Shown here: positions 1-64,000 of the stretch, in pieces
How positions within the stretch are numbered: position 1 is the first letter of the stretch
How the letters are laid out: the number at the start of each line of letters is the position of its first letter
IMG/VR virus record: IMGVR_UViG_3300049793_000366
Coordinates: 434,001 to 498,000 of that record
Direction: 5' to 3' (one strand)
DNA: 64,000 nucleotides
Program-made: the position numbers and the translations under genes
Notes under the pieces: model-generated
Database searches by the model: none
What the model was told of the DNA's origin: nothing
Seen by the model: only the letters and a program-made list of their open reading frames with translations

Positions 1-1
1 T

Positions 2-1402
2 AAATGCTTAAATGAATATCCGGATGCTCGTGCTATTGGTTCAGAAGTTGAACTTGGTTCACTTACACTACAAAAAGTTGGTGATAAGATGTACTATGTT
101 GCTCCGCTATTACACCGCTCATTCTTTAAGTGGTCTTCTAACTCACAGGGTACACCAGGTTATGTTATGATTAACACAACGAATGACAAAGATGTTAAGT
201 TTGTACAAGAAGTAAATGGTAAAAAACTACGCATTAAATATCAAGAGGGTGCCTGCTTTGGTGATAATATAGAACGACACATTTATACATCTGGTTATAA
301 AACAAAAGGAGTATCAGATTATTCTTTTGAAGTTGATGATAATGGTACACCTTATTACATCGCCACTATATATGAGAAACAAGTTGGATATGCTGGTGAA
401 GATGCTACTGGTGTTATAACGGTTGATGTTGCCTCTGGTGAGATTACAGAATACTCAGTAAAAGAAACACCTACATGGATTGATAGAATTTACCCAGTTG
501 ACTTTATTAAGACACAGGTTGATGATTGGGGTTATTTCTCACATGGTTGGTTAAATCCATCTGACAAAGATAGGTTAGAGTCAACTGATGGTATATCGTT
601 AGTATATGGTAATGATGGTCAGTGCTACTTCTATTGTGGTTTAACATCTGTTGGTAAGGATCAATCATCTATTGGATTTTTAATGATAAACTCTCGAACT
701 AAGGAAGTTAATTACTATCATCAAGGTGGTGCTACCGAACAAGCCGCTATGGCATCTGCTGAGGGTAAAGTACAAGAGAAAGGTTATGCCGCAAGTCACC
801 CAAGACCATATAACATTGATGGTATATGGACATATGTTATGGCTCTGAAAGATAAAGAGGGATTAATCAAAATGGTTGCTCTGGTATCAGTTAAGAATTA
901 TGATATCGTTGGTGTTGGTCAAGACATAAAAGACGCTATACGTCAATACAAATCAGCTTTAAACTCAAGTGGTAACGTCACTACATTTGAAGGTAAGAAG
1001 TCAGACTTTGAAGTAACTGGTAAGATAACCCGATTCTCTGTTGATAATCGAAGTGGTAACTCTTATTACTATTTTATGATTGATACTATTAAAACTAAAA
1101 TATTCGTAGCAACATCCAATATATCTGATGAAGTAGTTTTAACACAGCTTAATGATATAGCAACTGTAACGTTTGCTGATGCTAATTCATATCTTATTGA
1201 TGTAAGAACCTTTGATAATAAGGGACTGAGCTTATCTAAGAGCGAAAGTCAGAATAAAGTTGAAAAATATTTTAAAACAGTTAACGATTCAATTAGTATA
1301 AAGCAAGACGCAAATGATGCAAATGCTTTATGGGACACATTGAGTGAATCTAAAAAAGCTGAAATTTTGAAATCATATCAAAAGACAAACACTAAAAAGT
1401 AA
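2..1402 (+). CDS. hypothetical protein, 5'-truncated (probably membrane-anchored or exported)
   Basis: Frame is open from position 2 through the ORF-track ATG at 89; long protein-like ORF; no motif recognised. Confidence 0.75.
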   Translation, partial: KCLNEYPDARAIGSEVELGSLTLQKVGDKMYYVAPLLHRSFFKWSSNSQGTPGYVMINTTNDKDVKFVQEVNGKKLRIKYQEGACFGDNIERHIYTSGYKTKGVSDYSFEVDDNGTPYYIATIYEKQVGYAGEDATGVITVDVASGEITEYSVKETPTWIDRIYPVDFIKTQVDDWGYFSHGWLNPSDKDRLESTDGISLVYGNDGQCYFYCGLTSVGKDQSSIGFLMINSRTKEVNYYHQGGATEQAAMASAEGKVQEKGYAASHPRPYNIDGIWTYVMALKDKEGLIKMVALVSVKNYDIVGVGQDIKDAIRQYKSALNSSGNVTTFEGKKSDFEVTGKITRFSVDNRSGNSYYYFMIDTIKTKIFVATSNISDEVVLTQLNDIATVTFADANSYLIDVRTFDNKGLSLSKSESQNKVEKYFKTVNDSISIKQDANDANALWDTLSESKKAEILKSYQKTNTKK

Positions 1403-1408
1403 TATATA

Positions 1409-1915
1409 ATGGGTGATATGCCACAACATCTTGAAATTGAACGTAAGTTTTTGGTTAAAGACTTACCGAATAGAAAACCGTCATGTATAGTACAAATTGA
1501 CCAATACTATTGGAAAAATCCAAAGGGTGTCTGGGAGCGTGTGAGAACATGGCACACTAACACTGGTGAGAGACGATGGATTCACACCGTTAAAAAATAT
1601 CTCAGCAAGGGAGTCAACATCGAAGACGAGAAAGACATCACCGAATCAGAATATAAAAGCTTTATTAAGAAGTGTTCAAGTGTTGGTCAGAGTGGTAAAT
1701 TTATCTCAAAGACAAGACATATATACATTGATGCGAACAAGATGAAGTGGGAGATAGATGTGTTCAATACTGGTGCTAAGATTATTATGGCAGAGGTTGA
1801 ATTACCTAAGAAAAGCTTTAGACTTAAGATACCAAAGTTTGTAAAGGAGATAGTATTATTAGAAGTGACTGAACTAAAGAAGTTCAGCAATCGCAACTTA
1901 GCAAACGAAATATAA
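1409..1915 (+). CDS. CYTH-superfamily triphosphate tunnel metalloenzyme
   Basis: N-terminal EIERKFLV signature, K-T-R...WEIDVF, AEVEL. Confidence 0.85.
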   Translation: MGDMPQHLEIERKFLVKDLPNRKPSCIVQIDQYYWKNPKGVWERVRTWHTNTGERRWIHTVKKYLSKGVNIEDEKDITESEYKSFIKKCSSVGQSGKFISKTRHIYIDANKMKWEIDVFNTGAKIIMAEVELPKKSFRLKIPKFVKEIVLLEVTELKKFSNRNLANEI

Positions 1916-2176
1916 ATGCGCTTTAAAATTATATGCAATGACAAGGAGTTCGAACACGAAGTCTCTGTTAAAAATATTACTTACTTTGGTAAACCAGGTA
2001 AGATATCAGAGCTTTACATTCAGATAGAACAACTATTGAGTCTTGACCGCAAACTTTTTGAATATCACATCGACTACTTTCAAGAAAAGATTTACATTGA
2101 GAATACTCATGCTAATTTCATGTCACACTTGCGCGAGAATAGACTTTCTAACCTTTTAGATATCGAATTGGTATGA
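1916..2176 (+). CDS. hypothetical protein, C-tag
   Basis: Ends LRENRLSNLLDIELV; abuts neighbours. Confidence 0.75.
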   Translation: MRFKIICNDKEFEHEVSVKNITYFGKPGKISELYIQIEQLLSLDRKLFEYHIDYFQEKIYIENTHANFMSHLRENRLSNLLDIELV

Positions 2177-2466
2177 TGAACAACAACTCTAAGAGACCAC
2201 ATATTATCTTGAAACGAAATCCGGAAAGGGATAAATTTATTGATGCTATAAAATCAATAGGGTTTAGGCCCAGGATGGAGCAGAAGAATGTTGTTATCAG
2301 TACAACTGATTCAAATTCTGATTCTTCTACATATACACAATTGTGGGTAAAGGGTGACTTTGAAATAAAGCTAACACACAAGAATGTAGAATTCGATGGT
2401 GATTTCTATGATTACAATGAGAGTGAAATATTATTCAGAAATTTAAAATTAAAAAACATTATATGA
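2173..2466 (+). CDS. hypothetical protein, C-tag
   Basis: Ends FRNLKLKNII; ATGA overlaps. Confidence 0.75.
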   Translation: MMNNNSKRPHIILKRNPERDKFIDAIKSIGFRPRMEQKNVVISTTDSNSDSSTYTQLWVKGDFEIKLTHKNVEFDGDFYDYNESEILFRNLKLKNII

Positions 2467-3239
2467 AAGCTTTAGTAACAGCGGGACCAACATATGAACA
2501 CATTGACCCAGTTAGATTTATTGGTAATCATTCCTCTGGTAAAATGGGAATTGAAATTGCTGAGGAATTAAAACGTAGAGGTTATGATGTAACACTTATC
2601 ATTGGACCCACACACTTAACGTGTTCGGAAAGTATTAACCGTGTTGATGTAACATCTGCTGATGATATGTATGAGGCTTGTATTAAAGAGTTCCCATCAT
2701 GTGATGTTGCTATAATGTCAGCCGCAGTAGCAGATTATAAACCAAGCTTTTGTTCTGATAAGAAGATAAAACGAAATGGTGATAACCTCACTATTGAATT
2801 AATTCCAAATAAAGACATCGCTTCTGAGTTAGGTAAAATGAAGAAGGCTAACCAAAAGTTAATCGGTTTTGCACTTGAAACAAATGATGGTGTTGACAAT
2901 GCTATTAGAAAAATCATATCTAAAAACTTAGATATGATTGTGTTGAATCAGATAGGTGAGAAGGGTGTTGGTTTTAAAGTAGATACCAATAAAATATCTC
3001 TTATAAAACTGAAACATAATTTCACAAAAGCAAACCTACAAACTATGGTTTCTTTTCAGGATATGTTAAAGAATTATCGTGAGTCACTTCTTCAAGATCC
3101 ATCAAGTACATTCTACAATGGATTAGTTAAAAATACCGAAGCTCAGATAAGTGAGTGGAAACATTTATTCATAACAACAAAAGATTTTGAAATGAAATCT
3201 AAGTCTGATGTTGCAGTTGATATAGTAAACTCATTGTGA
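2463..3239 (+). CDS. coaB: phosphopantothenoylcysteine synthetase (CoaB domain only, with C-terminal insertion)
   Basis: LVTAGPTYEHIDPVRFIGNHSSGKMG, SAAVADY, GFALET, LDMIVLN; no CoaC flavoprotein domain. Confidence 0.9.
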   Translation: MKALVTAGPTYEHIDPVRFIGNHSSGKMGIEIAEELKRRGYDVTLIIGPTHLTCSESINRVDVTSADDMYEACIKEFPSCDVAIMSAAVADYKPSFCSDKKIKRNGDNLTIELIPNKDIASELGKMKKANQKLIGFALETNDGVDNAIRKIISKNLDMIVLNQIGEKGVGFKVDTNKISLIKLKHNFTKANLQTMVSFQDMLKNYRESLLQDPSSTFYNGLVKNTEAQISEWKHLFITTKDFEMKSKSDVAVDIVNSL

Positions 3240-3592
3240 TGATTGGTGGTGTTCACGGTTATACTGGTCATTCTGTTGGTCAACAAACACCATGTGTGTG
3301 CTTCATATCATATGTTTCGCTATCACTTGAAGACCTCGTTGTACTCATAGGTATTGGTTTGAAGATAACAAGACCAGAAGTTTTAAAATTTATCAAAGCA
3401 TATTCCAAGAGTGATTCCGGTAGCAGAGCATTCAACTTTCCATTTACCGAAGAAGAATTAGAACCATTTAAATATAAAGATTGTGTAGATGGTATCGATT
3501 GGGGTGTTCGTAGAGAATATGAAAACTTACCTAAATATGAAGCTATAAGAAAGGAATATTTTAGGAATTTAAAAATAGATAAAATTATATGA
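3236..3592 (+). CDS. hypothetical protein, C-tag
   Basis: Ends FRNLKIDKII. Confidence 0.7.
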   Translation: MMIGGVHGYTGHSVGQQTPCVCFISYVSLSLEDLVVLIGIGLKITRPEVLKFIKAYSKSDSGSRAFNFPFTEEELEPFKYKDCVDGIDWGVRREYENLPKYEAIRKEYFRNLKIDKII

Positions 3593-4131
3593 TTAAAGAG
3601 AAATTAGAATTGCGTATGTACGGATTAGTTCCGTATAACATCAGTCCAATTCAACAATCAATACAGTACGGTCACTCAGTTGTTGAATATGGTTTAGATT
3701 TCTTCAACAGTGATGAATATCAAGACTGGGCGAGAAACTGAAAAACATTTATGGTTATGAATGGTGGTACAACTAATAACAACCCGAATAAATTGGGTAC
3801 GTTAAATATGCACTTAGCTACTCTTAAAGAAGCTGGTATTAAAGTTGGTGAATTCTATGAACCAGACTTGAATGATGCTTTAACCGCAGTTACATTTCTT
3901 GCTGATGAAAGAGTATTCAACAGAGAAAAATATCCGGACCTTAATTATAAATCACCACATAGATTACCAGATGATATGATTGGGTTTTCTGTTTATCGAA
4001 TGAACCAAATAACAAATGACGAAGACCACGCTAAGAAGCAATGGATTAAGTCAATCGGTGGTGAACAGAACGCTTTTCTTAGAGCATTTTTATTCACCGG
4101 GAATAATGGTAAATCGTTCCAATTCGCGTAA
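3589..4131 (+). pseudogene. peptidyl-tRNA hydrolase 2-like protein interrupted by in-frame TGA at 3739-3741
   Basis: My translation from ATG 3589: ...NISPIQQSIQYGHSV...DWARN*KTFMVMNGG...FYEPDLNDALTAV, in frame with track ORF 3751..4131; motifs resemble PTH2-like phage proteins. Confidence 0.65.
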
Positions 4132-4163
4132 TTTGCATTCTTGAGAAAATATCCTTATATTTA
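4132..4163 (+). promoter_or_regulatory. Bacteroidota-type sigma70 promoter
   Basis: TTTG-N20-TATATTTA, ATG at 4168. Confidence 0.65.
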
Positions 4164-4167
4164 CGGA

Positions 4168-4611
4168 ATGGATTATAAAGCCTACTATGCTAATTGTGGT
4201 TCTGAAAGGGAATATCCATATGATATACCGACATTAGAAGTTCTTGAATCTGATTCAGAATACATGATGTCTGTGTTCAAAGAAGTTGTACACAAGGTAG
4301 TTTTTAATGTGTGTGATGATACGGATTACAGTGATAGATTGCGTGATCCTCGATTTATGGCTACTAAGTTTTTTGGATTTACGGAGTCAATTCGCGGAGT
4401 AGCATTTATAAAATATTATAAGAAAGTAAAAAAAGAGGATAGATGGTTTATGGATTTCGTTAAAGATTTCGTTACCGTATATAAACCTAAAATAAGTAAG
4501 GATGAAAATGGCGAAACTATTCACGTAATTGATAGCGACCCAGTGAAGATACTAACACATCTTAAAGCATACAAGAGAGATATAGAATTAAAAACATTAC
4601 TAAATGAATAA
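4168..4611 (+). CDS. hypothetical protein, C-tag
   Basis: Start moved to the ATG after the promoter; ends KRDIELKTLLNE. Confidence 0.75.
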   Translation: MDYKAYYANCGSEREYPYDIPTLEVLESDSEYMMSVFKEVVHKVVFNVCDDTDYSDRLRDPRFMATKFFGFTESIRGVAFIKYYKKVKKEDRWFMDFVKDFVTVYKPKISKDENGETIHVIDSDPVKILTHLKAYKRDIELKTLLNE

Positions 4612-5350
4612 AGAACAATTAATAGCAGTATTTGAAAATACGACAAGTATAATTAACTCAACACCTGGGTTTCAATTATCAATTACGTCTAAACATAACA
4701 CGAATAGTATTTCAGTACCTCGTGGTGAAACTATTGCAAACATACAGACGATTAATTCTGATACAGTTTCAGCCGCTTTAGAGTATTCAAGAAAAGGAAG
4801 AACAGCAATTTTAAATATGGCATCATTTAAGAGACCAGGTGGTGGCGTTGCCAATGGTGCTAAAGCTCAAGAAGAATGCTTATTCAGATGTTCTAACTTA
4901 TCTAAAGTTATTTCTAATGAATTCTATCCATTGGGTGTAAATGAAGGTCTATACACAAGAGATGCAGTCTTCTTCAAGGATTTTAACTACAACCAAATTG
5001 AACCATTCATGGTAGACGTTATCACGGTTGCTGCGATTAATTTATCTAAAGAAGATAACCCTAAGGAAATATTAGATTCGTATGATGTTATTATGATGGA
5101 TAAGATGCGACTGATGTTCGATATGGCGTTACAGAATGGTTGTAAAAACATTATTCTTGGTGCTTGGGGTTGTGGTGTGTTTAGCAACAACCCAGTTAAC
5201 ATCGCGAGTATGTTTGAAGAAGTTATGATGAAGCGAAAAAACAGAGTTGATTCAACATATCACGAATGTTTCGAGAATATTATTTTTGCGGTTATCAATG
5301 ACCACAATTCGGTTGGTGATAACTATGATGTATTTAGTAAATTTTTTTAA
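4604..5350 (+). CDS. TIGR02452-family macrodomain / bacterial-type poly(ADP-ribose) glycohydrolase
   Basis: LNMASFKRPGGGVANGAKAQEECLFRCSNL and ILGAWGCGVFSN motifs. Confidence 0.85.
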   Translation: MNKEQLIAVFENTTSIINSTPGFQLSITSKHNTNSISVPRGETIANIQTINSDTVSAALEYSRKGRTAILNMASFKRPGGGVANGAKAQEECLFRCSNLSKVISNEFYPLGVNEGLYTRDAVFFKDFNYNQIEPFMVDVITVAAINLSKEDNPKEILDSYDVIMMDKMRLMFDMALQNGCKNIILGAWGCGVFSNNPVNIASMFEEVMMKRKNRVDSTYHECFENIIFAVINDHNSVGDNYDVFSKFF

Positions 5351-5351
5351 A

Positions 5352-5636
5352 ATGTATTTCTATCACGTAACAAATAAGGGAGAGAACGCAAAGTCACATT
5401 GGTTACTTGCTAAAGACGATACTGATGCGATTAGAATTGCTTCAACTGAAAAAGGCGTAGTTGACTTAGACTCATTGGAGAAGTTAAAACCATACGCTAA
5501 TATAAATAAACTAATTAAAGAAGGTAAGGCTGGTTTACTTGCCGCTAAAATTTTAGGAATGAAGGCATCTGACCTTATTGGTGGTAAAAAACCAAAACAG
5601 ATTGAAGATCCTTGGTTTCTATATAAAGAAGTATAA
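5352..5636 (+). CDS. hypothetical protein
   Basis: ATG 5352 immediately after the upstream stop; co-oriented. Confidence 0.7.
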   Translation: MYFYHVTNKGENAKSHWLLAKDDTDAIRIASTEKGVVDLDSLEKLKPYANINKLIKEGKAGLLAAKILGMKASDLIGGKKPKQIEDPWFLYKEV

Positions 5637-5640
5637 ACAT

Positions 5641-6381
5641 ATGAGAGTATTTATTCCAAAAGGTTCACACGATTTTATTTCAAAAGAAGTTTTGAATGAG
5701 AATTGTTTTGCCGCGTTTTCTGGATTCAGTCTTATGGGTTGGGAAGTTATCTTCTATGATGCTAAAGAACAACCTGATAACTTACTTCGCTCTGATGTTG
5801 TAGTTGGTTATATAACTCATGTTAAACAAGCACTGAGAAAACTCGATATTGTACCACCAACTGAAATAGATTACCCAGAAGAATTGAATGAATACTTTGG
5901 TCGTAAGTTATGGAAGTCAACATTACACACTGTTTATAATGATGAAACAATGTGGCCAGTTTTTGTTAAACCAGTATTAGGAAAACAATTCAATGGTACA
6001 CTAGTTGAAAGTCTTACAAACTTGGTAGGTCTTGGTGCACAGGAAGACAGAGAGATATGGTGTTCAGAGCCAGTTAAGTTTGTATCTGAATATCGCTGTT
6101 TCGTTCGTTATGGGAAGGTTTTAGATGCAAGACGATATAAGGGTTCATTTAAACACATACCCGATTTTAATGTCATAGAACGTTGTATAGAAGACTTCAA
6201 AGGTCAACCAGCGGCTTATACATTAGACTTTGGTATAACAGAAGATGGTCGTTCACTTCTCATTGAAGTTAATGATGGATTTGCTTGTGGTTGTTATGGA
6301 TTACATAGCATCGATTATGCTAAATTTATGTCAGCAAGATGGCACCAAATGGTTGGCTTACCTGATCCATGTATCTTCTAA
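5641..6381 (+). CDS. ATP-grasp domain protein (DUF4343/R2K-like)
   Basis: DYPEEL..YFGRK, FVKP, SEYRCFV, AYTLDFG, LIEVNDGFACGCYG. Confidence 0.8.
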   Translation: MRVFIPKGSHDFISKEVLNENCFAAFSGFSLMGWEVIFYDAKEQPDNLLRSDVVVGYITHVKQALRKLDIVPPTEIDYPEELNEYFGRKLWKSTLHTVYNDETMWPVFVKPVLGKQFNGTLVESLTNLVGLGAQEDREIWCSEPVKFVSEYRCFVRYGKVLDARRYKGSFKHIPDFNVIERCIEDFKGQPAAYTLDFGITEDGRSLLIEVNDGFACGCYGLHSIDYAKFMSARWHQMVGLPDPCIF

Positions 6382-6635
6382 TGAAAACATTAAATGATTA
6401 TAATAAGTTTGAATTCATTGAAGATGAATTGGTTTATTTAGGAGAGAGTGAGAACTTTACATATGGTAAAACATACAGAATAGAAAACGATTACGATGTA
6501 AGTGATGATAGTGAGTATAGATTTTATATGGTATCACTAAAGAATGATAACTCATTATATGAGCGTGTACCAGGTAATAAGTTATGTAAGCTATCAGATT
6601 TTAGAAACGAAAAAATTGAAAATATAATAAAATGA
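6381..6635 (+). CDS. hypothetical protein, C-tag
   Basis: TAATG coupling; ends FRNEKIENIIK. Confidence 0.75.
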   Translation: MKTLNDYNKFEFIEDELVYLGESENFTYGKTYRIENDYDVSDDSEYRFYMVSLKNDNSLYERVPGNKLCKLSDFRNEKIENIIK

Positions 6636-7267
6636 AAAAGCAAATTTTAACAATCAACGCACAATCTTTTGTGGATGTAATTACAAATAGTTCATCTGAA
6701 TTATTTATTTGTAATACTGACAAATCTATTGATTTAGTTAATGAAATATTACAGGAGTTACTCAATGGTTATGTTGAGAGAAATGGTGGTGGTCCATCAT
6801 TCTCAGATTGCTTTGGTGCAATTGCTATCGTTGGTGATAACAACCAAACTGGTACATACTTCATCGATGATTTACCATTAACTGAACAAGATGCTTTAGA
6901 AGAGCGTAGAAAGGAAATAATCAAGGCACAGATTATCCGTGAGCTTGAGAAGGATCCATCTTGGGATAAAAAGAATTGGCAAGAAAGAGATAAAATTTCA
7001 GTTAAGAAAACAGAAGCACAATTCCTTGAATATAAAAGAGAAGAGAAACTTGCTACGGTTACCAGTGAGAAATCAAATCTACCTGAGTGGTGGTTCACTG
7101 GTGCTATGCCTAAGAAAAACTCTTGGGATTATGATTCACCAATGAGGTGGAGAGGAATGTACAAAGGTAAAATAATCATTGAGTCAGCAACAGACAATTC
7201 AATTCCATACGATTTATTCGATGAAATTGAATCAGCGTTTAATGCTGAAAGACACCACATGGGATAA
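6632..7267 (+). CDS. hypothetical protein with N-terminal DVITNSSSELF motif
   Basis: SFVDVITNSSSELFIC near the N-terminus; coupled to the radical SAM gene. Confidence 0.75.
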   Translation: MKKQILTINAQSFVDVITNSSSELFICNTDKSIDLVNEILQELLNGYVERNGGGPSFSDCFGAIAIVGDNNQTGTYFIDDLPLTEQDALEERRKEIIKAQIIRELEKDPSWDKKNWQERDKISVKKTEAQFLEYKREEKLATVTSEKSNLPEWWFTGAMPKKNSWDYDSPMRWRGMYKGKIIIESATDNSIPYDLFDEIESAFNAERHHMG

Positions 7268-7268
7268 T

Positions 7269-8123
7269 ATGAAAGTAAGAGAATTTAAAGATAAAAATTA
7301 TAAAGCTATTTTTCATAATGGTAAAACCATTAGGATAGCTACTGATGCGTCTAAACTAATTTCAGAGTTGGACTATCCTGAATTCTACGATGTTGCTATA
7401 AACAACAAATGTAAAGCTAATTGCTCTTACTGTTATGTTAGTGCAATGAAGGGTGGTGAGAACTGGGAGAATGTAACCACTCGCATTTCAAATTTCTTTT
7501 CAAAAATGACAACCAATCAAAGACCATTTCAGGTTGCGATTGGTGGTCATGGTGAACCTACATTGCATCCCGACTTCATTCCGGTATTGGAAACATTTCA
7601 TAAATTAGGAATTGTTCCAAACTATACTACGAATGGAATGCACGTAACAAATGACATCATTGATGCTACTAAGAAATATTCTGGTGGTGTTGCTATATCA
7701 TGTCACCCACACTTAGATAAGACTTGGAAGCAAGCAGTAGTTGATTATTCAAGTGCTGGTATCAAAACAAATTTACACATCATCGTTGGTGAGAGTGGTT
7801 CAGTTGATAGATTTAAAGATATCTACGCTGAGTTTGAAAATATAGTTGACTACTTTGTTATTCTACCATACATGGCTGTTGGTCGTGCTAAGGAAATAGA
7901 AGTTAAAAATGAATGGGATAAACTATTCAAAGAATTAAAAGACTACAACAGAGGTAAGGTTGCTTTTGGTGCTTTGTTCTATCCTTATTTAAAAGATAAC
8001 GAAGAAGGTGTTAAGTATTTAGATATCTCTTTATATGAGCCAGAGTTGATGTCTGGTTACATTATGTTTGACGTAGAAGAACCTATTGTCAGAAAATCCT
8101 CATACGACTTAGAGTACAAATGA
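7269..8123 (+). CDS. radical SAM protein
   Basis: CxxxCxxC (CKANCSYC), GGHGEPTLHPDF, NYTTNG; start moved to ATG 7269. Confidence 0.9.
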   Translation: MKVREFKDKNYKAIFHNGKTIRIATDASKLISELDYPEFYDVAINNKCKANCSYCYVSAMKGGENWENVTTRISNFFSKMTTNQRPFQVAIGGHGEPTLHPDFIPVLETFHKLGIVPNYTTNGMHVTNDIIDATKKYSGGVAISCHPHLDKTWKQAVVDYSSAGIKTNLHIIVGESGSVDRFKDIYAEFENIVDYFVILPYMAVGRAKEIEVKNEWDKLFKELKDYNRGKVAFGALFYPYLKDNEEGVKYLDISLYEPELMSGYIMFDVEEPIVRKSSYDLEYK

Positions 8124-8218
8124 GTTAGTGTGATATAAAAATTTATTGTTTTAACTAAAGTTGTAAAAACTTTCACTAATGGGTTAATATAACCATTAAG
8201 AAACAATAAACTTATATC

Positions 8219-10348
8219 ATGTCACAAAACTCAGAAGATTTAAAAAAGCACCGCCTTTACTCAGAAACAGAATTCGATATCAAAGCTTCCGCATCAGACG
8301 GTGGCGAGGATGATGAAGATGAAGGTAGTATGTTTAATAAGCCAAAGGCCGACACAAAATCAAAAACCCCAGTACTCGATAATTTCGGACGCGATTTAAC
8401 AAAAATGGCTGAAGAGGGTAAGTTAGATGCCATCGTAGGAAGAGACAAAGAGATAGAAAGGGTTTCCCAGATTCTATCTCGTAGAAAGAAAAACAATCCA
8501 ATTCTTATTGGTGAGCCAGGTGTTGGTAAATCTGCTGTAGCAGAAGGACTAGCACTTCGTATTGTTCAGAAGAAAGTATCACGTTTACTTTTTAATAAAA
8601 GAGTAGTGACATTGGACTTAGGTTCTATGGTTGCTGGTACTAAATATCGTGGTCAATTCGAAGAGCGAATGAAAGCTCTTATGAATGAACTTGAGAAGAA
8701 CAAAGATGTTATTTTATTCATTGATGAAATTCATACAATCGTTGGTGCCGGTGGTGCTAGTGGTTCACTTGATGCTTCTAATATGTTTAAACCACCATTA
8801 GCTCGTGGTGAAATACAAGTAGTAGGTGCTACAACCGTAGATGAATACCGTAAGCACATTGAAAAAGATGGTGCGTTAGAAAGAAGGTTTCAAAAAGTTG
8901 TTATTGAACCAGCTACACCAGAGGAAACTCTACAAATTCTTCATAACATCAAAGATAAATATGAAGACCACCACAACGTATTCTATTCAGAAGATGCTAT
9001 TGCGGCTTGCGTTAGTTTAACTACTCGCTATATGTCTGATAGACACTTACCTGATAAAGCTATTGATGCTTTGGATGAAGTTGGTTCTCGCGTTCACATC
9101 ACTAACATAAAAGTACCTCAAGAGATACTTGACATCGAGAAAAAAATCGAAGAGATTAAAACAGAAAAGAATCGTGTTGTTAAGAATCAAAAATACGAAG
9201 AGGCTGCTAAATTAAGAGATGTTGAAAAACAATTAATCAATCAATTAGATGATGCTCGTAAGAATTGGGAAGACGACCAAAAGAACAACCGAGAGATTGT
9301 TACAGAGGAACACGTTGCTCAAGTAGTATCGATGATGACTGGTATACCAGTTACAAAGATAGGACAATCTGAAGGTAAGAAGCTAATCGATATGTATAAA
9401 GAGTTATCTGGTAAGGTAATTGGACAAGATGATGCTTTAAAGAAAATTGTTAAATCAATTCAAAGAAGCCGTGTTGGTATGAAGGATCCTAATAGACCAA
9501 TCTTCTCTGGTATGTTAATTGGAAATTCAGGAGTTGGTAAAACAGAAATGGCTAAGCAATTAGCTAAGTATATGTTTGACTCAGAAGATGCATTAATCAG
9601 ATTAGATATGTCTGAGTTCATGGAGAAAATTGATGTAACTAAAATAATTGGTTCATCTGCGGGTTATGTTGGATTCGAAGAAGGTTCAGCATTCTTAAAC
9701 AAAGTTAGGTCAAAGCCATACTCAGTAATCTTATTAGATGAAATTGAGAAAGCACATCCAGAAATCTTCAATGTATTCTTACAAATGTTAGATGATGGTC
9801 AATTAAGTGATTCACATGGTAGAAAAATTAACTTCAAGAATTGTGTTATTCTTATGACATCGAATGTCGGAACAAAAGTAGTTAAAGACTTTGGTGCTGG
9901 TGTTGGATTTGTAACTCAAGCTAAGTCAACATCATCTAATGATGATTTAAAGGGTACACTTGAAAAAGAATTGAAAAAGAAATTCGCTCCTGAGTTCATT
10001 AACCGTCTTGATGATATCATTTACTTCAAAGATTTAACTAAAGAAGATATTGGTAGAATTGTTGACATCGAATTAAATAAATCACTTAATCGTTTGAAAA
10101 CAATGGGTTACGAAGCTGTAATCGAAGAGTCTTTAAAAGAACAGTTAATTGAATCTGGTTATGATCCTAACTATGGCGCAAGACCATTGAAGAGAGCAAT
10201 TCAGAGATTAGTTGATGATGCTCTTACTGATACATTACTTGAAGAGCCAGCAGTTGGATCTACTATGAGTATGGGATTCGATAAAGAAAAGGATGAGACA
10301 GTTATTACTGTTAAGAAGCCAAAAAAGAAACCAACAAAGAATGATTAA
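8219..10348 (+). CDS. clpC: ClpC-type AAA+ unfoldase lacking the N-terminal Clp-repeat domain
   Basis: Two Walker A motifs ([16 protein letters not shown]), Walker B, short UVR-like middle domain ([10 protein letters not shown]), ClpP-docking loop GVGF. Confidence 0.92.
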
Positions 10349-10601
10349 GGATTATAAAGACTACCCAATTCCTGGGCGTAAATATAAACACTACAAAGGT
10401 GGTGTGTATGAGATAGTTTCAATGGCTACTCATACTGAAACTCAGGAAGCTATCGTTGTCTATAAGTCTTTACTATTCGGTTCTTTATATGTTAGACCAT
10501 TAGATATCTGGAATAAGGTAGCATTGGATGACGATGAAGAAGAGGTAACTCGATTCGAATTGATTGACATAGAAGATGAAGATGAATACTATTGCTTATA
10601 A
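10341..10601 (+). CDS. DUF1653-like protein
   Basis: GRKYKHYKGGVYEIV..ATHTET..VVYKSL...YVRP. Confidence 0.8.
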   Translation: MIKDYKDYPIPGRKYKHYKGGVYEIVSMATHTETQEAIVVYKSLLFGSLYVRPLDIWNKVALDDDEEEVTRFELIDIEDEDEYYCL

Positions 10602-10604
10602 AAT

Positions 10605-10631
10605 AAAATCCAGCTTAAATGCTGGATTTTT
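10605..10631 (+). terminator. intrinsic terminator (possibly bidirectional)
   Basis: AAAATCCAGC-ttaaat-GCTGGATTTT hairpin followed by a T run; coordinates approximate. Confidence 0.75.
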
Positions 10632-10652
10632 CAATTGATTAATAAATTAAAT

Positions 10653-11054
10653 ATGGAAGAAGAAAAAATACCAACATCATTACAAGAAGCAATTGACTTT
10701 TTAATAGAAGCTGATGCTAATTTAGGAATGGGAAGCGGAATGGGAATGAGAAACAGTTGGGGGTTATGGCACGGTTCAAAACTCGCGCAATGGTTTTATA
10801 GACATCAAATATACCATGCTGATGATATGAGTGGCATCATTATGGATTCTTATAAAAGAACTAAAAATGGTGAACCAATTGAGTTAAAAGAACAAATAGC
10901 TAAGTATCATAAACACTGGGAGATAAATCATGGACCAAACCATTTAAGCGAAATGAAAGCCATGATTGTTGAAAATCTTATTAAGATGCGGGCTGAAAAT
11001 CTTGATGAAATATTGAAAGATATTAACTCTGAGGATATTGAAGGTAAAAGCTAA
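10653..11054 (+). CDS. hypothetical protein (DUF6794-like), C-tag
   Basis: GMGMRNSWGLW...YHADDMSGII; MRAENLDEIL near the end. Confidence 0.65.
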   Translation: MEEEKIPTSLQEAIDFLIEADANLGMGSGMGMRNSWGLWHGSKLAQWFYRHQIYHADDMSGIIMDSYKRTKNGEPIELKEQIAKYHKHWEINHGPNHLSEMKAMIVENLIKMRAENLDEILKDINSEDIEGKS

Positions 11055-11361
11055 TATTTACAGCAGTATAGTCAAAGCCACTGACTCTGACATTTTGTAA
11101 TTCAGCACCACATTCTTTAGCAATATAGGGTAGAATTCCATTGTTGAGTTCTAATGCTTCATCGTTATTAACCGCATTTGGGAATCTCTCAGTAGCAGTT
11201 ACGCTGAATAGGTTATTTCCCATATTTCTTACTTGGACCTTCATTAATTCGAAGTTTTCGTTGTCGGATAGGTATGATTCTACATCAGATTCAATATCGT
11301 CCATATCAATTCTGCCTTTCATATTAAAAATAAATTTCTCATACTTTTGAAGGTGCTTCAT
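11023..11361 (-). CDS. hypothetical protein, N-motif
   Basis: Starts MKHLQKYEKF; AATATATA just upstream. Confidence 0.8.
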   Translation of the reverse strand: MKHLQKYEKFIFNMKGRIDMDDIESDVESYLSDNENFELMKVQVRNMGNNLFSVTATERFPNAVNNDEALELNNGILPYIAKECGAELQNVRVSGFDYTAVNISFYLQYPQS

Positions 11362-11402
11362 ATGTTATATATTATTTAAAACATATAAAAAATTACACTT
11401 TT

Positions 11403-11418
11403 AATTAAACTGCCACAC
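11403..11418 (+). repeat. isolated copy of the 16-bp AATTAAAATGCCACAC repeat family
   Basis: AATTAAACTGCCACAC, 21 nt upstream of the recombinase ATG. Confidence 0.75.
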
Positions 11419-11439
11419 CATTATTCGATATAATCAACT

Positions 11440-12015
11440 ATGAATTCTATACTATTTACAAGGGTATCTACACCACAACAAACACACGATGAACAGGTTG
11501 ATACGCTGACTAAAATATCACAGGATAAAGGCTGGTCAATAGATACAGTATATCGCGAGGTTGGTTCTGGGCTTATTTCAGGTAATTTGAGGGAAACACT
11601 GACAACTATGTTGAAATACATACCAACAACCACAGTGTCAGTAGTAGCAGTTTCAAACATATCTAAGCTATCTTGTAGACCCAATGACGTAGAGAAATTA
11701 ATGACTTGGTTACATAGTAAGGGTATCTCAATATATGTTGCTAATCTTGATATTTTATCAATTGGTAATGAAGATATAATTAGAGAGCAAGCATTGTTAG
11801 CAGAGCAACAAATTAATCAAATGAAGAGTAATTATGTTGAGAGTAATAAACTACCAATTGGTAGAAAAGAGGGTTATAGAAAGCCTAAGATATCAATGAT
11901 GCTTGACCACAAAGATGTTGCTGATTTACTTAAGCAGGGATATTCTATACGAAAGGTTGGTGAAATGACTGGTAAAAGCACAACCACCGTACAAAAAGTT
12001 AAAAGATTATTGTGA
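11440..12015 (+). CDS. serine recombinase (resolvase/invertase family) with C-terminal HTH
   Basis: FTRVST..Q...Q catalytic motif, E.GSG, degenerate SKLSCR, C-terminal HTH GYSIRKVGEMTGKSTTTV. Confidence 0.8.
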   Translation: MNSILFTRVSTPQQTHDEQVDTLTKISQDKGWSIDTVYREVGSGLISGNLRETLTTMLKYIPTTTVSVVAVSNISKLSCRPNDVEKLMTWLHSKGISIYVANLDILSIGNEDIIREQALLAEQQINQMKSNYVESNKLPIGRKEGYRKPKISMMLDHKDVADLLKQGYSIRKVGEMTGKSTTTVQKVKRLL

Positions 12016-12284
12016 TTAACCCAACCGAAAATGAATTAGACAATTTCGTTTACTATAAGTTACAAGAAGATATAAAAAACAGTCCAAATAACGGACATAG
12101 CCCTCGTGTTAATGATGCACTTAGTGGTAAATATAAACTAATTTATTATAGATATGGTGTTGGTAGGGTCAAAGTAATGATGTACGTTGAGTCAGAAGAG
12201 AAAGAAGTAGGAGTCTGTATATTCGATGATACAGAATTTGACAATTGGTTAAGGGAAACCAAGCTCAGTCAGCTAATCAGCTAA
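12012..12284 (+). CDS. hypothetical protein, C-tag
   Basis: Ends LRETKLSQLIS. Confidence 0.75.
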   Translation: MINPTENELDNFVYYKLQEDIKNSPNNGHSPRVNDALSGKYKLIYYRYGVGRVKVMMYVESEEKEVGVCIFDDTEFDNWLRETKLSQLIS

Positions 12285-12286
12285 TA

Positions 12287-12318
12287 TTTGCAAATCCGCA
12301 TTTTAATCCGTACATTTG
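12287..12318 (+). promoter_or_regulatory. Bacteroidota-type promoter
   Basis: TTTG-N20-TACATTTG, ATG at 12323. Confidence 0.8.
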
Positions 12319-12322
12319 TAGA

Positions 12323-13045
12323 ATGGAAAAGAGACTCACAACTGAGAACTTACAATATTATGTAGACTACGATTACGACACTAGTTATTCATGTGAAGAT
12401 AGTGGTTGTGATAACGAAGGTATATGTCGTTGTGGTAGCATAGAGAATGCTGTTGTGAATCCTATAAACATATCAGAATTCGCAAAGAAGATGTATGAGT
12501 TATACAATCCACCAACAAAAGATAAAACAATACTTCGTGATAGAAAGATAAAATCTTTATTTGATTCATCAATTGAGGAAATAAATATCTATTGCATCGA
12601 TAGAATTTGTAGAGTACTCAAAGTATGGGACTTGAATAAGTGGGAGGTTAATGTATGTGGTGGTTATTACGGTGATGAAGTAGACTCAGTTAAGTTTGAA
12701 GATGTTGTAAAATTAGCAGAGAAGATAGAAGCTGTTTTAGAATTAAGCTCAGTCAAAGAAAAGATAGAGTATGTGTTAACTGTTGAGTATGGTAGCATTC
12801 TACCAGAGCTTAAAGATAAAGAATATTCATTGATAGAGATATCAAAAGATGATGTTATATTTGGTAGCGAAGGACAATACAAAAAAGTATCAACCGAAGA
12901 CCTTACTCACTATTCAAATAAAGAGTATAGTGGCATAAGAGGTTTGCTTTTACCAAAGGGTGAGAAGTTCAGACTAATCGATGGCTACCACAGAATGTTT
13001 GCCACAAATAACAAAAAGAAAATAAGAGTACTATTAGCACAATGA
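12323..13045 (+). CDS. hypothetical protein with Cys-rich N-terminus, internal C-tag and ParB/Srx-like C-terminal motif
   Basis: CEDSGCDNEGICRCG; LRDRKIKSLF; RLIDGYHR. Confidence 0.7.
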   Translation: MEKRLTTENLQYYVDYDYDTSYSCEDSGCDNEGICRCGSIENAVVNPINISEFAKKMYELYNPPTKDKTILRDRKIKSLFDSSIEEINIYCIDRICRVLKVWDLNKWEVNVCGGYYGDEVDSVKFEDVVKLAEKIEAVLELSSVKEKIEYVLTVEYGSILPELKDKEYSLIEISKDDVIFGSEGQYKKVSTEDLTHYSNKEYSGIRGLLLPKGEKFRLIDGYHRMFATNNKKKIRVLLAQ

Positions 13046-13458
13046 GAATAAGAAAATTAAACAGGTCTGATTATAACTCATATATTTCTTTACTCGACCA
13101 GCTAACAGAAGTTGGTTCAGTAACTAACAGTCAATTCAATCTATACGTTGATAATCAATCTCAGCTACATCAAACATTGGTGTACGAAGAGGACAATCAA
13201 CTATTGGGCTGTCTTACTTATTTCTGCGAACAGAAAGTACATCATTCATTTAGCTACGTTATTCATATCGAAGATGTTGTTACTGACGCTAAACACAGAG
13301 GTAAGGGTGTTGCTAAGACACTCATTGATAATGCTATTAAGATAGCAAAGGCATTCAAGTGTTACAAGGTAATTCTAAATTGTAGCGATAGGAATACGGA
13401 CTACTATAAAAAACTTGGCTTTCAACTAGTTGGTAATCAAATGGTTATAAAGTTTTAG
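13042..13458 (+). CDS. GNAT acetyltransferase, glucosamine-6-phosphate N-acetyltransferase-like
   Basis: HIEDVVTDAKHRGKGVA, CYKVILNC, YYKKLGF. Confidence 0.85.
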   Translation: MRIRKLNRSDYNSYISLLDQLTEVGSVTNSQFNLYVDNQSQLHQTLVYEEDNQLLGCLTYFCEQKVHHSFSYVIHIEDVVTDAKHRGKGVAKTLIDNAIKIAKAFKCYKVILNCSDRNTDYYKKLGFQLVGNQMVIKF

Positions 13459-13463
13459 AAAAA

Positions 13464-13495
13464 TTTGCATATCCGGATTATTATCCGTACTTTTG
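13464..13495 (+). promoter_or_regulatory. Bacteroidota-type promoter with palindromic spacer
   Basis: TTTG-catatCCGGATTATTATCCG-TACTTTTG. Confidence 0.8.
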
Positions 13496-13514
13496 TTAAA
13501 CAAAATCGGACAAT

Positions 13515-14006
13515 ATGCAATTCAAAGACATTCGCTACGCTCAATTACTAATCGAAACAATCCTAAAAGATTCTGGTGCTAACACTGTTAGCTTCGAAAC
13601 TATTGACAATAGAAATGTTTGTGTTGTTAATAATTTCACTGTGTCTATGTTGGCGGTTGATGCCGCAAATCGTAACTTAGAGAAAATGAATATTCGCTTA
13701 GTACAACGTGTTAAAGAAGATAACGGTAGTCGTAAAGACTTCTATGAAATAATCGACTTATCTGTTGTACAAAAGATAAAAGATATCTGTATCACAAATG
13801 GTTGTTCTGATAATTTCAGAATCGATACAAACACCGTATGGGGTGACAGAAACGTTAGTGTTAGCTTACGCTACGGTTACTGGAGAAAGTTAGACGTTGA
13901 TACTCTTAATCCACTATTAAAAGAACTTGGCGTTAAATTAGAATTAGATTCTTTTGACGATGATGATTGTGGTACACAATATACAAATCAAATTATTAAC
14001 CTTTAA
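13515..14006 (+). CDS. hypothetical protein
   Basis: ORF downstream of the promoter. Confidence 0.75.
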   Translation: MQFKDIRYAQLLIETILKDSGANTVSFETIDNRNVCVVNNFTVSMLAVDAANRNLEKMNIRLVQRVKEDNGSRKDFYEIIDLSVVQKIKDICITNGCSDNFRIDTNTVWGDRNVSVSLRYGYWRKLDVDTLNPLLKELGVKLELDSFDDDDCGTQYTNQIINL

Positions 14007-14018
14007 ACTATATAAGAT

Positions 14019-14210
14019 ATGTTAGTCTCAAACTGTTGTTCAGCTACACCAACACCAATCGATAATCGCGGTGCTGATACGAGTGATATCGGAATCTGTT
14101 CCAAGTGCTTAGACCATTGTTCCTATGAGGACGATGAAGAACCAGTACGTCCTACTACGAATGCTGATTGGAATGAGTTGTCTAATAGTTTCTTTAACGC
14201 TGGTGTTTAA
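14019..14210 (+). CDS. small Cys-rich hypothetical protein
   Basis: SNCCSA...ICSKCLDHC, possible Zn ribbon. Confidence 0.7.
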   Translation: MLVSNCCSATPTPIDNRGADTSDIGICSKCLDHCSYEDDEEPVRPTTNADWNELSNSFFNAGV

Positions 14211-14212
14211 TT

Positions 14213-14884
14213 ATGGCTAAAGAAAATATAGGATGTTTCGACTTCGAGAGAGAAGTAAGAAGAATAGAAAGTGGCATACTTAAGTCATTCGATGATATTC
14301 TACCTAAGGTAGAAGAAATGTATTCTCTTTTAGTGAAGAAGAATTTCACAGCTAAAATTGATACGAGTAATGATAACCTGAGAGGGCTATTTAACGATGA
14401 TAGTTGCTACATTGGTGTTCTTGATACAAAGCTTAACTTCAAATCACGGGCGTTATACCTATACAACGGTAGATGTCAATGGGTAATGATATTCAATCCA
14501 AAGAAAAGAACTGTTGATAATGAAACTATTCGCGCTGGATATTCAGTGTATAGAGTTTACAACGAAGTTGATTTGGATTGTATAGAGAATTCTTGGGGTT
14601 TAAAAACAACTGAGCAATTTATTACGGGTGTTGATTTAATCGCTGAGTGCTTCACTGATGTTACTAAACATTCACAGAAAGTTGATAAGCAAGTTGTTTG
14701 TCATAGACCAACTACTCAGAGATTAATACACGATTATAATACCAATGCGTTTCAGCATTATTATCCAACAATCACATCAATGGGTCACTTCGGAACTAAC
14801 GGTAACTTAGGTGAAGTTGGTGCTGTATTCTCTACACTATTGGTTATGTGTTACCGCTTAAAAATAAAAGGAGTAGAACTATAA
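14213..14884 (+). CDS. hypothetical protein
   Basis: Co-oriented ORF, tight spacing. Confidence 0.75.
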   Translation: MAKENIGCFDFEREVRRIESGILKSFDDILPKVEEMYSLLVKKNFTAKIDTSNDNLRGLFNDDSCYIGVLDTKLNFKSRALYLYNGRCQWVMIFNPKKRTVDNETIRAGYSVYRVYNEVDLDCIENSWGLKTTEQFITGVDLIAECFTDVTKHSQKVDKQVVCHRPTTQRLIHDYNTNAFQHYYPTITSMGHFGTNGNLGEVGAVFSTLLVMCYRLKIKGVEL

Positions 14885-15249
14885 TGAGTTATCGTTTACA
14901 TAAAGAATTCGAGAGAAGCTTCAACAAGCGACAATATACTTCTGTGTTGTTACAGAGTATGTTGTTTTCTTTTATATTGGTAGCACTGATGATTATTGTT
15001 GGTATGTTTATATCAATGTGTCGTAGTGGTGAATTCATAGATGGTATAAAGAAGATGTTTGACTTAATGTGGTATACCTACATAAGTATCTTCGTTATGG
15101 TTACTGGTATACTATTCATAGCTAATCGCAATAGAAGAGACCTATCCGGTTTGGATGAAACCAAAGAATTCAGTACATTTGAAACTGCATTCAAAGAACA
15201 AGAAAGAGACGAAAAAATAAAAAATATATTAGATGGAAGTAAAGATTAA
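14884..15249 (+). CDS. membrane protein (two hydrophobic segments), C-tag
   Basis: TAATG coupling; ends ERDEKIKNILDGSKD. Confidence 0.75.
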   Translation: MSYRLHKEFERSFNKRQYTSVLLQSMLFSFILVALMIIVGMFISMCRSGEFIDGIKKMFDLMWYTYISIFVMVTGILFIANRNRRDLSGLDETKEFSTFETAFKEQERDEKIKNILDGSKD

Positions 15250-15760
15250 ATCACTTGAAGAACTAACAAAAGCAGGACAGTTATTGTTAATGAAGTCACC
15301 ATTTGGTGGTGATGATATTGCTGTGTACTCCGGTAAACACAAGACATATAAATACCCAATCACTACCGATGGTAGAAAAGCACGTTCGCTTGGTTATGAC
15401 CAGAAAAAGGGATTCAACTATGTATTCGCTGATGATTCTGGTGACAAGGGCGATGAAATGATTTGGCAATATGACTTCTTAACGAAGATGGGTGCCACTG
15501 TAACACTTGATGAATGTGATGATATCAAGACCTGGAACTTTAGATTGATTGATAATACACACGCTGAGTACGATGAAGAATTTGCTAAATACGGAAACAA
15601 CTTCGCAAGTATGTTAAGCTTAGTAAGTAAATCATTCGGTGATGAAGGTCCCGAAGGTGGTATCGTTGGTGTGGATGAATCTGATGTATCGGACTTTATG
15701 AAAATGATTGGTGGTGGTTTGATGGGTATAGATCCAAGTAAGAAAAAGAAGAAAAAGTAA
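15233..15760 (+). CDS. hypothetical protein
   Basis: Co-oriented overlapping ORF. Confidence 0.75.
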   Translation: MEVKIKSLEELTKAGQLLLMKSPFGGDDIAVYSGKHKTYKYPITTDGRKARSLGYDQKKGFNYVFADDSGDKGDEMIWQYDFLTKMGATVTLDECDDIKTWNFRLIDNTHAEYDEEFAKYGNNFASMLSLVSKSFGDEGPEGGIVGVDESDVSDFMKMIGGGLMGIDPSKKKKKK

Positions 15761-16380
15761 TGGAGAGTGATGTTATAGATATAAGTGAGTTTAGACTACA
15801 AAGAGAACGTGAGCGTCTTATAGAGCATCATGGTATTAAACCATATGAAGATATAAGGGAACACTATATAATACGTCTGAAAGAACGCTATGGCATCACA
15901 ATCACTGAAGCTGAGTATGATGATATACTTGATAGATTTAAACGAAATGATTTCATAAAAATGTACAGTCTTTCATACAATAGAAAGGTTGTATGGGTTA
16001 AAGTAAAGGGTAGATATATTTTCAGCATCTATAATAAGAAAATAAGCAATCTAAGAGAAGGTGCATTGCTTACTTGTTTAGAGTTTAATTCTACATTAAG
16101 AATGCCAGTACCTAAGATATTTGGTATAAATGGATTTCGACCTGCTGATTTTGAGAAGAGTGTAAATGAAACAATAGAAGAAGCGTTTACACTATTGAAT
16201 GATTATTATGAAATGGGTACTAAGGATTTCTTTATGAAGCACCCAGCAAATAAAAATCATAAATCAATCATACACTTCTGGGCTAAGTCTGGTGAGATTG
16301 AATTGGATAGAGTAATTGATTACATGGAAAATAAATTCAAAGAAGACGGTACTTTTAAGATAACTGAAATAAAATACTAA
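15760..16380 (+). CDS. hypothetical protein
   Basis: TAATG coupling. Confidence 0.75.
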   Translation: MESDVIDISEFRLQRERERLIEHHGIKPYEDIREHYIIRLKERYGITITEAEYDDILDRFKRNDFIKMYSLSYNRKVVWVKVKGRYIFSIYNKKISNLREGALLTCLEFNSTLRMPVPKIFGINGFRPADFEKSVNETIEEAFTLLNDYYEMGTKDFFMKHPANKNHKSIIHFWAKSGEIELDRVIDYMENKFKEDGTFKITEIKY

Positions 16381-16679
16381 TGAATATTTTCGACAAAGCA
16401 AATATAAACTCAATACTCGATGCTAAATTAAATACACACGAGATACTTGCTTGGCGTAGTGAGGGTAATAAATTACATCTAAAGATACTGACTGGAGCAA
16501 CCGGACGTAAGAATAAGAAGAAGTATTTTTTTGACTTTGAATTCGATATTACTAACATTGGTACAAAAGATTTAGTGATGTTACTATCTAAGAAAATATC
16601 AGCAACATCACCAGAGCAACTAAAAGAATTTTGGAAAAAAGAACTAAGAGAAGTTAAAATTAGAAATCTAACAAAATGA
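16380..16679 (+). CDS. hypothetical protein, C-tag
   Basis: Ends LREVKIRNLTK. Confidence 0.75.
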   Translation: MNIFDKANINSILDAKLNTHEILAWRSEGNKLHLKILTGATGRKNKKKYFFDFEFDITNIGTKDLVMLLSKKISATSPEQLKEFWKKELREVKIRNLTK

Positions 16680-17023
16680 AACCATCAGCATTAGAGAGAG
16701 ATATGTCATTAGCAAAGCTATTGATGTCACCTGAGCAAGCAATGTATCAAGAAACACATTCTGCTTTTTATGGTATCTATGACGACCAGGGACTAGAAAG
16801 CTTTATCGCTATCGGTGACCATTTTACTATGCCTGCTCTTGATAAAGTATCACAGAGAATTAATATGCTGGATATTCGTGCCAGATATTCAAGTCAGCGA
16901 AACGCAAAGGTATATGTTTGTTGGATTAAGAATTCTGATGTAGAAAGAATAAATTCACTATGTAACTCTAGTGAGTTTATAGAAGCTAAAGACTTATTAA
17001 AATCAATCGCAAATTTCGTATAA
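16676..17023 (+). CDS. hypothetical protein
   Basis: ATGA coupling. Confidence 0.75.
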   Translation: MKPSALERDMSLAKLLMSPEQAMYQETHSAFYGIYDDQGLESFIAIGDHFTMPALDKVSQRINMLDIRARYSSQRNAKVYVCWIKNSDVERINSLCNSSEFIEAKDLLKSIANFV

Positions 17024-17223
17024 TGAATACAAATGACTTACCAATAGACTTCCTGAGTGAAGTACTTATACAAGGTAGAATACTATCGAAGAACCCGTGT
17101 GAAGAACCAGATTGTGAAATAGGTTCTGTCGAACTTGTAGTTGACTACAAAGGGAAAACATATTCTGTAATAACAGATACACATGGTGATAATATTTATC
17201 AAAATTACTGTCAAGAAATATGA
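17023..17223 (+). CDS. hypothetical protein
   Basis: TAATG coupling. Confidence 0.7.
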   Translation: MNTNDLPIDFLSEVLIQGRILSKNPCEEPDCEIGSVELVVDYKGKTYSVITDTHGDNIYQNYCQEI

Positions 17224-17573
17224 AGCTAAGAGATGCAGTTAAGAGAATAGTTGAGACTGGTGGTATTGTAGAGATAGCACATAAGTCTAAGATTAATGAA
17301 TGGTACGGTAGCGTTAAGGTTTATAAATCTACTTATAGCGGTAAATATTTCGTTGAACATGGTCGTGGTGAGTTTAAGACGGTAGATGAAGCAGTTGATG
17401 TGTTTATGGATCTTGCATATACTTCTAAAAATATTGGCTACATTCAAAAGAGATTAGACGAGAAGGGAATAAACTTCGAGGATGATTATGACCTTGAAAA
17501 ACCATCAACAGAGCTAAGAAAAATGTTTAAGGATGAAGGTGTTATTGTTGATGAAGAATATAAATCATTATGA
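17220..17573 (+). CDS. hypothetical protein
   Basis: ATGA coupling. Confidence 0.75.
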   Translation: MKLRDAVKRIVETGGIVEIAHKSKINEWYGSVKVYKSTYSGKYFVEHGRGEFKTVDEAVDVFMDLAYTSKNIGYIQKRLDEKGINFEDDYDLEKPSTELRKMFKDEGVIVDEEYKSL

Positions 17574-17890
17574 CACTAAACGAGAAGTTCAGAAGTGAAT
17601 TTGGAACTGATGTGTTCTTAGAAATGATGGATATCTTCATCACGGGTGATACTCCGTTTATGCAATGTCTGAGCATTGGTACTACCAGTCCAATTACTAA
17701 AGATGTCTACCTTTTAGTTGGTGATACTTACATTCATGCTTCTTATACATTATGTATGACGAGTGATGATGGTGTTGGTAATGGTTGGGACTTGGAGATA
17801 TTGGAATATGGTAAAGAGATAACGATGCCATTGGGACCAGCGTTTGACGACCACAGGCGCAATATGAGAATCAATAAAATAGTTGATTAA
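17570..17890 (+). CDS. hypothetical protein, C-tag
   Basis: Ends RRNMRINKIVD. Confidence 0.75.
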   Translation: MTLNEKFRSEFGTDVFLEMMDIFITGDTPFMQCLSIGTTSPITKDVYLLVGDTYIHASYTLCMTSDDGVGNGWDLEILEYGKEITMPLGPAFDDHRRNMRINKIVD

Positions 17891-18131
17891 GCTTTTCCTC
17901 CCTACGTATATGAAGGTCTGAGAAGTGTTTAGAAAATTCAACACGCCTACTTTCATTAAAGAAGTACATACCATCAACATCATCTTTTATCTTGAATGTC
18001 GTAGTATCTATTTGTCTCTTAAGATTACTTGTGGTTGATAGAAATAATTCATAGTCATATTGTCTTCCTTCTTCGAAAACAACATTACCTGTATAGTCAT
18101 AATATGATTTAATACAAATACATTTCTTCAC
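17871..18131 (-). CDS. CxC-family small protein, C-tag
   Basis: KKCICIK...EGRQYDY...FSKHF...RREEKLNQLF. Confidence 0.8.
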   Translation of the reverse strand: MKKCICIKSYYDYTGNVVFEEGRQYDYELFLSTTSNLKRQIDTTTFKIKDDVDGMYFFNESRRVEFSKHFSDLHIRREEKLNQLFY

Positions 18132-18316
18132 TAAGCGAATACAAGCTGAGATGGATATAGAATACGTCTCAGTTCTTCTTTTTCACCATCCAATACCCAA
18201 ACAGAATTTCTTCTTGCTTTAGTAATATCTGGTTGTCTGGTCAATTTTGTGATATCAAGCTCAACTCTTTTTATTTCCTTAGAGTTAGAATCGGTGATAA
18301 TTTCATATACTTTCAT
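18131..18316 (-). CDS. hypothetical protein
   Basis: Coupled minus-strand ORF. Confidence 0.65.
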   Translation of the reverse strand: MKVYEIITDSNSKEIKRVELDITKLTRQPDITKARRNSVWVLDGEKEELRRILYPSQLVFA

Positions 18317-18321
18317 TGATA

Positions 18322-18867
18322 TTATTTTTCAAGGTTAAATACTTCGTCTAAATTTGCTTCTCTTATTACACCAGAGTCTTTCATTATACTCTGATAAATG
18401 TCATTAAAATTATTTCGGTTCAACTCATCATTTATCTTTTTAATATCGGACAATAACTCATCATACATCTTTACGTCCATGTATTTAGTATAACCGAAAT
18501 CATTATAAGTAATCGTGAAGCCTCTATCTTTATAGATGTATATCTCGATGTAGTTGCCGTGACTTACCAACATTTTATTGTTAGTATTTTTTGGCTTTTT
18601 AATGTTAGTTAGGTCGCTACATGATATGTATATCTCGCTCTCAGTAAGTGTTACCGATAGTCTATCACGGTACTGATATAGACTAACAACCAACTTCTTA
18701 GTTTTCTCTGAAACACTCGGATCATAATCATTGAAGTTGGTCCAATTGTAGTTAGTTGGCTCATCAACCTCATAAACCTCTTGCAATTCTTCTTCTGGTT
18801 CAGAATTATATTTGTCAATTTCTTTAATCAAGAATTTGGCAATCTTTTTGAGTTTCCTTCGTTTCAT
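18322..18867 (-). CDS. hypothetical protein, C-tag
   Basis: Ends IREANLDEVFNLEK. Confidence 0.75.
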   Translation of the reverse strand: MKRRKLKKIAKFLIKEIDKYNSEPEEELQEVYEVDEPTNYNWTNFNDYDPSVSEKTKKLVVSLYQYRDRLSVTLTESEIYISCSDLTNIKKPKNTNNKMLVSHGNYIEIYIYKDRGFTITYNDFGYTKYMDVKMYDELLSDIKKINDELNRNNFNDIYQSIMKDSGVIREANLDEVFNLEK

Positions 18868-18922
18868 TTCATTTTTATAAAAATTCTTGATAAAAGTTTA
18901 AGAAAGTCCGTATATTTATAAA

Positions 18923-19189
18923 ATGAAATGTAGATGCATCTTAACACTTGATGCCGGTAAACGAATGGGTATATTCGAAGAAGGTAAATTATATGAATTC
19001 TTTGAATCAGATTTGAGTGACCATATCGGTAAGTCAACAATGCGAAATGGTTGGGAATTAACTAATCATTACACGGTTGTTAGTGACACTGGATCAACAC
19101 ACACATTCTCAACCAGTGAATTCGATGAACGTTTTGTAGATATTAAAGAACACCGCGATAAGAAAATTAATAAAATATTAAATGGATAA
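18923..19189 (+). CDS. CxC-family small protein, C-tag
   Basis: MKCRC...EGKLYEF...HRDKKINKIL; TCCGTATATTTA upstream. Confidence 0.8.
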   Translation: MKCRCILTLDAGKRMGIFEEGKLYEFFESDLSDHIGKSTMRNGWELTNHYTVVSDTGSTHTFSTSEFDERFVDIKEHRDKKINKILNG

Positions 19190-19559
19190 CATAGTTAAAG
19201 AAGGTGATGTACTCGTGTGTAAAAAACGAGATACAATTGGTGCATATCCAGATACGCTACACTTATTAGAAATAGGTAAGCATTATCGTATAGAAAGACT
19301 TGATGCTATAAACTCAACGATAGGACTATTTCGCGCATATATACTTATTGATAGCAAACCAGTTCAATTCTACTATCCATTGGATATTAATCTAGTTCGC
19401 AACCAATTGAACATGACCAAGCACCGTGATGAAATTGATTATGTAAACAAACTTATAGATGGTTGTTATGAGTGGGGCTTATTAACATATTTTGATACAG
19501 TAGAAAATTTTAGAGAATTACAATTAAATAAATTAGTAGATGGTTACTATCAAAAATAA
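19182..19559 (+). CDS. hypothetical protein, C-tag
   Basis: LVCKK...IGKHY...FRELQLNKLV. Confidence 0.75.
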   Translation: MDNIVKEGDVLVCKKRDTIGAYPDTLHLLEIGKHYRIERLDAINSTIGLFRAYILIDSKPVQFYYPLDINLVRNQLNMTKHRDEIDYVNKLIDGCYEWGLLTYFDTVENFRELQLNKLVDGYYQK

Positions 19560-19800
19560 TGCTGATACCGTTGGTAGTGCTATATTGACTTATAAGCAGT
19601 GTGGTAAGTTAATAGCACGTATGGACTTTAAAACATCAGAGGGTTTGGATTTCAAGAAGGGTGAGATAATAGAATATACTCACTACGAAAACTATGGTGA
19701 TAAGATATACTATACAATAACCAGCACTCTTTATCTTAGTAGCGAGGTTGTTATGGAGTTGAATGAGTATAGAGAAGAGCAAATAAATAAATTGGATTAA
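19540..19800 (+). CDS. hypothetical protein, C-tag
   Basis: Ends YREEQINKLD. Confidence 0.75.
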   Translation: MVTIKNNADTVGSAILTYKQCGKLIARMDFKTSEGLDFKKGEIIEYTHYENYGDKIYYTITSTLYLSSEVVMELNEYREEQINKLD

Positions 19801-20147
19801 TGGAAAAGTATATTTTAGGTGTAGAACTAGAACCGAATGGTAGTATTAAAATTGTTCAAATGTGTGTTTCTAAATGTATCTGTATTAAATATAATGCTGA
19901 TCCATACACACAGCTAAGTACTTCAATACCAAAGACTGATTTCAATGAAGGTAATATCTATTACTATGGTATTGATGATACTCGACCTGTGACTAATCCA
20001 TACTTTGTAGTAGAAGAGGGTAAAACACATAGGTATTTCACAGAAGACGAATTCAATGCACATTTCGTTGACTACATAAAAAATAGAGAAAATAAAATAT
20101 CAAACATAGTTGATGAATCATTAAACAATTCATCAGATTGTGAATAA
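19800..20147 (+). CDS. CxC-family protein, C-tag
   Basis: KCICIK...EGNIYYY...FNAHF...NRENKISNIV. Confidence 0.8.
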   Translation: MEKYILGVELEPNGSIKIVQMCVSKCICIKYNADPYTQLSTSIPKTDFNEGNIYYYGIDDTRPVTNPYFVVEEGKTHRYFTEDEFNAHFVDYIKNRENKISNIVDESLNNSSDCE

Positions 20148-20155
20148 AAGAGTAC

Positions 20156-20470
20156 TTGATACTCGATTTAAAACAAATAACAACCGACGAATTTCACGAG
20201 AGTACTGACTACACAAATCCGGAAGCCAATCCGTTAATCTTCTGTGGTGAGACAAACGTATTCCTTGTCAATGGTGAGGTGTATAATACATACGCACCTA
20301 ATATTTTCTGGTACAAAGATAATGGTAGTTATGATAATCCAGTTGGTAGACTAATATATGTTATTCAAGAGACTGGCGTTTATATCAGAATATATTTTGA
20401 TGTAGATGATAAACCATTTAAAACAAAAGAGGATTTAAGAAATATCAAACTAAGCGAATTACTACTTTAA
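20156..20470 (+). CDS. hypothetical protein, C-tag
   Basis: Ends LRNIKLSELLL. Confidence 0.75.
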   Translation: MILDLKQITTDEFHESTDYTNPEANPLIFCGETNVFLVNGEVYNTYAPNIFWYKDNGSYDNPVGRLIYVIQETGVYIRIYFDVDDKPFKTKEDLRNIKLSELLL

Positions 20471-20481
20471 AAATATATACT

Positions 20482-20829
20482 ATGAAGAAAGAAACACTTT
20501 ATATACTAAACCAGGTTAAAAACGGTGAACTAAGCGTAGAAGATGCGTATGATGAGATAATGAATATACATGGTCTTAGTAAGAGTAGTGTATTATGTGG
20601 TGGTGATAAGATAGGTGAGTATGGTGAAAGACATCGAGAAGAAGCAGAACTAATCAAAGAGGTTTTGATTGAAAATGGATTCATCAATGCTGGATTAAAC
20701 GATGCTATTTGGTTATGGGGTGAGTATTCAGATAGTTATTGTGCTGGGTGGCTTGGTCTACCAGATGAGAAAGAAGAGATATACGATTGTATAAAAAGAT
20801 ACATTGTCAAAACACACTACTGTGGTTAA
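20482..20829 (+). CDS. hypothetical protein
   Basis: Contains LWGEYSDSYCAGWL. Confidence 0.75.
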   Translation: MKKETLYILNQVKNGELSVEDAYDEIMNIHGLSKSSVLCGGDKIGEYGERHREEAELIKEVLIENGFINAGLNDAIWLWGEYSDSYCAGWLGLPDEKEEIYDCIKRYIVKTHYCG

Positions 20830-20842
20830 AATTAAAACAGTT

Positions 20843-21088
20843 ATGAATAAGTACTTCTGTTATTGTATAGAAGAAATAGAAACCACTGGGTATCACACTT
20901 CATTGTTCGAGGTCGGAGTTATGTATGAATATGCGTATAAGACAAATGAAGTATCAGCAGGATATATTAGAATCTATGTTAATCCAAAAAATAGTATTCA
21001 ACTAACTCATAAACAATTCAGAAGGTTTTTCAAACCAGTAACCGAGAGACGGGATATGTTAATCAATGATATTATAGGAACAGATTAA
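20843..21088 (+). CDS. CxC-family small protein, C-tag
   Basis: FCYCIEE...VGVMYEY...FRRFF...RRDMLINDII. Confidence 0.75.
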   Translation: MNKYFCYCIEEIETTGYHTSLFEVGVMYEYAYKTNEVSAGYIRIYVNPKNSIQLTHKQFRRFFKPVTERRDMLINDIIGTD

Positions 21089-22241
21089 ACGTCAGCGTTG
21101 CTTTATCACCTCTAACACTACCAATAGCAGCTTCCTTTGTTATATCCTTTAAATCATCAAAAGCATTTTTCAATCCATTTTTGAACTCAATTAGTTGCAT
21201 AAACTTTGGGATAAACTTAGCATTATAAAACTCTTCAACCGAGAATGTGACTACGTATGAATTTGGTTTCTCAATTACGTTCATCAATCCTTTATACTTA
21301 CTATTCAAATGTGGTAATATATCATAGCTTGGTAAGCTAACACCATCCAACTCTTTTGCTAAATCAGAAATATGTGCTTCTAAATCACAATCATTATTAA
21401 ATACCGACATTATCATAGCTACATCAAATAATCTATTTAATAGTTCTTCTTTGTTAGCTGAGAAATTTTGCTTATGTCGAATTGAGCCATACTTAGTTTT
21501 ATGATAACCATAACCAATTTTAATAGAGAATTCAAAGTTACAACTACCATGTTCATTTTCATTATTGAATCTGAATCCACCTAAGTCAGTAGTTTTATTG
21601 TAGTGATATAGAAATAAATCCGTTATACCATCTTCGCTTATTGTTGGATTAATATCTTTAGCCGCCATCGTTATCGATTCTACTGTCCAACCTTTATCTT
21701 CAATTAAGATGTTAGTGATATAATTTACTAACTCATTAGGGTCTAATTGACCACTATCACCAGCAGACTCTCTATCTCTCTTCTCGATAACTGAATAACT
21801 ATTGGTATAATCTTCATATATAGAATATAAATCTATAATCAATTTATATTCTTTCATTTTCTCGTCATCAAAAATATTTAAATTGAAATTAGTAATCTCA
21901 AAACTACCGTACAAAGTAAATAAAGCCTCTAAAGATGGGATGATATTATCTATGAATCCGTTTCCCTGTATATTTGTTTTATTAAGTCGCTCATTATATA
22001 AGTCGAAATATGACATATGATAACCAGAGTTCTTTAACCTCTTAGATACTTTCTTAATTGCTTCTAAAAATTCCTTATTCAATGTAACTGAATCTGCTGA
22101 ATACACATACTGAGAAGGAAATCCTGAAACAGGTAAAACAGATTTAACAAAATCTAAATCCAATAAGTCAATCATATTTGAATTGACATCTACTTCGCTA
22201 CTCACGTTTAAATTCTCGTTATATGTTTTAAGATATCTCAT
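21072..22241 (-). CDS. hypothetical protein, N-motif (389 aa)
   Basis: Starts MRYLKTYNE; AATATATA upstream. Confidence 0.8.
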   Translation of the reverse strand: MRYLKTYNENLNVSSEVDVNSNMIDLLDLDFVKSVLPVSGFPSQYVYSADSVTLNKEFLEAIKKVSKRLKNSGYHMSYFDLYNERLNKTNIQGNGFIDNIIPSLEALFTLYGSFEITNFNLNIFDDEKMKEYKLIIDLYSIYEDYTNSYSVIEKRDRESAGDSGQLDPNELVNYITNILIEDKGWTVESITMAAKDINPTISEDGITDLFLYHYNKTTDLGGFRFNNENEHGSCNFEFSIKIGYGYHKTKYGSIRHKQNFSANKEELLNRLFDVAMIMSVFNNDCDLEAHISDLAKELDGVSLPSYDILPHLNSKYKGLMNVIEKPNSYVVTFSVEEFYNAKFIPKFMQLIEFKNGLKNAFDDLKDITKEAAIGSVRGDKATLTFNLFL

Positions 22242-22251
22242 TTTCTATATA

Positions 22252-22602
22252 TTAACTCCAGCTCACTGTTATTACAATTGTGTCAGTAAACCTAAATGAT
22301 GCTCTATATCCATCAGCGTGTAGCTTTTTGATTATCCTCTCACACATACTGAATAAATTCTTGTATTTATCGAGGTTTTCATAAAATAAATGACAATCAT
22401 GTACACTATAATAACCATTTAAATTTGGTGCGCTGTGTACGTAAATATGTGCTTCTGTTGTCTTTTTCTCAGTAAAATAGCTAACATCAATATCTTCTGT
22501 GTCATCAAGCTCAGTCAGTAGTTCCTTCATTAAGCCGGTTGTAAGCTCCGCGTGTAATTTGTCAAGATTTTCTGAATTTTCAAATGACTTTAAGTATTTC
22601 AT
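22252..22602 (-). CDS. hypothetical protein, N-motif
   Basis: Starts MKYLKSFEN; AATATATA upstream. Confidence 0.8.
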   Translation of the reverse strand: MKYLKSFENSENLDKLHAELTTGLMKELLTELDDTEDIDVSYFTEKKTTEAHIYVHSAPNLNGYYSVHDCHLFYENLDKYKNLFSMCERIIKKLHADGYRASFRFTDTIVITVSWS

Positions 22603-22626
22603 AAACGTATATATTATATATAGCTT

Positions 22627-23055
22627 ATGATTAAATCGTTCAAACTATTTGAAAATAATTCAGACTCAAATTCTGCTAAAATTTTGGCTCAACTTGGTGA
22701 TATAAAATCACAATGCTTTGCGTCAATACAATCAGAGCTTAAGAGAATTAAAGGTATTTATATGAGAGGATTTAATACCGAGGACTTAACTTATGATGAT
22801 AGTGAGGACAGAGATTTTGATGGATTTTTAGAGCTAATTGAGCATTTTTCTAAGGATTTTTATGTAGAACACTATGATACTACTGAAAATCACATGGTGA
22901 TAGCAATAGATACGAATGGTGAAGAAATACTAGTAGAATGGGGTGACGATTACCAAACATTCCCGATTACTGAACTTGATGTAGTTGAATCAGTAAAACT
23001 TCTTGGAGTTTTAGAGAAAATGGTTAGCTATGAACAAATAGAAATGAGAGACTAA
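22627..23055 (+). CDS. hypothetical protein, N-motif variant
   Basis: Starts MIKSFKLFEN; TATATA upstream. Confidence 0.8.
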   Translation: MIKSFKLFENNSDSNSAKILAQLGDIKSQCFASIQSELKRIKGIYMRGFNTEDLTYDDSEDRDFDGFLELIEHFSKDFYVEHYDTTENHMVIAIDTNGEEILVEWGDDYQTFPITELDVVESVKLLGVLEKMVSYEQIEMRD

Positions 23056-23588
23056 TGAAGAAGAATATAAAACTATACGAAGGATTCATAGAGAATATCA
23101 AAAACGACTTCGCCAGAACTTTGTATCAAAGGAGACAAAGATTTGAAGATTGTTTACAAATATTAAAGGATGAATATGGCGTTGATTACTATGAACAATC
23201 ATTATCTGATGTATTCACACAAGCTAAAATAGAATATATGAATGTTGAGGATATTGATAAGTTTCCACTATCAGATACGCTCATAGATGACATTATAAAA
23301 ACGGTAAAGAGACTGAGACAATACGAAGATATTGATATTGAAGGTCGTATTACAATGCGTTTAAAGGGCTCAAATTATAAAAAAAGTGTATTTTTTAGCA
23401 CAAATGATTGGTATGATACACCAAATCCTACCGAGAGTCAAAGAAGATATATCAAGAATCCAAATGATATTAAAGCACTTTTTGATGAGAGAATGGTTCA
23501 ATTAATGAAAGCCAAAAGAGAACTAAAAGATGGTGATGATAGCCACGATAATTATATTGTATCTCTAATAAATATATCTATATGCTAA
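23055..23588 (+). CDS. hypothetical protein, N-motif
   Basis: Starts MKKNIKLYEGF. Confidence 0.8.
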   Translation: MKKNIKLYEGFIENIKNDFARTLYQRRQRFEDCLQILKDEYGVDYYEQSLSDVFTQAKIEYMNVEDIDKFPLSDTLIDDIIKTVKRLRQYEDIDIEGRITMRLKGSNYKKSVFFSTNDWYDTPNPTESQRRYIKNPNDIKALFDERMVQLMKAKRELKDGDDSHDNYIVSLINISIC

Positions 23589-23806
23589 TGAAACACTTAA
23601 TGGATTTTAAATTATTCGAAGAAAAAAGCCTTGAATCAAGCTATTTATACTACAAAGAACTTGTAGATGATGGTAAGAAAAGAGCCAAGAACTCATCAGG
23701 TGGTGAGAATGAAATGGATATGGAAAACCTTACGCATAATAGAAAGATGATGAACAGAGCTAAAGCCGCGCTCAAAAAAGCAGGTAAAGAAATACCAAAG
23801 AAGTAA
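23588..23806 (+). CDS. hypothetical protein, N-motif
   Basis: Starts MKHLMDFKLFEE. Confidence 0.75.
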   Translation: MKHLMDFKLFEEKSLESSYLYYKELVDDGKKRAKNSSGGENEMDMENLTHNRKMMNRAKAALKKAGKEIPKK

Positions 23807-24279
23807 TGAAACACTTAAAGCTATTCGAAGGATTTATGGATGACATCAGACAATCAGTTGTTGATGTGTTCGACAATGCTCGAAAGCCTTATGATGCTTG
23901 TTTACACGAGTTAATCGATGATTATGGTTTACAATTCGATGGTGATAAAATCACTAATATGTTTTCAGATAGGTGTTTAGTGTACTATATAAACGAACCA
24001 ACTGAACTGAGCTTAGAAGCTGTAAATAAGATAGTCAGAGCAGTCAAAAGATTGGGTGAGTTCGAAGAACTTCGTATCGCTGGTGCTATCACACTTTACT
24101 TTAATAACTCACCGATATCAGCATCATTCGATAAGAAAGTTGATATACATAAATATGTTAGAAATATAATGAATACTAAGCTAACTCAATATTATGGTGA
24201 TGAACACGAAAGAGTAATAGAACCAGAATATTCAGAGTTTACTTTCACAGTAAAATTCACATTATACCAAGCAACTTAA
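23806..24279 (+). CDS. hypothetical protein, N-motif
   Basis: Starts MKHLKLFEGF. Confidence 0.8.
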   Translation: MKHLKLFEGFMDDIRQSVVDVFDNARKPYDACLHELIDDYGLQFDGDKITNMFSDRCLVYYINEPTELSLEAVNKIVRAVKRLGEFEELRIAGAITLYFNNSPISASFDKKVDIHKYVRNIMNTKLTQYYGDEHERVIEPEYSEFTFTVKFTLYQAT

Positions 24280-24481
24280 GTTTAAGCTCCCTCAATTCAT
24301 GTGCTGGTCTAAAGTGACCAAAGAAGAATACTGCTGGATATCTTATTGTACCATTGAATAGATTAGAAACTTCTACACCATTTATATCAAAACTAGTTTT
24401 ATTTAGATAAACAGTGTGTCCAACCTTTATAGTAACCTTATAATGCACATCCGTAAATTGCTTTGTGCAAACATATAACAT
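24257..24481 (-). CDS. hypothetical protein, C-tag
   Basis: MLYVCTK...LRELKLKLL; start moved. Confidence 0.65.
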   Translation of the reverse strand: MLYVCTKQFTDVHYKVTIKVGHTVYLNKTSFDINGVEVSNLFNGTIRYPAVFFFGHFRPAHELRELKLKLLGIM

Positions 24482-24526
24482 ACTTGTTATATTTAGAAAA
24501 ATGAATAGGTTTTTAATATATACGAT

Positions 24527-24916
24527 ATGAAACACATTAAGAAATTCAACGAAGATGCCGAGCATTTGGTTAGTAAGGAATACTTAGAGCCATTCTTCTT
24601 GGAGCTTAGTGATGTGTACGGTGAAGATGTTGAAATAACATTTTCTGGTGAAACTCAGGCTGATGTTGAACTTACATTCTCCAATATCATTTTAAATAGA
24701 ATGAATAAAGGATATAAAGTAGATGGTAGTGAACATGATTACTCATATGATGTTCTAATCGATGCTTATTCAAAAGCCGCTAATATTACCACATCCTTGA
24801 AAAAGATAGCGAAAAAGATTGATGCTGATGGTCTTTACCAATGTAGAATGTTTGTAAATAAACCATCACATAAGATAAAATATAGCTTCATTGTGTTTAA
24901 TAAACACTTTGATTAA
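24527..24916 (+). CDS. hypothetical protein, N-motif
   Basis: Starts MKHIKKFNE; AATATATA upstream. Confidence 0.8.
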   Translation: MKHIKKFNEDAEHLVSKEYLEPFFLELSDVYGEDVEITFSGETQADVELTFSNIILNRMNKGYKVDGSEHDYSYDVLIDAYSKAANITTSLKKIAKKIDADGLYQCRMFVNKPSHKIKYSFIVFNKHFD

Positions 24917-25509
24917 TTCTCTTTAAATACTATATAATCCGCTGATAAATAACCCTTCTTAGTCTTATACCTTTGTTCAATCATTGTTAAGCTAAATAAG
25001 TCTCCCGCTTTTTTACCAATATACATATGTAGACCATAAGATGATAACTTCTTATTAACTCGTAATAATTCTTGTAATAACTTTCTATCAACCAATACCG
25101 TATTAGAAAAGTCAAACTGCAAAAAGTTTACAGACGTTTTTGGTGTAGAAACTAATTCGTATTCATCAATTAATCCTTGAAAGTTAGAAATAATTTCCTG
25201 TATTCTATTATGAACATGGGCTTTAATTTCAACATCCATCTTACTTCTATAACTTCTTCCGATTGCCTCTGTCTCAGACCTTAAATCTGTTATGAATCCT
25301 TCAAATAGTTTAATTACGGATTCATTAAATGACTCTTTAAATATTCTAAACTTAAGTAACGGTTTACCATTGATAGTCACATCACCTTTAGCATTCTTAC
25401 CAATCTTCTTCACAACAATCTTCTTGTTCTTGAATCTTCCGCCCAAGACCGTATCACCCACGCTAATAGGTATCTTAATCATTTCGTCTATATGCTTAAG
25501 GTATCTCAT
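24913..25509 (-). CDS. hypothetical protein with two N-motif copies (apparent fusion)
   Basis: MRYLKHIDE... plus internal SFNESVIKLFEGF. Confidence 0.75.
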   Translation of the reverse strand: MRYLKHIDEMIKIPISVGDTVLGGRFKNKKIVVKKIGKNAKGDVTINGKPLLKFRIFKESFNESVIKLFEGFITDLRSETEAIGRSYRSKMDVEIKAHVHNRIQEIISNFQGLIDEYELVSTPKTSVNFLQFDFSNTVLVDRKLLQELLRVNKKLSSYGLHMYIGKKAGDLFSLTMIEQRYKTKKGYLSADYIVFKEN

Positions 25510-25931
25510 AAGTCAACTACATTTATCATAAAACTACCACCATCTGTGGTGATTGTTACTTCTTTATATTTATTAATTAGTTTAATAAAATCATCAACAG
25601 TTCTTCCACTATTAACTGCGTTCTTTAAACCAGTACCATATCCATTTAATTCAATTGCCATATAATGAAAGTCCTTCACTTGAATGAAAGAACCATTTTG
25701 TCTTAGTTTTCTATCAGCCATTGCTAACTCTTTCATAAACTCAGCAGTAACATCAAACTTTCTATCTATTATGAAGCAATATGACTCATCATAATACCTA
25801 AACTCAAGCTCATAGTCATCTATTAAAATTTGTAAAGAGTTCTCTATTAACTTCAAATACTTATCAATAGAAGCATCCTGCTCACGTTGTAAATCAGCTA
25901 TAAATCCTTCATATAGTTTAATCTGCTTCAT
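25506..25931 (-). CDS. hypothetical protein, N-motif
   Basis: Starts MKQIKLYEGF. Confidence 0.8.
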   Translation of the reverse strand: MKQIKLYEGFIADLQREQDASIDKYLKLIENSLQILIDDYELEFRYYDESYCFIIDRKFDVTAEFMKELAMADRKLRQNGSFIQVKDFHYMAIELNGYGTGLKNAVNSGRTVDDFIKLINKYKEVTITTDGGSFMINVVDL

Positions 25932-26307
25932 GTCCCACCATTTTTTCAAAGAATACCCTGAACCAGGTTAAATCAGCAATGTAAACCTCACAACTATAAA
26001 TACCATCTAAGGTTATTTTATTCAATGCTTTTTTTAATAATAAGTTAAACTCAAGAAGTCTCCTTGATGCTTCTGTGTACCTATCAAATTCACTCAATCC
26101 CATCATTGATGGTGTTAGACCTTGTGATGTTAATGTGTCAGTGAAATCAAGTCTCAATGATACCTCATCCATATTCCAATCAAATTCAACACCATCGATA
26201 TCTTTAATTTCCTGAAAGAACGGCTCTACATAACTAAGAAGATCCTGTTGTTCATCAAGTCTTGATTCTGTAACTCTATATTCGTCGTATACCTTTAAGT
26301 GTTTCAT
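25918..26307 (-). CDS. hypothetical protein, N-motif
   Basis: Starts MKHLKVYDE. Confidence 0.8.
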   Translation of the reverse strand: MKHLKVYDEYRVTESRLDEQQDLLSYVEPFFQEIKDIDGVEFDWNMDEVSLRLDFTDTLTSQGLTPSMMGLSEFDRYTEASRRLLEFNLLLKKALNKITLDGIYSCEVYIADLTWFRVFFEKMVGHEAD

Positions 26308-26308
26308 A

Positions 26309-26692
26309 TTATACTATTACTTCTCTGCTTATATTTACAGCAATCGCACCAACACGGTTAACTCTTACTGATATCTCATAACCTAACTGAGCCAGTTCAA
26401 CAAATGCCTTAAACTCTGCTTCATTCATTATGGTAGCTGAATTACCAACACTCATCCATACCTGTGATATGTCATTCACATCACCGTTTATGATGTAGTT
26501 ACCATCAACATCCACTAAATTAACAGAGAAAACAGACCAATAATCAATCCCACATTTATCCAATACAGAATGTAATTTATTGTTCTCTCTACGTCTTATC
26601 TCAAAGAACTCATCAGTTTCACCATTCAATCTGAATTTGGATCCAGTATCGGGTGCTTCATTTTGCGACTCAAATCTTTTAAGATATCTCAT
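26309..26692 (-). CDS. hypothetical protein, N-motif
   Basis: Starts MRYLKRFES; AATATATA upstream. Confidence 0.8.
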   Translation of the reverse strand: MRYLKRFESQNEAPDTGSKFRLNGETDEFFEIRRRENNKLHSVLDKCGIDYWSVFSVNLVDVDGNYIINGDVNDISQVWMSVGNSATIMNEAEFKAFVELAQLGYEISVRVNRVGAIAVNISREVIV

Positions 26693-26860
26693 AGTAAGTA
26701 TATATTAAAAATATTGTTCAAACATCTTAAAACTTTCACTTACACCTGTATATACTTACTCAACACTTTCGCGAAGTGATTACATATATGTTCACAAGTT
26801 TGTGTACCAGAAATGGGAACGGCTTCTAGAGCTTAGGTATTTGAATTCCCACAAACCTCT

Positions 26861-27280
26861 GTGAACCCCCTTTTTCTTAAAACTCAAGCACCCTCTTATA
26901 CTATAAGTCTCATGTCAATAATGAGTCCAGATACAGCCAGAGAATTGGTAAAATTAGCATTACATCCATCTAACGGCCATAAATATGATTACATAGTGGA
27001 TATGCTCGATTTTCGTCCTAAAGATTTTACTACTGGTTACGAGAATTATCCAGGTCTTCACGGTAAATATTGCTTCTATCACTTGGAAGGTTACTACATT
27101 TTATCCATCAATATAATTAAACATACCGTAGATATAAATACACAACTCATCAATCAATTGTATCACAAAAGCAATGGATTTACTGGATTATATCCACCAT
27201 CAGAAAAAATCAATTATGATGATAAAATTTGTGTCCGAGATATCAAAATAAACCATATATTTGAATCTCATGTGGTATAA
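26861..27280 (+). CDS. hypothetical protein, C-tag
   Basis: Ends VRDIKINHIF; start uncertain. Confidence 0.7.
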   Translation: MNPLFLKTQAPSYTISLMSIMSPDTARELVKLALHPSNGHKYDYIVDMLDFRPKDFTTGYENYPGLHGKYCFYHLEGYYILSINIIKHTVDINTQLINQLYHKSNGFTGLYPPSEKINYDDKICVRDIKINHIFESHVV

Positions 27281-27566
27281 CGTTGGTGACATAATAACTA
27301 TTAAAGAAAATTGCCGTTTGGCAAGCGGATCTTATATCAAAGATTCTAAATTACTCTATCCGCTTATTGGTAAAGAAGCATACATCGTTCTAATCCAATC
27401 AGATTATAGTCAGGCTGCTAAAAATCATTACTGTCATTATAAACTTAAACTCGTAGACGAAGCCGACCATAGCTCGTTCGGCTACTTCAAAGTATTCCAC
27501 GATGATGGCATCTGTATCAAAACATACCGCAGAGAAGAACAACTAAATAAAATACTTAAACCCTAA
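27270..27566 (+). CDS. hypothetical protein, C-tag
   Basis: YNVGDIITIK (KOW-like start)...RREEQLNKIL. Confidence 0.75.
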   Translation: MWYNVGDIITIKENCRLASGSYIKDSKLLYPLIGKEAYIVLIQSDYSQAAKNHYCHYKLKLVDEADHSSFGYFKVFHDDGICIKTYRREEQLNKILKP

Positions 27567-27569
27567 ACT

Positions 27570-27920
27570 ATGAAAAGACTAATCATCACCGCAGTATTAT
27601 TACTGACAACATTCTTATTGACCTCACAAACCACACAACACTTCAACTTTAAAACAGTTAAGAAAGACACCATCAGCCGTAAAGTAAATACATACGTTAC
27701 GCTCGATAAGACCGCTAAACGCCTTTTTATACAAGATAGTACTCTTCATATGAAGACCACACTTTTCATCACAAGATATTCATTGGCTACCAAATACCAA
27801 CTTATGGACTGCAAAGATTCAGCATCTAAAGAAAGTATCTATGTAGAAGTGTACAAAGGAACCAAAGAATCCTATATGAAATTACAATACGCTAACGACC
27901 AAACCTATATCTACAAATGA
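27570..27920 (+). CDS. putative exported protein
   Basis: Signal-peptide-like MKRLIITAVLLLTTFLLTSQ. Confidence 0.75.
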   Translation: MKRLIITAVLLLTTFLLTSQTTQHFNFKTVKKDTISRKVNTYVTLDKTAKRLFIQDSTLHMKTTLFITRYSLATKYQLMDCKDSASKESIYVEVYKGTKESYMKLQYANDQTYIYK

Positions 27921-28225
27921 TAACACTTACCAAAATGGGTGATAGCTACGTTGTTGTAGAGTCCGATGGTGTACAGTTATGTATCTTAACCACCTCACTC
28001 ACTGTCTACGATAAGAACACACACGAAGCATATAAGAATATTATGCTACTGCTTAACGCAGACCAGCAACAACTTATATTAGGTAAGTTCAAGATAAAGG
28101 AAACAGAACACGATAAACCGTTCGATGATGTGGAATTCATCCGGGATAACCTAATGAACATCGAACACCCAGAATTCTTATTAGTAAGAAGAGACCTAAA
28201 ATTAAGTGAACTAACGAGTGATTAA
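27917..28225 (+). CDS. hypothetical protein, C-tag
   Basis: Ends RRDLKLSELTSD. Confidence 0.75.
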   Translation: MITLTKMGDSYVVVESDGVQLCILTTSLTVYDKNTHEAYKNIMLLLNADQQQLILGKFKIKETEHDKPFDDVEFIRDNLMNIEHPEFLLVRRDLKLSELTSD

Positions 28226-28574
28226 GCAGAAATATAAATACAAACTTAAATATTCAGAAATAAAAGAAACAGACTCAGCTACCAATAGAAACATATTAGT
28301 ATTATCCACCAAAGATGAAGTATTAATAGAATTCATATTAAGTAACTCAATAGAATCAGGTAATAGTAAATACCAATTGAAACGAGCGATATACTTCCTG
28401 AACCAAAGCATTAACCACACAGGCGAGTACGAATACGTTACCATCTGTTGTAGTTATTTGGATGTTGGGATGGATGATATAGACTTCATTGAGTATTACT
28501 TCAACGAATTGATGGATGATGATAAACTTAAACACATTAGAAGACATTTAATAATTGATAAAGCTTTAGAATAA
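28218..28574 (+). CDS. hypothetical protein, C-tag variant
   Basis: Ends RRHLIIDKALE. Confidence 0.7.
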   Translation: MIKQKYKYKLKYSEIKETDSATNRNILVLSTKDEVLIEFILSNSIESGNSKYQLKRAIYFLNQSINHTGEYEYVTICCSYLDVGMDDIDFIEYYFNELMDDDKLKHIRRHLIIDKALE

Positions 28575-28744
28575 TGGAAAAAATTAAAAAAGAACAATTT
28601 GCTGTTTATGAGAAAAAACCAGCTCATCAAAAAGACGTTAATGGTATCATTTTAGCTCCATATAATACCAAAGAAGAGGCTGAAAAAGCTGGTACTAAAT
28701 ATGGTTACTCTGGGGATAACTATTATGTTGATAAATTAATATAG
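28574..28744 (+). CDS. small hypothetical protein (56 aa, absent from ORF track)
   Basis: TAATG-coupled, MEKIKKEQFAVYEKKP...YYVDKLI*, fills the gap. Confidence 0.6.
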   Translation: MEKIKKEQFAVYEKKPAHQKDVNGIILAPYNTKEEAEKAGTKYGYSGDNYYVDKLI

Positions 28745-28746
28745 AC

Positions 28747-28992
28747 ATGAGAGGATTTTGTAAATGTAGAGTAACATTCAAAAAAGATATACACACCTAC
28801 GTTGGTAACCAAATATATGAATACCGTATATATGGTAGTATGTATACCGTTGAGACACCATCACTGCTTAACCCAGATTTAAGTGTCGGGTATCAATTCA
28901 GTCAAAAAGCATTTGATGAGCAATTTGATGAGTTTACCCAGCAACAAATAAGAGAAATGAGATTAGATACCGTATTAAAAGACAATGAGTAA
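28747..28992 (+). CDS. CxC-family small protein, C-tag
   Basis: FCKCRV...GNQIYEY...FDEQF...IREMRLDTVL. Confidence 0.8.
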   Translation: MRGFCKCRVTFKKDIHTYVGNQIYEYRIYGSMYTVETPSLLNPDLSVGYQFSQKAFDEQFDEFTQQQIREMRLDTVLKDNE

Positions 28993-29251
28993 AGAATCAC
29001 AACTAATAGAAGGCTATGAGAATTTCAAAGGCTTTGAAGTAAACTCTATTGTCATATGCGTAGATGCCAAAGATTGCATATCCATCAAAGAAGGTGATGA
29101 GTATACCGTATTGAACCAACCACACTATCATAACATGAGAGGCGTTGGTGTAGAGGTTAGTAGTCCAGGTACTTCTAATTTTTATCATCCAGGTCGATTC
29201 ATCAGTAAAGAAGAACTAAGAAATAAGAAAATCCAAACCATATTAGAATGA
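28985..29251 (+). CDS. small protein, C-tag
   Basis: VICVDA...EGDEYTV...LRNKKIQTIL. Confidence 0.8.
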   Translation: MSKESQLIEGYENFKGFEVNSIVICVDAKDCISIKEGDEYTVLNQPHYHNMRGVGVEVSSPGTSNFYHPGRFISKEELRNKKIQTILE

Positions 29252-29550
29252 CTGTACAATTTCATAGAACAGACACCGAGAAGTTTATACTACTCATCTT
29301 CACTGGTGGATCTCCGCTCGATAACCGCAAAGCTCTGGATAACTACCTAAGCGATTTAAAAGTTGATGATAACGGAGAATATGTAGATTATAACCGCTAT
29401 GACTTCTGTGATATCAAATACTATATGGATGTCTTATGCCTCTTATATAAGAAACCACACAGCTTAAACGATGAAGATTTTGTTGATTATAATAAGAACT
29501 ATCCAACAGCACTGAAAAGAATTAAAGGACTAAATAAATTACTGGTATGA
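29248..29550 (+). CDS. hypothetical protein
   Basis: ATGA coupling; ends RIKGLNKLLV (tag-like). Confidence 0.7.
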   Translation: MTVQFHRTDTEKFILLIFTGGSPLDNRKALDNYLSDLKVDDNGEYVDYNRYDFCDIKYYMDVLCLLYKKPHSLNDEDFVDYNKNYPTALKRIKGLNKLLV

Positions 29551-29741
29551 GCCAACGAATGGAAGAATTTAACTACGTAAGTGGTGGGCATCACAATAAA
29601 TTAATTGTGGTTGATATATTATATATGCTAAAGAAACAAATGCGAACAGAAGCTTTTCATAGACCAATTGAAATAGTATCAGACTCAAAAGAACTTCTTA
29701 TAATCGCGGATTATGTCAAAAACAATAAGATAAAATTCTAA
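29547..29741 (+). CDS. hypothetical protein
   Basis: ATGA coupling. Confidence 0.65.
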   Translation: MSQRMEEFNYVSGGHHNKLIVVDILYMLKKQMRTEAFHRPIEIVSDSKELLIIADYVKNNKIKF

Positions 29742-30002
29742 ATGAAATGTATCTGTCATAACGATTTGCTTGAAGGAACAAGGTCAGCTTTCATCAAAGG
29801 TAACATATATGAATATAGTATCTACAACAACGGTAAAACCATATCACTTGGTGGAACTTTCATTGACTTCGAAGGATTCGAATATGTGGCAGACAAACAA
29901 GCACTATCAATTGATATGTTCACCCATTACTTTAGAGATTTAGAAGAACACAGAGATTTAACCATCAATACACTATTAGAATGGCAATGTACCAAGAAGT
30001 AA
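29742..30002 (+). CDS. CxC-family small protein, C-tag
   Basis: MKCIC...KGNIYEY...FTHYF...HRDLTINTLL. Confidence 0.8.
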   Translation: MKCICHNDLLEGTRSAFIKGNIYEYSIYNNGKTISLGGTFIDFEGFEYVADKQALSIDMFTHYFRDLEEHRDLTINTLLEWQCTKK

Positions 30003-30232
30003 GAGATATAGTTTGCACATCATCCAAACTATACCCACAATATATTAAAGGTAAACACTATCGTGGTAACTTTAGGTTATATTGCTGGGATGTCGTAGAT
30101 GAATACAATAACATGATGAACTATGGTATAGATAAATTCAATGAGTATTTCACCGAGTTAGAAGAATTAAGAGATAATAAGATTAAAACAATATTAGATA
30201 ATGAAGTTCAAACCAATATTCAGCATAGGTGA
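29981..30232 (+). CDS. CxC-family small protein, C-tag
   Basis: IVCT...KGKHY...FNEYF...LRDNKIKTIL. Confidence 0.8.
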   Translation: MAMYQEVRDIVCTSSKLYPQYIKGKHYRGNFRLYCWDVVDEYNNMMNYGIDKFNEYFTELEELRDNKIKTILDNEVQTNIQHR

Positions 30233-30431
30233 CTTAGTATATGTGGACACCAATACAATAGCAACCATTCTAAGAACCCGCGCCAATATAGAATTTCTCA
30301 TCGAATACGAAATGTCAAAGAAATACATCAATATGTCAGCTAAACGAAAATACTGGGTCTATTATGAAGTCTTGGTCAAATATAACACAGGTATCATACG
30401 CGAACAAAAGCTCAATAATCTATTACAATGA
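30201..30431 (+). CDS. small protein, C-tag
   Basis: FSIGDLV...IREQKLNNLL. Confidence 0.75.
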   Translation: MKFKPIFSIGDLVYVDTNTIATILRTRANIEFLIEYEMSKKYINMSAKRKYWVYYEVLVKYNTGIIREQKLNNLLQ

Positions 30432-30661
30432 AAGCAAAATGTATTAAACCAATCATAGATGAATTCGGAGACCATCAAATGGAACTAATACTGAATGAGA
30501 ACTATGAATATAGAATAATACTGACCGATAAACCGGCTGATAGGTTCATTTATAAACTCATCGTAAAAAATAAAGAATATTCATTAACAACAGAGTATTT
30601 CGATAGATATCTACTCGACATAACCATTCATAGAGATAACCAACTCGATACACTATTATGA
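30428..30661 (+). CDS. CxC-family small protein, C-tag
   Basis: MKAKCIK...FDRYL...HRDNQLDTLL. Confidence 0.8.
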   Translation: MKAKCIKPIIDEFGDHQMELILNENYEYRIILTDKPADRFIYKLIVKNKEYSLTTEYFDRYLLDITIHRDNQLDTLL

Positions 30662-30927
30662 GCAAGAAAGAAGAAATATCACTCATCTGTATAGAAGATA
30701 TTGTAGACCTGTTCACCAAAGTCGCACAGTTTAAGAAAGGCATAACCTACAAAGCATTCTTAGACCCACTACACATTGTCTACATCTATAATGAATCAGG
30801 CGCACTCTTCCAAAAGTATAACCTGATGAATACCTATGAACACGATGAATATACAAAACACTTCGAGATACCCTGGAGACACCGCGATAATAAAATAAAC
30901 AATATATTGGAAGAACATGGGAACTGA
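30658..30927 (+). CDS. CxC-family small protein, C-tag
   Basis: LICIED...KGITY...HRDNKINNIL. Confidence 0.8.
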   Translation: MSKKEEISLICIEDIVDLFTKVAQFKKGITYKAFLDPLHIVYIYNESGALFQKYNLMNTYEHDEYTKHFEIPWRHRDNKINNILEEHGN

Positions 30928-31153
30928 ATTAAGAATATGTCGGTGCGTCAATGATGCCTATATCGGTTACCGATTAACTATTGAATATAAATTCAGCGTG
31001 GTGTATGTAAACCAACACGTAGATATCTATCGGGTCTATTTGGAAGATAGGTCAACCTTTAACCATTTCACCAAACTACAATTCAATAAATGCTTCATCG
31101 ATTTAACCGCCATAGAAGAAAGAGATACTAACATTCAAAAAGTATTAGAGTAA
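30917..31153 (+). CDS. CxC-family small protein, C-tag
   Basis: ICRCVN...FNKCF...ERDTNIQKVL. Confidence 0.8.
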   Translation: MGTELRICRCVNDAYIGYRLTIEYKFSVVYVNQHVDIYRVYLEDRSTFNHFTKLQFNKCFIDLTAIEERDTNIQKVLE

Positions 31154-31374
31154 TGGAAAAGGAAGAAGAATTAATCATCCGGTGCATAAAAGACACACCC
31201 AGCTTTTTTAAAGATAAATGCTATAAAGCAGTTATCAATCATATAGACCACGAGATTAACATATTCAGTGAATATTTAAAGGTAGAATTTGAATATCCAT
31301 CCTATTACTTCAATGAACATTTCCAATTAGAATGGCAACGCCGTGACCAAATTATAGACTCAATACTCAAATGA
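31153..31374 (+). CDS. CxC-family small protein, C-tag
   Basis: IRCIKD...FNEHF...RRDQIIDSIL. Confidence 0.8.
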   Translation: MEKEEELIIRCIKDTPSFFKDKCYKAVINHIDHEINIFSEYLKVEFEYPSYYFNEHFQLEWQRRDQIIDSILK

Positions 31375-31631
31375 AAGCAATCTGTATTAAACCCATCATT
31401 GAACACATAAACTGGGAAACCATCACTCTATCCGAAGGAGTCATATATGAGTATGAACTGATGATTGATACCGCCCAAGCCACCTTCGGAAGAGTCTATC
31501 AAGTTATGATAAATAATAACCCATATAGTATGAAACCAGAATTCTTTAACAAACATCTTAAAACCATTGACGAACACCGAGAGAAACAATTAGACAAACT
31601 ATTAAATGAAGATAAAAGCCATCTGTATTAA
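31371..31631 (+). CDS. CxC-family small protein, C-tag
   Basis: MKAICIK...EGVIYEY...HREKQLDKLL. Confidence 0.8.
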   Translation: MKAICIKPIIEHINWETITLSEGVIYEYELMIDTAQATFGRVYQVMINNNPYSMKPEFFNKHLKTIDEHREKQLDKLLNEDKSHLY

Positions 31632-31857
31632 AACATTCAAAGTCGGCTATGGAATCAAAGAATCCAACTTCATCGAAGGGGAAATCTATGACTATGAACG
31701 ACTACTCATCGGTATTATGAATAATGATACCAGAGAATATAGAATACATTCGGGTGATAACCATTTCAAATTAAACCCGCAATTCTTTAAACAACACCTG
31801 ATGGACTTAGAACTATACAGAGAGAAACAATTAAAAGACGTATTGAATGAGCGATAG
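31606..31857 (+). CDS. CxC-family small protein, C-tag
   Basis: KAICIK...EGEIYDY...YREKQLKDVL. Confidence 0.8.
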   Translation: MKIKAICIKTFKVGYGIKESNFIEGEIYDYERLLIGIMNNDTREYRIHSGDNHFKLNPQFFKQHLMDLELYREKQLKDVLNER

Positions 31858-32221
31858 AATGATACCAGAACAATTAGATACACTTATCTGTATTGAAGAC
31901 TATTATGAAAAACTCACCTATGGTAACTATAAACTGAACATCCTATTCAAAAAAGGCAAACAATACATCGCCTATGAACTCAGAGGTATAGTCTATGTAC
32001 TAAATGAACAAAGCCTATTCGTACAGTTTAACCTTCTCACCAGTAAAGAACTATCCGATTACAATAGACACTTTACCGTACTAAGTACACACAGAGAAAC
32101 ATTGATTGATTCTATTATTACTAATAACATTGAGAAAGATGAAACGGTTAAAGAAAGCGAGCCGCAGGCGAGCTGTAGAGCTTCCGAACCCTTAAATTCA
32201 TTAAATCCTCCGCGAGATTAG
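31847..32221 (+). CDS. CxC-family protein, C-tag followed by an extension
   Basis: LICIED...KGKQY...HRETLIDSII. Confidence 0.75.
   Translation: MSDRMIPEQLDTLICIEDYYEKLTYGNYKLNILFKKGKQYIAYELRGIVYVLNEQSLFVQFNLLTSKELSDYNRHFTVLSTHRETLIDSIITNNIEKDETVKESEPQASCRASEPLNSLNPPRD
32156..32174 (+). other. GNA-triloop mini-hairpin with tandem G.A mismatches
   Basis: AGC-GA-GCC-GCA-GGC-GA-GCT, GC-rich in an AT-rich context. Confidence 0.6.
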
Positions 32222-32243
32222 TCGAAATTAACCATATTCCACC

Positions 32244-32480
32244 ATGATAACATTTACCAAACAATGCATCTGTATAAACGACAAGAACCCAGTATCACAG
32301 GAACAAACCCTGTTCAGAAAAGGAACCATCTATGGCTACGAATTTATGACAGAAGGTATCTATAAAGACGAATACGTTCTGAGCATTAATACAATGGGTC
32401 TTCCACCAGATATGTTCAACCACTATATGATGGACTTACAAGAATACAGAGAGAAACTACTAAACAACCTAACCGATTAG
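32244..32480 (+). CDS. CxC-family small protein, C-tag
   Basis: QCICIND...KGTIYGY...YREKLLNNL. Confidence 0.8.
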   Translation: MITFTKQCICINDKNPVSQEQTLFRKGTIYGYEFMTEGIYKDEYVLSINTMGLPPDMFNHYMMDLQEYREKLLNNLTD

Positions 32481-32483
32481 AAA

Positions 32484-32702
32484 ATGGGCTATATTACCAC
32501 CGTCATATGTACCGAAACTGTTAAGAATATTACCATAGAGTATAAGAAAGGTCAACACTATGAAGCATACTTCTACCTCGATAAAGTTAGTATCAACCAT
32601 AACAATACCTCGATAGAATATGAATGTGATGAATTTTTTAAAGAACACTTCAAACCACTCTATAAACACCGAGATAATCAAATCAATAACATATTAGATT
32701 AA
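32484..32702 (+). CDS. CxC-family small protein, C-tag
   Basis: VICTET...KGQHYE...FKEHF...HRDNQINNIL. Confidence 0.8.
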   Translation: MGYITTVICTETVKNITIEYKKGQHYEAYFYLDKVSINHNNTSIEYECDEFFKEHFKPLYKHRDNQINNILD

Positions 32703-33022
32703 TGTACACCGAAGAAGAATTAGAATATACCTGGCAAAACTATCATAAGAATCAAAAACATTGGTTCAAATGTATATGTATAAAATCATTCGGTATATAC
32801 GAAGCCGGTAACATATATGAATATAACATAAACAAAACAAATGTCACCGATACCTCAAACGGCTATAAATCATATATCAAATGGGATTTCTATGTAAAGT
32901 TCGAGAAATACCCAAAACTATACACAGATACCAATATAGTAAGATATAACCAATTCATAGAATGTATGATAGATGTATCAAAATATAGAGAGAATCAAAT
33001 CAATAACATATTAGAACAATGA
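32702..33022 (+). CDS. CxC-family protein, C-tag
   Basis: KCICIK...AGNIYEY...YRENQINNIL. Confidence 0.8.
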   Translation: MYTEEELEYTWQNYHKNQKHWFKCICIKSFGIYEAGNIYEYNINKTNVTDTSNGYKSYIKWDFYVKFEKYPKLYTDTNIVRYNQFIECMIDVSKYRENQINNILEQ

Positions 33023-33252
33023 TTCAGATAGATTCATGTACAACCTGTCCAAATTGTGGTAATGGCTCATTATCAGAAGTTAAAGTATATCTAAATAAGA
33101 ATGTACTTGGACTAACATATAAGAAATACTCACATACTAAACAAGTATGCCTGTTCAACTATAAAACAAGCATGGGTATATGTAACTATGACTCAGATAA
33201 TACATTAGACGTTATAAGAGATAATAAACTTCAAACACTATTAGACCAGTAA
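33019..33252 (+). CDS. small Zn-ribbon-like protein, C-tag
   Basis: CPNCG...C...C; IRDNKLQTLL. Confidence 0.75.
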   Translation: MIQIDSCTTCPNCGNGSLSEVKVYLNKNVLGLTYKKYSHTKQVCLFNYKTSMGICNYDSDNTLDVIRDNKLQTLLDQ

Positions 33253-33491
33253 TGATAAACACACTAATCAAACAAGGATTCGTCTATGATATGGAAGATA
33301 ACCTCTGGTATGATGAAAACATCTACCGTATCAAATATAAACTCAGAGTCAGTATTCTAAAACGTATAGACGGTTCTTATAAAGCTACACTATATACAGG
33401 TGGGTATAATAACTCAATGACCATTAATAACTCATATGAATTAGAAGCCGCTATAAGAGATTCACAATTAGAACGATTAATGAAAGTATGA
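33252..33491 (+). CDS. small protein, C-tag
   Basis: Ends IRDSQLERLM. Confidence 0.75.
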   Translation: MINTLIKQGFVYDMEDNLWYDENIYRIKYKLRVSILKRIDGSYKATLYTGGYNNSMTINNSYELEAAIRDSQLERLMKV

Positions 33492-33730
33492 AAGTTATAT
33501 GTATTAAGAACTATAAACATACCGGCTTCGATATGATGTTCTTTATGGATAATTTATATGATGCTGATATATCCAAAGATATGGCTTATGTATGTAGCAA
33601 TCAATACCTGATGGGTAAACAAGTATCCTTTGGTATGTCCTATGATGAATTCTATGAACACTTTAAAGTATTAGCAGATTATAGAGAAGAACAAATTAAT
33701 AACCTTCTTATAGAAAACAAACATGATTAA
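33488..33730 (+). CDS. CxC-family small protein, C-tag
   Basis: MKVICIK...FYEHF...YREEQINNLL. Confidence 0.8.
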   Translation: MKVICIKNYKHTGFDMMFFMDNLYDADISKDMAYVCSNQYLMGKQVSFGMSYDEFYEHFKVLADYREEQINNLLIENKHD

Positions 33731-34013
33731 TAAAATTATATGTATCAAAAGCTATGTACAAAAAGGTTCAATATCCTCTTATAGCTTTACTTTCTTAGAA
33801 GGACATACATATGAGTATAATCCATTAGAAGAGGTTGGTGGTGTGATAGTAACACTATATACAGGAGAATATAGGAACACACATAGAGTAGGATTCAATA
33901 TTACCCGTGGTGAATTCTATGAACACTTTAAGATACTAAAAGATTATAGAGAAGAACAAATAGACAGCTTGCTTGCGAACGAAGTGAGCAGTCTGAATAA
34001 TTTAAACAGTTAG
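33723..34013 (+). CDS. CxC-family small protein, C-tag
   Basis: IICIK...EGHTYEY...FYEHF...YREEQIDSLL. Confidence 0.8.
   Translation: MINKIICIKSYVQKGSISSYSFTFLEGHTYEYNPLEEVGGVIVTLYTGEYRNTHRVGFNITRGEFYEHFKILKDYREEQIDSLLANEVSSLNNLNS
33974..33990 (+). other. GNA-triloop mini-hairpin with tandem G.A mismatches
   Basis: TGC-GA-AC-GAA-GT-GA-GCA. Confidence 0.6.
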
Positions 34014-34025
34014 AACAATTACACT

Positions 34026-34244
34026 ATGAAGACAGTTTTATTATGTATGAAGAGTAATCACTATTCAGATAGACATAAACAAGAGTTTGAAAAAGGTAGA
34101 TTATATAACGCACAAGTAGTCGATAATAGAGTCAAGATTACAGATGATTTAGGTAATACAAACTCATTCTCATTCATATATGTTTATCAGTATTTTGTAG
34201 ATGCTGCTGAATATAGGAAGGAACAGATAGATAAAATACTGTGA
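34026..34244 (+). CDS. CxC-family small protein, C-tag
   Basis: LLCMK...KGRLYN...YQYF...YRKEQIDKIL. Confidence 0.8.
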   Translation: MKTVLLCMKSNHYSDRHKQEFEKGRLYNAQVVDNRVKITDDLGNTNSFSFIYVYQYFVDAAEYRKEQIDKIL

Positions 34245-34392
34245 AATGAGTTAAAATGTATATGCTAAATTTGACTGTTTTCGCAGATTTACATGACGTT
34301 TATGTGAAGCCTGTTTGCGGGAACTATTATAATGCCACACTTGTACCACCTTAGTTGTCAGTCTATGTCTAACCTTGTCAGCCAGTCAGAAC

Positions 34393-34497
34393 CCGTCAGA
34401 TTGTTCATAACTTCTATTTTATCCACAATTTATGGACATAAGGTTGTTGATAACTTTCTATCAGTCTGACGGTAATCTTTTATTAAATTTAAACAAT
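34393..34497. promoter_or_regulatory. DnaA-box-like cluster bracketed by an 8-bp inverted repeat and followed by an AT-rich tract (origin-like)
   Basis: TTATCCACA 34419-27, TGTTGATAA 34445-53, TGTTCATAA 34402-10, TTATGGACA 34430-38; CCGTCAGA 34393 and TCTGACGG 34465. Confidence 0.55.
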
Positions 34498-34713
34498 ATG
34501 GAAACACCAATCACTGATAAACAAATAGTTGAGTATTTAAAATACTTGAAGACCGAATTCACTGAACTATGTAAAACTCCGGATAGGAGTATAAAAGAAA
34601 TGTCTTACCGTAGTGTATTACTTGAGATGTTTCAGATTGAGACTAACAATGAGAAACACTTCGATGTACTTAGTAAAACACTAAATGACTATCGTATATC
34701 AAAGCGTAATTAA
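34498..34713 (+). CDS. hypothetical protein
   Basis: Start moved to ATG 34498; stop codon supplied by the repeat (AAT TAA). Confidence 0.65.
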   Translation: METPITDKQIVEYLKYLKTEFTELCKTPDRSIKEMSYRSVLLEMFQIETNNEKHFDVLSKTLNDYRISKRN

Positions 34714-34790
34714 AATGCCACACCTCAAAGCCTTATTCGGTGAGCATTCAAATTATAATGCCACAGTCTGACGGAGTTAAAGTGCCACAC

Positions 34791-34809
34791 TGCTCGTCTC
34801 CGACTCGCA
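34791..34809 (-). other. GNA-triloop mini-hairpin with tandem G.A mismatches
   Basis: Minus strand TGC-GA-GTC-GGA-GAC-GA-GCA. Confidence 0.6.
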
Positions 34810-34842
34810 TTAAACTACCACACCTTTCGGACATATAATGGT

Positions 34843-35070
34843 ATGTTTCAATCTATGAATGAGTTAGAGGTAAAGGCTGACGGTATGTTATGCTACAATG
34901 GTGTAAAGCTTCTTAGTGTTGAGGCTTTGAGTGACTTTGTATCTCTAACTGGGTTTGAACCTTTACAGGCTTTACAGACGTACTATATAACCACTCAAAC
35001 ACATCAGAGGAATCAAAAGCTTGAGATTCTATTTGATGGAGTTAAAGTGCCACACCTCAAACCGTTATAG
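34843..35070 (+). CDS. hypothetical protein, C-tag
   Basis: QRNQKLEILF, then runs through a repeat copy. Confidence 0.65.
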   Translation: MFQSMNELEVKADGMLCYNGVKLLSVEALSDFVSLTGFEPLQALQTYYITTQTHQRNQKLEILFDGVKVPHLKPL

Positions 35071-35101
35071 GGAGAATAAGTTAGAAGTCTTGTTGAATTA
35101 A
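35036..35101 (+). CDS. 21-aa mini-ORF consisting mostly of the C-tag
   Basis: MELKCHTSNRYRENKLEVLLN*, lying between two repeat copies. Confidence 0.35.
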   Translation: MELKCHTSNRYRENKLEVLLN

Positions 35102-35156
35102 AATGCCACACCTCAACGCCTTATCTGGTAAGGATTAGAATTAAAATGCCACACTT

Positions 35157-35381
35157 ATGTTTAATATAGGAGATAGAGTTAAAGAATTGGGTAGGGATTG
35201 TTATAGGGATGAGCCTATTGAGATAATATCTACGCTCAAGGAGAATAAGCGATATCATTTAAAGTATTTGAATGTATTTAATGTACAGGGTACTAATATG
35301 TTATTCTGGGTTCATGAAGATGATATTATCTTAGACAAGGAGTATTATAGGGATAAGAAGATTAATGAGGTGTTGAATTAA
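35157..35381 (+). CDS. small protein (KOW-like start), C-tag
   Basis: FNIGDRV...YRDKKINEVLN*; flanked by repeats on both sides. Confidence 0.8.
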   Translation: MFNIGDRVKELGRDCYRDEPIEIISTLKENKRYHLKYLNVFNVQGTNMLFWVHEDDIILDKEYYRDKKINEVLN

Positions 35382-35392
35382 AATGCCACACT

Positions 35393-35812
35393 TTATCTTT
35401 CTCTATCAACTTCCATTTTCATAATAGCCAGACATTCTTGAACATCTGCTACGATTTCATCAGCAGTAGCTTTGGTTGACTGCATGGTTTTCATAGACAT
35501 TTCAATCATTCTGATGGAGCTTTGTAGGCTTTTAATAAGTCTAATCTCTTCTTCTCTTGCTATATCGAGACCTTGTTGTATACCTAACTGTACTGCACAC
35601 GCCATAACCGATTCTACGTGGCTTCTGCCCTGTTCTTTTCTGCTGTACTCTAAGTTGCGTTTATTGAGTTGTACATCGATGTTTTGGCTTGTGGCGAGTA
35701 ATTTACTGGATGTGAGCATAACACCGTCATATGCTTCGAACTTTTTATTAACGATGATTGCGTTATAGGCTTTCATAATGCCTTTCATAATATCGGGAAA
35801 TGTATTTTTCAT
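35393..35812 (-). CDS. hypothetical protein
   Basis: Start moved to MKNTFPD. Confidence 0.7.
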   Translation of the reverse strand: MKNTFPDIMKGIMKAYNAIIVNKKFEAYDGVMLTSSKLLATSQNIDVQLNKRNLEYSRKEQGRSHVESVMACAVQLGIQQGLDIAREEEIRLIKSLQSSIRMIEMSMKTMQSTKATADEIVADVQECLAIMKMEVDRER

Positions 35813-35823
35813 GTCTTGTTGTA

Positions 35824-36030
35824 TTAGAATATTGATGGGAATATTAGGTCTAAAGCACCTGCGAGATATAATAGTATCATTATAAGAAGAGATATGCCAA
35901 TTTTCCAATTTCGCTCTCTTTTAAACATTTCTTTTGCTTCATCTGAATACTGTTCCATGAAGTTCAAGGAACTAAATATAACATATACTGTGAATATAAA
36001 TAAGATGAGTATTTGTATAAATAATTTCAT
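35824..36030 (-). CDS. small membrane protein
   Basis: Two hydrophobic segments; promoter upstream. Confidence 0.7.
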   Translation of the reverse strand: MKLFIQILILFIFTVYVIFSSLNFMEQYSDEAKEMFKRERNWKIGISLLIMILLYLAGALDLIFPSIF

Positions 36031-36073
36031 ATTATGATTAATTTATTAGTTGATATCTTTAGTGTATGGTTTG

Positions 36074-36105
36074 TAAATATACGGATAATATTCCGGATCT
36101 CCAAA
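36074..36105 (-). promoter_or_regulatory. Bacteroidota-type promoter with palindromic spacer
   Basis: TTTG-gagatCCGGAATATTATCCG-TATATTTA. Confidence 0.8.
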
Positions 36106-36143
36106 TGAAAACAACTTAGATAGGGTTGTATCGTATAATTAAA

Positions 36144-36401
36144 ATGCCACACCAACCATATCATATGTTATTACCGAAGGTTCGAAATGTATCACCGAGT
36201 ACATTGGGTCAGAATATACAGATTATTAACACTGCGTATATGATACCAATGCGAAAGTGTTGTGATTGTGGTAATGTGATTAATATAATAGATGATGAGT
36301 TTGAGACAAAGCCTCGTATGTTTTTGTGGGTTAAGTTGGAGACTGATTATAGGTGTTGTGTATGTATGCGTGATAATAAGATTCGTAAGATATTTAAGTG
36401 A
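36144..36401 (+). CDS. CxxC...CxxC small protein, C-tag
   Basis: ATG supplied by the repeat (MPH); CCDCG...CCVC-MRDNKIRKIF. Confidence 0.7.
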   Translation: MPHQPYHMLLPKVRNVSPSTLGQNIQIINTAYMIPMRKCCDCGNVINIIDDEFETKPRMFLWVKLETDYRCCVCMRDNKIRKIFK

Positions 36402-36625
36402 TGTCTGGACTTACTTGTATATGTAAAGCTGACCATGCTTATCGGTTTATCAAGGGTAGGACTTATACTTATATGATAATTAATGGGCGGTTTAGTGTTT
36501 TAAATAGGGATGCTAAGACTTGGTATAACTTTCACGATGATAACTTCCATGATGATTCGGTTAATTTTCACTTATTTTTTGAGTCTATACGTGATTATAA
36601 TCTAAATGAATTACTGAGCGAATAG
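36398..36625 (+). CDS. CxC-family small protein, C-tag
   Basis: LTCICK...KGRTYTY...IRDYNLNELL. Confidence 0.8.
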   Translation: MMSGLTCICKADHAYRFIKGRTYTYMIINGRFSVLNRDAKTWYNFHDDNFHDDSVNFHLFFESIRDYNLNELLSE

Positions 36626-36626
36626 A

Positions 36627-36658
36627 TTTGGTAATACCGGACTTTATCAATATATTTG
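36627..36658 (+). promoter_or_regulatory. Bacteroidota-type promoter
   Basis: TTTG-N20-TATATTTG, ATG at 36663. Confidence 0.75.
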
Positions 36659-36662
36659 AAAT

Positions 36663-36788
36663 ATGAAAGCATTCTTAAGAATAATCACTTTTTATAGAGT
36701 AAATGATGTAGACTACGTACCTAATGGGTGCTTAGGATTAATATTCTGGCTTATAGTGATAGGTATAGTATTAGCAATCGCGAATTAA
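36663..36788 (+). CDS. 41-aa membrane peptide (absent from ORF track)
   Basis: MKAFLRIITF...CLGLIFWLIVIGIVLAIAN*; promoter upstream; stop lies within the repeat. Confidence 0.6.
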   Translation: MKAFLRIITFYRVNDVDYVPNGCLGLIFWLIVIGIVLAIAN

Positions 36789-36789
36789 A

Positions 36790-37047
36790 ATGCCACACCA
36801 CTTCAAATGTATATGTAAGAATGAGTATCTACAATCCGGTAGGGAAGATACTTTAGTTATCTTCATACTCAATGAGATATATCTGGTGGAGAATACCGCG
36901 AGTGGGAACTACTTATTAACTGGTAATATCCGTAGTGGTGATAATATTTTGCGTGAAATAGTATCTTTAGATGATGTAGGCTTTAAACGCTATATGATGC
37001 ACATAGACGAGTATAGGGAGAATAAGTTAGAAGCATTGCTTAATTAG
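36790..37047 (+). CDS. CxC-family small protein, C-tag
   Basis: ATG from the repeat (MPH); KCICK...YRENKLEALLN. Confidence 0.8.
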   Translation: MPHHFKCICKNEYLQSGREDTLVIFILNEIYLVENTASGNYLLTGNIRSGDNILREIVSLDDVGFKRYMMHIDEYRENKLEALLN

Positions 37048-37567
37048 CTAATGCTTCGTCTAATTTCATATCCCTAATCTGAGATTTTACTTCTGATACT
37101 TTAGCTTTAAAGGTGAAACCCAGTTCATCATTTCGTAATTGAATGCTTTTCTCAACATCTTTAGACCATTTATCTCTCATTGTAGCATTGTACACGTTTA
37201 CCAATAACCCGGTTTTAATTGAGTTGGTAACTACCTGGTCTTTACACGTAACAACTACTACGAATTTTTCGTTTACTGTATTGCTGAGTGCATTGAGTAG
37301 TTTATTAAACCTGGTTACTGTTAAACCACTATGCGAACCAACTTCAAGATACTCATAATTATCACCAGACATAGCATCTTCTAATAGTTCTTTAATCTCT
37401 CTGATGTTGTATTCAGAACCTTTGACAACATTTATCTTACCCTTTTTGAATTTGAAGAAGTTACTCTCAAGTGTATCGTTATGTAACTCAAGTGCTAATT
37501 TGGAAACGAGTACCCAATCAGGTGACTGTTTTACTATTTCTGCTTTTATTTTATCTGTGTTATTCAT
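37040..37567 (-). CDS. hypothetical protein, C-tag
   Basis: Ends IRDMKLDEALAN. Confidence 0.75.
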   Translation of the reverse strand: MNNTDKIKAEIVKQSPDWVLVSKLALELHNDTLESNFFKFKKGKINVVKGSEYNIREIKELLEDAMSGDNYEYLEVGSHSGLTVTRFNKLLNALSNTVNEKFVVVVTCKDQVVTNSIKTGLLVNVYNATMRDKWSKDVEKSIQLRNDELGFTFKAKVSEVKSQIRDMKLDEALAN

Positions 37568-37977
37568 CTACTATCTAACTGTTTTAATGCGGCATCGCGT
37601 TTAATCTGCTTAATGAAGTCTTCGTCCATTTCTTTGGGTTGAATTGGATAGCCATTCTCTGCGTAGAAGTCACTGTGCCATTCGTGTGCGATACCGTATG
37701 TGCTTACAAGCTTTCTATATTCTCTTGGCTTTAGGTTGAGTGTAACTAATCGAACCAATTCATCAATGGTTAGTGGTACGCTTATATCTTGTGACATATA
37801 GGTTACTGCTGGATTACCAGAGAGAATGCTTTTTGTATCGGTTGGCTTTAGGTAGAATAGTTCACCTTGAAATGTAGCCATGAGTAATGAATTAGGGTCG
37901 AACTGGTGTTGACCATCAGCATCTATGATAAGTATCTTAAGGAAACCTAATGGTGTTGTAAGTCTATTCTTTTTCAT
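37564..37977 (-). CDS. hypothetical protein, C-tag variant
   Basis: Ends KRDAALKQLDSR. Confidence 0.75.
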   Translation of the reverse strand: MKKNRLTTPLGFLKILIIDADGQHQFDPNSLLMATFQGELFYLKPTDTKSILSGNPAVTYMSQDISVPLTIDELVRLVTLNLKPREYRKLVSTYGIAHEWHSDFYAENGYPIQPKEMDEDFIKQIKRDAALKQLDSR

Positions 37978-37993
37978 TAGCTGTATTTTGCCC

Positions 37994-38025
37994 TAAATAT
38001 ACGGATAATAATCCGGATTACCTAA
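37994..38025 (-). promoter_or_regulatory. Bacteroidota-type promoter with palindromic spacer
   Basis: TTAG-gtaatCCGGATTATTATCCG-TATATTTA. Confidence 0.75.
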
Positions 38026-38349
38026 TTATACTAAAAATCCACTAAAATATTGACTGAACTCTACGGTTCTAAAGAAGTGTTTACGTTGATATTCGGCACA
38101 ACCAACAGATCCGGTAGAGAAGCTATCATCACTTGACCATATAATGATTCCTGTCTCTCTGGTTGACATTTGAGGTACCCAGTCGATATACAAGACATCT
38201 TCACCCAAGAACTTCTGTATATGCTTATATTCCTGTTCATTTCTAACGACAACGGATAGTCCATTGTAGCTTAGAACTTCTTCGATGGTGTTATCTCGCT
38301 TATCTGAATTTGGTTCAGTATTAACTATTCCTTTTCTTGTGGTTGCCAT
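38026..38349 (-). CDS. hypothetical protein
   Basis: Minus-strand ORF, protein-like. Confidence 0.7.
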   Translation of the reverse strand: MATTRKGIVNTEPNSDKRDNTIEEVLSYNGLSVVVRNEQEYKHIQKFLGEDVLYIDWVPQMSTRETGIIIWSSDDSFSTGSVGCAEYQRKHFFRTVEFSQYFSGFLV

Positions 38350-38394
38350 AATTCTCTGATATTAAATATAAGCAATAAGTTTAATATATACTAC

Positions 38395-38859
38395 ATGAAA
38401 CATATTAAACTATTCGAGGCTTTTTCTGATGATTTAAGTAATATACATCTTGACCTTAGACGTGCCGAGCAAAAGCTTAAGACTGAATACCGCGATAAAG
38501 AGAAACAATTGGGTGATAAGTATAAGAGTGCTGTTGAAGCTTGTATTCAAGACTTATTAGAAGATTATGATGCTAAGTTCATTTATGATATGTTTCCACA
38601 CACTGGTCAGAAGATTGGCTTCGAAGTTAGTGTATTCTTTGATAAACCTACTGGGAGTCAATTAGAAACTCTATTACCAATCATAGCAAGGACTGATAAG
38701 AAGCTTACAGCAGAAGGTTTTATAGTTTCTTATGTATGTGAACATAATCTTGGTAACTTCTCCAATGATGATTATTCTAAAGATTTAGCTGAATTATCAA
38801 AGAATTTCATACATTACTCTGGTTGTGTTTCATTAAAGGTTAGTATGAGAATCAACTAA
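38395..38859 (+). CDS. hypothetical protein, N-motif
   Basis: Starts MKHIKLFEAF; AATATATA upstream. Confidence 0.8.
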   Translation: MKHIKLFEAFSDDLSNIHLDLRRAEQKLKTEYRDKEKQLGDKYKSAVEACIQDLLEDYDAKFIYDMFPHTGQKIGFEVSVFFDKPTGSQLETLLPIIARTDKKLTAEGFIVSYVCEHNLGNFSNDDYSKDLAELSKNFIHYSGCVSLKVSMRIN

Positions 38860-38864
38860 TCCTA

Positions 38865-38896
38865 TTTGGTTATATCGAATATAATCCGTATATTCG
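38865..38896 (+). promoter_or_regulatory. Bacteroidota-type promoter
   Basis: TTTG-N20(...ATAATCCG)-TATATTCG. Confidence 0.7.
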
Positions 38897-38900
38897 GACT

Positions 38901-39092
38901 ATGGAAACCTCAATTGTTAGAATCAATTTAATGACTGATAAAGATTACAGACCATATTGTGGTGCTGATTCTTGTGTATATACTATGCCACGTTCAAAGT
39001 GGAATGGTAGTCAATTCGAATGTAAATGTGGGTGGGTATCTGAATTCCCTGCTGATTTCATTACTCGTTATAAAGAAAAACACAATCTTTAA
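38901..39092 (+). CDS. small Zn-ribbon-like protein
   Basis: PYCGADSC...FECKCGW. Confidence 0.7.
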   Translation: METSIVRINLMTDKDYRPYCGADSCVYTMPRSKWNGSQFECKCGWVSEFPADFITRYKEKHNL

Positions 39093-39427
39093 TGGGTAGA
39101 AAAGTTAAAATAAAGAAAGAAGATATTATACTTGAAGCATTAATTGAATGGTTCGATGATGATTTCAAGACCAGTAGAGCAGAAGCCAAGAAGAATCCTA
39201 CTGAGGTTACCAACCCACATTTTTGGGAGAAACCACAATTCGTATCACTTAATTACATTGACCAGTATAATAATATCTGTATCACAGAGACTCAAGCTGG
39301 TGTAGACCCATCAGAACCAAATTATACAATAGGAGTAGCTGTTCCATATGTTTGGTATAAGCCCTATCACGATAAGTATATGAAGATGCGTAACCGCATT
39401 GAGAGTATAGATTCTTTAGTCAAATAG
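39092..39427 (+). CDS. hypothetical protein
   Basis: TAATG coupling. Confidence 0.75.
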   Translation: MGRKVKIKKEDIILEALIEWFDDDFKTSRAEAKKNPTEVTNPHFWEKPQFVSLNYIDQYNNICITETQAGVDPSEPNYTIGVAVPYVWYKPYHDKYMKMRNRIESIDSLVK

Positions 39428-39428
39428 A

Positions 39429-39821
39429 CTATTTATTAGACTTTTCAGCATTACAAACCGTACACATTGGTTGATAGTTATCGATGTGGTCGGGACCGCC
39501 TTTATCTCTTGCTATGATATGGTCTTTAGTCATAAGCACCTCTTCACCCTTTGAATTCACTGCGTATAGGTTGAGGTGATAAGCCAATGAAGCTTTATTA
39601 TACTTATCGCGTTCTTTAGCGAAGTATTTACCCTTAGCACCACAGATAACACAATCAATTCCTTTTACTTTGAAGGTTTTATACCTATCAGAACCCAGCT
39701 TGATATCATCACCATCTAAGACTATGATATCTCTTTTGGTATGATGCAGTTCAACAGATGATAGAATGAGTTGAATTGGATATGTTTCTTTACGATAGTA
39801 TCTCTTTACTTCAGTTTCCAT
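39429..39821 (-). CDS. HNH endonuclease
   Basis: CVICG...TKDHIIARDKGG...NYQPMCTVCNAEK. Confidence 0.85.
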   Translation of the reverse strand: METEVKRYYRKETYPIQLILSSVELHHTKRDIIVLDGDDIKLGSDRYKTFKVKGIDCVICGAKGKYFAKERDKYNKASLAYHLNLYAVNSKGEEVLMTKDHIIARDKGGPDHIDNYQPMCTVCNAEKSNK

Positions 39822-39871
39822 TAATACAAATATAGCGAATTATTATGACATTTAATATATACTCTAAACAA

Positions 39872-40600
39872 ATGAGTAAGATGGACACACGATATAAGTT
39901 AAAAGAGGTGGGGAGATTTATTAAAGCACTCAGCAATGACTATAAGAATACGGTTGATACTGATATAAAAGCTAAGAAGAAGAAAGCTATATGGAAAACA
40001 GTATGCTTGACATTCGACCAGATTTGGAGTGGGATATCAGCATTGTTTGTTTATCCTATTTGGTATGCTTTCAGAAAGCAAATAACTAATACCTTATATG
40101 AAGGTACTACCTGGGAAGCCGTTCATCAATTGGTGGTTGATAATAAGATTGATGAGGTGAAGTATATTGTCAAACGAAAGGGTGCTTTATTGTATTGGTT
40201 ATGGACTTTTGGTGACTTGAGAGATCCATTAGGTAGAGGTGAGTTACCGGAAGATGGGTATAAAGGTAGGTATAAGAATAACTTCGTAGGGAGATATTAT
40301 GAGAATGCTTTGCGTAATCCAAGGTTTACTATTAACTATATGAATTATCGAACTGGTACCATAGTAGAATCGCATACGGTGATTGATACCAGAGATTATA
40401 ATATATCGTATTCATCAGAGGGTATTGGTAAGAATCCTGCGGGTGTATTATTCAAATGGGTGGTTGATGATAAGAATAAGTGGTATTATGTCTATGATGA
40501 TAATAACAAGGAGAACTTATTTTACTTTGGGTATTCTGGTTTGGGTAAAACTGATATTGGTAAGAATGGTAGGTTTGAGATTAGTTACAGAAAAAATTGA
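39872..40600 (+). CDS. hypothetical protein (possible membrane segment)
   Basis: AATATATA upstream; start moved to 39872. Confidence 0.75.
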   Translation: MSKMDTRYKLKEVGRFIKALSNDYKNTVDTDIKAKKKKAIWKTVCLTFDQIWSGISALFVYPIWYAFRKQITNTLYEGTTWEAVHQLVVDNKIDEVKYIVKRKGALLYWLWTFGDLRDPLGRGELPEDGYKGRYKNNFVGRYYENALRNPRFTINYMNYRTGTIVESHTVIDTRDYNISYSSEGIGKNPAGVLFKWVVDDKNKWYYVYDDNNKENLFYFGYSGLGKTDIGKNGRFEISYRKN

Positions 40601-40610
40601 TATATAACAC

Positions 40611-41024
40611 ATGAAACATCTTAGACACTTTAATGAGCATTTGAATAATGAGCTTCAAGAAATAGCTGAGTTCTTTTACTATGCATTTGAAGACCATAAC
40701 TATTATGAGTTCAAACCACTCAACAAAGGATATACTGATACTGTTTATTATAATGGTGTTGTTGAGGTGAGAGATATGTCTTCTGGTCAGTATGAGGTTT
40801 ATATGAATCTTGGTATACCTGAGCCATATAGTGGTCCTTCTTTATTCGGTGGATCATCTACTATGAAATACAGTAATGATGCTGAGTTAAATAAGTTAAA
40901 TGTTGAGGTTAAGAAGATAGCGAGAAAGCTTGGTTTCAGTGAGAAGTCTCATGTGGATTACATATGTAGTTACTTAGATGAGACTGATAATATGATAAAA
41001 GCGTCAATTGTTATTTATAAATAA
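40611..41024 (+). CDS. hypothetical protein, N-motif
   Basis: Starts MKHLRHFNE; GATATATA upstream. Confidence 0.8.
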   Translation: MKHLRHFNEHLNNELQEIAEFFYYAFEDHNYYEFKPLNKGYTDTVYYNGVVEVRDMSSGQYEVYMNLGIPEPYSGPSLFGGSSTMKYSNDAELNKLNVEVKKIARKLGFSEKSHVDYICSYLDETDNMIKASIVIYK

Positions 41025-41035
41025 ATATATAGAGC

Positions 41036-41434
41036 ATGAAATATTTACAAACATTCAATGAAAGAAAATTCTACACTATCAAATATGATAATCAGGAATT
41101 AAGTATCGATGATATTAACAATGGTGAATGGTCTTTAACTGACCATTTAAACCCTAAGATTGATAAGCTTATCATGGCATTAGGTGATATGAAAGCGCGA
41201 GTTAATACACACGGTAGCAAAGTCTATAAAGACGAAGCAAAGAAGATAGATTTGATGAGTCAGATATTAGATTCTGATGTTGCTGAGTCTGCTCCAATTG
41301 AAGCAACTGAGACTACAGTTGATATTAATATCGCTTTAGTTGATGAGGTTGAACCGATTGAAGATGTGTCAGTAGAAGTTGATAATACACCAATGAATAT
41401 AGGTGGTGCTATTGATAGGCTTATGTCAACCTAA
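41036..41434 (+). CDS. hypothetical protein, N-motif
   Basis: Starts MKYLQTFNE; AATATATA upstream. Confidence 0.8.
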   Translation: MKYLQTFNERKFYTIKYDNQELSIDDINNGEWSLTDHLNPKIDKLIMALGDMKARVNTHGSKVYKDEAKKIDLMSQILDSDVAESAPIEATETTVDINIALVDEVEPIEDVSVEVDNTPMNIGGAIDRLMST

Positions 41435-41706
41435 TCGGTTATCTTATCTATTTGTTTAGCCCTGTATTTGATTTTCTGTTCATCATACCACTTATCGGAT
41501 GGGTTGTTATACCATACTTTATATAATTCAATTGGGTTTATCCAAGATTCTATTCTATTGACAACGCCATTGAATTCTAATTTTGCTGAGGTGTTATTCT
41601 CTCTACAATAAACCACCACTACCTCAACGCACTCACATAGTTCGCTACCTGGTATGACTGAGGCATAATATCCTTCTTGAATCTTAAATAAGTTATTTAG
41701 TTCCAT
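41431..41706 (-). CDS. hypothetical protein, C-tag
   Basis: Ends YRAKQIDKITD. Confidence 0.75.
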   Translation of the reverse strand: MELNNLFKIQEGYYASVIPGSELCECVEVVVVYCRENNTSAKLEFNGVVNRIESWINPIELYKVWYNNPSDKWYDEQKIKYRAKQIDKITD

Positions 41707-41708
41707 TG

Positions 41709-42149
41709 TTAGTATCTTGTATTATATAATCCGATATCAATTGTTATTTCTAAGCATTCTATTTGATTATCCAACATATAGAATGGTTTATCTTTTTTAT
41801 AAAGGAATGAGAAGAATCCTTTCTTTTGTACTGGTTTATGATTCACCTCAGCCATAAAAGAATACAAATCCGAACGCATACTACCACGGGTAATACCTGG
41901 GCTGGTTATAATCAATATAGATACATCCTTCTTTACATCCCAACCATCAGCCATTAACTTCCTATTGAATCTATTCAGACTCTTTACTAAGTCTTTATCC
42001 AGTAGTTGGTCTTTGTATTCAGCTTTCAATCGGATATCTCTCTTACTATTGATTAGACACATAGAGTAACTTTCCATTAGCTCGAAGCCAGCGGATTCTA
42101 CTTCTTTGAGTAGGTTCAGTATGAGTTGTTTCTTATAGCTCTTTAACAT
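41709..42149 (-). CDS. hypothetical protein sharing the N-motif-family core
   Basis: LNRFNRKLMADGW core motif. Confidence 0.7.
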   Translation of the reverse strand: MLKSYKKQLILNLLKEVESAGFELMESYSMCLINSKRDIRLKAEYKDQLLDKDLVKSLNRFNRKLMADGWDVKKDVSILIITSPGITRGSMRSDLYSFMAEVNHKPVQKKGFFSFLYKKDKPFYMLDNQIECLEITIDIGLYNTRY

Positions 42150-42583
42150 TAGTGTATTCTTATATGACCGTGATAATCACCAGCACCATCCCAGAGTGAT
42201 AATTCAAACCACACCTTGTGTCCTTCGCTTTCAATCTTCTTTAGTAATGATTTGGTATGTAGTAACATTTCTTGTTTAGCTCTGAGTACTACCAGTTTAG
42301 CTTCCATCTTTGATTCCCATTCGAATAGAGAAGGACCGCCGGTATCTGGTGTTGGCTTTCTTACGATGAAGTATATGTTCGCTAAATGGATTAGATTCTT
42401 GATTCGTTCTTCTTTGGTGATTGAGAATGGTGACTTACCTTTACAATACCAATGGTCAACGATTGGGTTATATCCTATACTAAGGTCTTTGAATCCTTCA
42501 TGTAGGCTCATAGCATCTTCGAATGATTCTACGATGAGGTTAATGGTTGATTCGAAATCCTTCTGTATTTGTGTGTAGTCCAT
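42149..42583 (-). CDS. hypothetical protein
   Basis: Start moved to MDYTQ after the promoter; LLKKIESEGH. Confidence 0.7.
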   Translation of the reverse strand: MDYTQIQKDFESTINLIVESFEDAMSLHEGFKDLSIGYNPIVDHWYCKGKSPFSITKEERIKNLIHLANIYFIVRKPTPDTGGPSLFEWESKMEAKLVVLRAKQEMLLHTKSLLKKIESEGHKVWFELSLWDGAGDYHGHIRIH

Positions 42584-42589
42584 TGGGCA

Positions 42590-42620
42590 TAAATATACGG
42601 ATAATATTCCGATAACCAAA
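42590..42620 (-). promoter_or_regulatory. Bacteroidota-type promoter with palindromic spacer
   Basis: TTTG-gttatCGGAATATTATCCG-TATATTTA. Confidence 0.8.
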
Positions 42621-42623
42621 CAG

Positions 42624-43103
42624 TTAAAGTGAACATAGTTCATCCAACTCACTGAACTGATGATAACGAATGTCTTCTTTTTTAAATATAACAGCCATGA
42701 GTTCTATATCCGTTTCTATACCATCAGTAATATAACGGTGAAGATAACCAGCATCTACCACATCTTTTATATAGTAGAAGTTCTTAATACCACATGGTAA
42801 TGTCTCACAATCCTGTAAGCTTGGACAAACAACCGCTTCTTGATAGAACCTGGCGAATAGCTTATAACCCATCTTCTCAAGCTTCTTATTAGCTCTCAGT
42901 ATCTTATTGACCATAGATGTTGTTATAGTGATGTATCTACGGTCTCCGCTTGGACTTGTGTCCTTTACGTGGTACCAATAGTAATTACTATATTCATCAC
43001 AGTATTCGGTGGTATATAACTCATATTCATAATCATCACATAATTCGAACATGATATCATTAACCTTTGGTACGTCAATAGTATAGATTGACTCTTTTAT
43101 CAT
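42624..43103 (-). CDS. hypothetical protein sharing the N-motif-family core
   Basis: FELCDDYE...ILRANKKLEKMGY. Confidence 0.75.
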   Translation of the reverse strand: MIKESIYTIDVPKVNDIMFELCDDYEYELYTTEYCDEYSNYYWYHVKDTSPSGDRRYITITTSMVNKILRANKKLEKMGYKLFARFYQEAVVCPSLQDCETLPCGIKNFYYIKDVVDAGYLHRYITDGIETDIELMAVIFKKEDIRYHQFSELDELCSL

Positions 43104-43778
43104 TTAAACGGTTTCTAATTCGAACTGACAGACCTTTACTTTAAGGTCATTGTATTGATAGATTTTATTCTTCTTCTCAAGGCTTTTGATGTATTCGATA
43201 TACTCAGGTCTTGCTGGTTCATTCTTGTTGAGGTACATATGTTCAATATGTTCTAACTCAGAAAACGATGTTATCTCTGTATCACCGTAACCTATACCAC
43301 CGCTACCTCTGGGTCCGAAGATAGTACTTGGGATAACAGTTGATTCAATCTCATAGGAAGAGTTTAATGTCTCCTTATTGAAATGATAGTCTTGATAGTC
43401 TGAATGATTTATATTGCGACCAATGTGCCATCTGAATCTTCCGATAGCTTTCTTCTTCTCGATGGGTTCTTTATGACCAGCCCAGTTATCAATATAGGTA
43501 ATATGGTCAACACCTTCTAACCTTGCGATAGCGATTTCACGCTGTACTTGCTTATCATCGAATCCCCAGCCGCTTACCTTTAGTTTATTGGTAAAGTTTT
43601 CGAATTCAACCTTTAACTTCATACCATAGACGAATTCAATCAATAGCTCTGCTTCATTACAGTTGATTGGTCTCTGGACATTAAGACTACGTGTATAGCC
43701 TTTAGTTAACAAAGACATATAGAAGTCTTTATGGATGCCCAGCTTGGTCTTAGCTCCTTTATAACAATTATTTTTCAT
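43104..43778 (-). CDS. hypothetical protein
   Basis: Coupled minus-strand ORF. Confidence 0.75.
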   Translation of the reverse strand: MKNNCYKGAKTKLGIHKDFYMSLLTKGYTRSLNVQRPINCNEAELLIEFVYGMKLKVEFENFTNKLKVSGWGFDDKQVQREIAIARLEGVDHITYIDNWAGHKEPIEKKKAIGRFRWHIGRNINHSDYQDYHFNKETLNSSYEIESTVIPSTIFGPRGSGGIGYGDTEITSFSELEHIEHMYLNKNEPARPEYIEYIKSLEKKNKIYQYNDLKVKVCQFELETV

Positions 43779-44031
43779 CAGCTTCGGTAATTAATAGTGA
43801 TAGGTTTATAATCGTTTTATCCTTATTCTTAAAGAACTTCTCTTTGTTATACTCTTTGAACTTCAATGTACTATTCTTCGATGTGTATAACTTATCGTCT
43901 AACTTCTTCGATATCCTATCAATCTCTCTTAATAGTTTATCAGTGAGTACAGTATGCTTAATAGCACACCCATAAGTTCCAACTGGAACGAACCCAAAGT
44001 CTTCAATCAGTGTTAAGAATATATCATTCAT
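43768..44031 (-). CDS. hypothetical protein sharing the N-motif-family core
   Basis: FLTLIEDFG...EIDRISKKL. Confidence 0.7.
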   Translation of the reverse strand: MNDIFLTLIEDFGFVPVGTYGCAIKHTVLTDKLLREIDRISKKLDDKLYTSKNSTLKFKEYNKEKFFKNKDKTIINLSLLITEADEK

Positions 44032-44040
44032 ATTGTCCAG

Positions 44041-44072
44041 TAAATATACGGATAATAATCGATACTACCAAA
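44041..44072 (-). promoter_or_regulatory. Bacteroidota-type promoter
   Basis: TTTG-gtagtatCGATTATTATCCG-TATATTTA. Confidence 0.75.
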
Positions 44073-44104
44073 TTTATGACCATTAATCATGGATATTAAT
44101 GGAT

Positions 44105-44245
44105 TCTTATATAAAATATAAGATAAGTTGGAGTCTACTCGGTCTCAGACGCTTGGTTCTGTTACAGTCAATCTTATTCTTATTTTTTTAACTTACTGAG
44201 TTACAGGTCTTTAGCAGGTTGGGGATTCAGTTCCTCCCTGATGAC
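44105..44245 (-). ncRNA. candidate small structured RNA
   Basis: No credible ORF downstream of a perfect promoter at 44250-44281; imperfect hairpins. Confidence 0.3.
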
Positions 44246-44249
44246 AATA

Positions 44250-44281
44250 CAAATATAAGGAATAAATTCTAAACCACCAAA
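44250..44281 (-). promoter_or_regulatory. Bacteroidota-type promoter
   Basis: TTTG-N20-TATATTTG, exact consensus. Confidence 0.65.
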
Positions 44282-44337
44282 TATATCCGCATATTTTGGA
44301 CAATAAACTTCGATTACCCTCTGGTATATAAGTATTT

Positions 44338-44634
44338 ATGAACATAAGAGAGAAATTCGCATTATATAAACAACTATACAGTGAGATACTGGATGAGTTT
44401 GGAATGGATGGCTGGGAACAAATAGATAACAAGCTTGAGGCTAAGTGGAGACATAACGAGAAACACAATGATATGTTATTCTACGAAGGTGATTGTGAGT
44501 ATGGTATTGATGATGCCAGACTAATCAAAGAAGTCGATGGGTTAGTACTATTCTATTGTAGAGACAATGGTGATAAGTTCTACTCTCTATTTGATACCGC
44601 TAATAAACTGGGTGAAGAGGATGAAGATGAGTAA
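44338..44634 (+). CDS. hypothetical protein
   Basis: GTATATA upstream; acidic tail. Confidence 0.75.
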   Translation: MNIREKFALYKQLYSEILDEFGMDGWEQIDNKLEAKWRHNEKHNDMLFYEGDCEYGIDDARLIKEVDGLVLFYCRDNGDKFYSLFDTANKLGEEDEDE

Positions 44635-44857
44635 TACTTATATCTGTGTAAAAGAGTGGAGTCTTGCTTCTATACCATATAGAAAGGGTGATAGGGTACA
44701 TACTGCTGATATATCATCAAAGATATCACCAAGTAAATTCATTAGCTTAACTAATGGTGCTATATTCCGCACACGTACATTTTTAGAACACTTTAAACAT
44801 ATCGATGATTACATTCGTGATATTGATAAGAATATAGACCTTGTGTTAAATGATTAA
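44627..44857 (+). CDS. CxC-family small protein, C-tag variant
   Basis: YICVKE...KGD...FLEHF...IRDIDKNIDLVL. Confidence 0.75.
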   Translation: MSNTYICVKEWSLASIPYRKGDRVHTADISSKISPSKFISLTNGAIFRTRTFLEHFKHIDDYIRDIDKNIDLVLND

Positions 44858-45116
44858 CGGTCTACCAATAAAAACCTGCGTATGTATTAAGAACTACGCT
44901 AAACGAAACGATACCTATCGCTATACCATCGGTGAGGTCTATAAGTATCAAGTAGTCAGTCATTATATAAGCCCTGATGTATGGCGTGTCTATACCACTG
45001 ATGCAGACTATGACTTCTATGAAGTATCAAAGGATCCATGCGAACCAAAGATAATTGAGTACTTTCAAGATATACAAACGAATAGGGATTCTAAACTTAA
45101 GAAGCTATTGAAATGA
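44850..45116 (+). CDS. CxC-family small protein, C-tag
   Basis: TCVCIK...IGEVYKY...NRDSKLKKLL. Confidence 0.8.
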   Translation: MINGLPIKTCVCIKNYAKRNDTYRYTIGEVYKYQVVSHYISPDVWRVYTTDADYDFYEVSKDPCEPKIIEYFQDIQTNRDSKLKKLLK

Positions 45117-45499
45117 CAGCACCCGAACTAATAGAGTATTTAGAGCGATTGGGATTCATTATGGATTCTTATACCAGTATGATGGAGTTCATCACCCTAC
45201 ATCTACGCGATAAAGATATTGGTGCTAATGTGAATAACCTAAGTGGTGTATCAATAAGTATCTGTAAGAGTAAAGGAGTCTATCATCAACAGTATAGTGA
45301 TAAGCCAAACATATTCAGTATTAAGTATGAGCTAACGGATCATATAGACTTCAATACGAAGATGCCCGTTAGAAGCCATCAGATGAATCACTATACAATA
45401 GATGGTGTGTTGGAGTTCCTCGTAGAGAATCGAATTGGTAAACCGGATGTATTAAGAGAAGCTATCATTGAATTAAACTGCCACAGGCTCTTGAATTAA
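45113..45499 (+). CDS. hypothetical protein ending within repeat copies
   Basis: The last codons (LNCHRLLN*) are encoded by two repeat copies. Confidence 0.75.
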   Translation: MTAPELIEYLERLGFIMDSYTSMMEFITLHLRDKDIGANVNNLSGVSISICKSKGVYHQQYSDKPNIFSIKYELTDHIDFNTKMPVRSHQMNHYTIDGVLEFLVENRIGKPDVLREAIIELNCHRLLN

Positions 45500-45589
45500 A
45501 ATGCCACACCAACTAATTAAACTACCACATCCGAAACCCTTACTGGATAAGACTTAGAATTATAATGCCACACTTAGAAATGTGGATAA
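45471..45589 (+). repeat. second cluster of the 16-bp repeat (4 copies) plus a perfect DnaA box
   Basis: Copies at 45471, 45494, 45515, 45558; TGTGGATAA at 45581-89. Confidence 0.85.
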
Positions 45590-45716
45590 GGTATGCCGCC
45601 CTTCTGATTATCGTAATGCTCCTTGATACGTTTCTCCCTTTCTGCCTCTAACTTTTCTTTCTCAAGCTTCTCAACTTTCTCAGTTAGTTCTTTTATCTTT
45701 AATTCTTCTGGTGTCA

Positions 45717-46184
45717 TTAGTATATACTGTATGATGGGTTATATGATTTGACGAATGGCTTACCATTGAATGTATGCGTACAACACTTACAGTTCGGATG
45801 TAAGTCTTCATTCTTGAACTCTGGGTTAACCAATTGAAGTATGTTATTACTATCAACGAATAGACCACTGTAATAGCTACTCTCACCACAACATACATAA
45901 TCACGCTTCTTGCTATCATCTTCTGCTACCAGATGGTAGATTGGTTCAGACTTATCTAAACGACTGATGGCTTCGCTATACACTTCATCCCAGTCTTTAC
46001 CTACCTTTGATAGTAAGAAGCGATACAACGGTGTATAATCAAGCCCACGCTCAACGCCTTTCTTAAGTGAATGACTCATACCCTTCTTAGTGGATCTGTC
46101 GTTCTTAGCATCACCACCGAAGTTATGATGTACACCACGGGCTTTAGTGTTCTGCTTTCTATATAGAGGTTCTTTCTGTTTCAT
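45717..46184 (-). CDS. hypothetical protein
   Basis: GLDYTPLYRFLLSKVGKDWDEVYSEA; C-terminal CxCC..H. Confidence 0.75.
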   Translation of the reverse strand: MKQKEPLYRKQNTKARGVHHNFGGDAKNDRSTKKGMSHSLKKGVERGLDYTPLYRFLLSKVGKDWDEVYSEAISRLDKSEPIYHLVAEDDSKKRDYVCCGESSYYSGLFVDSNNILQLVNPEFKNEDLHPNCKCCTHTFNGKPFVKSYNPSYSIY

Positions 46185-46362
46185 TCAATTCTGTTTTTAG
46201 CTTAGACCAAAATTTATAGTGTTCTGATTGGAAATATTCATCACCCTTTCTGATAGCATTCTCTTTAACTTCGATGTCACACCAATTCATAGCAAGACCA
46301 ATATCATTACTGAAGTCTTCGATTATCTCTTTGAGTGATGGTTTATATTCTTGTATTAGCAT
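46159..46362 (-). CDS. hypothetical protein
   Basis: Overlapping co-oriented ORF. Confidence 0.6.
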   Translation of the reverse strand: MLIQEYKPSLKEIIEDFSNDIGLAMNWCDIEVKENAIRKGDEYFQSEHYKFWSKLKTELNETERTSI

Positions 46363-46406
46363 ATTGGTTCATCATGTGGGTTATCCGCATACGGATCATC
46401 TTTTGT

Positions 46407-46613
46407 TTAGTAATCATCGTCAGAGTCTTCGTCTTCTTCTCTATCATCATCACCCAGTAACGAATCAACTACGTCACCAACGATACCACCCGCACCCCTT
46501 GATACTTCTGTCTCAAATGCGTCTTCGATGAATGAATCATCATGGTCTTTATCAATCGCATCATGTACTTTAGATGCTGTGAATAATCCTGCTAATGCTC
46601 CAAATAATCCCAT
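46407..46613 (-). CDS. small acidic protein
   Basis: MGLFGALAGLF..., Asp/Glu-rich tail; promoter upstream. Confidence 0.7.
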   Translation of the reverse strand: MGLFGALAGLFTASKVHDAIDKDHDDSFIEDAFETEVSRGAGGIVGDVVDSLLGDDDREEDEDSDDDY

Positions 46614-46629
46614 TGTGTTTAATTTTATT

Positions 46630-46661
46630 TAAATATACGTATAATAATCCGGATCACCAAA
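46630..46661 (-). promoter_or_regulatory. Bacteroidota-type promoter
   Basis: TTTG-gtgatCCGGATTATTATACG-TATATTTA. Confidence 0.75.
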
Positions 46662-46664
46662 CCA

Positions 46665-47342
46665 CTATTTCTTCTTGCTAATTGCTTTCTCGTGCTTGAT
46701 GGTTTGTTCTATCTCTCTTTTAATACCAGACATAAGAGAAGTTGAGTACTCAACGCATTCATATAAGTGAAACGTATTGTCACCCATTTCTTCAATCTTC
46801 TTGAAGTCAGCTAACATATCTAAGTCTTGTTGACTTACCTTACCGTTGAGGTGTTCAAGCATTCTACGTGTAAACGCACTGGAATACTCGTAGGTAAAGA
46901 TAAACCCTTCACTGGTAAAGCTATCAGCTTCTACCTTATAATCTCTTTGCTTGTATTTGGTTAACTCTTTCGATGGGTTATGAAGCTTACGGATATGGAA
47001 CTTACCATTTGCTTTATCATCTATAACAATGATGTGTTGTAGGTTGGGACCGTAGATGGTTTCATCATCGATAACCAACACGTCTAATTCGTCAGTAAGC
47101 TTTAACACCTTACACTTCAATGAATGCTTATCATCGTAGTTCTTGATGCTATTATCGCGGGAGTGCTTGAAGATATAATCAGCAAAGCTTTTAATCTTAT
47201 CGGCTTGTTGCTTAACCATTTCATTGATAACACCTACGAGGAAGTGATTATCTATACCAAAAGCTTTTCTATCATCATACTGTAATGAAATGATTTCTTT
47301 AGCTATGCGCTGTTCAGCTTTTTGACGTTGGTCGAAATTCAT
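46665..47342 (-). CDS. hypothetical protein
   Basis: Start moved to the ATG downstream of the promoter. Confidence 0.75.
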   Translation of the reverse strand: MNFDQRQKAEQRIAKEIISLQYDDRKAFGIDNHFLVGVINEMVKQQADKIKSFADYIFKHSRDNSIKNYDDKHSLKCKVLKLTDELDVLVIDDETIYGPNLQHIIVIDDKANGKFHIRKLHNPSKELTKYKQRDYKVEADSFTSEGFIFTYEYSSAFTRRMLEHLNGKVSQQDLDMLADFKKIEEMGDNTFHLYECVEYSTSLMSGIKREIEQTIKHEKAISKKK

Positions 47343-47363
47343 ACGATAAGGGTTTAATGTCCT

Positions 47364-47395
47364 CAAATATACGGATAATATTCCGTATTACCAAA
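47364..47395 (-). promoter_or_regulatory. Bacteroidota-type promoter with palindromic spacer
   Basis: TTTG-gtaatACGGAATATTATCCG-TATATTTG. Confidence 0.85.
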
Positions 47396-47780
47396 TACGT
47401 TTGTTTACCTCAATACTACCAGAGGTATAGAACCTTAATCTATATGGATTCTCCTTATCATTCCATTGATAAATGATACCTACGTTATCCATGTCACACT
47501 TACGGGCAAGCTTTGTAAGCCTACCGAAGATAGCATCCTCTATCCTATAACGAATCTCTCTACCATCAAGAGCATACTTCAATTCTTTGTGTCGCCATAG
47601 GTCTCGTCTGATACGGGTATCTTCATTGAAGTCTATCTCAGTAATGACGGTGATGTTATGTGGGTAGTTGGGTGGATATAGTTCACAGCGGGCTAATGTC
47701 AAGTCTGGTTGATTCTCCAGCTCGAAGCTGAATATATCTAAGATACTTAGCTCAGTCTTATTAGGATCACGCATCAACAT
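47388..47780 (-). CDS. hypothetical protein
   Basis: Co-oriented ORF. Confidence 0.75.
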   Translation of the reverse strand: MLMRDPNKTELSILDIFSFELENQPDLTLARCELYPPNYPHNITVITEIDFNEDTRIRRDLWRHKELKYALDGREIRYRIEDAIFGRLTKLARKCDMDNVGIIYQWNDKENPYRLRFYTSGSIEVNKRIW

Positions 47781-47781
47781 A

Positions 47782-48102
47782 CTAATCTTCTTTCTTTACC
47801 GATACAGTTCCTTCATTGTGTGAATGTACGGAGTATGTCTTATAACCTGAGTTTTTACCATAAAAGATTGTTATCCAACCAAACCAGCGATTGATGAACT
47901 TAACTACCTTACCAATACGGACATGGTTCATATAGTCTTTAGGTGTACAAAGAACCTCACCACAGTTAGGGCATGGCTTATTGACATAGTGTAACAGTTC
48001 TTCATCTGGGTTAGCTCCTTTGGTATGTGTGACAATATAGCCACAACCTGGCTTATCGCAGGTCACATCGGTTTGGGTACCAGCATCAATTAATTGTCTC
48101 AT
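47782..48102 (-). CDS. Zn-ribbon-like protein
   Basis: CDKPGCG...CPNCG; start moved. Confidence 0.75.
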   Translation of the reverse strand: MRQLIDAGTQTDVTCDKPGCGYIVTHTKGANPDEELLHYVNKPCPNCGEVLCTPKDYMNHVRIGKVVKFINRWFGWITIFYGKNSGYKTYSVHSHNEGTVSVKKED

Positions 48103-48107
48103 GTGTA

Positions 48108-48227
48108 TTAGATTAATCCTAAGGTTTTCATTGATAGTAATATAGCTATTGCGGCTGTAACGCCTGTAACAATACAACCTAATAGGAACCCTCTTAGGAA
48201 TGCTTCTCGTTTAAGTTTTTGAATCAT
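48108..48227 (-). CDS. 39-aa membrane peptide
   Basis: MIQKLKREAFLRGFLLGCIVTGV...; promoter upstream. Confidence 0.65.
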   Translation of the reverse strand: MIQKLKREAFLRGFLLGCIVTGVTAAIAILLSMKTLGLI

Positions 48228-48232
48228 AGAAA

Positions 48233-48264
48233 CAAATATACGGATAATAATCCGGAATATCAAA
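48233..48264 (-). promoter_or_regulatory. Bacteroidota-type promoter with palindromic spacer
   Basis: TTTG-atattCCGGATTATTATCCG-TATATTTG. Confidence 0.85.
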
Positions 48265-48281
48265 TTATAATATATACAACT

Positions 48282-48698
48282 ATGAAACATCTTAGAAGAT
48301 TTAACGAATCAGTAGAATTAGATTATGCTCCAATCTTTACGGAGTTACTTGAAGAAGATTTAGGTGCTGTGGCTATCTTTGATTTAGTAGAGGATTGGGA
48401 AAATGGTGGTGCTGAGTTTTGGTATTTTACAAATGATGAGATGGATGGTGTAAAGGTATCTGATGTAAATGATAAGATAAGTATGACCAAGGATCTATTG
48501 ACTGCTAGTATTCTTGACGCATTAAAGGATGGTACAATAATGGATAACCCATCTAAGGTAATATGTATTGTTTATAACCCTGAGCCAGTAGTACAAGAGC
48601 TAATCGATAAAATAAAACGTAAGTGTGGTAAGGTAAGTACTACAGTAAGAACTGGTACATGGGGTATTTATAGTGAAGAAACAATCCTAATATTCTAA
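48282..48698 (+). CDS. hypothetical protein, N-motif
   Basis: MKHLRRFNE; AATATATA at 48269. Confidence 0.8.
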   Translation: MKHLRRFNESVELDYAPIFTELLEEDLGAVAIFDLVEDWENGGAEFWYFTNDEMDGVKVSDVNDKISMTKDLLTASILDALKDGTIMDNPSKVICIVYNPEPVVQELIDKIKRKCGKVSTTVRTGTWGIYSEETILIF

Positions 48699-48913
48699 TC
48701 TGTCTTAAGACTTCTCACGTATTCATTGTGAACCTTTACTATATGTTCAGCATAGACTTTAGGTATACATCCGGAAGATGCTATATACATTTCGTGACCA
48801 CCATCGCTTCTTATCTCAACCACTGGTTCTATAATAGCACACCAGCATCCCTCATCATTACATGAGGTTGTTTTCCATTCAGTTGTAAGTATCTTATTAT
48901 CTAATTCGTCCAT
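48695..48913 (-). CDS. hypothetical protein
   Basis: SCNDEGCWC motif. Confidence 0.7.
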   Translation of the reverse strand: MDELDNKILTTEWKTTSCNDEGCWCAIIEPVVEIRSDGGHEMYIASSGCIPKVYAEHIVKVHNEYVRSLKTD

Positions 48914-48970
48914 ATTTAATTGTATAGTAAAATGTAATATTGTTCTAAAATATTCTTATATTTACACTGA

Positions 48971-49357
48971 ATGAATATTGATATAGACAAAGAGAAATTT
49001 AAAGAGTACGTCAATACCAAACGTGTAGATGATATTCGTATATGTCATATACATTCTATTGCTTTAAACCAAATGAGATATCATAAAGGTCAGCTACCCA
49101 AAGATTCTATGTATGCTGATATACTCGATACGGTTGGATATGTCGATTTAATTATGGTTAAGCCTATATGGGATGGGTGGAAGTTTATAGATGGTAGAAT
49201 GGGTGGTACAATCACTCAGTTTACCAATACATGGGCATATCGCGTGAACAGAAGCAATAATAGGTTCAACCTTGACAATTATAAGAAATGGTTGATTGAA
49301 GAGCGCGATTCGAAGATACAGACACTACTCAGTGTTAAGGAATGTAAGATTAAGTAG
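48971..49357 (+). CDS. hypothetical protein, C-tag
   Basis: Ends ERDSKIQTLL. Confidence 0.75.
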   Translation: MNIDIDKEKFKEYVNTKRVDDIRICHIHSIALNQMRYHKGQLPKDSMYADILDTVGYVDLIMVKPIWDGWKFIDGRMGGTITQFTNTWAYRVNRSNNRFNLDNYKKWLIEERDSKIQTLLSVKECKIK

Positions 49358-49516
49358 CCTATCCTTTTGAGGGTCTGGTAATAGTTGTCTCAGGTTAAAT
49401 GTCCTGAGACACTTCTTAGTCTTTTGATGTCTATCTAATTTCATAATCATATTATTACCACTGAGGTACTTACCGCACTTTATACAAATGGTTGATTCTT
49501 TCATCGTCATGGACAT
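49325..49516 (-). CDS. possible small CxxC protein with tag variant
   Basis: ICIKCGKY...CLRTFNLRQLL; start uncertain. Confidence 0.45.
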   Translation of the reverse strand: MSMTMKESTICIKCGKYLSGNNMIMKLDRHQKTKKCLRTFNLRQLLPDPQKDRLLNLTFLNTE

Positions 49517-49573
49517 GATGTAAAGATATGGACATTTATTTAAACTACCAATAATATTATTTCTATAATTCAT

Positions 49574-50095
49574 ATGAGTAATTTGATATTCAAACAGAGC
49601 AGGGATATAAAAGATTTCAGACCATTGATAGATTCGTTGATACCTGACTTCGATTATGTATTCCTTCATACGATATTACAGTGGTGTAATCTTGCGAGTG
49701 ACCCTTATGATAAGTCTCAACACTGGGAAGTATACCTCTTCTACACTAAAGAGAATCCTGATGAGGTGATTGGGATATGTGGTTTATATTCCTTAGCACC
49801 ACACAGCACGAAGGAACTTTGGTTGGGATGGTTTGGTATTATACCAGAGCTACGTAATAAAGGATATGGTAGGGAAGTGATGGAGTTATTATACAGCGAG
49901 GCTAAGAAGGTTGGGTGTGAGCAGTTGATGTCATACGTTGATAAGGAAGGTAAGCCCTTAACATTTTATAAGCGAGAAGGGTTTGAGGTGATTGGTACAG
50001 TCGAAGAGTTTTTAAGGGATAGTAATATGCGTCAGATAGACGGTGATGCTTTCGAGAGTCCGGAAGACTTCGTTATAAGAAAGTATTTAAGATGA
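49574..50095 (+). CDS. GNAT acetyltransferase
   Basis: WLGWFGIIPELRNKGYG...FYKREGF. Confidence 0.85.
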   Translation: MSNLIFKQSRDIKDFRPLIDSLIPDFDYVFLHTILQWCNLASDPYDKSQHWEVYLFYTKENPDEVIGICGLYSLAPHSTKELWLGWFGIIPELRNKGYGREVMELLYSEAKKVGCEQLMSYVDKEGKPLTFYKREGFEVIGTVEEFLRDSNMRQIDGDAFESPEDFVIRKYLR

Positions 50096-50277
50096 GGTTT
50101 AAACGTAAATATTGGTGTCGTATGTTTCATATGGCTTATTCTTTAGATAAAGAAAGTCAACGTGAATATCAATTGGATGCTATACTAAATGATAAAGAAT
50201 CATACATCGATGGTAAGTATTGTCCTACGTGTGGACACTGTTGGGAATACTTACCAGCACAATTATACCCCAAATAA
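50092..50277 (+). CDS. small Zn-ribbon protein, internal C-tag
   Basis: WC..FH...QREYQLDAIL...YCPTCG. Confidence 0.7.
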   Translation: MRFKRKYWCRMFHMAYSLDKESQREYQLDAILNDKESYIDGKYCPTCGHCWEYLPAQLYPK

Positions 50278-50279
50278 CT

Positions 50280-50702
50280 ATGGAATCATATATTAAAACA
50301 AAGATTGAGGATTTTATCACTATACTATTGGAATCAAAGCTAGACATGGTGATGTTTGATATCTATATGACTGAGCGGTACAAGACCAAGAAGCATTGGT
50401 ATACGTTTAAGATTGATACGAAAGTACCAGTGAAGCCTAATTCAATATATGGTTTAAGCTTTTCATTCAGTACACAGATGGTTACATTTTCGGTATGCGT
50501 GGATGATGGTAGTATCATATTGGAGAAGGATGACTATTTAACGTTTAAAGATACTGATATCGAATTTGCTAAGAAGTGTGCAATTCTAATTGAAGAGAAG
50601 CATAAGATAAAGCAAGTGACAATATTGGATAGTATAGTAGATACAACGAACACTGAGCTTAAGTTGAACCGTGAGAGTAATATAAGTAAATTAAAGATAT
50701 AG
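50280..50702 (+). CDS. hypothetical protein, C-tag
   Basis: Ends NRESNISKLKI. Confidence 0.75.
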   Translation: MESYIKTKIEDFITILLESKLDMVMFDIYMTERYKTKKHWYTFKIDTKVPVKPNSIYGLSFSFSTQMVTFSVCVDDGSIILEKDDYLTFKDTDIEFAKKCAILIEEKHKIKQVTILDSIVDTTNTELKLNRESNISKLKI

Positions 50703-50995
50703 TGGTTATTACGACTAAAGTATATTGTATAAGGGATTGGTATTATAATAATGCTGAGAAGCCTGTGTTTATTAATAGCCACACATATGGTGCTATTAAG
50801 GGTAGCAATACCTATATAGTAGTATCTGATGATATTGGTTCGATGGCATCTAATGTACCAATTACTTTTCATGTAAATGATGATATTGATTGGAATGATA
50901 ATAGAACATTCGGTAAATATTTTATAACCGAGGTAGAATATAAAGAGAGTAATAGAGATACTAAAATTAATGAAATAATTGACGATGTATTTTAA
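50702..50995 (+). CDS. CxC-family small protein, C-tag
   Basis: KVYCIRD...FGKYF...NRDTKINEII. Confidence 0.8.
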   Translation: MVITTKVYCIRDWYYNNAEKPVFINSHTYGAIKGSNTYIVVSDDIGSMASNVPITFHVNDDIDWNDNRTFGKYFITEVEYKESNRDTKINEIIDDVF

Positions 50996-51269
50996 TCCTG
51001 CATTGAAAGTAATAGCGGTTCAACCATCTAAGTTCAGTGGTCCCGATGGTGATTACCTTGCTCCTGATATAACAGTTGGTAATGCATATGAAGTTGTCTC
51101 TACGGATAAGTTTGTATTTGAAGACAATCGGTTTAGTGAATTAGTAGGTTCTGTACCAGAAGAATATCTATTAGTGGATGATTCGGGTAGAACATCATGG
51201 CACAATGCTAAATACTTTAAGACAATCTCTGAGTACAGAGACGATATAATAAATAAAATACTGATATGA
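50979..51269 (+). CDS. small protein, C-tag
   Basis: VGNAYEV...KYF...YRDDIINKIL. Confidence 0.8.
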   Translation: MTMYFNPALKVIAVQPSKFSGPDGDYLAPDITVGNAYEVVSTDKFVFEDNRFSELVGSVPEEYLLVDDSGRTSWHNAKYFKTISEYRDDIINKILI

Positions 51270-51682
51270 GTAAAGAAGAAAACAAACAAGCATTTTTAGA
51301 TTTCTGTGATAAGCATGAGATATTCGATGCTATTGGTACTCTATGTATCGTTGGCTGTGGTAACCCAGAGATAGTTAAGCTGGTAGGGATTGCACAGGAT
51401 CACTGTGATTACTATTATGTTCTATTGTATCAAGAGAGAGGATTGATATATGATACGTGTGTTGATAGGTGTCAATCACTTAAGGGTAAGATAAAGGATT
51501 ATGATTATCATCTTATGAGATATGATACGGTTACTGAGATGTATTGTAAGAACAGTGATAATACTGTATGTTATGACTTATCCGAATTTAAAGAGCGAGG
51601 GATGAGAGGGAGTATGGGTGTCTATTTAAGTAGAGATGAGATGGTAAATGAGTATAGAGAAATTGATTATAAACTAAGATAA
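51266..51682 (+). CDS. hypothetical protein
   Basis: ATGA coupling. Confidence 0.75.
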   Translation: MSKEENKQAFLDFCDKHEIFDAIGTLCIVGCGNPEIVKLVGIAQDHCDYYYVLLYQERGLIYDTCVDRCQSLKGKIKDYDYHLMRYDTVTEMYCKNSDNTVCYDLSEFKERGMRGSMGVYLSRDEMVNEYREIDYKLR

Positions 51683-51688
51683 TATAAT

Positions 51689-52042
51689 ATGATACCAAAC
51701 GGAGTACCAGTCAGATGTGCTGATTGTTTTGAATACAAGATAGATTGTATGTGTGATGAAAAAATGATAACAAATTTTATAGAGTTAAACGAAATAAGCA
51801 AGAATATGTTAACAGCAAGAGAAGCCAGAGAAATGTCTGACAAAGCAAACAAATCACTTATAGATACTCAGTATGCTGAGGTGAAACGTATAGTAGAAGC
51901 TACCTCTAAGAGAGGTGAGTATCATACTTACATAGAATTATCACTAAGGGCTGATGTGAAGAAGTTATTAATAGAAGAAGGATTTACTATTGGTGAAAGG
52001 GAATCTCACCGTAATGAATCTCATGTGAAGATATCTTGGTAA
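51689..52042 (+). CDS. hypothetical protein
   Basis: Co-oriented; true start may be MLTAREA. Confidence 0.7.
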   Translation: MIPNGVPVRCADCFEYKIDCMCDEKMITNFIELNEISKNMLTAREAREMSDKANKSLIDTQYAEVKRIVEATSKRGEYHTYIELSLRADVKKLLIEEGFTIGERESHRNESHVKISW

Positions 52043-52384
52043 ATGCCAGTCTATTATGAACCACAAACAATAGAGACACTAAAGGATTTGGAATCCGTGT
52101 TTAAGTGTGAGATAGAGAATAACCATGAGTATAACTATACTGGTATACTCGAACTATCATATAACTTCGAACCTGACCAAACGTTAGTTGTATTCCAAGT
52201 GGAGTGTGAGATGTTAGATATTCCACCATTGAATAAGATACTCAATCGTTTCATAAAGAAGTACAGCATAGCAAAGTGTGAGACAAATACTGATTATCTA
52301 TTTAGTGATAATTGGGAGAATAGTAATATAAAGGTGTCTTGTTTATTTACATTAGATAATAATTGGAAGTCAAATGGCAATTGA
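52043..52384 (+). CDS. hypothetical protein
   Basis: Abuts the upstream stop. Confidence 0.75.
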   Translation: MPVYYEPQTIETLKDLESVFKCEIENNHEYNYTGILELSYNFEPDQTLVVFQVECEMLDIPPLNKILNRFIKKYSIAKCETNTDYLFSDNWENSNIKVSCLFTLDNNWKSNGN

Positions 52385-52574
52385 ACCATTAAATTTAGAT
52401 AATATGAGTAGATTAACCGAGAGGAATTGTGCTGATTGTAATTGTATTATAGATATAATTGTCGATGAATACTATCACAAGAAGCGTAAATTCTTATGGT
52501 TTGACTTACCTACTAAATTCTTATGTGAGGTATGTTACCGTAATTCTAAGATTGAGTCAGTACTCGAATCATAA
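52374..52574 (+). CDS. CxxC...CxxC small protein, C-tag
   Basis: CADCN...FLWF...LCEVCYRNSKIESVL; paralog of 36144..36401. Confidence 0.75.
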   Translation: MAIEPLNLDNMSRLTERNCADCNCIIDIIVDEYYHKKRKFLWFDLPTKFLCEVCYRNSKIESVLES

Positions 52575-52919
52575 GTCCAGCTTGGATATCTTCATATCCC
52601 TTATAGTCTTGGTATGCTCCATCATAATATCATTAGCATAGCTGACAAACATCATATCTATATTACTGATATATGGTGTGTTCGTGAACTCATCTAGTAT
52701 TACTTTACAGATACATAGTTGATTATCTGTTAATATGAAGCCTTCTTTAGATACCGTGTCTTTGAAGTGATTATCTTTTACATCAATCTTATCCAATAAG
52801 TCTTTACTAATTGACTCAAGTACAATCAGTACCTTATCAGGAAGGGGATTGCTATCATTAGCAAGTTGTCTTAGGTAGACACAACCAATGATTGAATCAT
52901 ATATTTCACTATTATCCAT
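52569..52919 (-). CDS. hypothetical protein, C-tag
   Basis: Ends IRDMKISKLDL. Confidence 0.75.
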   Translation of the reverse strand: MDNSEIYDSIIGCVYLRQLANDSNPLPDKVLIVLESISKDLLDKIDVKDNHFKDTVSKEGFILTDNQLCICKVILDEFTNTPYISNIDMMFVSYANDIMMEHTKTIRDMKISKLDL

Positions 52920-52978
52920 GTTAATTGTATATAAAATAGCGTCATTGTTTTCAAAAATTATCCGTATATTTACACTAT

Positions 52979-53221
52979 ATGATAATTGGTAAGCTTGACG
53001 TATATAATAAGCCCGTAACTATTGGTAGTATAATCGATATACATCAAACGGTTAACGGTTGTACGCTATTCATTGTATTTGCTGAGGATGATATCAGATA
53101 TCACTATGATAAGAACAGACACTATGAATATGATATAGAAGATTTGTTTGATACCCAATTCGAAATAGTTGGTGACTATCGAGACATCTTGGATAATAAG
53201 ATAAACAGTATAATCGAGTAG
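52979..53221 (+). CDS. small protein (YopX-like ending), C-tag variant
   Basis: FEIVGDYRDILDNKINSII; ATCCGTATATTTA upstream. Confidence 0.7.
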   Translation: MIIGKLDVYNKPVTIGSIIDIHQTVNGCTLFIVFAEDDIRYHYDKNRHYEYDIEDLFDTQFEIVGDYRDILDNKINSIIE

Positions 53222-53222
53222 T

Positions 53223-53561
53223 ATGGAATACGATATGTTTAAAAGGATATTATTATCTTATGGTGCTATTTACTTCCCATATACTCTCATTGATTTAAGG
53301 AAGAGTAACCGGGTTGAGCGCATTGACCGTGTGTTGGGTATTGATAGCAAACCGAGTCTATATGAGATATATCTCGTATTGTTAGAAGAGCATTTCAAAA
53401 AATACTGTGAAGAATTTAAGGTTGATATTAGTGTTAAAGATCCGGTATATGAAACTCCAATTAAGATTGAGAGTTATTCCCATGCGATGAAAACTGAGTT
53501 ATTGTTATCATATGCTGGTTGGTTACAGAAAGCAAAGGCACATGAACGCTCAATGTTTTGA
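53223..53561 (+). CDS. hypothetical protein, internal tag variant
   Basis: NRVERIDRVL. Confidence 0.7.
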   Translation: MEYDMFKRILLSYGAIYFPYTLIDLRKSNRVERIDRVLGIDSKPSLYEIYLVLLEEHFKKYCEEFKVDISVKDPVYETPIKIESYSHAMKTELLLSYAGWLQKAKAHERSMF

Positions 53562-54002
53562 TTATATGTCCATATTAGTAAAGTCAATCTCATAGATAAC
53601 AATCTCACATGAAGTAATCTTGTAGAATCTACTTCTTTCATTATCATATAGTCTTTTAAGTTCAGTAAGCTTTATTCTATCCTTGCTGATTGGTTTATGT
53701 CTATCATTTATATTAAGGTAACTGAATTGAAATCCCAACCCCATTGCTGATAACTTTTTTGATAGTATATCAAGGCTCTTGAAGAAGTCACCGTTCAACG
53801 GTATGTCACTTAAAGCCTCATAACCAAATCTGGATATCGGATGTGTCTCATCATCAAGCACAGTTCTACTATGTTGAAAGTCATAGACATCCATCAATGC
53901 CTGCATAACATTATCAACCTCTGAGCGAGATTTATCTATCTCAACACTAAGGTGTTTGTTTATAATAGTGATATATCCTTCGAATGTCTTAAGGTGTTTC
54001 AT
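53562..54002 (-). CDS. hypothetical protein, N-motif
   Basis: Starts MKHLKTFEGY. Confidence 0.8.
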   Translation of the reverse strand: MKHLKTFEGYITIINKHLSVEIDKSRSEVDNVMQALMDVYDFQHSRTVLDDETHPISRFGYEALSDIPLNGDFFKSLDILSKKLSAMGLGFQFSYLNINDRHKPISKDRIKLTELKRLYDNERSRFYKITSCEIVIYEIDFTNMDI

Positions 54003-54384
54003 GTTCCCAGATTGTCATTTTGATTTGAGTATTACCCTGTTCAATTTTCAAATAGGAAGACTTATATCCTTCGGCTTCCAGTTTAAGTATTATCCTCTGA
54101 CACTTCTTAATGATGTTATAATAATCATCAAGCCTTTCATTTAGCTCACTGAATAATCCTTTATCTGATGATACACCTACCGCGTTCGGTGACCTATAAG
54201 TACCAACGTGTGTTTTTAATTGTAGATACACTTCCAATAGTTCAGCACCAGATACATCATCATCGTAGTAGATAATCTCTACGTCATGGTTGTCAGTTAT
54301 ATCAGTCATAAGATATTTAACCTTATCTGCTAACTTTTTCATACCAGGTGACATTGCTTCGTTGAATCTATATAGGTGTTTCAT
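53989..54384 (-). CDS. hypothetical protein, N-motif
   Basis: Starts MKHLYRFNE. Confidence 0.8.
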   Translation of the reverse strand: MKHLYRFNEAMSPGMKKLADKVKYLMTDITDNHDVEIIYYDDDVSGAELLEVYLQLKTHVGTYRSPNAVGVSSDKGLFSELNERLDDYYNIIKKCQRIILKLEAEGYKSSYLKIEQGNTQIKMTIWEHETP

Positions 54385-54793
54385 TGTTCTCATATTGTTT
54401 TAGTAGGTCAATTATCTTATCAGCTAATTCTCTACCCATATCATCCGCATTAACTTCAGTCCACATAATAGCATATTTTATATCTACATTAGCTCCGTTT
54501 TCCAATAGGAATTTCGTTATATCATAATGCCCTAGTTCAGCCGCATATCTTAGTGTCATACCACTATCAGCATTTATATCTGCTACATTCTTATTAACTA
54601 TCTTCTTAACCAACTCAAAATCACCAAATTTAGCAGCTAATCTCAATGCTCTTGACGCGATATCACGGTATGAAGCATCTCTATTTCTCTTGATGAATAA
54701 GCTAAGACGTTCAATGACATCAGCATTGTTAATACCCAAATCAGATATAAAGGTAAATGTGTCATTCTCCTTAAGATATTTAAGATATTTCAT
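54368..54793 (-). CDS. ankyrin-repeat protein, N-motif
   Basis: MKYLKYLKE; ALRLAAKFGDFELVKKIV; TLRYAAELGHYDITKFLLENGANV. Confidence 0.85.
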   Translation of the reverse strand: MKYLKYLKENDTFTFISDLGINNADVIERLSLFIKRNRDASYRDIASRALRLAAKFGDFELVKKIVNKNVADINADSGMTLRYAAELGHYDITKFLLENGANVDIKYAIMWTEVNADDMGRELADKIIDLLKQYENNETPI

Positions 54794-54794
54794 A

Positions 54795-55211
54795 TTAACT
54801 ATTGTATGGTTCATCAATTGATATCCTAACTTGTCTGATAACAAGTGGTACAGCATTACCTAAATTTCTATATTTCTCAGGGTGTTCGGTGATATCCTTA
54901 TGTTTCTTAACTAAATAGTCAAGTGAATTGATATATAATGCTCCGGTAGCCACGAATGATATATACAACCCGTATGCTTTAACCTTCTTTTCAGCGCGAA
55001 GTAACATCTCTACGAACTCATCGGTAACTGTTATATCCATGTTAGATTCATAAAGGAATTGACCATCGTGTAGCTTATCAAATACTAGTCCATAATCATC
55101 AATCAATTCGTTCAAACAAGCATCGATGTCAACACGGTATTTATCCTGTATGGCTCTTATTTCCCTGAACATATCAATCATGTAACCTTCGTATAATTTA
55201 AGATGCTTCAT
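54795..55211 (-). CDS. hypothetical protein, N-motif
   Basis: MKHLKLYEGY; AATATATA upstream. Confidence 0.8.
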   Translation of the reverse strand: MKHLKLYEGYMIDMFREIRAIQDKYRVDIDACLNELIDDYGLVFDKLHDGQFLYESNMDITVTDEFVEMLLRAEKKVKAYGLYISFVATGALYINSLDYLVKKHKDITEHPEKYRNLGNAVPLVIRQVRISIDEPYNS

Positions 55212-55226
55212 AGGGTATATATTTAA

Positions 55227-55258
55227 TTTGCTAATGCGAATTATTGTCCGTACATTTG
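55227..55258 (+). promoter_or_regulatory. Bacteroidota-type promoter
   Basis: TTTG-N20(...TTATTGTCCG)-TACATTTG. Confidence 0.8.
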
Positions 55259-55263
55259 GTATA

Positions 55264-55566
55264 ATGAAAAATACTATAACAATCAATAATGATGAGATTA
55301 GTACTCACTTATCATATACTCTTATAGAGAAAGATACCGCCTTTATTGGACACATCACTGCGCTAAATATACCATTCACATCACCTACTAAAGATAAAGC
55401 TTCTGATATTGCTAAAGGTCTTGTAAAAGCTTTATTTCATAAATGGGGAAATACTGGTGGTTTAGAATTAATAAGAGAGAAGATAAAGTCGTTTAATTTC
55501 ACACAGGTATATGATACGCACTACGAATATAGTTTACCAGTACCAAAATCTTCATATCAAATGTAA
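55264..55566 (+). CDS. hypothetical protein
   Basis: ATG after the promoter. Confidence 0.7.
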   Translation: MKNTITINNDEISTHLSYTLIEKDTAFIGHITALNIPFTSPTKDKASDIAKGLVKALFHKWGNTGGLELIREKIKSFNFTQVYDTHYEYSLPVPKSSYQM

Positions 55567-55880
55567 TGAAAGGCGTTAGAATAAATGAATCAGTCTGGAC
55601 ATCAGACAATGGTAATACTGGTAAAGTAGCCATTTTCACCTATGCGGGTGATTTAGATCCAAGTGCTGTATTAGAACAAGCAGTCAGAAACTATGTAGGT
55701 GATAGTAAGAAATATGTAGAACTAATGGATGCTCATATGAACTGCCCCTGGATGCGTGGCATCGTATCTGGTATAAATGATATGAGTCAGGTTGAATGGT
55801 CGGGGCAAACACTTAAACAATTTTTACGCGAGAACACAATAAATGAAATATTAAACAATCAAGATGATATTAACACCTGA
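55566..55880 (+). CDS. hypothetical protein, C-tag
   Basis: LRENTINEILN. Confidence 0.75.
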   Translation: MKGVRINESVWTSDNGNTGKVAIFTYAGDLDPSAVLEQAVRNYVGDSKKYVELMDAHMNCPWMRGIVSGINDMSQVEWSGQTLKQFLRENTINEILNNQDDINT

Positions 55881-56139
55881 ACAATTAAAGAAGTTCGAGC
55901 TTACTAAAGCTATGCACGAACCCGTACATATATGTGCGTTAAGAGTAACACCGAAGTCTTCTCAGAAGAAATACAAGCTTTATGTGCTTAAAAACGGTGA
56001 AATCAAGGATTTTAAGCTAAAATTCGATGATATTGTGTCATTGGATGTCGTTGGTGGGTATGGTTCTGGTACTATCAGCGTTGAGGATTATGTAGAACGT
56101 TCTAATGATATATGTAACTATACAAAGAATCATCAGTAA
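55864..56139 (+). CDS. hypothetical protein
   Basis: Co-oriented overlapping ORF. Confidence 0.7.
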   Translation: MILTPEQLKKFELTKAMHEPVHICALRVTPKSSQKKYKLYVLKNGEIKDFKLKFDDIVSLDVVGGYGSGTISVEDYVERSNDICNYTKNHQ

Positions 56140-56687
56140 TGTTCAGATTCAGAAAGAGTAACAATTACATCACATTAAAGGATGTTGGGTATAAAGCCTT
56201 CTTTCACTTACAAGATCCTGCTACCAATGAAGAACTTAGTAGGACTATGGGTATTGCTATGTGTAACGAGTATTATATCAATGCTCCGAACCATGTGGAA
56301 ATATTTGAAAAGACTATGCTTAGTGGAAGAATCGTCAAAAAATACACAAGCAACGATTCATATTGTAGAGTGAGAACCAGATGGAGATACGGCACCACAA
56401 ATAGAAAGGGAGAGTATGACGGTGATTCTTGGACAGAGAAAGTTGAAGAGTTTATGATGCAACCCACTCACAGAAGATGTCCTATATGTGAAGCAATATA
56501 TAAACAGGTTCCTTTCACAACGATTATAAACAACAGAAATATGGAATTACAAGAAGTATATACAAAGCTGAATAACTTATTGGATTTACAGGAACACAGG
56601 GACTTAACCACTAAGGAAGAAGCTGAACTGAAAAATCTTAAGAAACTACGTAATGAATTGGACCCTGAGTGGGCTAAACGATTATAA
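56139..56687 (+). CDS. hypothetical protein
   Basis: TAATG coupling; CPIC motif. Confidence 0.75.
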   Translation: MFRFRKSNNYITLKDVGYKAFFHLQDPATNEELSRTMGIAMCNEYYINAPNHVEIFEKTMLSGRIVKKYTSNDSYCRVRTRWRYGTTNRKGEYDGDSWTEKVEEFMMQPTHRRCPICEAIYKQVPFTTIINNRNMELQEVYTKLNNLLDLQEHRDLTTKEEAELKNLKKLRNELDPEWAKRL

Positions 56688-56704
56688 TAGTTAATATATA
56701 CTCT

Positions 56705-57160
56705 ATGAGGTATATAAAAACGTTCGAGGGTTTAAGGGCTGACTTAATTGCTATTGATGCTAAATTCGCTGATAGGAAGAAGGAGTTAGAATTAGAACTT
56801 CATAATATAGATAAAGAAACCCACGCGCTTAAAGCCAAAGCCATTCTCTCTAATAAGGAGAAGGTATCTGAGTTCGCGTTTGAAATACTTGACGAATACG
56901 ATACTACTGTTGTCTATAAGAATAAATTAGATATTCAAAGCAGACACTTCAATATAAACATTGAGATAACTCCGGATATAGACTTCGACAAACTTAAATC
57001 AATCGTATCAAGATTTGAAAAGAAATGCTTATCTGAACAATTCGCAATGAGATTCAATATCAGATACGAAGATGGTAGAAGCACACACGCTGATACCTTT
57101 AGCGATGCACTACCTAAGCTGGTGGATAAAACAGCGAGACTATCTATATTAGCCAGATAA
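56705..57160 (+). CDS. hypothetical protein, N-motif
   Basis: MRYIKTFEG; AATATATA upstream. Confidence 0.8.
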   Translation: MRYIKTFEGLRADLIAIDAKFADRKKELELELHNIDKETHALKAKAILSNKEKVSEFAFEILDEYDTTVVYKNKLDIQSRHFNINIEITPDIDFDKLKSIVSRFEKKCLSEQFAMRFNIRYEDGRSTHADTFSDALPKLVDKTARLSILAR

Positions 57161-57681
57161 TGAAGAATCTAAAACTATTCGAAGATTTTAACGAGTCACA
57201 TAGATATAACACGAGGGATTTTACATTCAGTGGAGTTCCAACGGATAGCGAATTGATAGATACGTTCATGTCTATGATAGACGATGATATTATTGTCAGA
57301 CTCAAGCGTGATTTGGATTTTGCTGTGGCTCTTAAAGGACCATCACGCACAATCAGACCAGTTAAAGAGAGTTGGGAATATACAATCAATACTGATGGTG
57401 TTTTGAATATTACTTCTCATAATCATACCGATATTGATGAGGAATCAAAGTTGGTTGGGTTCGTTGATAAGTTTCAGATATACTGTGAATCACCTCAAGA
57501 GATAGATATTTTACTAGGAAAAGAAGTAGATGATATAGCACTCGATGATTCAATCGTAAATAATGCTATGCGTAAGTTGAAGTCTTTAGAATGTGTTACT
57601 AGTGTTACGCATAAGAAGGTAACTGAATACTACTCAGTATTAATTGTACAATATAACAATCCAACGTTTATAATAATTTAA
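57160..57681 (+). CDS. hypothetical protein, N-motif
   Basis: MKNLKLFEDFNE. Confidence 0.8.
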   Translation: MKNLKLFEDFNESHRYNTRDFTFSGVPTDSELIDTFMSMIDDDIIVRLKRDLDFAVALKGPSRTIRPVKESWEYTINTDGVLNITSHNHTDIDEESKLVGFVDKFQIYCESPQEIDILLGKEVDDIALDDSIVNNAMRKLKSLECVTSVTHKKVTEYYSVLIVQYNNPTFIII

Positions 57682-57712
57682 TATTTTCAGTGTATATATG
57701 TACAGGCCGTTT

Positions 57713-57988
57713 TCATCTAAATAGTCTGTTTATTTTGACTTCTCGGATTTTTTGCAACTCAAAATTTTTTGCAGCGAACGTCTGAATCATTTGTCTACAC
57801 TGATGAATGAACTTACGCTTGAGAGCATTACCCTTCTTACTACTAATCAGAAAACAATTATCAGACCATACATACTTCTCACCGTATGTGATGTAGTAAC
57901 CAGCTTCATGTCTGCTGATTCTAATATACCGGATATGTAAATCACGAAGACCGCACCTACGTCCTATCTTAATGAGTTCTTGTTTCAT
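57713..57988 (-). CDS. hypothetical protein, C-tag
   Basis: Ends IREVKINRLFR. Confidence 0.75.
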   Translation of the reverse strand: MKQELIKIGRRCGLRDLHIRYIRISRHEAGYYITYGEKYVWSDNCFLISSKKGNALKRKFIHQCRQMIQTFAAKNFELQKIREVKINRLFR

Positions 57989-58383
57989 GGTATATGAATC
58001 ATCATGTTTAATACTACGTGTTTATTAACGAAATAATGTAGATTAATATCGGTTATTGGTATAGGCTTTGGATATATCACTCTACCTTTTGTAACTATAC
58101 TAAAGTCTGCTATACCAACTTCTACTTTTAAGTCAAGCTCAGAAAGTTTTTTGAATATCCTTATTACTTCTGACCTAAGCTGAGTTGTAAATATAATCAT
58201 ATCTTCTTCTAATATATTATCATTACTGATATTATTAAACAGTATAGGATCTATCAGTCTTATATAGCGGGAACCATAGCTTCTACCATTTTGATTATAC
58301 TTATCAATATTACTAGTGATGAAGAAGTCATATTCTTCTATAATAGTACTGAGCGTGTTAAATATAACAATACTATTGTTCAT
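57985..58383 (-). CDS. hypothetical protein, tandem paralog of the next gene
   Basis: STIIEEYDF...IRLIDP...EEDMIIFT. Confidence 0.8.
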   Translation of the reverse strand: MNNSIVIFNTLSTIIEEYDFFITSNIDKYNQNGRSYGSRYIRLIDPILFNNISNDNILEEDMIIFTTQLRSEVIRIFKKLSELDLKVEVGIADFSIVTKGRVIYPKPIPITDINLHYFVNKHVVLNMMIHIP

Positions 58384-58766
58384 TATAATCCAATAACCAA
58401 TTTAAGTATTACTCGCTTATTTAAAAATTCATTAAGGTCTACCTCTTCAAATTGTTTTGGTTCTTTAAGCCATGCCATATACATACGAATCATATAGTCG
58501 TCTAAGATTCTAATTTTAACTGGTACTTCAAATTCTAAAAGCTTCTTATAAATCTTTACTACCTCTGACTTCAGTTGTGGTGTAAAGATAATCATATCCT
58601 CTTCTCTTATAGTATCTTCGAATATTACAGTGGAAGCCGGATCTACCAGGCGTATTTCTTTGATTATTTCACCAGCATTCATAATCTGGTGACCACTCAC
58701 ACTGAAATCATACTCTTCTATGAGAGTGCTTATCGCATCTGTTATGGTTTTACCTTTCTCAGTCAT
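58383..58766 (-). CDS. hypothetical protein, tandem paralog of the previous gene
   Basis: STLIEEYDF...IRLVDP...EEDMIIFT. Confidence 0.8.
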   Translation of the reverse strand: MTEKGKTITDAISTLIEEYDFSVSGHQIMNAGEIIKEIRLVDPASTVIFEDTIREEDMIIFTPQLKSEVVKIYKKLLEFEVPVKIRILDDYMIRMYMAWLKEPKQFEEVDLNEFLNKRVILKLVIGL

Positions 58767-58770
58767 GTTA

Positions 58771-58802
58771 TAAATATACGGATAATATTCCGGATTACCA
58801 AA
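58771..58802 (-). promoter_or_regulatory. Bacteroidota-type promoter with palindromic spacer
   Basis: TTTG-gtaatCCGGAATATTATCCG-TATATTTA. Confidence 0.85.
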
Positions 58803-59096
58803 TCAGAGTAATTGGGTTAATTTCCTATCACGAGTGAATTGCTCAAAGCTCAATGGTTCTACTTGGTCGTCATATACAACCATTTTAAGTATGCGCTCGT
58901 GTATTTGGTGTATTTTGATATTATTGTATTCATCATCTAATTTACCTTTGATATCAGATAATACAAATTCTGGTGGTACATCCGAATGTAGTTCAGCGAT
59001 GTGAGTAGCGATGTATAGCATATTCTCTGAGTTATACCCAGTGAATCCATATAAATAATACTTATATCTTTCTAGTGATTCTAATGTGAGACTCAT
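58803..59096 (-). CDS. hypothetical protein, C-tag (triplet member)
   Basis: LESL..Y..YL...SFEQFTRDRKLTQLL. Confidence 0.8.
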   Translation of the reverse strand: MSLTLESLERYKYYLYGFTGYNSENMLYIATHIAELHSDVPPEFVLSDIKGKLDDEYNNIKIHQIHERILKMVVYDDQVEPLSFEQFTRDRKLTQLL

Positions 59097-59356
59097 AGCA
59101 ATTTGTTTAGCTTATGGTCGCGGATAAATTGTTCATATGGTAATAGTTCCTTCTCAGTAATGATTGACTCCATTTCATTCTCAAGACTAATGAAAATATC
59201 ATGCAGTAAAAAGCTTTCTATGGTTCTGTGTTTGGCTGTTTCAATATACTTATCTATACGTATTCTCATATAATCCAATGTCTCAGGCTTATTGAACTTA
59301 TATAAGTATTCCTGATAGGCTTGTAACGATTCTAAATATGTTATCTGTGATGTCAT
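59093..59356 (-). CDS. hypothetical protein, C-tag (triplet member)
   Basis: TYLESLQAYQEYL...PYEQFIRDHKLNKLL. Confidence 0.8.
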   Translation of the reverse strand: MTSQITYLESLQAYQEYLYKFNKPETLDYMRIRIDKYIETAKHRTIESFLLHDIFISLENEMESIITEKELLPYEQFIRDHKLNKLL

Positions 59357-59619
59357 AGTATCTGGTCTAATTTATTATCACGCATGAACTCTATATAGGA
59401 TAATACTTTACCCTTTGATATGTGTATGGTATCTACTTCATATTTTAGCTTAGATATAACATCCAACATAACTATATTTGATATAGGTTGTGTCTTGATG
59501 ATGTTCATTAAGTTATTTATCTGAACACCAAGTATCATCATAGAATCAGAGTTGCTTATATCAAATAAATATTCTTGATAGGCTTTTAATGATTTCAAAT
59601 ATGTTAACTGGTCTTCCAC
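59353..59619 (-). CDS. hypothetical protein, C-tag (triplet member)
   Basis: TYLKSLKAYQEYL...SYIEFMRDNKLDQIL. Confidence 0.8.
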   Translation of the reverse strand: MEDQLTYLKSLKAYQEYLFDISNSDSMMILGVQINNLMNIIKTQPISNIVMLDVISKLKYEVDTIHISKGKVLSYIEFMRDNKLDQIL

Positions 59620-60041
59620 TACTTGTATTCAGGTTCTATTGTAGAAATTTCATCAAGTTCTTTTTTGTTTTCAACCAACCAAATATTATAAGCTTCCATA
59701 AAGTCTTTATCCTTTAAAGCTTCTTCGAGTGGAAAATCATCACCATTATCATCTACTAATGTTTCGATGTTTAAGAATGCGCGGATGAAGTTAAGGTTGT
59801 CAATACCTTCATCACTTTCCTCTAAGCAATATCCTTTGGTTAAACAAATCCACTCTTCATTATGAATGAACATATTATCACCATCGATAACTTTAAGTTT
59901 ACCTTCTGAAATCAATTCATCGAGTAAGGCACCTAAACCATGTGGTCTAAGTATGTGGCCCGGTAAGCCTTGTCCTGTTTCTTTATACACATCTACTGCC
60001 GCTTTATAAAGCTCTTGTTTTGTCATTTCTACTTGTTCCAT
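59619..60041 (-). CDS. hypothetical protein
   Basis: Coupled minus-strand ORF. Confidence 0.75.
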   Translation of the reverse strand: MEQVEMTKQELYKAAVDVYKETGQGLPGHILRPHGLGALLDELISEGKLKVIDGDNMFIHNEEWICLTKGYCLEESDEGIDNLNFIRAFLNIETLVDDNGDDFPLEEALKDKDFMEAYNIWLVENKKELDEISTIEPEYK

Positions 60042-60749
60042 TTACCAAATTTTAGGATTAATTTCTTTTTGTTGTTTAAATATATCTTGACCAACAGCTA
60101 CCCATTGGTTCCAATTCATTCTAAGTTCTTCTGGGTGATAACCAGTCGCGCTACCGTTATGTCGTGACACATACGACATGATACACTCAGCATGAATAGA
60201 GTGATGATTATATTCGTTCTCACCGCAACCACAGGCAGTGCCTCTACCGTTATTATATTCCCATACGAGTGGAATTAAACCACAGATTTTACATGGCGCC
60301 CATGCGCTTGGATTTGTCACTCGTTTGTATGCTGAGATAGCTTTATAATTCCTACGATGTTCAAGCCATACTTTCATAGACTTAAGCATACCAGCTTTCA
60401 TTTTAACATTACGCTTGGTGATGAAGTTATCAATCTCATACTTATCTGGTATAAGATTGATGAATGTATCGGCATCCATTTCTTGTATCGCCATCACATT
60501 AGAAGCAGTGATTGTAACAGAATCACCAGCAGCTTTTCTATCCTTGAAGAACCGCGCATATTTCAAATCAGTAATACTGTATAGTGTGTCTTTTTTATCA
60601 GGGCTACCACTATCACAGCCCATGAAGAATCGTTTTTCATCTTCATCAAATAAAGCAGATAATTTATTATCGCGCTGACGTTGTTTATCAGTAATCTCTA
60701 TGTAATAGAATATGTCTCTCTTGGTAGAGTAGTATAATTTATTATCCAT
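60042..60749 (-). CDS. hypothetical protein with N-proximal tag and C-terminal Zn-binding region
   Basis: QRDNKLSALF at about residue 25; PCKICG...ACGCG...WN.W. Confidence 0.75.
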   Translation of the reverse strand: MDNKLYYSTKRDIFYYIEITDKQRQRDNKLSALFDEDEKRFFMGCDSGSPDKKDTLYSITDLKYARFFKDRKAAGDSVTITASNVMAIQEMDADTFINLIPDKYEIDNFITKRNVKMKAGMLKSMKVWLEHRRNYKAISAYKRVTNPSAWAPCKICGLIPLVWEYNNGRGTACGCGENEYNHHSIHAECIMSYVSRHNGSATGYHPEELRMNWNQWVAVGQDIFKQQKEINPKIW

Positions 60750-61047
60750 TTATTAATTGTTTGAGCTTTCTATCTCTATTCTCTGGTATATTTATCTTGA
60801 AGTTATCTAAGTTAAAATATGGTTCGCGTTGACCATATACCTCCGTGTGTATTGGTTCATTATGAATCTCATTTAGTACTATACCATACACAACTGTATT
60901 GTCAACTTTTTCTGATATAATATCTCGTATGGTATAAGTTTGTTCATTAACTGGGTACATAACACCTTTCATATCACCAGCCCCTTCAAAGTTTTTATTT
61001 GTAGGTCTTAAATAAGTGACGCTATCTCCTATTTTTATATTAGCCAT
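60742..61047 (-). CDS. small protein (KOW-like start), C-tag
   Basis: IKIGDSV...NRDRKLKQLI. Confidence 0.8.
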   Translation of the reverse strand: MANIKIGDSVTYLRPTNKNFEGAGDMKGVMYPVNEQTYTIRDIISEKVDNTVVYGIVLNEIHNEPIHTEVYGQREPYFNLDNFKINIPENRDRKLKQLING

Positions 61048-61420
61048 TGATTATATTTTCTGCGACTGTTCTGAATAAATCTTCTGCGATTAAATCGTCA
61101 ATAACAATCTCTCTACACTCCTGTTTGAATACTTCTCTGAATCTTTCATTAAGATGATTTCTTCTCCACTCATTATCTGGTGCGAGTTGGAATACACAAT
61201 CTACATTCTCACCAGTTACATTATGATGTGTGTATAAACGATAATCGGCAGTGTCGTAATTGATTTCACTATTGGTATCACCATGACTAAATACAACAAG
61301 TGTGTAGTGTTTATCAACGAAGTAATCTGGGTAGTATTTATACTCTATTGCCCAGCCAGCACCAGGGTGTGTGATACCAATTTGCACGAATCCTATATTA
61401 GTAAACTTCTCTATGAACAT
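61040..61420 (-). CDS. hypothetical protein, C-tag variant
   Basis: CREIVIDDLI. Confidence 0.75.
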   Translation of the reverse strand: MFIEKFTNIGFVQIGITHPGAGWAIEYKYYPDYFVDKHYTLVVFSHGDTNSEINYDTADYRLYTHHNVTGENVDCVFQLAPDNEWRRNHLNERFREVFKQECREIVIDDLIAEDLFRTVAENIING

Positions 61421-61647
61421 AATTTACTCAACTTATAATCTCTGATGAATTCTAATGATAGGTGTATCGTAACTTCAGCGTGTGATGTTAAACCATATCT
61501 ATCACCTGGTCTCAATCTATATTCAACGTGTTGTTTATCGTGTTCTGCTTTTAATTCATCTGGGTTGTAACATTCATATCTACAACCTACGTTACTGATG
61601 CAGTCGATGAACCACTTATCGTCCTTTTTATCTAATCTACCTATCAT
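61411..61647 (-). CDS. hypothetical protein, C-tag
   Basis: Ends IRDYKLSKLCS. Confidence 0.75.
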   Translation of the reverse strand: MIGRLDKKDDKWFIDCISNVGCRYECYNPDELKAEHDKQHVEYRLRPGDRYGLTSHAEVTIHLSLEFIRDYKLSKLCS

Positions 61648-61651
61648 GTCC

Positions 61652-61683
61652 TAAATGTACGGATAATATCCCGTATTACCAAA
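61652..61683 (-). promoter_or_regulatory. Bacteroidota-type promoter
   Basis: TTTG-gtaatACGGGATATTATCCG-TACATTTA. Confidence 0.8.
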
Positions 61684-61689
61684 TTTATG

Positions 61690-62010
61690 CTAAAATTGCC
61701 AATAAACTATCTCTTTTACGTCTTTAAACCTCTCTTTTAGCGCAATAACATACTTATTATCCAATATACAGATGTCTTTCTTATAATCGAAGTGCTTTTC
61801 ACATAATGTAATATTTTCAAAGGAATTTGTATAATCGAAGCCATCCATATGATTTGAATATACTTCAACCAGACCGTCCTTATTTACCAAAGCAATAGAG
61901 TGACAATGGTCAGTATCTTTTATAATACCTGGTATATTATTTATAACATCTGCTACGGTCATGTTTCTATACGGGATTAACTTCTTTATAACCAAACATA
62001 TTTCTCTCAA
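61690..62010 (-). CDS. hypothetical protein
   Basis: Co-oriented ORF. Confidence 0.7.
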   Translation of the reverse strand: MREICLVIKKLIPYRNMTVADVINNIPGIIKDTDHCHSIALVNKDGLVEVYSNHMDGFDYTNSFENITLCEKHFDYKKDICILDNKYVIALKERFKDVKEIVYWQF

Positions 62011-62335
62011 TCATTTTGCGCTCTGTGTAGAAGAACAATCGGAATGGTCGTGGTGGTTCTAAGTAACGCTCTACACCATCTATCATTGTTTTTATTTGAT
62101 ACTCACATAGACGGTGCTTATTACCATCAGTGTCAGTATGTGTCTTATCTTTTCGTTCAACTGTAAATTCGGTACCAAGTGGTATCAACACCGTTTTATT
62201 AGTGTTAGTTGTCCGGAATCTACTAAAGCATACTTCATTATTCAACTGTCTCAGCTTACTATCACGAACGAAGCTTTTATCTGTAAACTCACTATAATCA
62301 TATATAGTATGGTTTATGGATTTAAATATAGTCAT
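61967..62335 (-). CDS. hypothetical protein, N-proximal tag
   Basis: VRDSKLRQLN at about residue 23. Confidence 0.7.
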   Translation of the reverse strand: MTIFKSINHTIYDYSEFTDKSFVRDSKLRQLNNEVCFSRFRTTNTNKTVLIPLGTEFTVERKDKTHTDTDGNKHRLCEYQIKTMIDGVERYLEPPRPFRLFFYTERKMIERNMFGYKEVNPV

Positions 62336-62622
62336 TACTCAAATAGTTTATTTATTTTTGAATCGAGTATTATTTGTTTTATTATATCAGGTAGAAATCC
62401 AATACTCGTGTTACCTATGAATGGATTAGCTGTGCGATATATTTCAACACCCTTGTGTAATTCTTCCGCTTCTTCAATAGTCTCAACATCAGTTATGCTA
62501 TTTTCAGTGATAGTGTAGGTTTTATTATGCCCTTTGAAATTAACCGTTCGTATATTTATAGCATAGCTGGTATAATCAACAACATCACCACTTTGTATAT
62601 TCACACTTGTTACAATTATCAT
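62335..62622 (-). CDS. hypothetical protein, C-tag variant
   Basis: Ends ILDSKINKLFE. Confidence 0.75.
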   Translation of the reverse strand: MIIVTSVNIQSGDVVDYTSYAINIRTVNFKGHNKTYTITENSITDVETIEEAEELHKGVEIYRTANPFIGNTSIGFLPDIIKQIILDSKINKLFE

Positions 62623-62765
62623 TTATTCATTAACTTCTTATACAATCTGTTTAAATCTGTTTTGGTTCCGACTAACTTAGCTAACTTAAGTTTCTTCTTT
62701 TGCTTCTTACCGAGTCCAATGCCCATATCAATGAATTTGATATGTCTTTCTATTTGTTTATTCAT
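62619..62765 (-). CDS. 48-aa basic protein (absent from ORF track)
   Basis: MNKQIERHIKFIDMGIGLGKKQKKKLK...KLMNK*; ATGA overlaps at both ends. Confidence 0.6.
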   Translation of the reverse strand: MNKQIERHIKFIDMGIGLGKKQKKKLKLAKLVGTKTDLNRLYKKLMNK

Positions 62766-63055
62766 TTTGTTAGTTCATCAAGCTTAAGTGTTCGTATTTC
62801 TTCTTTTAATACTGTTTGTAGAAATCTGATATGTTGATTGTCTCTCTTTATAATGTAGGCTTCGAGTGCGTCATATAAACTCTGTGCTTCTTCGGATGAT
62901 TCAACTGGTGTCCACAACTTATTATCATTTGCCTTTGCATTTGTATAGCGTATGACATAAGTTCTGTTGTCAGTTTTTATATTCCAAAATAGTGTATTAC
63001 CACTTGGATCTTTGGGGTTCCCGCCAGTTTTAGCCATGACGCTCCCTACTACCAT
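62762..63055 (-). CDS. hypothetical protein, C-tag
   Basis: Ends IRTLKLDELTK. Confidence 0.75.
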   Translation of the reverse strand: MVVGSVMAKTGGNPKDPSGNTLFWNIKTDNRTYVIRYTNAKANDNKLWTPVESSEEAQSLYDALEAYIIKRDNQHIRFLQTVLKEEIRTLKLDELTK

Positions 63056-63369
63056 TAGTAATTGATAGTGAATGGTTCGTATGACATGATTTGATTACCG
63101 TTGTTCCAGTTAGATGTGTCTAACTGAGATTCATCATCAGTCTTTGAATTGAAGACTTGTACACAACCATTGATAATCTTTTTACCCTCTGTTATCTTGT
63201 AGGGTAGTCGGTCTTTTTTTGGTGAGCATAAGTACTCAGTTTTACTTGTTGTGTTCTTAACAAGCACTTCTGTGTCTTTTGGTGTCTTATAGATACTGAA
63301 TACTTCTTTAGATGCAATCAGTTCTTGTACTTGTTGTACGCTGAGATATCCGATGTTTGTTACTATCAT
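63055..63369 (-). CDS. hypothetical protein
   Basis: Coupled minus-strand ORF. Confidence 0.7.
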   Translation of the reverse strand: MIVTNIGYLSVQQVQELIASKEVFSIYKTPKDTEVLVKNTTSKTEYLCSPKKDRLPYKITEGKKIINGCVQVFNSKTDDESQLDTSNWNNGNQIMSYEPFTINY

Positions 63370-63734
63370 ACTAATTCGTTTAAAAATTTATTACGCTTTG
63401 CTTGTTTTAATATCTTCTCACACAAGATTATATTCTGTTCGTATTTTCTATTCGTACTATCTGGGTCAAGATGGTTCTTAATCATCTGTGAATAACCGAT
63501 AAGATAATTTTTAAATACGACTGTAAAAAAGGATTTTGGTTTCCTTTCTACACCACCGAGATTAGGGTCGAATTTATCTTCTTTCTTCTTTGTGAATTCA
63601 ATACCATTATTCAATAATATTTCTCCTATCTCTTCATGTAAATCAGTGAACTTCTTAAGTTTATTCATATAGACATAACAGTTGCTTCGGTATAAGCTAA
63701 TCAAATGTTTTTCAATATTTTCGGTAAAATACAT
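63366..63734 (-). CDS. hypothetical protein, C-tag
   Basis: Ends KRNKFLNELV. Confidence 0.75.
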   Translation of the reverse strand: MYFTENIEKHLISLYRSNCYVYMNKLKKFTDLHEEIGEILLNNGIEFTKKKEDKFDPNLGGVERKPKSFFTVVFKNYLIGYSQMIKNHLDPDSTNRKYEQNIILCEKILKQAKRNKFLNELV

Positions 63735-63754
63735 CGAATAATTGTCCGTGTAAC

Positions 63755-63988
63755 CTAATCCCTTATTAGGTCAGGGTCTACGCGATATTCCGGATCTATT
63801 TGTTCTGGCTTAAACCATTCATTTAGCTTTTCTTTGGCTTCATCTTCTGTATCAAAAGAGTGAGCTTCATTAGAGCTATCTTTAACAAAGTTATTCGCGT
63901 AATAGTCACCTTCATCAAACCATTGTAAACACACAATAGTAATTAGACCATTCTCTCTTTTGTATAATTTATAATATATTGCGCTCAT
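63755..63988 (-). CDS. hypothetical protein
   Basis: Minus-strand ORF at the window end. Confidence 0.7.
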   Translation of the reverse strand: MSAIYYKLYKRENGLITIVCLQWFDEGDYYANNFVKDSSNEAHSFDTEDEAKEKLNEWFKPEQIDPEYRVDPDLIRD

Positions 63989-64000
63989 TAGTAAAATCTT

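What the first reader, a model, noticed from the sequence alone, without database searches (positions are those of the whole stretch)
1916..63734. A shared C-terminal peptide tag on about 70 otherwise unrelated small proteins: candidate phage-wide protein-addressing system
Seen: about 70 ORFs on both strands end in R-[DEN]-x-[KQ]-[IL]-x-x-[IL]-[LI] (e.g. RDKKINKIL, REEQINKL, RDNKLDQIL, RDSKLKKLL, RDMKLDEAL). The bodies differ widely: CxC beta-rich proteins, KOW-like proteins, Zn ribbons, a two-TM membrane protein (14884), helical proteins and a DUF6794-like protein. Codons vary (CGC/CGT/AGA/AGG for the Arg), so selection appears to act on the peptide, not the DNA. The recognisable enzymes and all N-motif genes lack it. 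Inference: an amphipathic RxxxLxxLL-type helix used as a docking, sorting or degron signal recognised by one hub. Candidate hubs are the N-domain-less ClpC in this window, a phage compartment or import factor, or a host complex. I know of no described system with this tag.
Basis: partly seen in the sequence, partly recalled or inferred. Interest (0 to 1): 0.92.

Follow-up and report, generated by a model that had tools for sequence, protein, structure and literature searches.

The report
Shared C-terminal helix tag in megaphages
About four in ten genes of this piece of a 712-kb phage genome, and about 145 genes of a complete 635-kb relative, encode otherwise dissimilar small proteins that all end in the same short helix (R-D/E-x-K/Q-I/L-x-x-I/L-L), an undescribed motif that most likely docks them all to one common partner in the infected cell.

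Summary
62 ORFs in the window (about 39% of genes, both strands) carry R-[DEN]-x-[KQ]-[IL]-x-x-[ILV]-[LIF] in their last 30 residues, against 0.36 expected from shuffled tails. Eight more carry weak variants. Synonymous codons vary as in the rest of the genome, so selection acts on the peptide. The window comes from a 711,805-bp Mahaphage-like contig. The tag continues into both flanks. It marks 145 ORFs spread over the complete 635-kb genome LR745206.1, and it forms dense clusters in many other AT-rich uncultured phage contigs.

The bodies are heterogeneous. One SH3-like family accounts for 16-22 of the 62. The rest include a predicted alpha/beta fold, Zn ribbons, helical proteins, membrane-anchored proteins whose tag faces the cytoplasm, and a DUF6794 domain. 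In LR745206.1, 139 of 141 bodies are BLAST singletons. Almost none match Pfam or PHROGs, and I found no description in the papers searched.

The tag lies in a terminal amphipathic helix with one fully conserved face. The best reading is a shared docking helix for a common partner. The partner is unknown, and the ClpC-like ATPase has only weak contextual support. Self-association, capsid packaging and a modification signal remain rivals.

The parts
1916..6635 (+). Five tagged ORFs interleaved with enzymes: 1916-2176, 2275-2466, 3239-3592, 4168-4611, 6381-6635. The DFP, PARG and R2K genes between them are untagged.
   Evidence: Tags RENRLSNLL, RNLKLKNII, RNLKIDKII, RDIELKTLL, RNEKIENII. Enzymes by Pfam.
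8219..10348 (+). ClpC-like double AAA+ ATPase, 709 aa, untagged, with no Clp_N domain. It is a candidate hub only.
   Evidence: Pfam AAA, AAA_lid_9, UVR, AAA_2 and ClpB_D2-small, with nothing before residue 72. Five close relatives have a gene directly upstream that ends in a tag-like RR[DE]xxI[ND][DE][IL]L.
10635..11054 (+). DUF6794-domain protein with a C-terminal extension that carries a tag (RAENLDEIL).
   Evidence: Pfam DUF6794 covers residues 12-76 of 139, and the tag lies outside the domain.
12012..12284 (+). Tagged ORF (RETKLSQLI).
14884..15249 (+). Membrane protein with two TM segments and a tag (RDEKIKNIL). K/R residues flank both TM segments on the N- and C-terminal sides, which places the tag in the cytoplasm.
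   Evidence: Sequence. Hydropathy.
16380..21088 (.). Array of ten tagged ORFs: 16380, 17570, 17871(-), 18322(-), 18923, 19182, 19540, 19800, 20156, 20921.
   Evidence: 17570(+) and 17871(-) overlap tail to tail by 20 nt, so parts of both tags are coded on opposite strands of the same DNA.
26912..37047 (+). Main array of 29 tagged ORFs in about 10 kb, many with overlapping stop and start codons. It holds most of the SH3-like (CxC) family, and also a Zn-ribbon protein (36240-36401) and bodies that match nothing.
   Evidence: AlphaFold2 model of 33723-34013: pLDDT 84, beta strands 3-61, tag in helix 72-95.
37040..37567 (-). Tagged 175-aa protein with a predicted alpha/beta fold (RDMKLDEAL). Orthologues in other phages keep the tag.
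   Evidence: Orthologues at 25-76% identity have invariant R165 and K168. Model pLDDT 86, tag in helix 157-174, no significant fold match.
41431..49357 (.). Scattered tagged ORFs: 41431-41616(-), 44850-45116(+), 48971-49357(+).
50702..55880 (.). Tagged ORFs 50702, 50985, 52374 (Zn ribbon), 52569(-), 52979 and 55566.
57713..62622 (-). Minus-strand array of seven tagged ORFs: 57713, 58803, 59093, 59353, 60742, 61411, 62335.
28218..63734 (.). Eight weak variants: 28218, 29248, 37564(-), 49823, 50280, 61040(-), 62762(-), 63366(-).
   Evidence: Matrix scores 3.6-6.8. Individually these are not significant.

Best explanation
The tag is a modular C-terminal amphipathic helix of about 13 residues: [KLI]-x-x-[ILY]-R-[DEN]-x-[KQ]-[IL]-[NDK]-x-[ILV]-[LIF], usually followed by one or two polar residues. 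It is kept by selection on the protein. On a helical wheel R0, K/Q3, I/L4, I/L7, L8, D/E1 and N/D5 lie on one face, while positions 2, 6 and 9 vary and point away. I infer that this face docks into a groove of one common partner in the host cytoplasm. Each protein would then combine a variable body, which does or recognises something, with a constant handle that links it to a shared machine.

The partner is not identified. My preferred class is an AAA+ unfoldase or protease system such as the phage's own N-domain-less ClpC-like ATPase. In that case the tagged proteins would be its clients or adaptors. The confidence of 0.5 is for docking to a common partner; for ClpC specifically I would say about 0.15.

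Shown: the motif, its enrichment, peptide-level selection, helical prediction in two unrelated folds, heterogeneous bodies, the genome-wide and multi-phage distribution, and the cytoplasmic side in membrane-anchored members.

Inferred: docking to a single partner, and the identity of that partner.
For: - Enrichment and C-terminal position.
- Peptide-level selection.
- The upstream and downstream positions that were not used for scoring show only a short conserved core.
- The tag is helical in two high-confidence models with different folds.
- Bodies are unrelated: 53 of 60 are BLAST singletons in the window and 139 of 141 in LR745206.1.
- The SH3-like body profile recruits only 16-22 of the 62.
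- Tagged proteins include a DUF6794 domain, an L7/L12_C-like protein, and members of nine different PHROG families.
- Orthologues at 25-36% body identity keep the tag.
- In the SH3-like family, mean pairwise identity is 0.46 for the tag and 0.23 for the body.
- The same core occurs in phages with GC from 21% to 34%.
- N-terminally anchored and two-TM members put the tag in the cytoplasm.
- Hints for ClpC: both large genomes with tags encode it, and five relatives have a tag-like gene directly upstream of it.
Against: - No binding test was possible, because no multimer prediction was available.
- No receptor gene emerged when I compared tag-rich loci.
- In the SH3-like family the helix could simply be part of the fold.
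- The ClpC neighbourhoods of 79 other phages are tag-poor, and only 5 of 81 have the tag-like upstream gene.
- I did not establish whether the smaller tag-bearing contigs encode ClpC.
Confidence: 0.5

Rival explanations
1. Self-association module. The helix pairs with itself or with other tags, for example through R0 to D/E1 salt bridges. The small proteins would then form homo- or hetero-oligomers or one mixed assembly, with no separate hub.
For: It is an amphipathic terminal helix with a charged pair next to a hydrophobic stripe. No receptor gene was found.
Against: Oligomerisation helices normally drift freely. Here the same seven positions are fixed across unrelated bodies and across distant phages. 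The hydrophobic stripe is only three residues long. The motif does not match the R-h-x-x-h-E coiled-coil trimerisation motif (recalled from memory, compared by eye).
Confidence: 0.2
2. Virion packaging or ejection signal. The tag binds the inside of the procapsid or its scaffold, so the proteins are packed and injected. This would be like the T4 capsid targeting sequence or an encapsulin cargo peptide.
For: A terminal helix with basic residues three apart resembles scaffold-to-coat contacts (my own knowledge, not tested). The proteins are numerous, small orphans typical of host-takeover functions.
Against: Some members are membrane-anchored. 13-39% of genes is far too many cargo species. The genes sit among non-structural genes (translation factors, ClpC, PARG), not head genes.
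Confidence: 0.08
3. Recognition element for a C-terminal modification or processing enzyme, for example the neighbouring R2K ATP-grasp peptide ligase or the radical SAM enzyme.
For: R2K and radical SAM genes lie next to tagged genes here and beside the tag array in another phage. R2K enzymes are predicted to modify proteins (PMC4431377). The tag ends 0-2 residues from the C-terminus in most cases.
Against: Co-occurrence rests on two genomes. The distance from tag to terminus ranges from 0 to 19 residues. No modifiable residue is conserved after the tag.
Confidence: 0.05
4. One hugely expanded and fast-diverging paralogue family, in which the C-terminal helix is merely the slowest-evolving part of a single fold.
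For: A quarter to a third of the window's tagged proteins are one SH3-like family. Many others show a loose G-x-x-Y pattern. The genes are arranged in tandem.
Against: A second tagged family has a confident alpha/beta model. Other members are TM proteins, Zn ribbons, a DUF6794 domain, a 731-aa protein, and proteins from nine separate PHROG families.
Confidence: 0.1
5. A nucleotide-level signal, such as a promoter, a translational coupling site or a recombination handle, that happens to be translated.
For: Many tagged genes overlap the next start codon. Codon 7 ends in A more often than expected.
Against: The motif is always in frame. All six Arg codons are used, and third positions follow genome usage. 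It also occurs at convergent gene ends, and it is conserved as a peptide in genomes with GC from 21% to 34%.
Confidence: 0.02

Closest known systems
Tethering tails of protease adaptors, for example the C-terminal ClpX-binding peptide of SspB
   Same: A short C-terminal peptide, separate from a variable substrate-binding body, docks the protein onto an AAA+ unfoldase. Here a ClpC-like ATPase is encoded nearby.
   Different: The sequence motif is different. Here more than 100 proteins per genome carry it. Binding to any Clp protein is untested.
Poxvirus PRANC / F-box-like C-terminal motif on ankyrin proteins
   Same: A virus encodes many proteins with variable bodies and one constant C-terminal motif that plugs them into a single host machine.
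   Different: That is a eukaryotic ubiquitin system, its motif is longer, and its bodies are all ankyrin repeats. There is no sequence relation.
T4 capsid targeting sequence and encapsulin cargo-loading peptides
   Same: Short terminal peptides shared by unrelated proteins act as an address.
   Different: The T4 signal is N-terminal and is cleaved off. Encapsulin peptides are extended and Gly-rich, and sit next to a shell gene. Here some members are membrane-anchored.
PIP-box and bacterial clamp-binding motifs
   Same: They are often C-terminal. The hydrophobic spacing 4, 7, 8 matches the PIP-box, and one hub serves many clients.
   Different: There is no Gln at position 1 and no aromatic pair. 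An invariant Arg precedes the motif. The number and kind of carriers are implausible for clamp clients.
C-terminal degrons (ssrA-type)
   Same: A C-terminal peptide is recognised by Clp proteases.
   Different: Degrons need a defined free terminus. Here 0-19 residues follow the motif, and the ends are mostly D, E, N or K.

Membership tests
Any Pfam or PHROG family covering the tag | A significant profile match that includes the C-terminal motif | tested here: not met
   Pfam: no hit at or above the curated cut-off in 20 window and flank proteins except DUF6794 and L7/L12_C, both of which end before the tag. Tagged proteins of other phages gave 0 of 65 and 1 of 83. PHROGs: 0 of 53.
PIP-box / clamp-binding motif | Gln at position 1 and aromatic residues at positions 7-8 (or QL[SD]LF) | tested here: not met
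   Position 1 is D, E or N. Positions 7-8 are I/L/V followed by L/I/F, with F at position 8 in about 10%. The consensus I compared against is from my own knowledge.
ssrA-like C-terminal degron | A hydrophobic tripeptide at the exact free C-terminus | tested here: not met
   Residues after L8: none in only 8 of 60 tags, and up to 12 in others. The terminal residues are mostly D, E, N or K.
T4-type capsid targeting sequence | An N-terminal peptide removed by the prohead protease | tested here: not met
   The motif is C-terminal. Only 5 hits lie outside the last 30 residues.
Encapsulin cargo-loading peptide | An extended Gly-rich C-terminal peptide with an adjacent HK97-fold shell gene | tested here: not met
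   The tag is predicted to be helical. It has no conserved Gly except in the LGI end variant. No shell gene was recognised in the window. A structural search for shell genes was not done.
Membrane-targeting amphipathic helix (MinD/FtsA type) | A basic, hydrophobic helix with no fixed acidic residues | tested here: not met
   D or E is fixed at position 1, and acidic residues are common at -3, -2, 9 and 10.
SH3-like small beta-barrel (body of the CxC family only) | A five-stranded barrel fold | tested here: inconclusive
   The best Foldseek matches are SH3 domains, but E is at least 0.2 and TM is about 0.4-0.45. The viral library gives only uncharacterised small proteins.
Clients or adaptors of the ClpC-like ATPase | Physical binding of the tag to the ATPase | not testable with these tools
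   Only context is available.

The most novel reading that the evidence does not exclude
Megaphages of Bacteroidota use a proteome-wide C-terminal 'zip code'. One conserved helix routes more than 100 diverse and mostly orphan proteins per genome to a dedicated machine, either a phage AAA+ unfoldase or translocase or a host hub. The tagged proteins would form a large, fast-evolving set of adaptors or effectors built on a common handle. This would be a bacterial-virus counterpart of the F-box/PRANC strategy of eukaryotic viruses.
Probability: 0.35. Interest if true: 0.95.

Novelty: categorically new. Interest (0 to 1): 0.85.

Why it matters
Huge phages consist mostly of genes with no known function. 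This one short motif groups 13-39% of those genes into a single functional class, and it offers an experimental handle: a peptide that can be used for pull-downs, fusions and mutations. Identifying the partner could reveal how megaphages organise or control a very large accessory proteome. It could also supply a portable docking tag for Bacteroidota. The motif is also a simple marker for recognising this group of phages in metagenomes.

Tried and rejected
- DNA similarity of the window to known phages: no match.
- tblastn of a tagged protein against phage records: no match. A database homologue found only LR745206.1.
- Word-indexed protein searches with family alignments found almost only the source contig.
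- Profile search of solved structures: nothing.
- Foldseek against PDB and the viral library: no significant match for either model.
- Scan of 185,579 bacterial and archaeal genomes for the SH3-like family: no relative, so it is not a host or prophage family at that sensitivity.
- An HNH query to sample other parts of the source genome found only the local copy.
- Shared untagged genes among tag-rich loci: no receptor candidate.
- A tag-like gene upstream of ClpC: only 5 of 81 loci.
- Five literature searches found no description.
- Explanations rejected: DNA repeat, membrane-targeting helix, degron at the free terminus, PIP-box.
- I could not inspect model coordinates, so I do not know whether the helix packs on the body.


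Full report
SOURCE. The window is positions 637,895-701,894 of a 711,805-bp metagenomic contig, JGI 3300049793 Ga0497410_0000003. GC content is 33.7% and there are no tRNA genes in the window. The nearest records are the complete 635-kb and 642-kb 'uncultured phage' genomes LR745206.1 and LR756502.1, whose ClpC-like proteins are 67-68% identical to the window's. Genomes of 634 and 642 kb are reported among the four largest complete genomes in PMC7162821, which places all its genomes above 634 kb in the Mahaphage clade and predicts Bacteroidetes hosts. I matched these two records to that paper by length. Only 19 of 159 genes have a Shine-Dalgarno-like motif, and leader regions are A-rich, which fits that host.

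PEPTIDE OR DNA? Arg is encoded by AGA (29), AGG (11) and CGN (18). Third codon positions follow the genome's synonymous usage, and the motif is always in frame, including at convergent gene ends. Selection therefore acts on the peptide. One oddity remains: codon 7 ends in A in 49 of 60 cases against 29.6 expected, while codons 4 and 8 behave normally.

EXTENT. The tag continues beyond the window. The 8.6 kb to the left holds 4-6 tagged ORFs, including a 217-aa protein with a partial L7/L12 C-terminal domain. The 9.9 kb to the right, up to the contig end, holds about 12. The total is 78 in 82.5 kb.

I scanned the complete genome LR745206.1 in 13 pieces. It has 145 tagged ORFs against 3.65 expected from shuffled tails (maximum 7). 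That is roughly 15% of about 966 crudely counted genes. They are spread over the whole genome with several clusters, and they range from 41 to 731 aa.

Even so, 18 of 117 foreign loci held three or more tagged ORFs, among them pieces of 476-kb and 483-kb contigs and of contigs of 24-172 kb with GC from 21% to 30%. Another phage fragment has 16 tagged ORFs in 12 kb beside GrpE and IF3 genes, and a longer contig carrying the same protein also encodes DnaJ, a radical SAM enzyme and an R2K ATP-grasp. A 590-bp NCBI contig carries three consecutive tagged genes. A recurrent end variant is K-L-x-x-L-G-I.

ARE THE BODIES UNRELATED? Mostly, but not entirely. Fifteen window proteins form one family with an N-terminal C-I-K motif, a G-x-x-Y motif and an F-x-x-H-F motif before the tag. 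A full HMMER scan finds 521 representatives of this family at E of 0.001 or better in 1.84 billion proteins. Of the 152 sequences in hand, 141 carry the tag. None matches a Pfam family above its cut-off, the only names given by sources are 'hypothetical protein', and none was found in bacterial genomes. The AlphaFold2 model has pLDDT 84. It shows a small beta-barrel with a weak SH3-like match, a short helix, and then a long terminal helix that contains the tag.

A body-only profile built from the database homologues recovers 16 window proteins clearly and about six marginally. Roughly 40 tagged bodies remain unmatched. These include:
- a membrane protein with two TM segments (14884-15249);
- Zn-ribbon proteins (36240, 52374);
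- a DUF6794 domain followed by a tagged extension (10635-11054);
- a 175-aa family (37040-37567) whose model (pLDDT 86) is an alpha/beta fold with the tag in helix 157-174.

In LR745206.1, 139 of 141 bodies are BLAST singletons, 8 match the SH3-like profile, 8 have an N-terminal TM anchor, and nine match nine different PHROG families. Recognised domains are nearly absent among tagged proteins: Pfam hits are 1 of 83 and 0 of 65.

CONSERVATION. Orthologues in different phages keep the tag while their bodies have diverged to 25-36% identity. Within the SH3-like family, mean pairwise identity is 0.46 for the tag and 0.23 for the body.

ANATOMY AND INFERENCE. Outside the SH3-like family, only positions -4 to 9 are conserved. 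On an alpha-helix R0, I/L4 and L8 form one stripe and K/Q3 and I/L7 form the next, with D/E1 and N/D5 alongside. Positions 2, 6 and 9 point the other way and vary. A face that is fixed across unrelated bodies cannot be packing against those bodies. I therefore infer that it contacts something common to all of them. In anchored members, K/R residues follow the TM segment, so the tag faces the cytoplasm. That argues against a secretion or capsid-cargo signal.

My best explanation is a docking helix for one shared partner. The ClpC-like ATPase at 8219-10348 lacks an N-domain, and both LR745206.1 and this phage encode it together with many tags. Five close ClpC relatives have a gene directly upstream that ends in a tag-like helix. 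These are hints only. The rivals are tag-tag self-association, a signal for the neighbouring R2K or radical SAM enzymes (PMC4431377), capsid packaging, and one hyper-diverged family.

COMPARISON WITH KNOWN SYSTEMS. In logic the tag resembles adaptor tethering tails, viral F-box/PRANC motifs, capsid or encapsulin targeting peptides, and clamp-binding motifs. It fails the defining sequence or position features of each one I could test (see the membership table). The megaphage and jumbo-phage papers I searched do not mention it.

VERDICT. This is a real, strong and widespread feature that appears to be undescribed. Its mechanism remains open.

Noticed in passing
window, codon 7 of each tag (e.g. 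18923-19189, 30658-30927): The third base of the codon for the I/L/V at tag position 7 is A in 49 of 60 tags, against 29.6 expected from synonymous usage. Codons 4 and 8 show no such bias. This is an unexplained nucleotide-level constraint inside a peptide-level motif.
   Followed up: partly
window 4604-11054: A cluster of PARG, R2K ATP-grasp, a tagged ORF, radical SAM, ClpC-like ATPase, DUF1653 and DUF6794 with a tag. Linkage of R2K enzymes with ADP-ribosylglycohydrolases is described as a predicted protein-modifying conflict system (PMC4431377). A radical SAM and R2K pair also lies near a tag array in another phage.
   Followed up: partly
L001 19483-19872, L002 19472-19867, L011 2130-2480, L014 9604-9954, L019 9506-9871: A conserved 116-131 aa gene directly upstream of ClpC in the five closest relatives ends in RR[DE]xxI[ND][DE][IL]L, followed by about 10 polar residues. 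No orthologue was found in the window or its flanks.
   Followed up: partly
window 17570-18131, 36790-37567, 52374-52919: Convergent tagged genes overlap tail to tail by 20, 8 and 6 nt. In the first pair, parts of both tags are encoded on opposite strands of the same DNA.
   Followed up: no
L006 1-8600 (contig 629,303-637,894): The left flank encodes a class I tRNA synthetase fragment, an HNH endonuclease, an L7/L12_C-like protein that carries the tag, an RNA ligase, IF3 and an HU-like protein.
   Followed up: no
window 23055-25931, 38395-38859, 53562-55181: An untagged paralogue family of seven members (23055, 23836, 24913, 25506, 38395, 53562, 54795), plus three further untagged paralogue pairs.
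   Followed up: no
whole contig: IMG/VR holds only 507,910 bp of the 711,805-bp contig (about 203,895-711,805). Its pipeline evidently did not treat the first 204 kb as viral. I could not inspect that part.
   Followed up: no
window 24257-24481 (-); L143, L154, L172, L223: An end variant K-L-x-x-L-G-I recurs in several phages alongside the usual I-L ending. It loosely recalls the [LIV]-G-[FL] loops by which Clp ATPases dock onto ClpP. That comparison is from memory and was not tested.
   Followed up: no
window 61967-62335 (-), 12323-13045 (+), 60042-60749 (-): A few motif copies lie near N-termini or inside longer ORFs. They may mark fused or mis-called genes.
   Followed up: no

What the first reader, a model, noticed from the sequence alone, without database searches (positions are those of the whole stretch)
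4132..61683. The two tag classes are mutually exclusive and track two different promoter types
Seen: no ORF carries both the N-motif and the C-tag. Unit-leading N-motif genes have (A/G)ATATATA ending 4-6 nt before the ATG (11361, 22241, 22602, 24527, 26692, 38395, 40611, 41036, 48282, 55211, 56705). Where a promoter is visible, C-tag gene units mostly follow TTTG-N20-TAnnTTT(G/A) promoters; I found no such promoter for the 27-34 kb array. Inference: the host-type promoter drives an early, C-tagged program, and AATATATA (compare the T4 late box TATAAATA) is a phage-sigma late promoter giving near-leaderless mRNAs for N-motif proteins. The genome would then address proteins by both timing and peptide tag.
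Basis: partly seen in the sequence, partly recalled or inferred. Interest (0 to 1): 0.65.

Follow-up and report, generated by a model that had tools for sequence, protein, structure and literature searches.

The report
Two peptide tags follow two promoters
In a 508-kb soil phage that probably infects Bacteroidetes, about a third of all proteins carry one of two mutually exclusive end-tags, and each tag class sits behind its own promoter type (host-like, probably early, versus T4-like late), so timing and peptide address are coupled.

Summary
The window lies in a 507,910-bp huge phage with T4-type head genes.

- **Tags.** Of about 766 genes, 64 start with M[KR][HY][LI]KxF[EN] (N-motif). 176 end with R[DE]x[KQ][IL][ND]x[LI]L (C-tag). 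Only one borderline gene matches both (p = 1e-6).
- **N-motif sites.** All 11 listed N-motif genes have RATATATA 4-6 nt before the ATG.
- **P2 promoter.** T-rich + [A/T/G]ATATATA is a single-element promoter with no -33 box. It precedes the portal, prohead protease, major capsid protein and large terminase genes. A gp55-like late sigma is encoded next to the head module.
- **P1 promoter.** TTTG-N20-TAnnTTTG is the Bacteroidetes housekeeping consensus. It precedes ligase, GluRS and NAPRTase genes.
- **Association.** All 64 N-motif genes lie in P2 units. C-tag genes split 82 in P1 units, 13 in P2 units and 81 with no recognisable promoter.
- **Nature of the tags.** Both are selected as peptides and sit on mostly unrelated protein bodies.
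- **Conservation.** The pattern recurs in a 642-kb relative and in about 50 IMG/VR contigs.

Timing itself is unmeasured, because no RNA data exist. Leaderless geometry is not specific to P2. My best guess is that the N-motif is a T4-CTS-like capsid-targeting leader. The function of the C-tag is open.

The parts
11366..11373 (-). P2 (late-type) promoter AATATATA, 4 nt before the ATG of N-motif gene 11023-11361 (MKHLQKYEKF)
22246..22253 (-). P2 promoter, 4 nt before N-motif gene 21072-22241 (MRYLKTYNEN, 389 aa)
22608..22615 (-). P2 promoter, 5 nt before N-motif gene 22252-22602 (MKYLKSFENS). It overlaps the divergent site 22614-22622.
22614..22622 (+). P2 variant TTATATATA, 4 nt before 22627. 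It leads the unit 22627-24279: two N-like variants (MIKSFKLFENN, MKKNIKLYEGF), then N-motif genes 23588-23806 and 23806-24279.
24515..24522 (+). P2 promoter, 4 nt before N-motif gene 24527-24916 (MKHIKKFNED)
26699..26706 (-). P2 promoter, 6 nt before N-motif gene 26309-26692. The unit continues with N-motif genes 25918-26307 and 25506-25931, and with 24913-25509 (MRYLKHIDEM).
38383..38390 (+). P2 promoter, 4 nt before N-motif gene 38395-38859 (MKHIKLFEAF)
40599..40606 (+). P2 promoter (GATATATA form), 4 nt before N-motif gene 40611-41024 (MKHLRHFNEH)
41024..41031 (+). P2 promoter, 4 nt before N-motif gene 41036-41434 (MKYLQTFNER)
48269..48276 (+). P2 promoter, 5 nt before N-motif gene 48282-48698 (MKHLRRFNES)
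55216..55223 (-). P2 promoter, 4 nt before N-motif gene 54795-55211. The unit continues with N-motif genes 53989-54384 and 53562-54002.
56693..56700 (+). P2 promoter, 4 nt before N-motif gene 56705-57160 (MRYIKTFEGL), followed by N-motif gene 57160-57681
4132..4163 (+). P1 (host sigma-A type) promoter TTTG-N20-TATATTTA, 4 nt before C-tag gene 4168-4611. It leads a 10-gene unit.
12287..12318 (+). P1 promoter (score 37), 4 nt before 12323
13464..13495 (+). P1 promoter (score 35), 19 nt before 13515
18884..18918 (+). P1 variant (TTCTTG-N21-TATATTTA, below my matrix cut-off), 4 nt before 18923. It leads a run of five C-tag genes, 18923-20470.
36627..36658 (+). P1 promoter, 4 nt before 36663. The unit contains C-tag gene 36790-37047.
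36074..36105 (-). P1 promoter, 115 nt upstream of the next called minus-strand gene (35824-35958)
37994..38025 (-). P1 promoter, 16 nt before C-tag genes 37564-37977 and 37040-37567
38865..38896 (+). P1 promoter, 4 nt before 38901. The unit contains C-tag gene 39092-39427.
42590..42621 (-). P1 promoter, 6 nt before 42149-42583. The unit ends with C-tag gene 41431-41706.
44041..44072 (-). P1 promoter, 9 nt before 43768-44031. A further P1 site lies at 44250-44281(-).
46630..46661 (-). P1 promoter, 16 nt before 46407-46613
47364..47395 (-). P1 promoter, 21 nt before 46665-47342
48233..48264 (-). P1 promoter, 5 nt before 48108-48227. It is divergent from the P2 site at 48269.
55227..55258 (+). 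P1 promoter, 5 nt before 55264. The unit contains C-tag gene 55566-55880. It is divergent from the P2 site at 55216.
58771..58802 (-). P1 promoter, 4 nt before 58383-58766. The unit ends with C-tag gene 57713-57988.
61652..61683 (-). P1 promoter, 4 nt before C-tag gene 61411-61647. It leads an 8-gene unit with 6 C-tag genes (58803-61647).
26912..35381 (+). Directon of 31 small genes, 25 of them C-tagged. No P1 or P2 promoter was found in the 219-nt region upstream (26693-26911).
1916..21088 (+). Scattered C-tag genes in P1-led units: 1916, 2176, 3239, 4168, 10635, 12012, 14989, 16380, 17570, 18923-20470 and 20804. Two more lie on the minus strand at 17871-18131 and 18322-18867.

Best explanation
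The window belongs to a roughly 508-kb huge phage related to the Mahaphage genomes. Its promoters point to a Bacteroidetes host, and it keeps T4-type head genes. It appears to use the host RNA polymerase with two kinds of promoter.

P1 is a strong host sigma-A promoter (-33 TTTG, 20-nt spacer, -7 TAnnTTTG). It can fire as soon as the DNA enters the cell. It drives long units (about 4 genes on average) of small ORFans and metabolic or replication genes. Most C-tagged proteins whose promoter can be recognised lie in these units.

P2 is a single 8-10-bp element (T-rich + [A/T/G]ATATATA, no -33 box). It is probably read by host core polymerase carrying a phage gp55-like sigma, which lacks region 4. 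It drives short units (about 2 genes) that include all identified head and packaging genes and every N-motif gene. Many P1 and P2 units put the ATG 4-6 nt after the element, which implies leaderless or nearly leaderless mRNAs.

The two tags are peptide-level, modular labels on mostly unrelated protein bodies. They never co-occur because they belong to processes separated in time.

- Inferred: the N-motif (MK[HY][LI]KxF[EN], with Glu at position 8 or 9) most likely works like the T4 capsid-targeting sequence MKTYQEFIAE. It would dock late proteins into the scaffolding core of the prohead and be removed by the T4-type prohead protease. Dozens of ORFan proteins would then be packaged and co-injected.
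- Inferred, weakly: the C-tag is a short amphipathic C-terminal helix ([IL]xx[LI]L type) that docks proteins of the early programme on a common partner, either for localisation or for timed removal.

Shown by sequence: the motifs, their exclusivity, the promoter association, the gene content behind each promoter, and conservation across the clade.
Not shown: transcription starts, kinetics, which sigma reads P2, and what either tag binds.
For: Exclusivity and promoter tracking.

P2 anatomy:
- The ATATATA core is strictly required, and there is no upstream box.
- Spacing to the ATG is bimodal, 4-6 nt or 15-40 nt.
- P2 lies directly upstream of the portal (Portal_T4, 9e-59), the prohead protease/scaffold (phrog_207, 6e-30), the major capsid protein (Gp23, 4.6e-27), the large terminase and a head decoration protein.

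Sigma and polymerase:
- gp55-like sigma: phrog_234, E = 1.4e-7, with a weak Sigma70_r2 match in the same stretch; 121 aa with no region 4.
- No RNA polymerase beta, beta' or T7-type polymerase was found.

P1:
- 84-90 matrix hits against 2-7 in the reversed control, with a 20-nt spacer dominant.
- It precedes NAD-dependent ligase, GluRS, glutamate synthase, a CCA/polyA polymerase and NAPRTase.
- The consensus and start-site geometry match Flavobacterium johnsoniae (PMC6847099).

Tags act as peptides:
- Synonymous codons vary as they do genome-wide, and all six Arg codons occur in the C-tag.
- Bodies are mostly unrelated: 8/63 N-motif and 18/176 C-tag proteins have a paralogue at E < 1e-4.

Conservation:
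- The 642-kb relative LR756502.1 (major capsid protein 65% identical) has 92 N-motif and 79 C-tag genes in 250 kb, none with both, and 86/92 N-motif genes lie in P2 units.
- About 50 IMG/VR contigs show the same combination.

CTS analogy:
- In T4, diverse internal proteins share only the N-terminal CTS MKTYQEFIAE, which is cleaved once by the prohead protease (PMC3012670, PMC8442874).
- Here M1, K2 and F7 are identical to the T4 CTS, and Glu sits at position 8 or 9 in 52/64 proteins against 13% of controls.
Against: - There are no expression data. Only one DNA run, from a soil metagenome, holds the sequence.
- The gp55-like call rests on one PHROG match. The Pfam match is below its cut-off, phmmer against the PDB found nothing, and the fold search was not significant.
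- A gp45-type clamp C-domain was not found.
- An ECF-type sigma is also encoded, at genome 112758-113378, and could read P2 or a third promoter class.
- 81 C-tag genes, including the 27-34 kb array, have no recognisable promoter, and 13 lie behind P2 sites.
- In the relative, the C-tag to P1 link is weak with my regex (9 in P1 units, 22 in P2 units, 48 unassigned).
- Against the CTS reading: N-motif proteins are mildly acidic (median pI 5.3), whereas T4 internal proteins are basic. The position before the conserved Phe-Glu is not consistently hydrophobic. More than 60 to more than 100 packaged species would be unprecedented. The co-fold of protease and N-peptide gave no verdict.
Confidence: 0.72

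Rival explanations
1. The association is only a by-product of gene-family expansion. N-motif genes would be paralogues that were duplicated together with their upstream flank, and C-tag genes would be another expanded family. In that case neither tag would be an address label.
For: Both classes occur in tandem clusters, for example 21-27 kb and 53-58 kb for the N-motif and 27-34 kb for the C-tag. The small proteins of the 27-34 kb array share further N-terminal features such as CIK. Short, fast-evolving proteins can lose detectable similarity.
Against: With the tags removed, only 8/63 N-motif and 18/176 C-tag proteins have any paralogue at E < 1e-4. Lengths range from 48 to 936 aa. C-tag carriers include ankyrin repeats, a riboflavin kinase and an L7/L12-like domain. 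Synonymous sites within the tags are not conserved. P2 also precedes about 100 unrelated units, including the head genes. The tags stay sharp in genomes whose major capsid proteins are only 65% identical.
Confidence: 0.07
2. AATATATA is not a promoter. It would instead be a translation-initiation or RNA-level signal, such as an AT-rich enhancer standing in for a Shine-Dalgarno sequence in a Bacteroidetes host, or an RNA processing site. The N-motif codons would then be a downstream translation enhancer for such mRNAs.
For: The element lies exactly where a ribosome-binding site would be, 4-6 nt before the ATG, in about half of the cases. Bacteroidetes lack Shine-Dalgarno sequences and use A-rich upstream contexts (PMC6847099). 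Lys (AAA) at codon 2 is a common expression enhancer (general knowledge).
Against: The other half of the sites lie 15-40 nt upstream, including those of the portal, protease, capsid and terminase genes. The element is found at unit-leading genes, while 23 internal N-motif genes abut or overlap the preceding gene and lack it. It has the same length as the host -7 box and the same 4-nt modal spacing to the ATG. It resembles the T4 late box TATAAATA (PMC1524935). N-motif conservation is at the amino-acid level. 27 genes outside both tag classes also have the 4-6 nt spacing.
Confidence: 0.06
3. The promoter classes are real, but the N-motif is not a capsid-targeting leader. It would be another kind of late-protein label, for example a localisation or assembly-factory signal, a chaperone or secretion handle, or an N-terminal stability element. 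The C-tag might equally be the packaging signal or a degron.
For: N-motif proteins are acidic rather than basic. There are a great many of them: 8% of genes here and about 21% in the sampled part of the relative. No N-motif protein matches any known virion protein family, with 0 of 14 tested giving a Pfam or PHROG hit. The co-fold with the protease gave no verdict.
Against: Strict co-expression with head genes from the same promoter class. The head machinery is T4-type, including a protease/scaffold fusion. The motif resembles the T4 CTS in form and partly in sequence, and has a near-invariant Glu at position 8 or 9, matching the Glu that precedes the cut in T4.
Confidence: 0.35

Closest known systems
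Bacteriophage T4 late transcription (late promoter TATAAATA read by gp55 with gp33 and the gp45 clamp)
   Same: A single AT-rich 8-bp element with no -35 box lies upstream of the head, portal, protease and terminase genes. A small gp55-family sigma without region 4 is encoded. The host core polymerase is used, since no phage polymerase was found. The box differs from TATAAATA essentially at one core position, because position -13 is A or T in T4 relatives (PMC1524935).
   Different: The core is ATATATA with a T-rich 5' flank. About half of the units have the ATG 4-6 nt downstream (leaderless), which needs a geometry about 1 nt tighter than T4's -13 to -6. Neither a gp33 homologue nor a gp45 homologue is established here: the gp45 C-domain search was negative, and gp33 was not searched for. 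The host is a Bacteroidetes, whose polymerase recognises different promoters.
T4 capsid-targeting sequence (CTS, MKTYQEFIAE) of the internal proteins IPI-III
   Same: A conserved N-terminal peptide of about 10 aa sits on otherwise unrelated proteins. These are expressed from late promoters in a phage with a T4-type prohead protease and scaffold core. M1, K2 and F7 are shared, and a conserved Glu follows.
   Different: There are 64 carriers here and more than 90 in the sampled 250 kb of a relative, against a handful in T4. The carriers are acidic rather than basic. Cleavage and packaging are untested. The P3 position of the putative cut site does not fit (L/I)xE consistently.
Bacteroidetes housekeeping (sigma-A Bfr) promoter, -33 TTTG / -7 TAnnTTTG
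   Same: P1 matches the consensus in both boxes, has a 19-21 nt spacer (20 dominant), rarely has G at the two variable positions, and places the start 4-5 nt after the box.
   Different: The -33 box is far better conserved than in host promoters. A subclass has a conserved spacer (GGTAATCCGGATTATTATCCG). About half of the P1 sites near genes give leaderless mRNAs, whereas 87% of F. johnsoniae mRNAs have leaders (PMC6847099).
N-terminal packaging signal of phage P1 DarB, and the propeptides and ejection proteins of giant phages (SPN3US, phiKZ)
   Same: N-terminal signals direct non-structural proteins into capsids for co-injection. Giant capsids carry dozens of such proteins (PMC9024508, PMC7411985).
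   Different: Those signals are not a short shared consensus repeated on scores of genes, and there is no sequence similarity to the motif found here.

Membership tests
T4-type late promoter / gp55 system | Single AT-rich -10-like element, no -35 element | tested here: met
   An alignment of 121 sites shows information only in TTT + AATATATA and nothing further upstream. The ATATATA core tolerates no substitution.
T4-type late promoter / gp55 system | Precedes virion structural and packaging genes | tested here: met
   The portal, prohead protease, major capsid protein, large terminase and head decoration genes are all directly preceded by P2.
T4-type late promoter / gp55 system | Phage encodes a gp55-family sigma | tested here: inconclusive
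   phrog_234 'late sigma transcription factor', E = 1.4e-7. The Sigma70_r2 match scores 17.8 bits, below the 24-bit cut-off. phmmer against the PDB found nothing. The top Foldseek hits are sigma factors, including gp55 chain 7d7c_F at rank 20, but none is significant and the model has pLDDT 65.
T4-type late promoter / gp55 system | Box sequence TATAAATA at -13 to -6 | tested here: not met
   The consensus here is (T)TAATATATA. The modal 4-nt spacer to the ATG does not fit a -13 to -6 placement.
T4-type late promoter / gp55 system | gp45 sliding clamp and gp33 co-activator | tested here: inconclusive
   Pfam gp45-slide_C was not found. gp33 was not searched for. Divergent homologues could be missed.
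T4-type late promoter / gp55 system | Late kinetics and mapped transcription starts | not testable with these tools
   No RNA run holds the sequence.
Bacteroidetes sigma-A promoter | -33 TTTG and -7 TAnnTTTG separated by about 19-21 nt | tested here: met
   77 strict sites, 48 of them with a spacer of exactly 20 nt. The matrix scan gives 84-90 hits against 2-7 in the reversed control, and 67 hits lie within 100 nt upstream of a gene.
Bacteroidetes sigma-A promoter | G avoided at the two variable positions (TAHHTTTG) | tested here: met
   G occurs at 5/77 and 6/77 sites at those positions (rule from PMC6847099).
T4 capsid-targeting sequence (CTS) | Short conserved N-terminal peptide on otherwise unrelated proteins | tested here: met
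   64 genes score at least 8 bits on the motif matrix. Only 8/63 bodies have a paralogue. Conservation is at the peptide level.
T4 capsid-targeting sequence (CTS) | Late expression in a phage with a T4-type prohead protease and scaffold core | tested here: met
   64/64 N-motif genes lie in P2 units. Portal_T4, Gp23 and the phrog_207 protease are present. The order portal, protease, capsid gene matches PTm1, where the middle gene is annotated 'prohead core scaffolding protein and protease'.
T4 capsid-targeting sequence (CTS) | Sequence similarity to MKTYQEFIAE with a Glu cleavage site | tested here: inconclusive
   M1, K2 and F7 are shared. Glu sits at position 8 or 9 in 52/64 proteins against 13% of controls. 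The peptide is too short for any statistical test of homology.
T4 capsid-targeting sequence (CTS) | Carriers are packaged in the virion and the leader is removed | not testable with these tools
   This needs virion proteomics. The protease/N-peptide co-fold gave no verdict.
T4 capsid-targeting sequence (CTS) | Carriers are small, highly basic DNA-associated proteins | tested here: not met
   Median pI is 5.3, and 58% have a pI below 5.5.

The most novel reading that the evidence does not exclude
This clade of huge environmental phages would sort about a third of its proteome with two short terminal peptides coupled to promoter class. The N-terminal MK[HY]LKxFE leader would send more than 60 (in relatives more than 100) different ORFan proteins into the prohead for co-injection. 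That would be an injected arsenal far larger than in any known phage. The C-terminal RDxK[IL]Nx[LI]L helix would be a separate, previously undescribed address or degron shared by about 20% of the genes, mostly in the units that look early, and would dock them on one hub.
Probability: 0.3. Interest if true: 0.85.

Novelty: new variant of a known kind. Interest (0 to 1): 0.68.

Why it matters
Huge phages of the Mahaphage type are known only from metagenomes, and most of their genes are ORFans. This work gives a sequence-only key to their programme.

- Two promoter motifs split most genes whose promoter can be recognised into a host-polymerase class and a late class. About 28% of genes remain unassigned.
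- Two terminal peptides flag about 30% of the proteins.
- If the N-motif is a capsid-targeting leader, it would list the candidate injected proteins of each genome (anti-defence and take-over factors). It would also offer a packaging tag for Bacteroidetes phage engineering.
- The C-tag would point to a single hub that hundreds of early proteins contact.
- The pairing of a strict host-type promoter with these tags supports a Bacteroidetes host for a soil phage that has no cultured host.
- Leaderless mRNAs appear to be the norm in this phage, although they are rare in its presumed host phylum.

Tried and rejected
1. RNA evidence. The look-up of sequencing runs found one DNA run (soil metagenome, probably the source) and no RNA run.
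2. Co-fold of the prohead protease (residues 1-360) with the first 40 aa of N-motif protein 38395-38859. There was no verdict (score 0.01), so it counts neither for nor against.
3. gp55-like protein. phmmer against the PDB found nothing relevant. The single-sequence AlphaFold model has pLDDT 65. The top Foldseek rows are mostly sigma factors, including T4 gp55 (7d7c_F) at rank 20, but all have E >= 0.6.
4. Phage RNA polymerases. Pfam beta, beta' and T7-type models were not found. The T7-type control rang nowhere, so that negative is weak. The gp45 clamp C-domain was not found.
5. A third promoter motif for the 213 unassigned genes. K-mer enrichment in 142 upstream regions gave only reverse-complement P2, terminator-like GGGTTTTT and weak TAAACTTT. 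Upstream of gene 27270, a TTTG-N24-TATATTTG has an atypical spacer.
6. Family searches. None of 14 N-motif proteins gave a significant Pfam or PHROG hit.
7. Cultured relatives with proteomics. Tenacibaculum phage PTm1 (major capsid protein 27% identical) has only 2 P2-N4-ATG sites. A 42-kb sample of Prevotella phage Lak-A1 has no N-motif, whether read with the standard code or with TAG left open. No cultured phage can therefore test the packaging idea.
8. A DNA- or RNA-level origin of the tags. Rejected on synonymous-codon variation.
9. P2 sites with 0-2 nt spacing (window 1401 and 20472). Rejected as promoters for the adjacent ATG. Removing them moves 4 C-tag genes in the window out of P2 units (3 into P1 units, 1 unassigned).

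Full report
**Context.** The window is bases 434,001-498,000 of a 507,910-bp virus record that CheckV rates 97% complete. The only run holding it is a soil metagenome DNA run. GC content is about 33%. The standard genetic code fits, and TAA is the main stop codon. The nearest records are the 634-kb and 642-kb genomes LR745206 and LR756502. They share 75% DNA identity over one conserved gene and 65% identity in the major capsid protein. Next come the 636-735-kb genomes at 53-55%, then the Lak phages at 30%, then Tenacibaculum phage PTm1 at 27%. Al-Shayeb et al. placed their largest genomes in the Mahaphage clade and predicted Bacteroidetes hosts (PMC7162821). My own gene caller gave 766 genes covering 93% of the genome.

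**The two tags.**
- The N-motif is M-[KR]-[HY]-[LI]-K-x-[FY]-[EN]-x-[FY] at the very N-terminus. 64 genes score at least 8 bits on a matrix built from it. A six-frame scan of every ATG-started ORF added only one gene that my start calling had missed, at 48282. About 20 further genes carry the K-x-F-[EN]-x-[FY] core shifted by 1-4 residues, and these too lie mostly in P2 units.
- The C-tag is (K)-x-x-h-R-[DEN]-x-[KQ]-[IL]-[NDK]-x-[LI]-[LI], usually with the Arg 9-11 residues from the stop codon. 176 genes (23%) carry it, against 3 hits in matched internal control windows.
- Both tags are selected as peptides. Synonymous codons at the conserved positions follow genome-wide usage, for example His CAC 15 / CAT 13 and Leu spread over TTA, CTT, CTA and TTG. 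The C-tag Arg uses all six codons.
- With the tags removed, only 8/63 N-motif and 18/176 C-tag proteins have any paralogue at E < 1e-4.
- None of 14 N-motif proteins tested has a significant Pfam or PHROG hit. C-tag carriers include an ankyrin-repeat protein, a riboflavin kinase, an L7/L12-C-like protein and a paralogue of the terminase N-domain.

**Exclusivity.** One gene (window 6381-6635) matches both the loose N-motif regex and the C-tag, but it fails the N-motif matrix. About 15 overlaps would be expected, and Fisher's test gives p = 1.2e-6. In 250 kb sampled from LR756502.1 there are 92 N-motif and 79 C-tag genes and none with both (p = 1e-9). In 58 IMG/VR loci there are 116 N-motif ORFs, 49 C-tag ORFs and none with both.

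**Promoter P2.**
- RATATATA is not over-represented in the window: 17 copies against 27.7 in shuffles. It is concentrated instead. Genome-wide, 121 of 166 AATATATA copies, and 73 of 86 TTAATATATA copies, lie 0-45 nt upstream of a called start, where 3.5% is expected.
- Single-substitution scanning shows that the ATATATA core is required. The base before it may be A, T or G, and the 5' flank is T-rich.
- No upstream box exists.
- Spacing to the ATG is bimodal. 57 sites lie 4-6 nt upstream, with 4 nt the most common. About 55 lie 15-40 nt upstream.
- The sites with leaders include the portal gene (22 nt), the prohead protease/scaffold gene (25 nt), the major capsid protein gene (31 nt), the large terminase gene (36 nt) and a head decoration gene (23 nt).
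- The head module is of T4 type: Portal_T4 9e-59, Gp23 4.6e-27, Terminase_6N, and the phrog_207 protease with a weak Peptidase_S77 match.
- Next to this module, behind an intrinsic terminator and with neither P1 nor P2 upstream, lies a 121-aa gene that matches phrog_234 'late sigma transcription factor' (E = 1.4e-7) and weakly matches Sigma70_r2.
- No phage RNA polymerase was detected.
- A promoter with a single element fits a sigma that lacks region 4. The T4 late box TATAAATA is read by gp55 (PMC1524935).

**Promoter P1.**
- TTTG-N17-22-TAnnTTTG occurs 77 times, 48 of them with a spacer of exactly 20 nt.
- A matrix scan finds 84-90 sites against 2-7 in the reversed control. 67 of these lie within 100 nt upstream of a gene, and 17 are in the window.
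- This is the Bacteroidetes sigma-A consensus. In F. johnsoniae the start site lies 4-5 nt after the box (PMC6847099).
- P1 precedes genes for NAD-dependent ligase, GluRS, glutamate synthase, a CCA/polyA polymerase and NAPRTase.
- About half of the P1 sites near genes also place the ATG 4-9 nt after the box. Leaderless design is therefore a property of the phage, not of the N-motif class. In the presumed host phylum, 87% of mRNAs have leaders.

**Association.** Each gene was assigned to the nearest upstream promoter within its same-strand run.

| Set | Gene class | P1 units | P2 units | No promoter |
|---|---|---|---|---|
| Genome | N-motif (64) | 0 | 64 | 0 |
| Genome | C-tag (176) | 82 | 13 | 81 |
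| Window | N-motif (18) | 0 | 18 | 0 |
| Window | C-tag (69) | 25 | 0 | 44 |

- Genes within a unit are not independent, so I also tested at unit level. N-motif genes occur in 50/152 P2 units and 0/68 P1 units (p = 5e-10). C-tag genes occur in 35/68 P1 units and 12/152 P2 units (p = 2.5e-12).
- Shuffling the promoter labels among units never reached the observed value in 20,000 trials.
- 41 N-motif genes lead their unit, 34 of them with 4-8 nt spacing. The other 23 are internal, and almost all of those overlap or abut the previous gene.
- P2 units are short (mean 1.9 genes) and P1 units are long (mean 4.0 genes).
- The main gap is the 31-gene directon at 26.9-35.4 kb, which has 25 C-tag genes and no visible promoter.

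**Conservation.**
- LR756502.1 has 49 AATATATA-N4-ATGA sites against 2 for the reversed control pattern.
- In its sampled 250 kb, 86 of 92 N-motif genes lie in P2 units. Its C-tag genes are mostly unassigned with my strict P1 regex.
- The combined pattern of P2, a 4-nt spacer and ATG-K-H-L-K occurs in 58 stretches on about 50 IMG/VR contigs. Many of these are 130-501 kb long and have 22-33% GC, and they also carry C-tag ORFs and P1 sites.
- PTm1 and a 42-kb sample of Lak-A1 lack the system.

**Mechanism.**
Kinetics remain unmeasured.
- For the N-motif, the closest precedent is the T4 capsid-targeting sequence. In T4, diverse internal proteins share only the N-terminal MKTYQEFIAE. This peptide docks them in the scaffolding core and is then cut off once by the prohead protease (PMC3012670, PMC8442874).
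- Here M1, K2 and F7 match the T4 sequence, and Glu sits at position 8 or 9 in 52/64 proteins. The carriers are unrelated ORFans. They share a promoter class with a T4-type head module.
- Against this reading, the carriers are acidic, there are very many of them, and the protease/peptide co-fold gave no verdict. I put the CTS-like reading at roughly 35-40%.
- The C-tag is a short amphipathic [IL]xx[LI]L helix on proteins that look early. A docking or degron role is a guess.

**Verdict.** I rate it a new variant of known kinds (T4-like late switch, host-type early promoters, CTS-like leader), at a scale and with a second tag that have not been described as far as I could find.

Noticed in passing
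window 11406-11418, 34330-36798 (10 copies), 45474-45573 (3 copies), all on the + strand: A repeated junction, (G)AATTAAAATGCCACAC, occurs about 14 times and only in this part of the 508-kb genome. It often holds the TAA stop of one small gene and the ATG-CCA-CAC (M-P-H) start of the next. It could be a cassette boundary, a recombination site or a third regulatory signal.
   Followed up: partly
window 26693-26911: A 219-nt region lies between a divergent N-motif unit and the 31-gene C-tag directon. It looks less AT-rich than the surrounding intergenic DNA and has no P1 or P2 promoter. The array downstream has a strong A-over-T strand bias (AT skew about +0.2 at 28-34 kb).
   Followed up: partly
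window P1 sites, e.g. 47364-47395(-), 48233-48264(-), 58771-58802(-), 61652-61683(-): A subclass of P1 promoters has a conserved spacer, GGTAATCCGGATTATTATCCG, containing the palindrome TCCGGA. 17 of 90 P1 sites belong to it, 12 of them between genome positions 434 and 500 kb. The spacer could be an operator for a phage regulator of the P1 (host-type) units.
   Followed up: partly
genome 89597-89962 (L048:1381-1746), outside the window: The gp55-like sigma gene sits behind an intrinsic terminator and has neither P1 nor P2 upstream. A TGTATAAT-like sequence lies about 45 nt upstream. It may belong to a separate (middle?) promoter class.
   Followed up: partly
genome 112758-113378 (L047:1420-2040), outside the window: A complete ECF-type sigma factor is encoded (Sigma70_r2 at 1e-16, r4_2 at 8e-14). 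Its target promoters are unknown. It is a candidate reader for the units that have no P1 or P2.
   Followed up: no
window 22608-22622: Because ATATATA is self-complementary, one AT-alternating stretch serves as two divergent P2 promoters, for 22602(-) and 22627(+). Several other divergent pairs in the genome share this design.
   Followed up: partly
genome 93393-95666 (L017), outside the window: The prohead protease is a 757-aa protein. The protease domain covers about residues 2-343 and is followed by a long C-terminal extension. The PTm1 gene at the same position is annotated 'prohead core scaffolding protein and protease', so this may be a protease-scaffold fusion.
   Followed up: partly
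genome 404088-404759 and 426700-427353, outside the window: A riboflavin kinase and a protein with an L7/L12 C-terminal-like domain both carry the C-tag. Auxiliary metabolic or translation-related proteins are therefore tagged as well.
   Followed up: no

What the first reader, a model, noticed from the sequence alone, without database searches (positions are those of the whole stretch)
8219..10348. Phage ClpC lacking its N-terminal domain but retaining the ClpP-docking loop
Seen: the protein reaches [14 protein letters not shown] after only ~45 residues (including an acidic stretch), so the Clp-repeat N-domain is absent. Both AAA+ modules, the short middle domain and the GVGF loop are present. 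Established: the N-domain binds adaptors and substrates, and the IGF-type loop docks ClpP. Inference: an adaptor-independent or re-specified unfoldase that hijacks ClpP or forms mixed hexamers with host ClpC. It is the obvious in-window candidate reader of the C-tag.
Basis: partly seen in the sequence, partly recalled or inferred. Interest (0 to 1): 0.62.

Follow-up and report, generated by a model that had tools for sequence, protein, structure and literature searches.

The report
Megaphage ClpC unfoldase without N-domain
A roughly 0.5-0.7 Mb phage of Bacteroidota carries a working-looking ClpC protein-unfolding motor that has naturally lost its regulatory N-terminal domain, and the same genome carries its own ClpP protease, tmRNA and SmpB, so the phage probably runs its own adaptor-free protein-degradation machine.

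Summary
Window 8219-10348 (+) is a 709-aa ClpC with both AAA+ rings, the short coiled-coil M-domain and the GVGF ClpP loop. It has no Clp_N domain. An in-frame TAA lies three codons upstream, and no Clp_N is encoded anywhere in the 508-kb record or in two complete relatives.

It is not a one-off truncation. About 700-aa N-less ClpCs form one well-supported clade nested in Bacteroidota ClpC, and every catalytic motif is invariant. I found them only on viral or huge-phage contigs. None turned up in 401 Bacteroidota genomes, whose ClpCs have open frames of about 841-975 aa.

The first 46 residues are the retained, disordered N-domain/D1 linker.

The phage does not need to hijack host ClpP. It encodes a true ClpP, plus tmRNA and SmpB, and no other Clp ATPase.

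Published work on engineered S. aureus deltaN-ClpC shows that N-domain loss allows adaptor-free ClpP binding. Combined with an M-domain mutation, it also allows SsrA-tag degradation.

The "C-tag" is real: a modular C-terminal motif on 9-15% of ORFs. Its link to ClpC is untested and only weakly supported, because other phages carrying an N-less ClpC lack the motif.

Verdict: a new natural variant of a known kind, of moderate interest.

The parts
8219..10348 (+). Gene for the N-domain-less ClpC (709 aa, protein P0001)
   Evidence: ORF list and translation. Pfam, NCBIfam, PHROG and PDB matches. TAA stop.
8207..8209 (+). In-frame TAA three codons upstream of the ATG; rules out a longer N-terminus
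   Evidence: Sequence. Open frame of 712 codons.
8219..8356 (+). Residues 1-46: disordered tail, which is the retained N-domain/D1 linker (short Y-x-x / I-K-A-S patch, acidic run, then a basic K-rich stretch)
   Evidence: It aligns to the acidic/basic linker of full-length Bacteroidota ClpC and is conserved in make-up across the N-less clade. AF2 pLDDT is below 50 for residues 1-46.
8372..9106 (+). D1 AAA+ module (about residues 52-296): Walker A G98-S105 (8510-8533), pore loop K142-Y143-R144 (8642-8650), Walker B 165-173 with D169-E170 (8711-8737), Arg fingers R222-R223
   Evidence: Pfam AAA and AAA_lid_9. Motifs invariant in 34-40 N-less homologues.
9119..9286 (+). Short ClpC-type M-domain (residues 301-356, two helices). 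The aromatic tip residue Y326 (9194-9196) aligns with S. aureus F436.
   Evidence: UVR match 307-339. Helices 301-322 and 326-356 in the AF2 model. Y326 invariant. Alignment to S. aureus ClpC. ClpB-type long M-domain absent.
9368..10249 (+). D2 AAA+ module plus small domain (about residues 384-677): Walker A G435-T442 (9521-9544), pore loop G482-Y483-V484-G485 (9662-9673), Walker B D507-E508, Arg finger R535, sensor-2 G653-A654-R655-P656
   Evidence: Pfam AAA_2 and ClpB_D2-small. Motif conservation.
9899..9910 (+). ClpP-docking loop tripeptide with its preceding Gly: G561-V562-G563-F564
   Evidence: It aligns with the ClpP loop of S. aureus ClpC. G-[VIL]-G-F is present in all 34 N-less and 12 full-length ClpCs examined and absent in ClpB-type rows. 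It lies in a flexible low-pLDDT loop, 557-574.
10293..10601 (+). Downstream DUF1653 gene. It is one of only two window neighbours (with ORF 12245-13045) that recur near an N-less ClpC elsewhere, in L170.
   Evidence: Pfam PF07866. Contexts. It is context only, with no functional link shown.

Best explanation
The gene encodes a functional class-I Clp/Hsp100 unfoldase of the ClpC type. It was captured from a Bacteroidota host lineage and has been kept by a clade of huge phages in a form that lost only the Clp_N repeat domain.

Shown here: both ATPase rings, both pore loops, the Arg fingers, the M-domain and the ClpP loop are intact and under strong purifying selection. The N-terminal 46 residues are the old inter-domain linker and are predicted disordered.

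Inferred mechanism: six subunits form a ring that docks through the G-V-G-F loops onto a ClpP tetradecamer. The most likely partner is the phage's own ClpP, with host ClpP possible. The ring then threads substrates into ClpP.

The N-domain is the part that binds adaptors and phospho-arginine marks, holds ClpC in its resting state and gates access to the pore. Without it, the phage enzyme should be independent of host adaptors, able to bind ClpP constitutively, and should select substrates directly at the pore. The retained tail or M-domain may also contribute to selection.

The phage also encodes tmRNA, SmpB and ClpP but no other Clp ATPase. The simplest substrate class is therefore proteins tagged by the phage's own tmRNA (tag AKSKTTATQVEELEIA), with other phage or host proteins possible.

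The conserved M-domain aromatic residue (Y326) means activity may still be restrained by head-to-head ring contacts, or by an unknown partner.
For: Domain architecture and absence of Clp_N.

No longer reading frame.

Conservation: the 120 best metagenome relatives are all 696-725 aa without Clp_N. There are 34 N-less rows with invariant Walker A/B, KYR and GYVG pore loops, Arg fingers, sensor 2 and the G[VIL]GF loop.

One starred N-less clade lies inside Bacteroidota ClpC. Clade members sit on IMG/VR contigs and on the 642-kb and 635-kb huge phages. Those phages are predicted to infect Bacteroidetes (PMC7162821).

Of 401 Bacteroidota genomes, 395 have a ClpC. All are at most 66% identical, with open frames of about 841-975 aa apart from one cut by a contig end.

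The phage's own ClpP has the Ser-His-Asp triad. It scores 243 bits on a ClpP model, against 78 bits (cut-off 120) on the head-maturation protease model. ClpP orthologues at 59-62% identity occur in the two complete relatives.

tmRNA and SmpB are in the same genome, and there is only one AAA_2 ATPase.

Precedent: deltaN-ClpC of S. aureus binds ClpP without an adaptor, and deltaN plus F436A degrades GFP-SsrA (PMC12583610). An engineered deltaNTD ClpC1 has been solved on ClpP1P2 (PMC11005422). Megaphage G carries ClpP, ClpX and tmRNA (PMC12484599).
Against: There are no biochemical or expression data; only one DNA run holds the sequence.

In S. aureus, deleting the N-domain alone did not give proteolysis. 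M-domain contacts formed inactive ClpC/ClpP rods, and the phage protein keeps the equivalent aromatic residue (Y326).

clpP lies about 250 kb away from clpC, so they are not in one operon.

A full tmRNA was not found in the two closest complete relatives, so tmRNA-tag reading cannot be the general reason for the N-less design.

Nothing is known about how Bacteroidota ClpC is regulated.
Confidence: 0.65

Rival explanations
1. One reading: the N-less ClpC is the dedicated reader of the C-terminal motif (phi-R-[DEN]-x-[KQ]-[LI]-x-x-[LI]-[LI], within 8 residues of the stop). This motif ends 9-15% of this phage's proteins. On this reading it marks them for timed degradation by ClpC-ClpP.
For: The motif is real and tag-like. 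There are 66 strict or 114 loose C-terminal occurrences against 11 or 40 internal ones. It sits on 107 BLAST-unrelated protein bodies. It is conserved at protein level, with Arg written by all six codons. It is also present in LR756502, which shares this ClpC and ClpP (38 of 613 ORFs). It is absent from 804 bacterial flank ORFs. ClpC is the only Clp ATPase in the genome.
Against: No test of binding succeeded (see Tried and rejected). Huge phages LR756508 and LR756504 have an N-less ClpC but essentially no motif (1 of 763 ORFs). Flanks of other clade members have 2 of 201. The two genomes that carry the motif are close kin, so this is one evolutionary observation. The motif lies 0-8 residues from the end and looks like an amphipathic helix. 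That fits a docking or targeting peptide for any hub (packaging, localisation, a chaperone) as well as it fits a degron.
Confidence: 0.12
2. It is an interference device rather than a protease motor. By lacking the N-domain it either soaks up host ClpP in inactive assemblies or co-assembles with host ClpC (60-66% identical). Either way it blunts host proteolysis or stress responses during infection.
For: S. aureus deltaN-ClpC forms long, proteolytically silent rods with ClpP through M-domain contacts. The phage protein keeps the M-domain tip aromatic residue Y326. It has high identity to Bacteroidota ClpC.
Against: A pure sink would not need translocation. Yet both pore loops, both Walker B motifs and the Arg fingers are invariant across the clade. 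The phage also maintains its own catalytically intact ClpP, which argues for a productive protease.
Confidence: 0.12
3. It acts as a ClpP-independent unfoldase or chaperone, for example to remodel or assemble components of a very large virion or replication machinery.
For: Class-I Hsp100 proteins can act without a peptidase. clpC and clpP are not neighbours in the genome.
Against: The ClpP-docking G[VIL]GF loop is invariant in all N-less members, whereas ClpB-type proteins lack it. The M-domain is of the short ClpC type, not the long ClpB type needed for DnaK-coupled disaggregation. ClpP co-occurs in all five huge-phage genomes checked, although the LR756508 match is weak at 57 bits.
Confidence: 0.08
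4. It is an artefact: a mis-called start, a decaying fragment of a host gene, or host DNA on a chimeric contig.
For: IMG/VR labels the record 'provirus'. The gene is clearly of Bacteroidota descent.
Against: A stop lies three codons upstream. The same start region is conserved in dozens of homologues. There are no frameshifts and the motifs are invariant. Phage-type neighbours continue for 64 kb to the record's end, including the phage-wide C-terminal motif family. The form was not found in 401 host-phylum genomes.
Confidence: 0.03

Closest known systems
Bacterial ClpC (B. subtilis ClpC/MecB, S. aureus ClpC, M. tuberculosis ClpC1; here specifically the ClpC of Bacteroidota)
   Same: Two AAA+ rings, a short coiled-coil M-domain with a conserved aromatic tip, a [VIL]-G-F ClpP loop and a D2-small domain. 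It is about 50% identical to the S. aureus ClpC shown in the alignment, and 60-66% identical to Bacteroidota ClpC. It is placed inside the Bacteroidota ClpC radiation.
   Different: It lacks the whole Clp_N double-repeat domain (about 140 residues). That domain binds MecA/ClpS-type adaptors and phospho-arginine and stabilises the resting state. The gene is encoded by a phage, not a cell.
Engineered deltaN-ClpC / deltaNTD-ClpC1 laboratory constructs (PMC12583610; PDB 8XON/8XOO, PMC11005422)
   Same: The boundary is practically the same. The S. aureus construct starts at linker residue 147, which aligns with residue 38 of the phage protein. These constructs bind ClpP without an adaptor.
   Different: The phage protein is a natural, conserved form. 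It keeps a longer (46-residue) acidic/basic linker tail. It also keeps the M-domain aromatic residue that the laboratory constructs had to mutate (F436A/F440A) to obtain proteolysis or stable complexes.
Phage G ClpX-ClpP plus tmRNA (PMC12484599)
   Same: A megaphage that carries its own Clp unfoldase, ClpP and tmRNA. This parallels ClpC, ClpP, tmRNA and SmpB here.
   Different: The unfoldase there is the single-ring ClpX and the two genes are adjacent. Here it is a double-ring ClpC without its N-domain, and the genes are far apart.
ClpB/Hsp104, ClpE, ClpL, ClpK/ClpG, ClpV (other class-I Hsp100s)
   Same: They share the double AAA+ core, and NCBIfam models of ClpB, ClpA, ClpV, ClpK and ClpG all match strongly.
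   Different: All these matches are below the curated cut-offs. ClpB-type rows have a long M-domain and no ClpP loop. From background knowledge, ClpE has an N-terminal zinc finger, which is not seen here because residues 1-46 contain no Cys. Also from background knowledge, ClpL, ClpK, ClpG and ClpV have their own N-domains and no ClpP coupling.

Membership tests
ClpC (class-I Clp/Hsp100 unfoldase, ClpP-coupled) | Two AAA+ modules, each with Walker A, Walker B, pore loop and Arg finger | tested here: met
   Pfam AAA and AAA_2. GEPGVGKS / DE169-170 / KYR142-144 / RR222-223 in D1. GNSGVGKT / DE507-508 / GYVG482-485 / R535 in D2. All invariant or nearly so in the clade.
ClpC (class-I Clp/Hsp100 unfoldase, ClpP-coupled) | Short single coiled-coil M-domain inserted in D1, with a conserved aromatic tip | tested here: met
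   UVR-type match 307-339. Two helices 301-356 in the AF2 model. Y326 aligns with S. aureus F436. No ClpB-length insertion.
ClpC (class-I Clp/Hsp100 unfoldase, ClpP-coupled) | ClpP-docking loop [LIV]-G-[FL] in D2 | tested here: met
   V562-G563-F564 is in the aligned position and conserved in all N-less and full-length ClpCs compared.
ClpC (class-I Clp/Hsp100 unfoldase, ClpP-coupled) | N-terminal Clp_N double-repeat domain (adaptor and phospho-arginine binding) | tested here: not met
   No PF02861 match in the protein, in the 508-kb record or in two complete relatives. The frame is closed three codons upstream. It is therefore a ClpC by descent and core, but not a canonical full-length member.
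ClpC (class-I Clp/Hsp100 unfoldase, ClpP-coupled) | Phylogenetic placement among ClpC orthologues | tested here: met
   It is nested in Bacteroidota ClpC with starred support; the N-less proteins form one clade.
ClpC (class-I Clp/Hsp100 unfoldase, ClpP-coupled) | ATP-dependent delivery of substrates to ClpP | not testable with these tools
   This needs purified proteins. The only support is indirect: co-occurrence with ClpP and the conserved loop.
ClpB / Hsp104 disaggregase | Long M-domain (about 120 residues) and no ClpP loop | tested here: not met
   Alignment with ClpB-type rows shows their roughly 60-residue longer M-domain and their missing loop. The phage protein matches the ClpC pattern. 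TIGR03346 scores 791 bits against a cut-off of 1232.
tmRNA-SmpB tagging with Clp-mediated removal (trans-translation quality control) | tmRNA with a tag reading frame, SmpB, ClpP and a Clp unfoldase in one genome | tested here: met
   tmRNA at 83.6 bits with tag AKSKTTATQVEELEIA. SmpB at 178 bits. ClpP. This ClpC is the only AAA_2 protein.
tmRNA-SmpB tagging with Clp-mediated removal (trans-translation quality control) | The unfoldase recognises the tag | not testable with these tools
   There is only precedent: SsrA is read by the Hsp100 pore, not the N-domain, and deltaN plus F436A ClpC degrades GFP-SsrA. A full tmRNA was not found in the two closest relatives.

The most novel reading that the evidence does not exclude
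The phage lineage of this window runs a private degron system. A modular C-terminal peptide (phi-R-[DEN]-x-K-[LI]-x-x-[LI]-[LI]) is attached to about a tenth of its otherwise unrelated small proteins. It is read, directly or through an unknown phage adaptor on the retained M-domain or tail, by the N-domain-less ClpC. ClpC then feeds the proteins to phage ClpP, giving programmed turnover of early proteins that is insulated from host adaptors.
Probability: 0.12. Interest if true: 0.85.

Novelty: new variant of a known kind. Interest (0 to 1): 0.55.

Why it matters
ClpC is normally held inactive and is switched on only by adaptors that bind its N-domain. Drugs and engineered mutations that bypass this control are toxic to the cell. 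Here nature has made the same cut as the laboratory deltaN constructs, and a whole clade of huge phages has kept it alongside its own ClpP.

That gives a natural system for asking three things: how an N-less ClpC is kept in check, how it chooses substrates, and why megaphages invest in their own proteolysis and trans-translation genes.

It also supplies two concrete candidate degrons to test on the bench: the phage tmRNA tag and the widespread C-terminal motif. If the enzyme is constitutively active it could also serve as an adaptor-free unfoldase tool.

Tried and rejected
- Complex prediction of ClpC residues 1-400 with a motif-bearing 85-aa protein (P0122) gave no verdict: score 0.01 and controls not run. 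It counts neither for nor against binding.
- The search for sequencing runs found one DNA run, the probable source (a soil metagenome), and no RNA. Expression could not be checked and read laying was not used.
- Synteny: the upstream ATP-grasp (R2K) and radical-SAM genes are not conserved next to N-less ClpC in other phages. Only DUF1653 and ORF 12245 recur, in one locus. An operon-based functional link was therefore dropped.
- Ten motif-bearing proteins gave no Pfam or PHROG family.
- tmRNA in relatives: LR756502 and LR745206 gave only sub-threshold tRNA-like hits. For LR756508, ARAGORN gives the short tag GRRKPLSW. For LR756504, ARAGORN found no tmRNA despite an Rfam hit. No conserved phage tag could be derived.
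- A longer N-terminus through another genetic code was rejected. The genome has a TAG-reading tRNA, but both the upstream stop and the gene's own stop are TAA.
- Two apparent 'short' bacterial ClpCs in the first tree were artefacts: one from a contig end (L104) and one from my ATG-only start rule (L123).
- Whether the 657-aa and 648-aa N-less ClpCs of LR756508 and LR756504 lost the domain independently could not be settled, because both are long branches that attract each other.
- Paper searches found no description of a natural phage N-less ClpC or of the C-terminal motif.
- The large representative-protein search was not run. The word search, the family scans and the 401-genome scan left no open question that needed it.
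Full report
**1. What is there.**

Window 8219-10348 (+) is a single open reading frame of 709 codons with an ATG start and a TAA stop. An in-frame TAA lies three codons upstream at 8207-8209, and the whole open frame is 712 codons. The protein therefore cannot be longer at its N-terminus.

Pfam finds the following domains and no Clp_N:
- a first AAA module (residues 95-206) with its lid (234-335);
- a UVR-type motif (307-339);
- the AAA_2 module (426-600);
- the D2-small domain (606-677).

The best solved relatives are ClpC of S. aureus and B. subtilis (E about 1e-212). The alignment begins at ClpC residue 147/155, directly after the N-domain. Models for ClpB, ClpA, ClpV, ClpK and ClpG all match but stay below their curated cut-offs. 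The PHROG 'ATP-dependent protease' family 4871 matches from profile position 144 onward.

**2. The genome.**

The window is positions 434001-498000 of a 507,910-bp virus record. The identical protein is also on record from a 711,805-bp contig, and a 89-90%-identical one from a 709,085-bp contig.

The nearest public phage records are LR756502 (642 kb) and LR745206 (635 kb). These are among the largest genomes of Al-Shayeb et al. 2020, which were all predicted to infect Bacteroidetes (PMC7162821).

The genome carries 61 tRNA genes. In that record:
- no Clp_N domain is encoded in any frame;
- this gene is the only AAA_2 ATPase;
- there is a ClpP gene at genome position 189419-189946;
- there is a tmRNA at 59955-60348 with tag AKSKTTATQVEELEIA;
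- there is an SmpB gene at 177791-178204.

The ClpP (P0121, 219 aa) has the Ser, His and Asp of the catalytic triad in the aligned positions. It scores 243 bits on a ClpP equivalog model, against 78 bits (cut-off 120) on the ClpP-related head-maturation protease model. It is a true ClpP, not a prohead protease.

**3. It is a family, not an accident.**

The 120 best matches in the metagenome protein collection are all 696-725 aa, 68-94% identical, and none carries Clp_N. On IMG/VR contigs the closest relatives (65-72% identity) are about 700 aa, with Walker A 83-95 residues from the start. More distant viral and all bacterial relatives are 804-913 aa, with Walker A about 200-295 residues in.

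In a tree of 125 ClpCs, all N-less proteins form one clade (SH-aLRT 96). That clade is nested inside Bacteroidota ClpC, next to Flavobacteriaceae, Weeksellaceae and Bacteroidales. Two other 'short' rows in that tree were artefacts.

In 401 Bacteroidota genomes drawn evenly across the phylum, 395 have a ClpC. The best is 66% identical, and the listed open frames are 841-975 codons apart from one cut by a contig end. The N-less form was not found in the cells searched.

A 221-kb freshwater contig that carries a member has a phage-like context of small unknown ORFs and sugar-modification genes.

Two further huge phages, LR756508 (484 kb) and LR756504 (636 kb), carry even shorter N-less ClpC-type genes of 657 and 648 aa. 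Both have the short M-domain and an [IV]-G-F loop. Whether these are separate losses could not be resolved.

**4. Anatomy and conservation.**

Across 34-40 N-less sequences the following are invariant or nearly so:
- both Walker A and both Walker B motifs;
- the D1 pore loop K-Y-R and the D2 pore loop G-Y-V-G;
- the Arg fingers and sensor 2;
- the G-[VIL]-G-F ClpP loop.

The M-domain tip aromatic residue, Y326, is also invariant. It aligns with F436 of S. aureus ClpC.

The first 46 residues are not new sequence. They align with the acidic-then-basic linker that joins the N-domain to D1 in Bacteroidota ClpC, so the deletion removed the Clp_N repeats and nothing else.

An AlphaFold2 model built on 40 family members (mean pLDDT 73.7) gives:
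- residues 1-46 without structure (pLDDT below 50);
- a two-helix M-domain at 301-356;
- flexible loops, each at pLDDT below 50, at 178-184, at the D2 pore loop (481-488) and at the ClpP loop (557-574).

**5. How it most likely works.**

Shown: an intact, selected double-ring ClpC core with a ClpP loop but without an N-domain. The genome that carries it also has its own ClpP, tmRNA and SmpB.

From the literature on S. aureus ClpC (PMC12583610):
- The N-domain stabilises the inactive resting state, lowers ATPase activity and gates the pore.
- DeltaN-ClpC forms planar hexamers and binds ClpP without MecA. However, its M-domains then pair rings head to head and the complexes are proteolytically silent.
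- DeltaN combined with F436A degrades GFP-SsrA as well as MecA-activated wild type and is toxic. The SsrA tag is read by the pore, not the N-domain.
- An engineered deltaNTD ClpC1 has been solved on ClpP1P2 (PMC11005422).

Inference: the phage enzyme is a host-adaptor-independent ClpC that docks on ClpP and picks substrates at the pore, possibly with help from the retained tail or M-domain.

The partner is most simply the phage ClpP. Its orthologues in LR756502 and LR745206 are 59-62% identical, while host ClpPs are 44-56% identical.

The phage's own tmRNA-tagged products are the most economical substrate class. Megaphage G offers a parallel with ClpX, ClpP and tmRNA (PMC12484599).

Two cautions apply. 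Y326 is retained, so M-domain pairing or an unknown partner may still control activity. A full tmRNA was not found in the two closest relatives, so tag reading is not the general reason for the design.

**6. The 'C-tag'.**

- With a strict pattern it ends 66 of 764 predicted ORFs, against 11 internal hits in 158,313 residues. With a loose pattern the figures are 114 against 40.
- The 114 carriers fall into 107 groups with no BLAST similarity once the tail is removed.
- The invariant Arg uses all six codons and the Leu/Ile positions use many, so selection is on the peptide and not on the DNA.
- No Pfam or PHROG family matches ten carriers.
- The motif also ends 38 of 613 ORFs in 400 kb of LR756502.
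- It ends 0 of 804 ORFs around bacterial ClpC genes and 2 of 201 around other N-less ClpCs.
- It ends 1 of 763 ORFs in 400 kb of LR756508 and LR756504, which also have an N-less ClpC.

The motif is thus a real and striking feature of this phage lineage. However, the N-less ClpC is much more widespread than the motif, and the two genomes that carry the motif are close relatives. The proposed link is possible but unsupported, and a docking or targeting role for some other hub fits equally well. One structure-based test gave no verdict.

**7. Comparison and novelty.**

By descent and core features this is a ClpC. It fails one defining feature of the family, the Clp_N domain, and is best called an N-domain-less ClpC.

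I found no paper that describes a natural N-less ClpC in phages or the C-terminal motif. The huge-phage paper does not mention Clp proteins in its main text.

It is a new natural variant of a well-known machine. The interest lies in its near-exact match to engineered deregulated ClpC and in the phage's self-contained set of clpC, clpP, ssrA and smpB.

**8. Limits.**

- There are no expression or biochemical data.
- About 200 kb of the probable full genome was not available.
- ORF calls for the motif counts come from a simple longest-ORF rule.
- The trees were 'quick' searches.

Noticed in passing
window, e.g. 30658-30927(+), 32702-33022(+), 36790-37047(+), 59093-59356(-), 59353-59619(-); genome-wide in G000: A modular C-terminal motif (phi-R-[DEN]-x-[KQRN]-[LI]-x-x-[LIVM]-[LIVMF], 0-8 residues before the stop) ends 66 (strict) to 114 (loose) of 764 ORFs. 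The protein bodies are otherwise unrelated. Conservation is at protein level, with no known family. It is also present in LR756502 but essentially absent from LR756508 and LR756504. Function is unknown.
   Followed up: partly
G000:C1:59955-60348(-), 177791-178204(+), 189419-189946(-) (outside the window): The phage encodes a tmRNA (tag AKSKTTATQVEELEIA), SmpB and a catalytically intact ClpP. With the N-less ClpC this makes a complete trans-translation and degradation set.
   Followed up: yes
G000:C1:121630-121702 (outside the window): Among 61 tRNA genes ARAGORN calls one with anticodon CTA, which reads TAG. This hints at stop-codon suppression in part of the infection cycle. TAG still ends 105 of 764 simple ORF calls, and the ClpC gene is bounded by TAA, so no other code was applied.
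   Followed up: no
window 4604-5350, 5638-6381, 7248-8123, 10635-11054, 11440-12015: Neighbours of clpC include a microbial PARG-like protein, an R2K-clade ATP-grasp enzyme (a family of peptide or amide ligases), a radical-SAM protein, DUF6794 and a serine resolvase. The ATP-grasp and radical-SAM pair just upstream of an unfoldase is suggestive of peptide modification, but it is not conserved beside N-less ClpC elsewhere.
   Followed up: partly
L203 2980-4953 (LR756508) and L204 2980-4926 (LR756504): Two other huge phages carry still shorter N-less ClpC-type genes (657 and 648 aa), starting about eight residues before the D1 core. Both have a short M-domain and an [IV]-G-F loop. N-domain loss may be recurrent in huge-phage ClpCs.
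   Followed up: partly
LR756502 (W01) 58622-59143, 112104-112634, 364599-365000; LR745206 (W02) 75197-75721, 123568-124089; LR756504 (W04) three places: Related huge phages carry two or three ClpP paralogues each. This raises the possibility of hetero-oligomeric ClpP1P2-type cores in phages.
   Followed up: no
whole record G000: IMG/VR classes the 507,910-bp record as a 'provirus', yet the identical ClpC is on record from a 711,805-bp contig. The record may be a trimmed version of a ~0.7-Mb phage genome rather than an integrated element.
   Followed up: no
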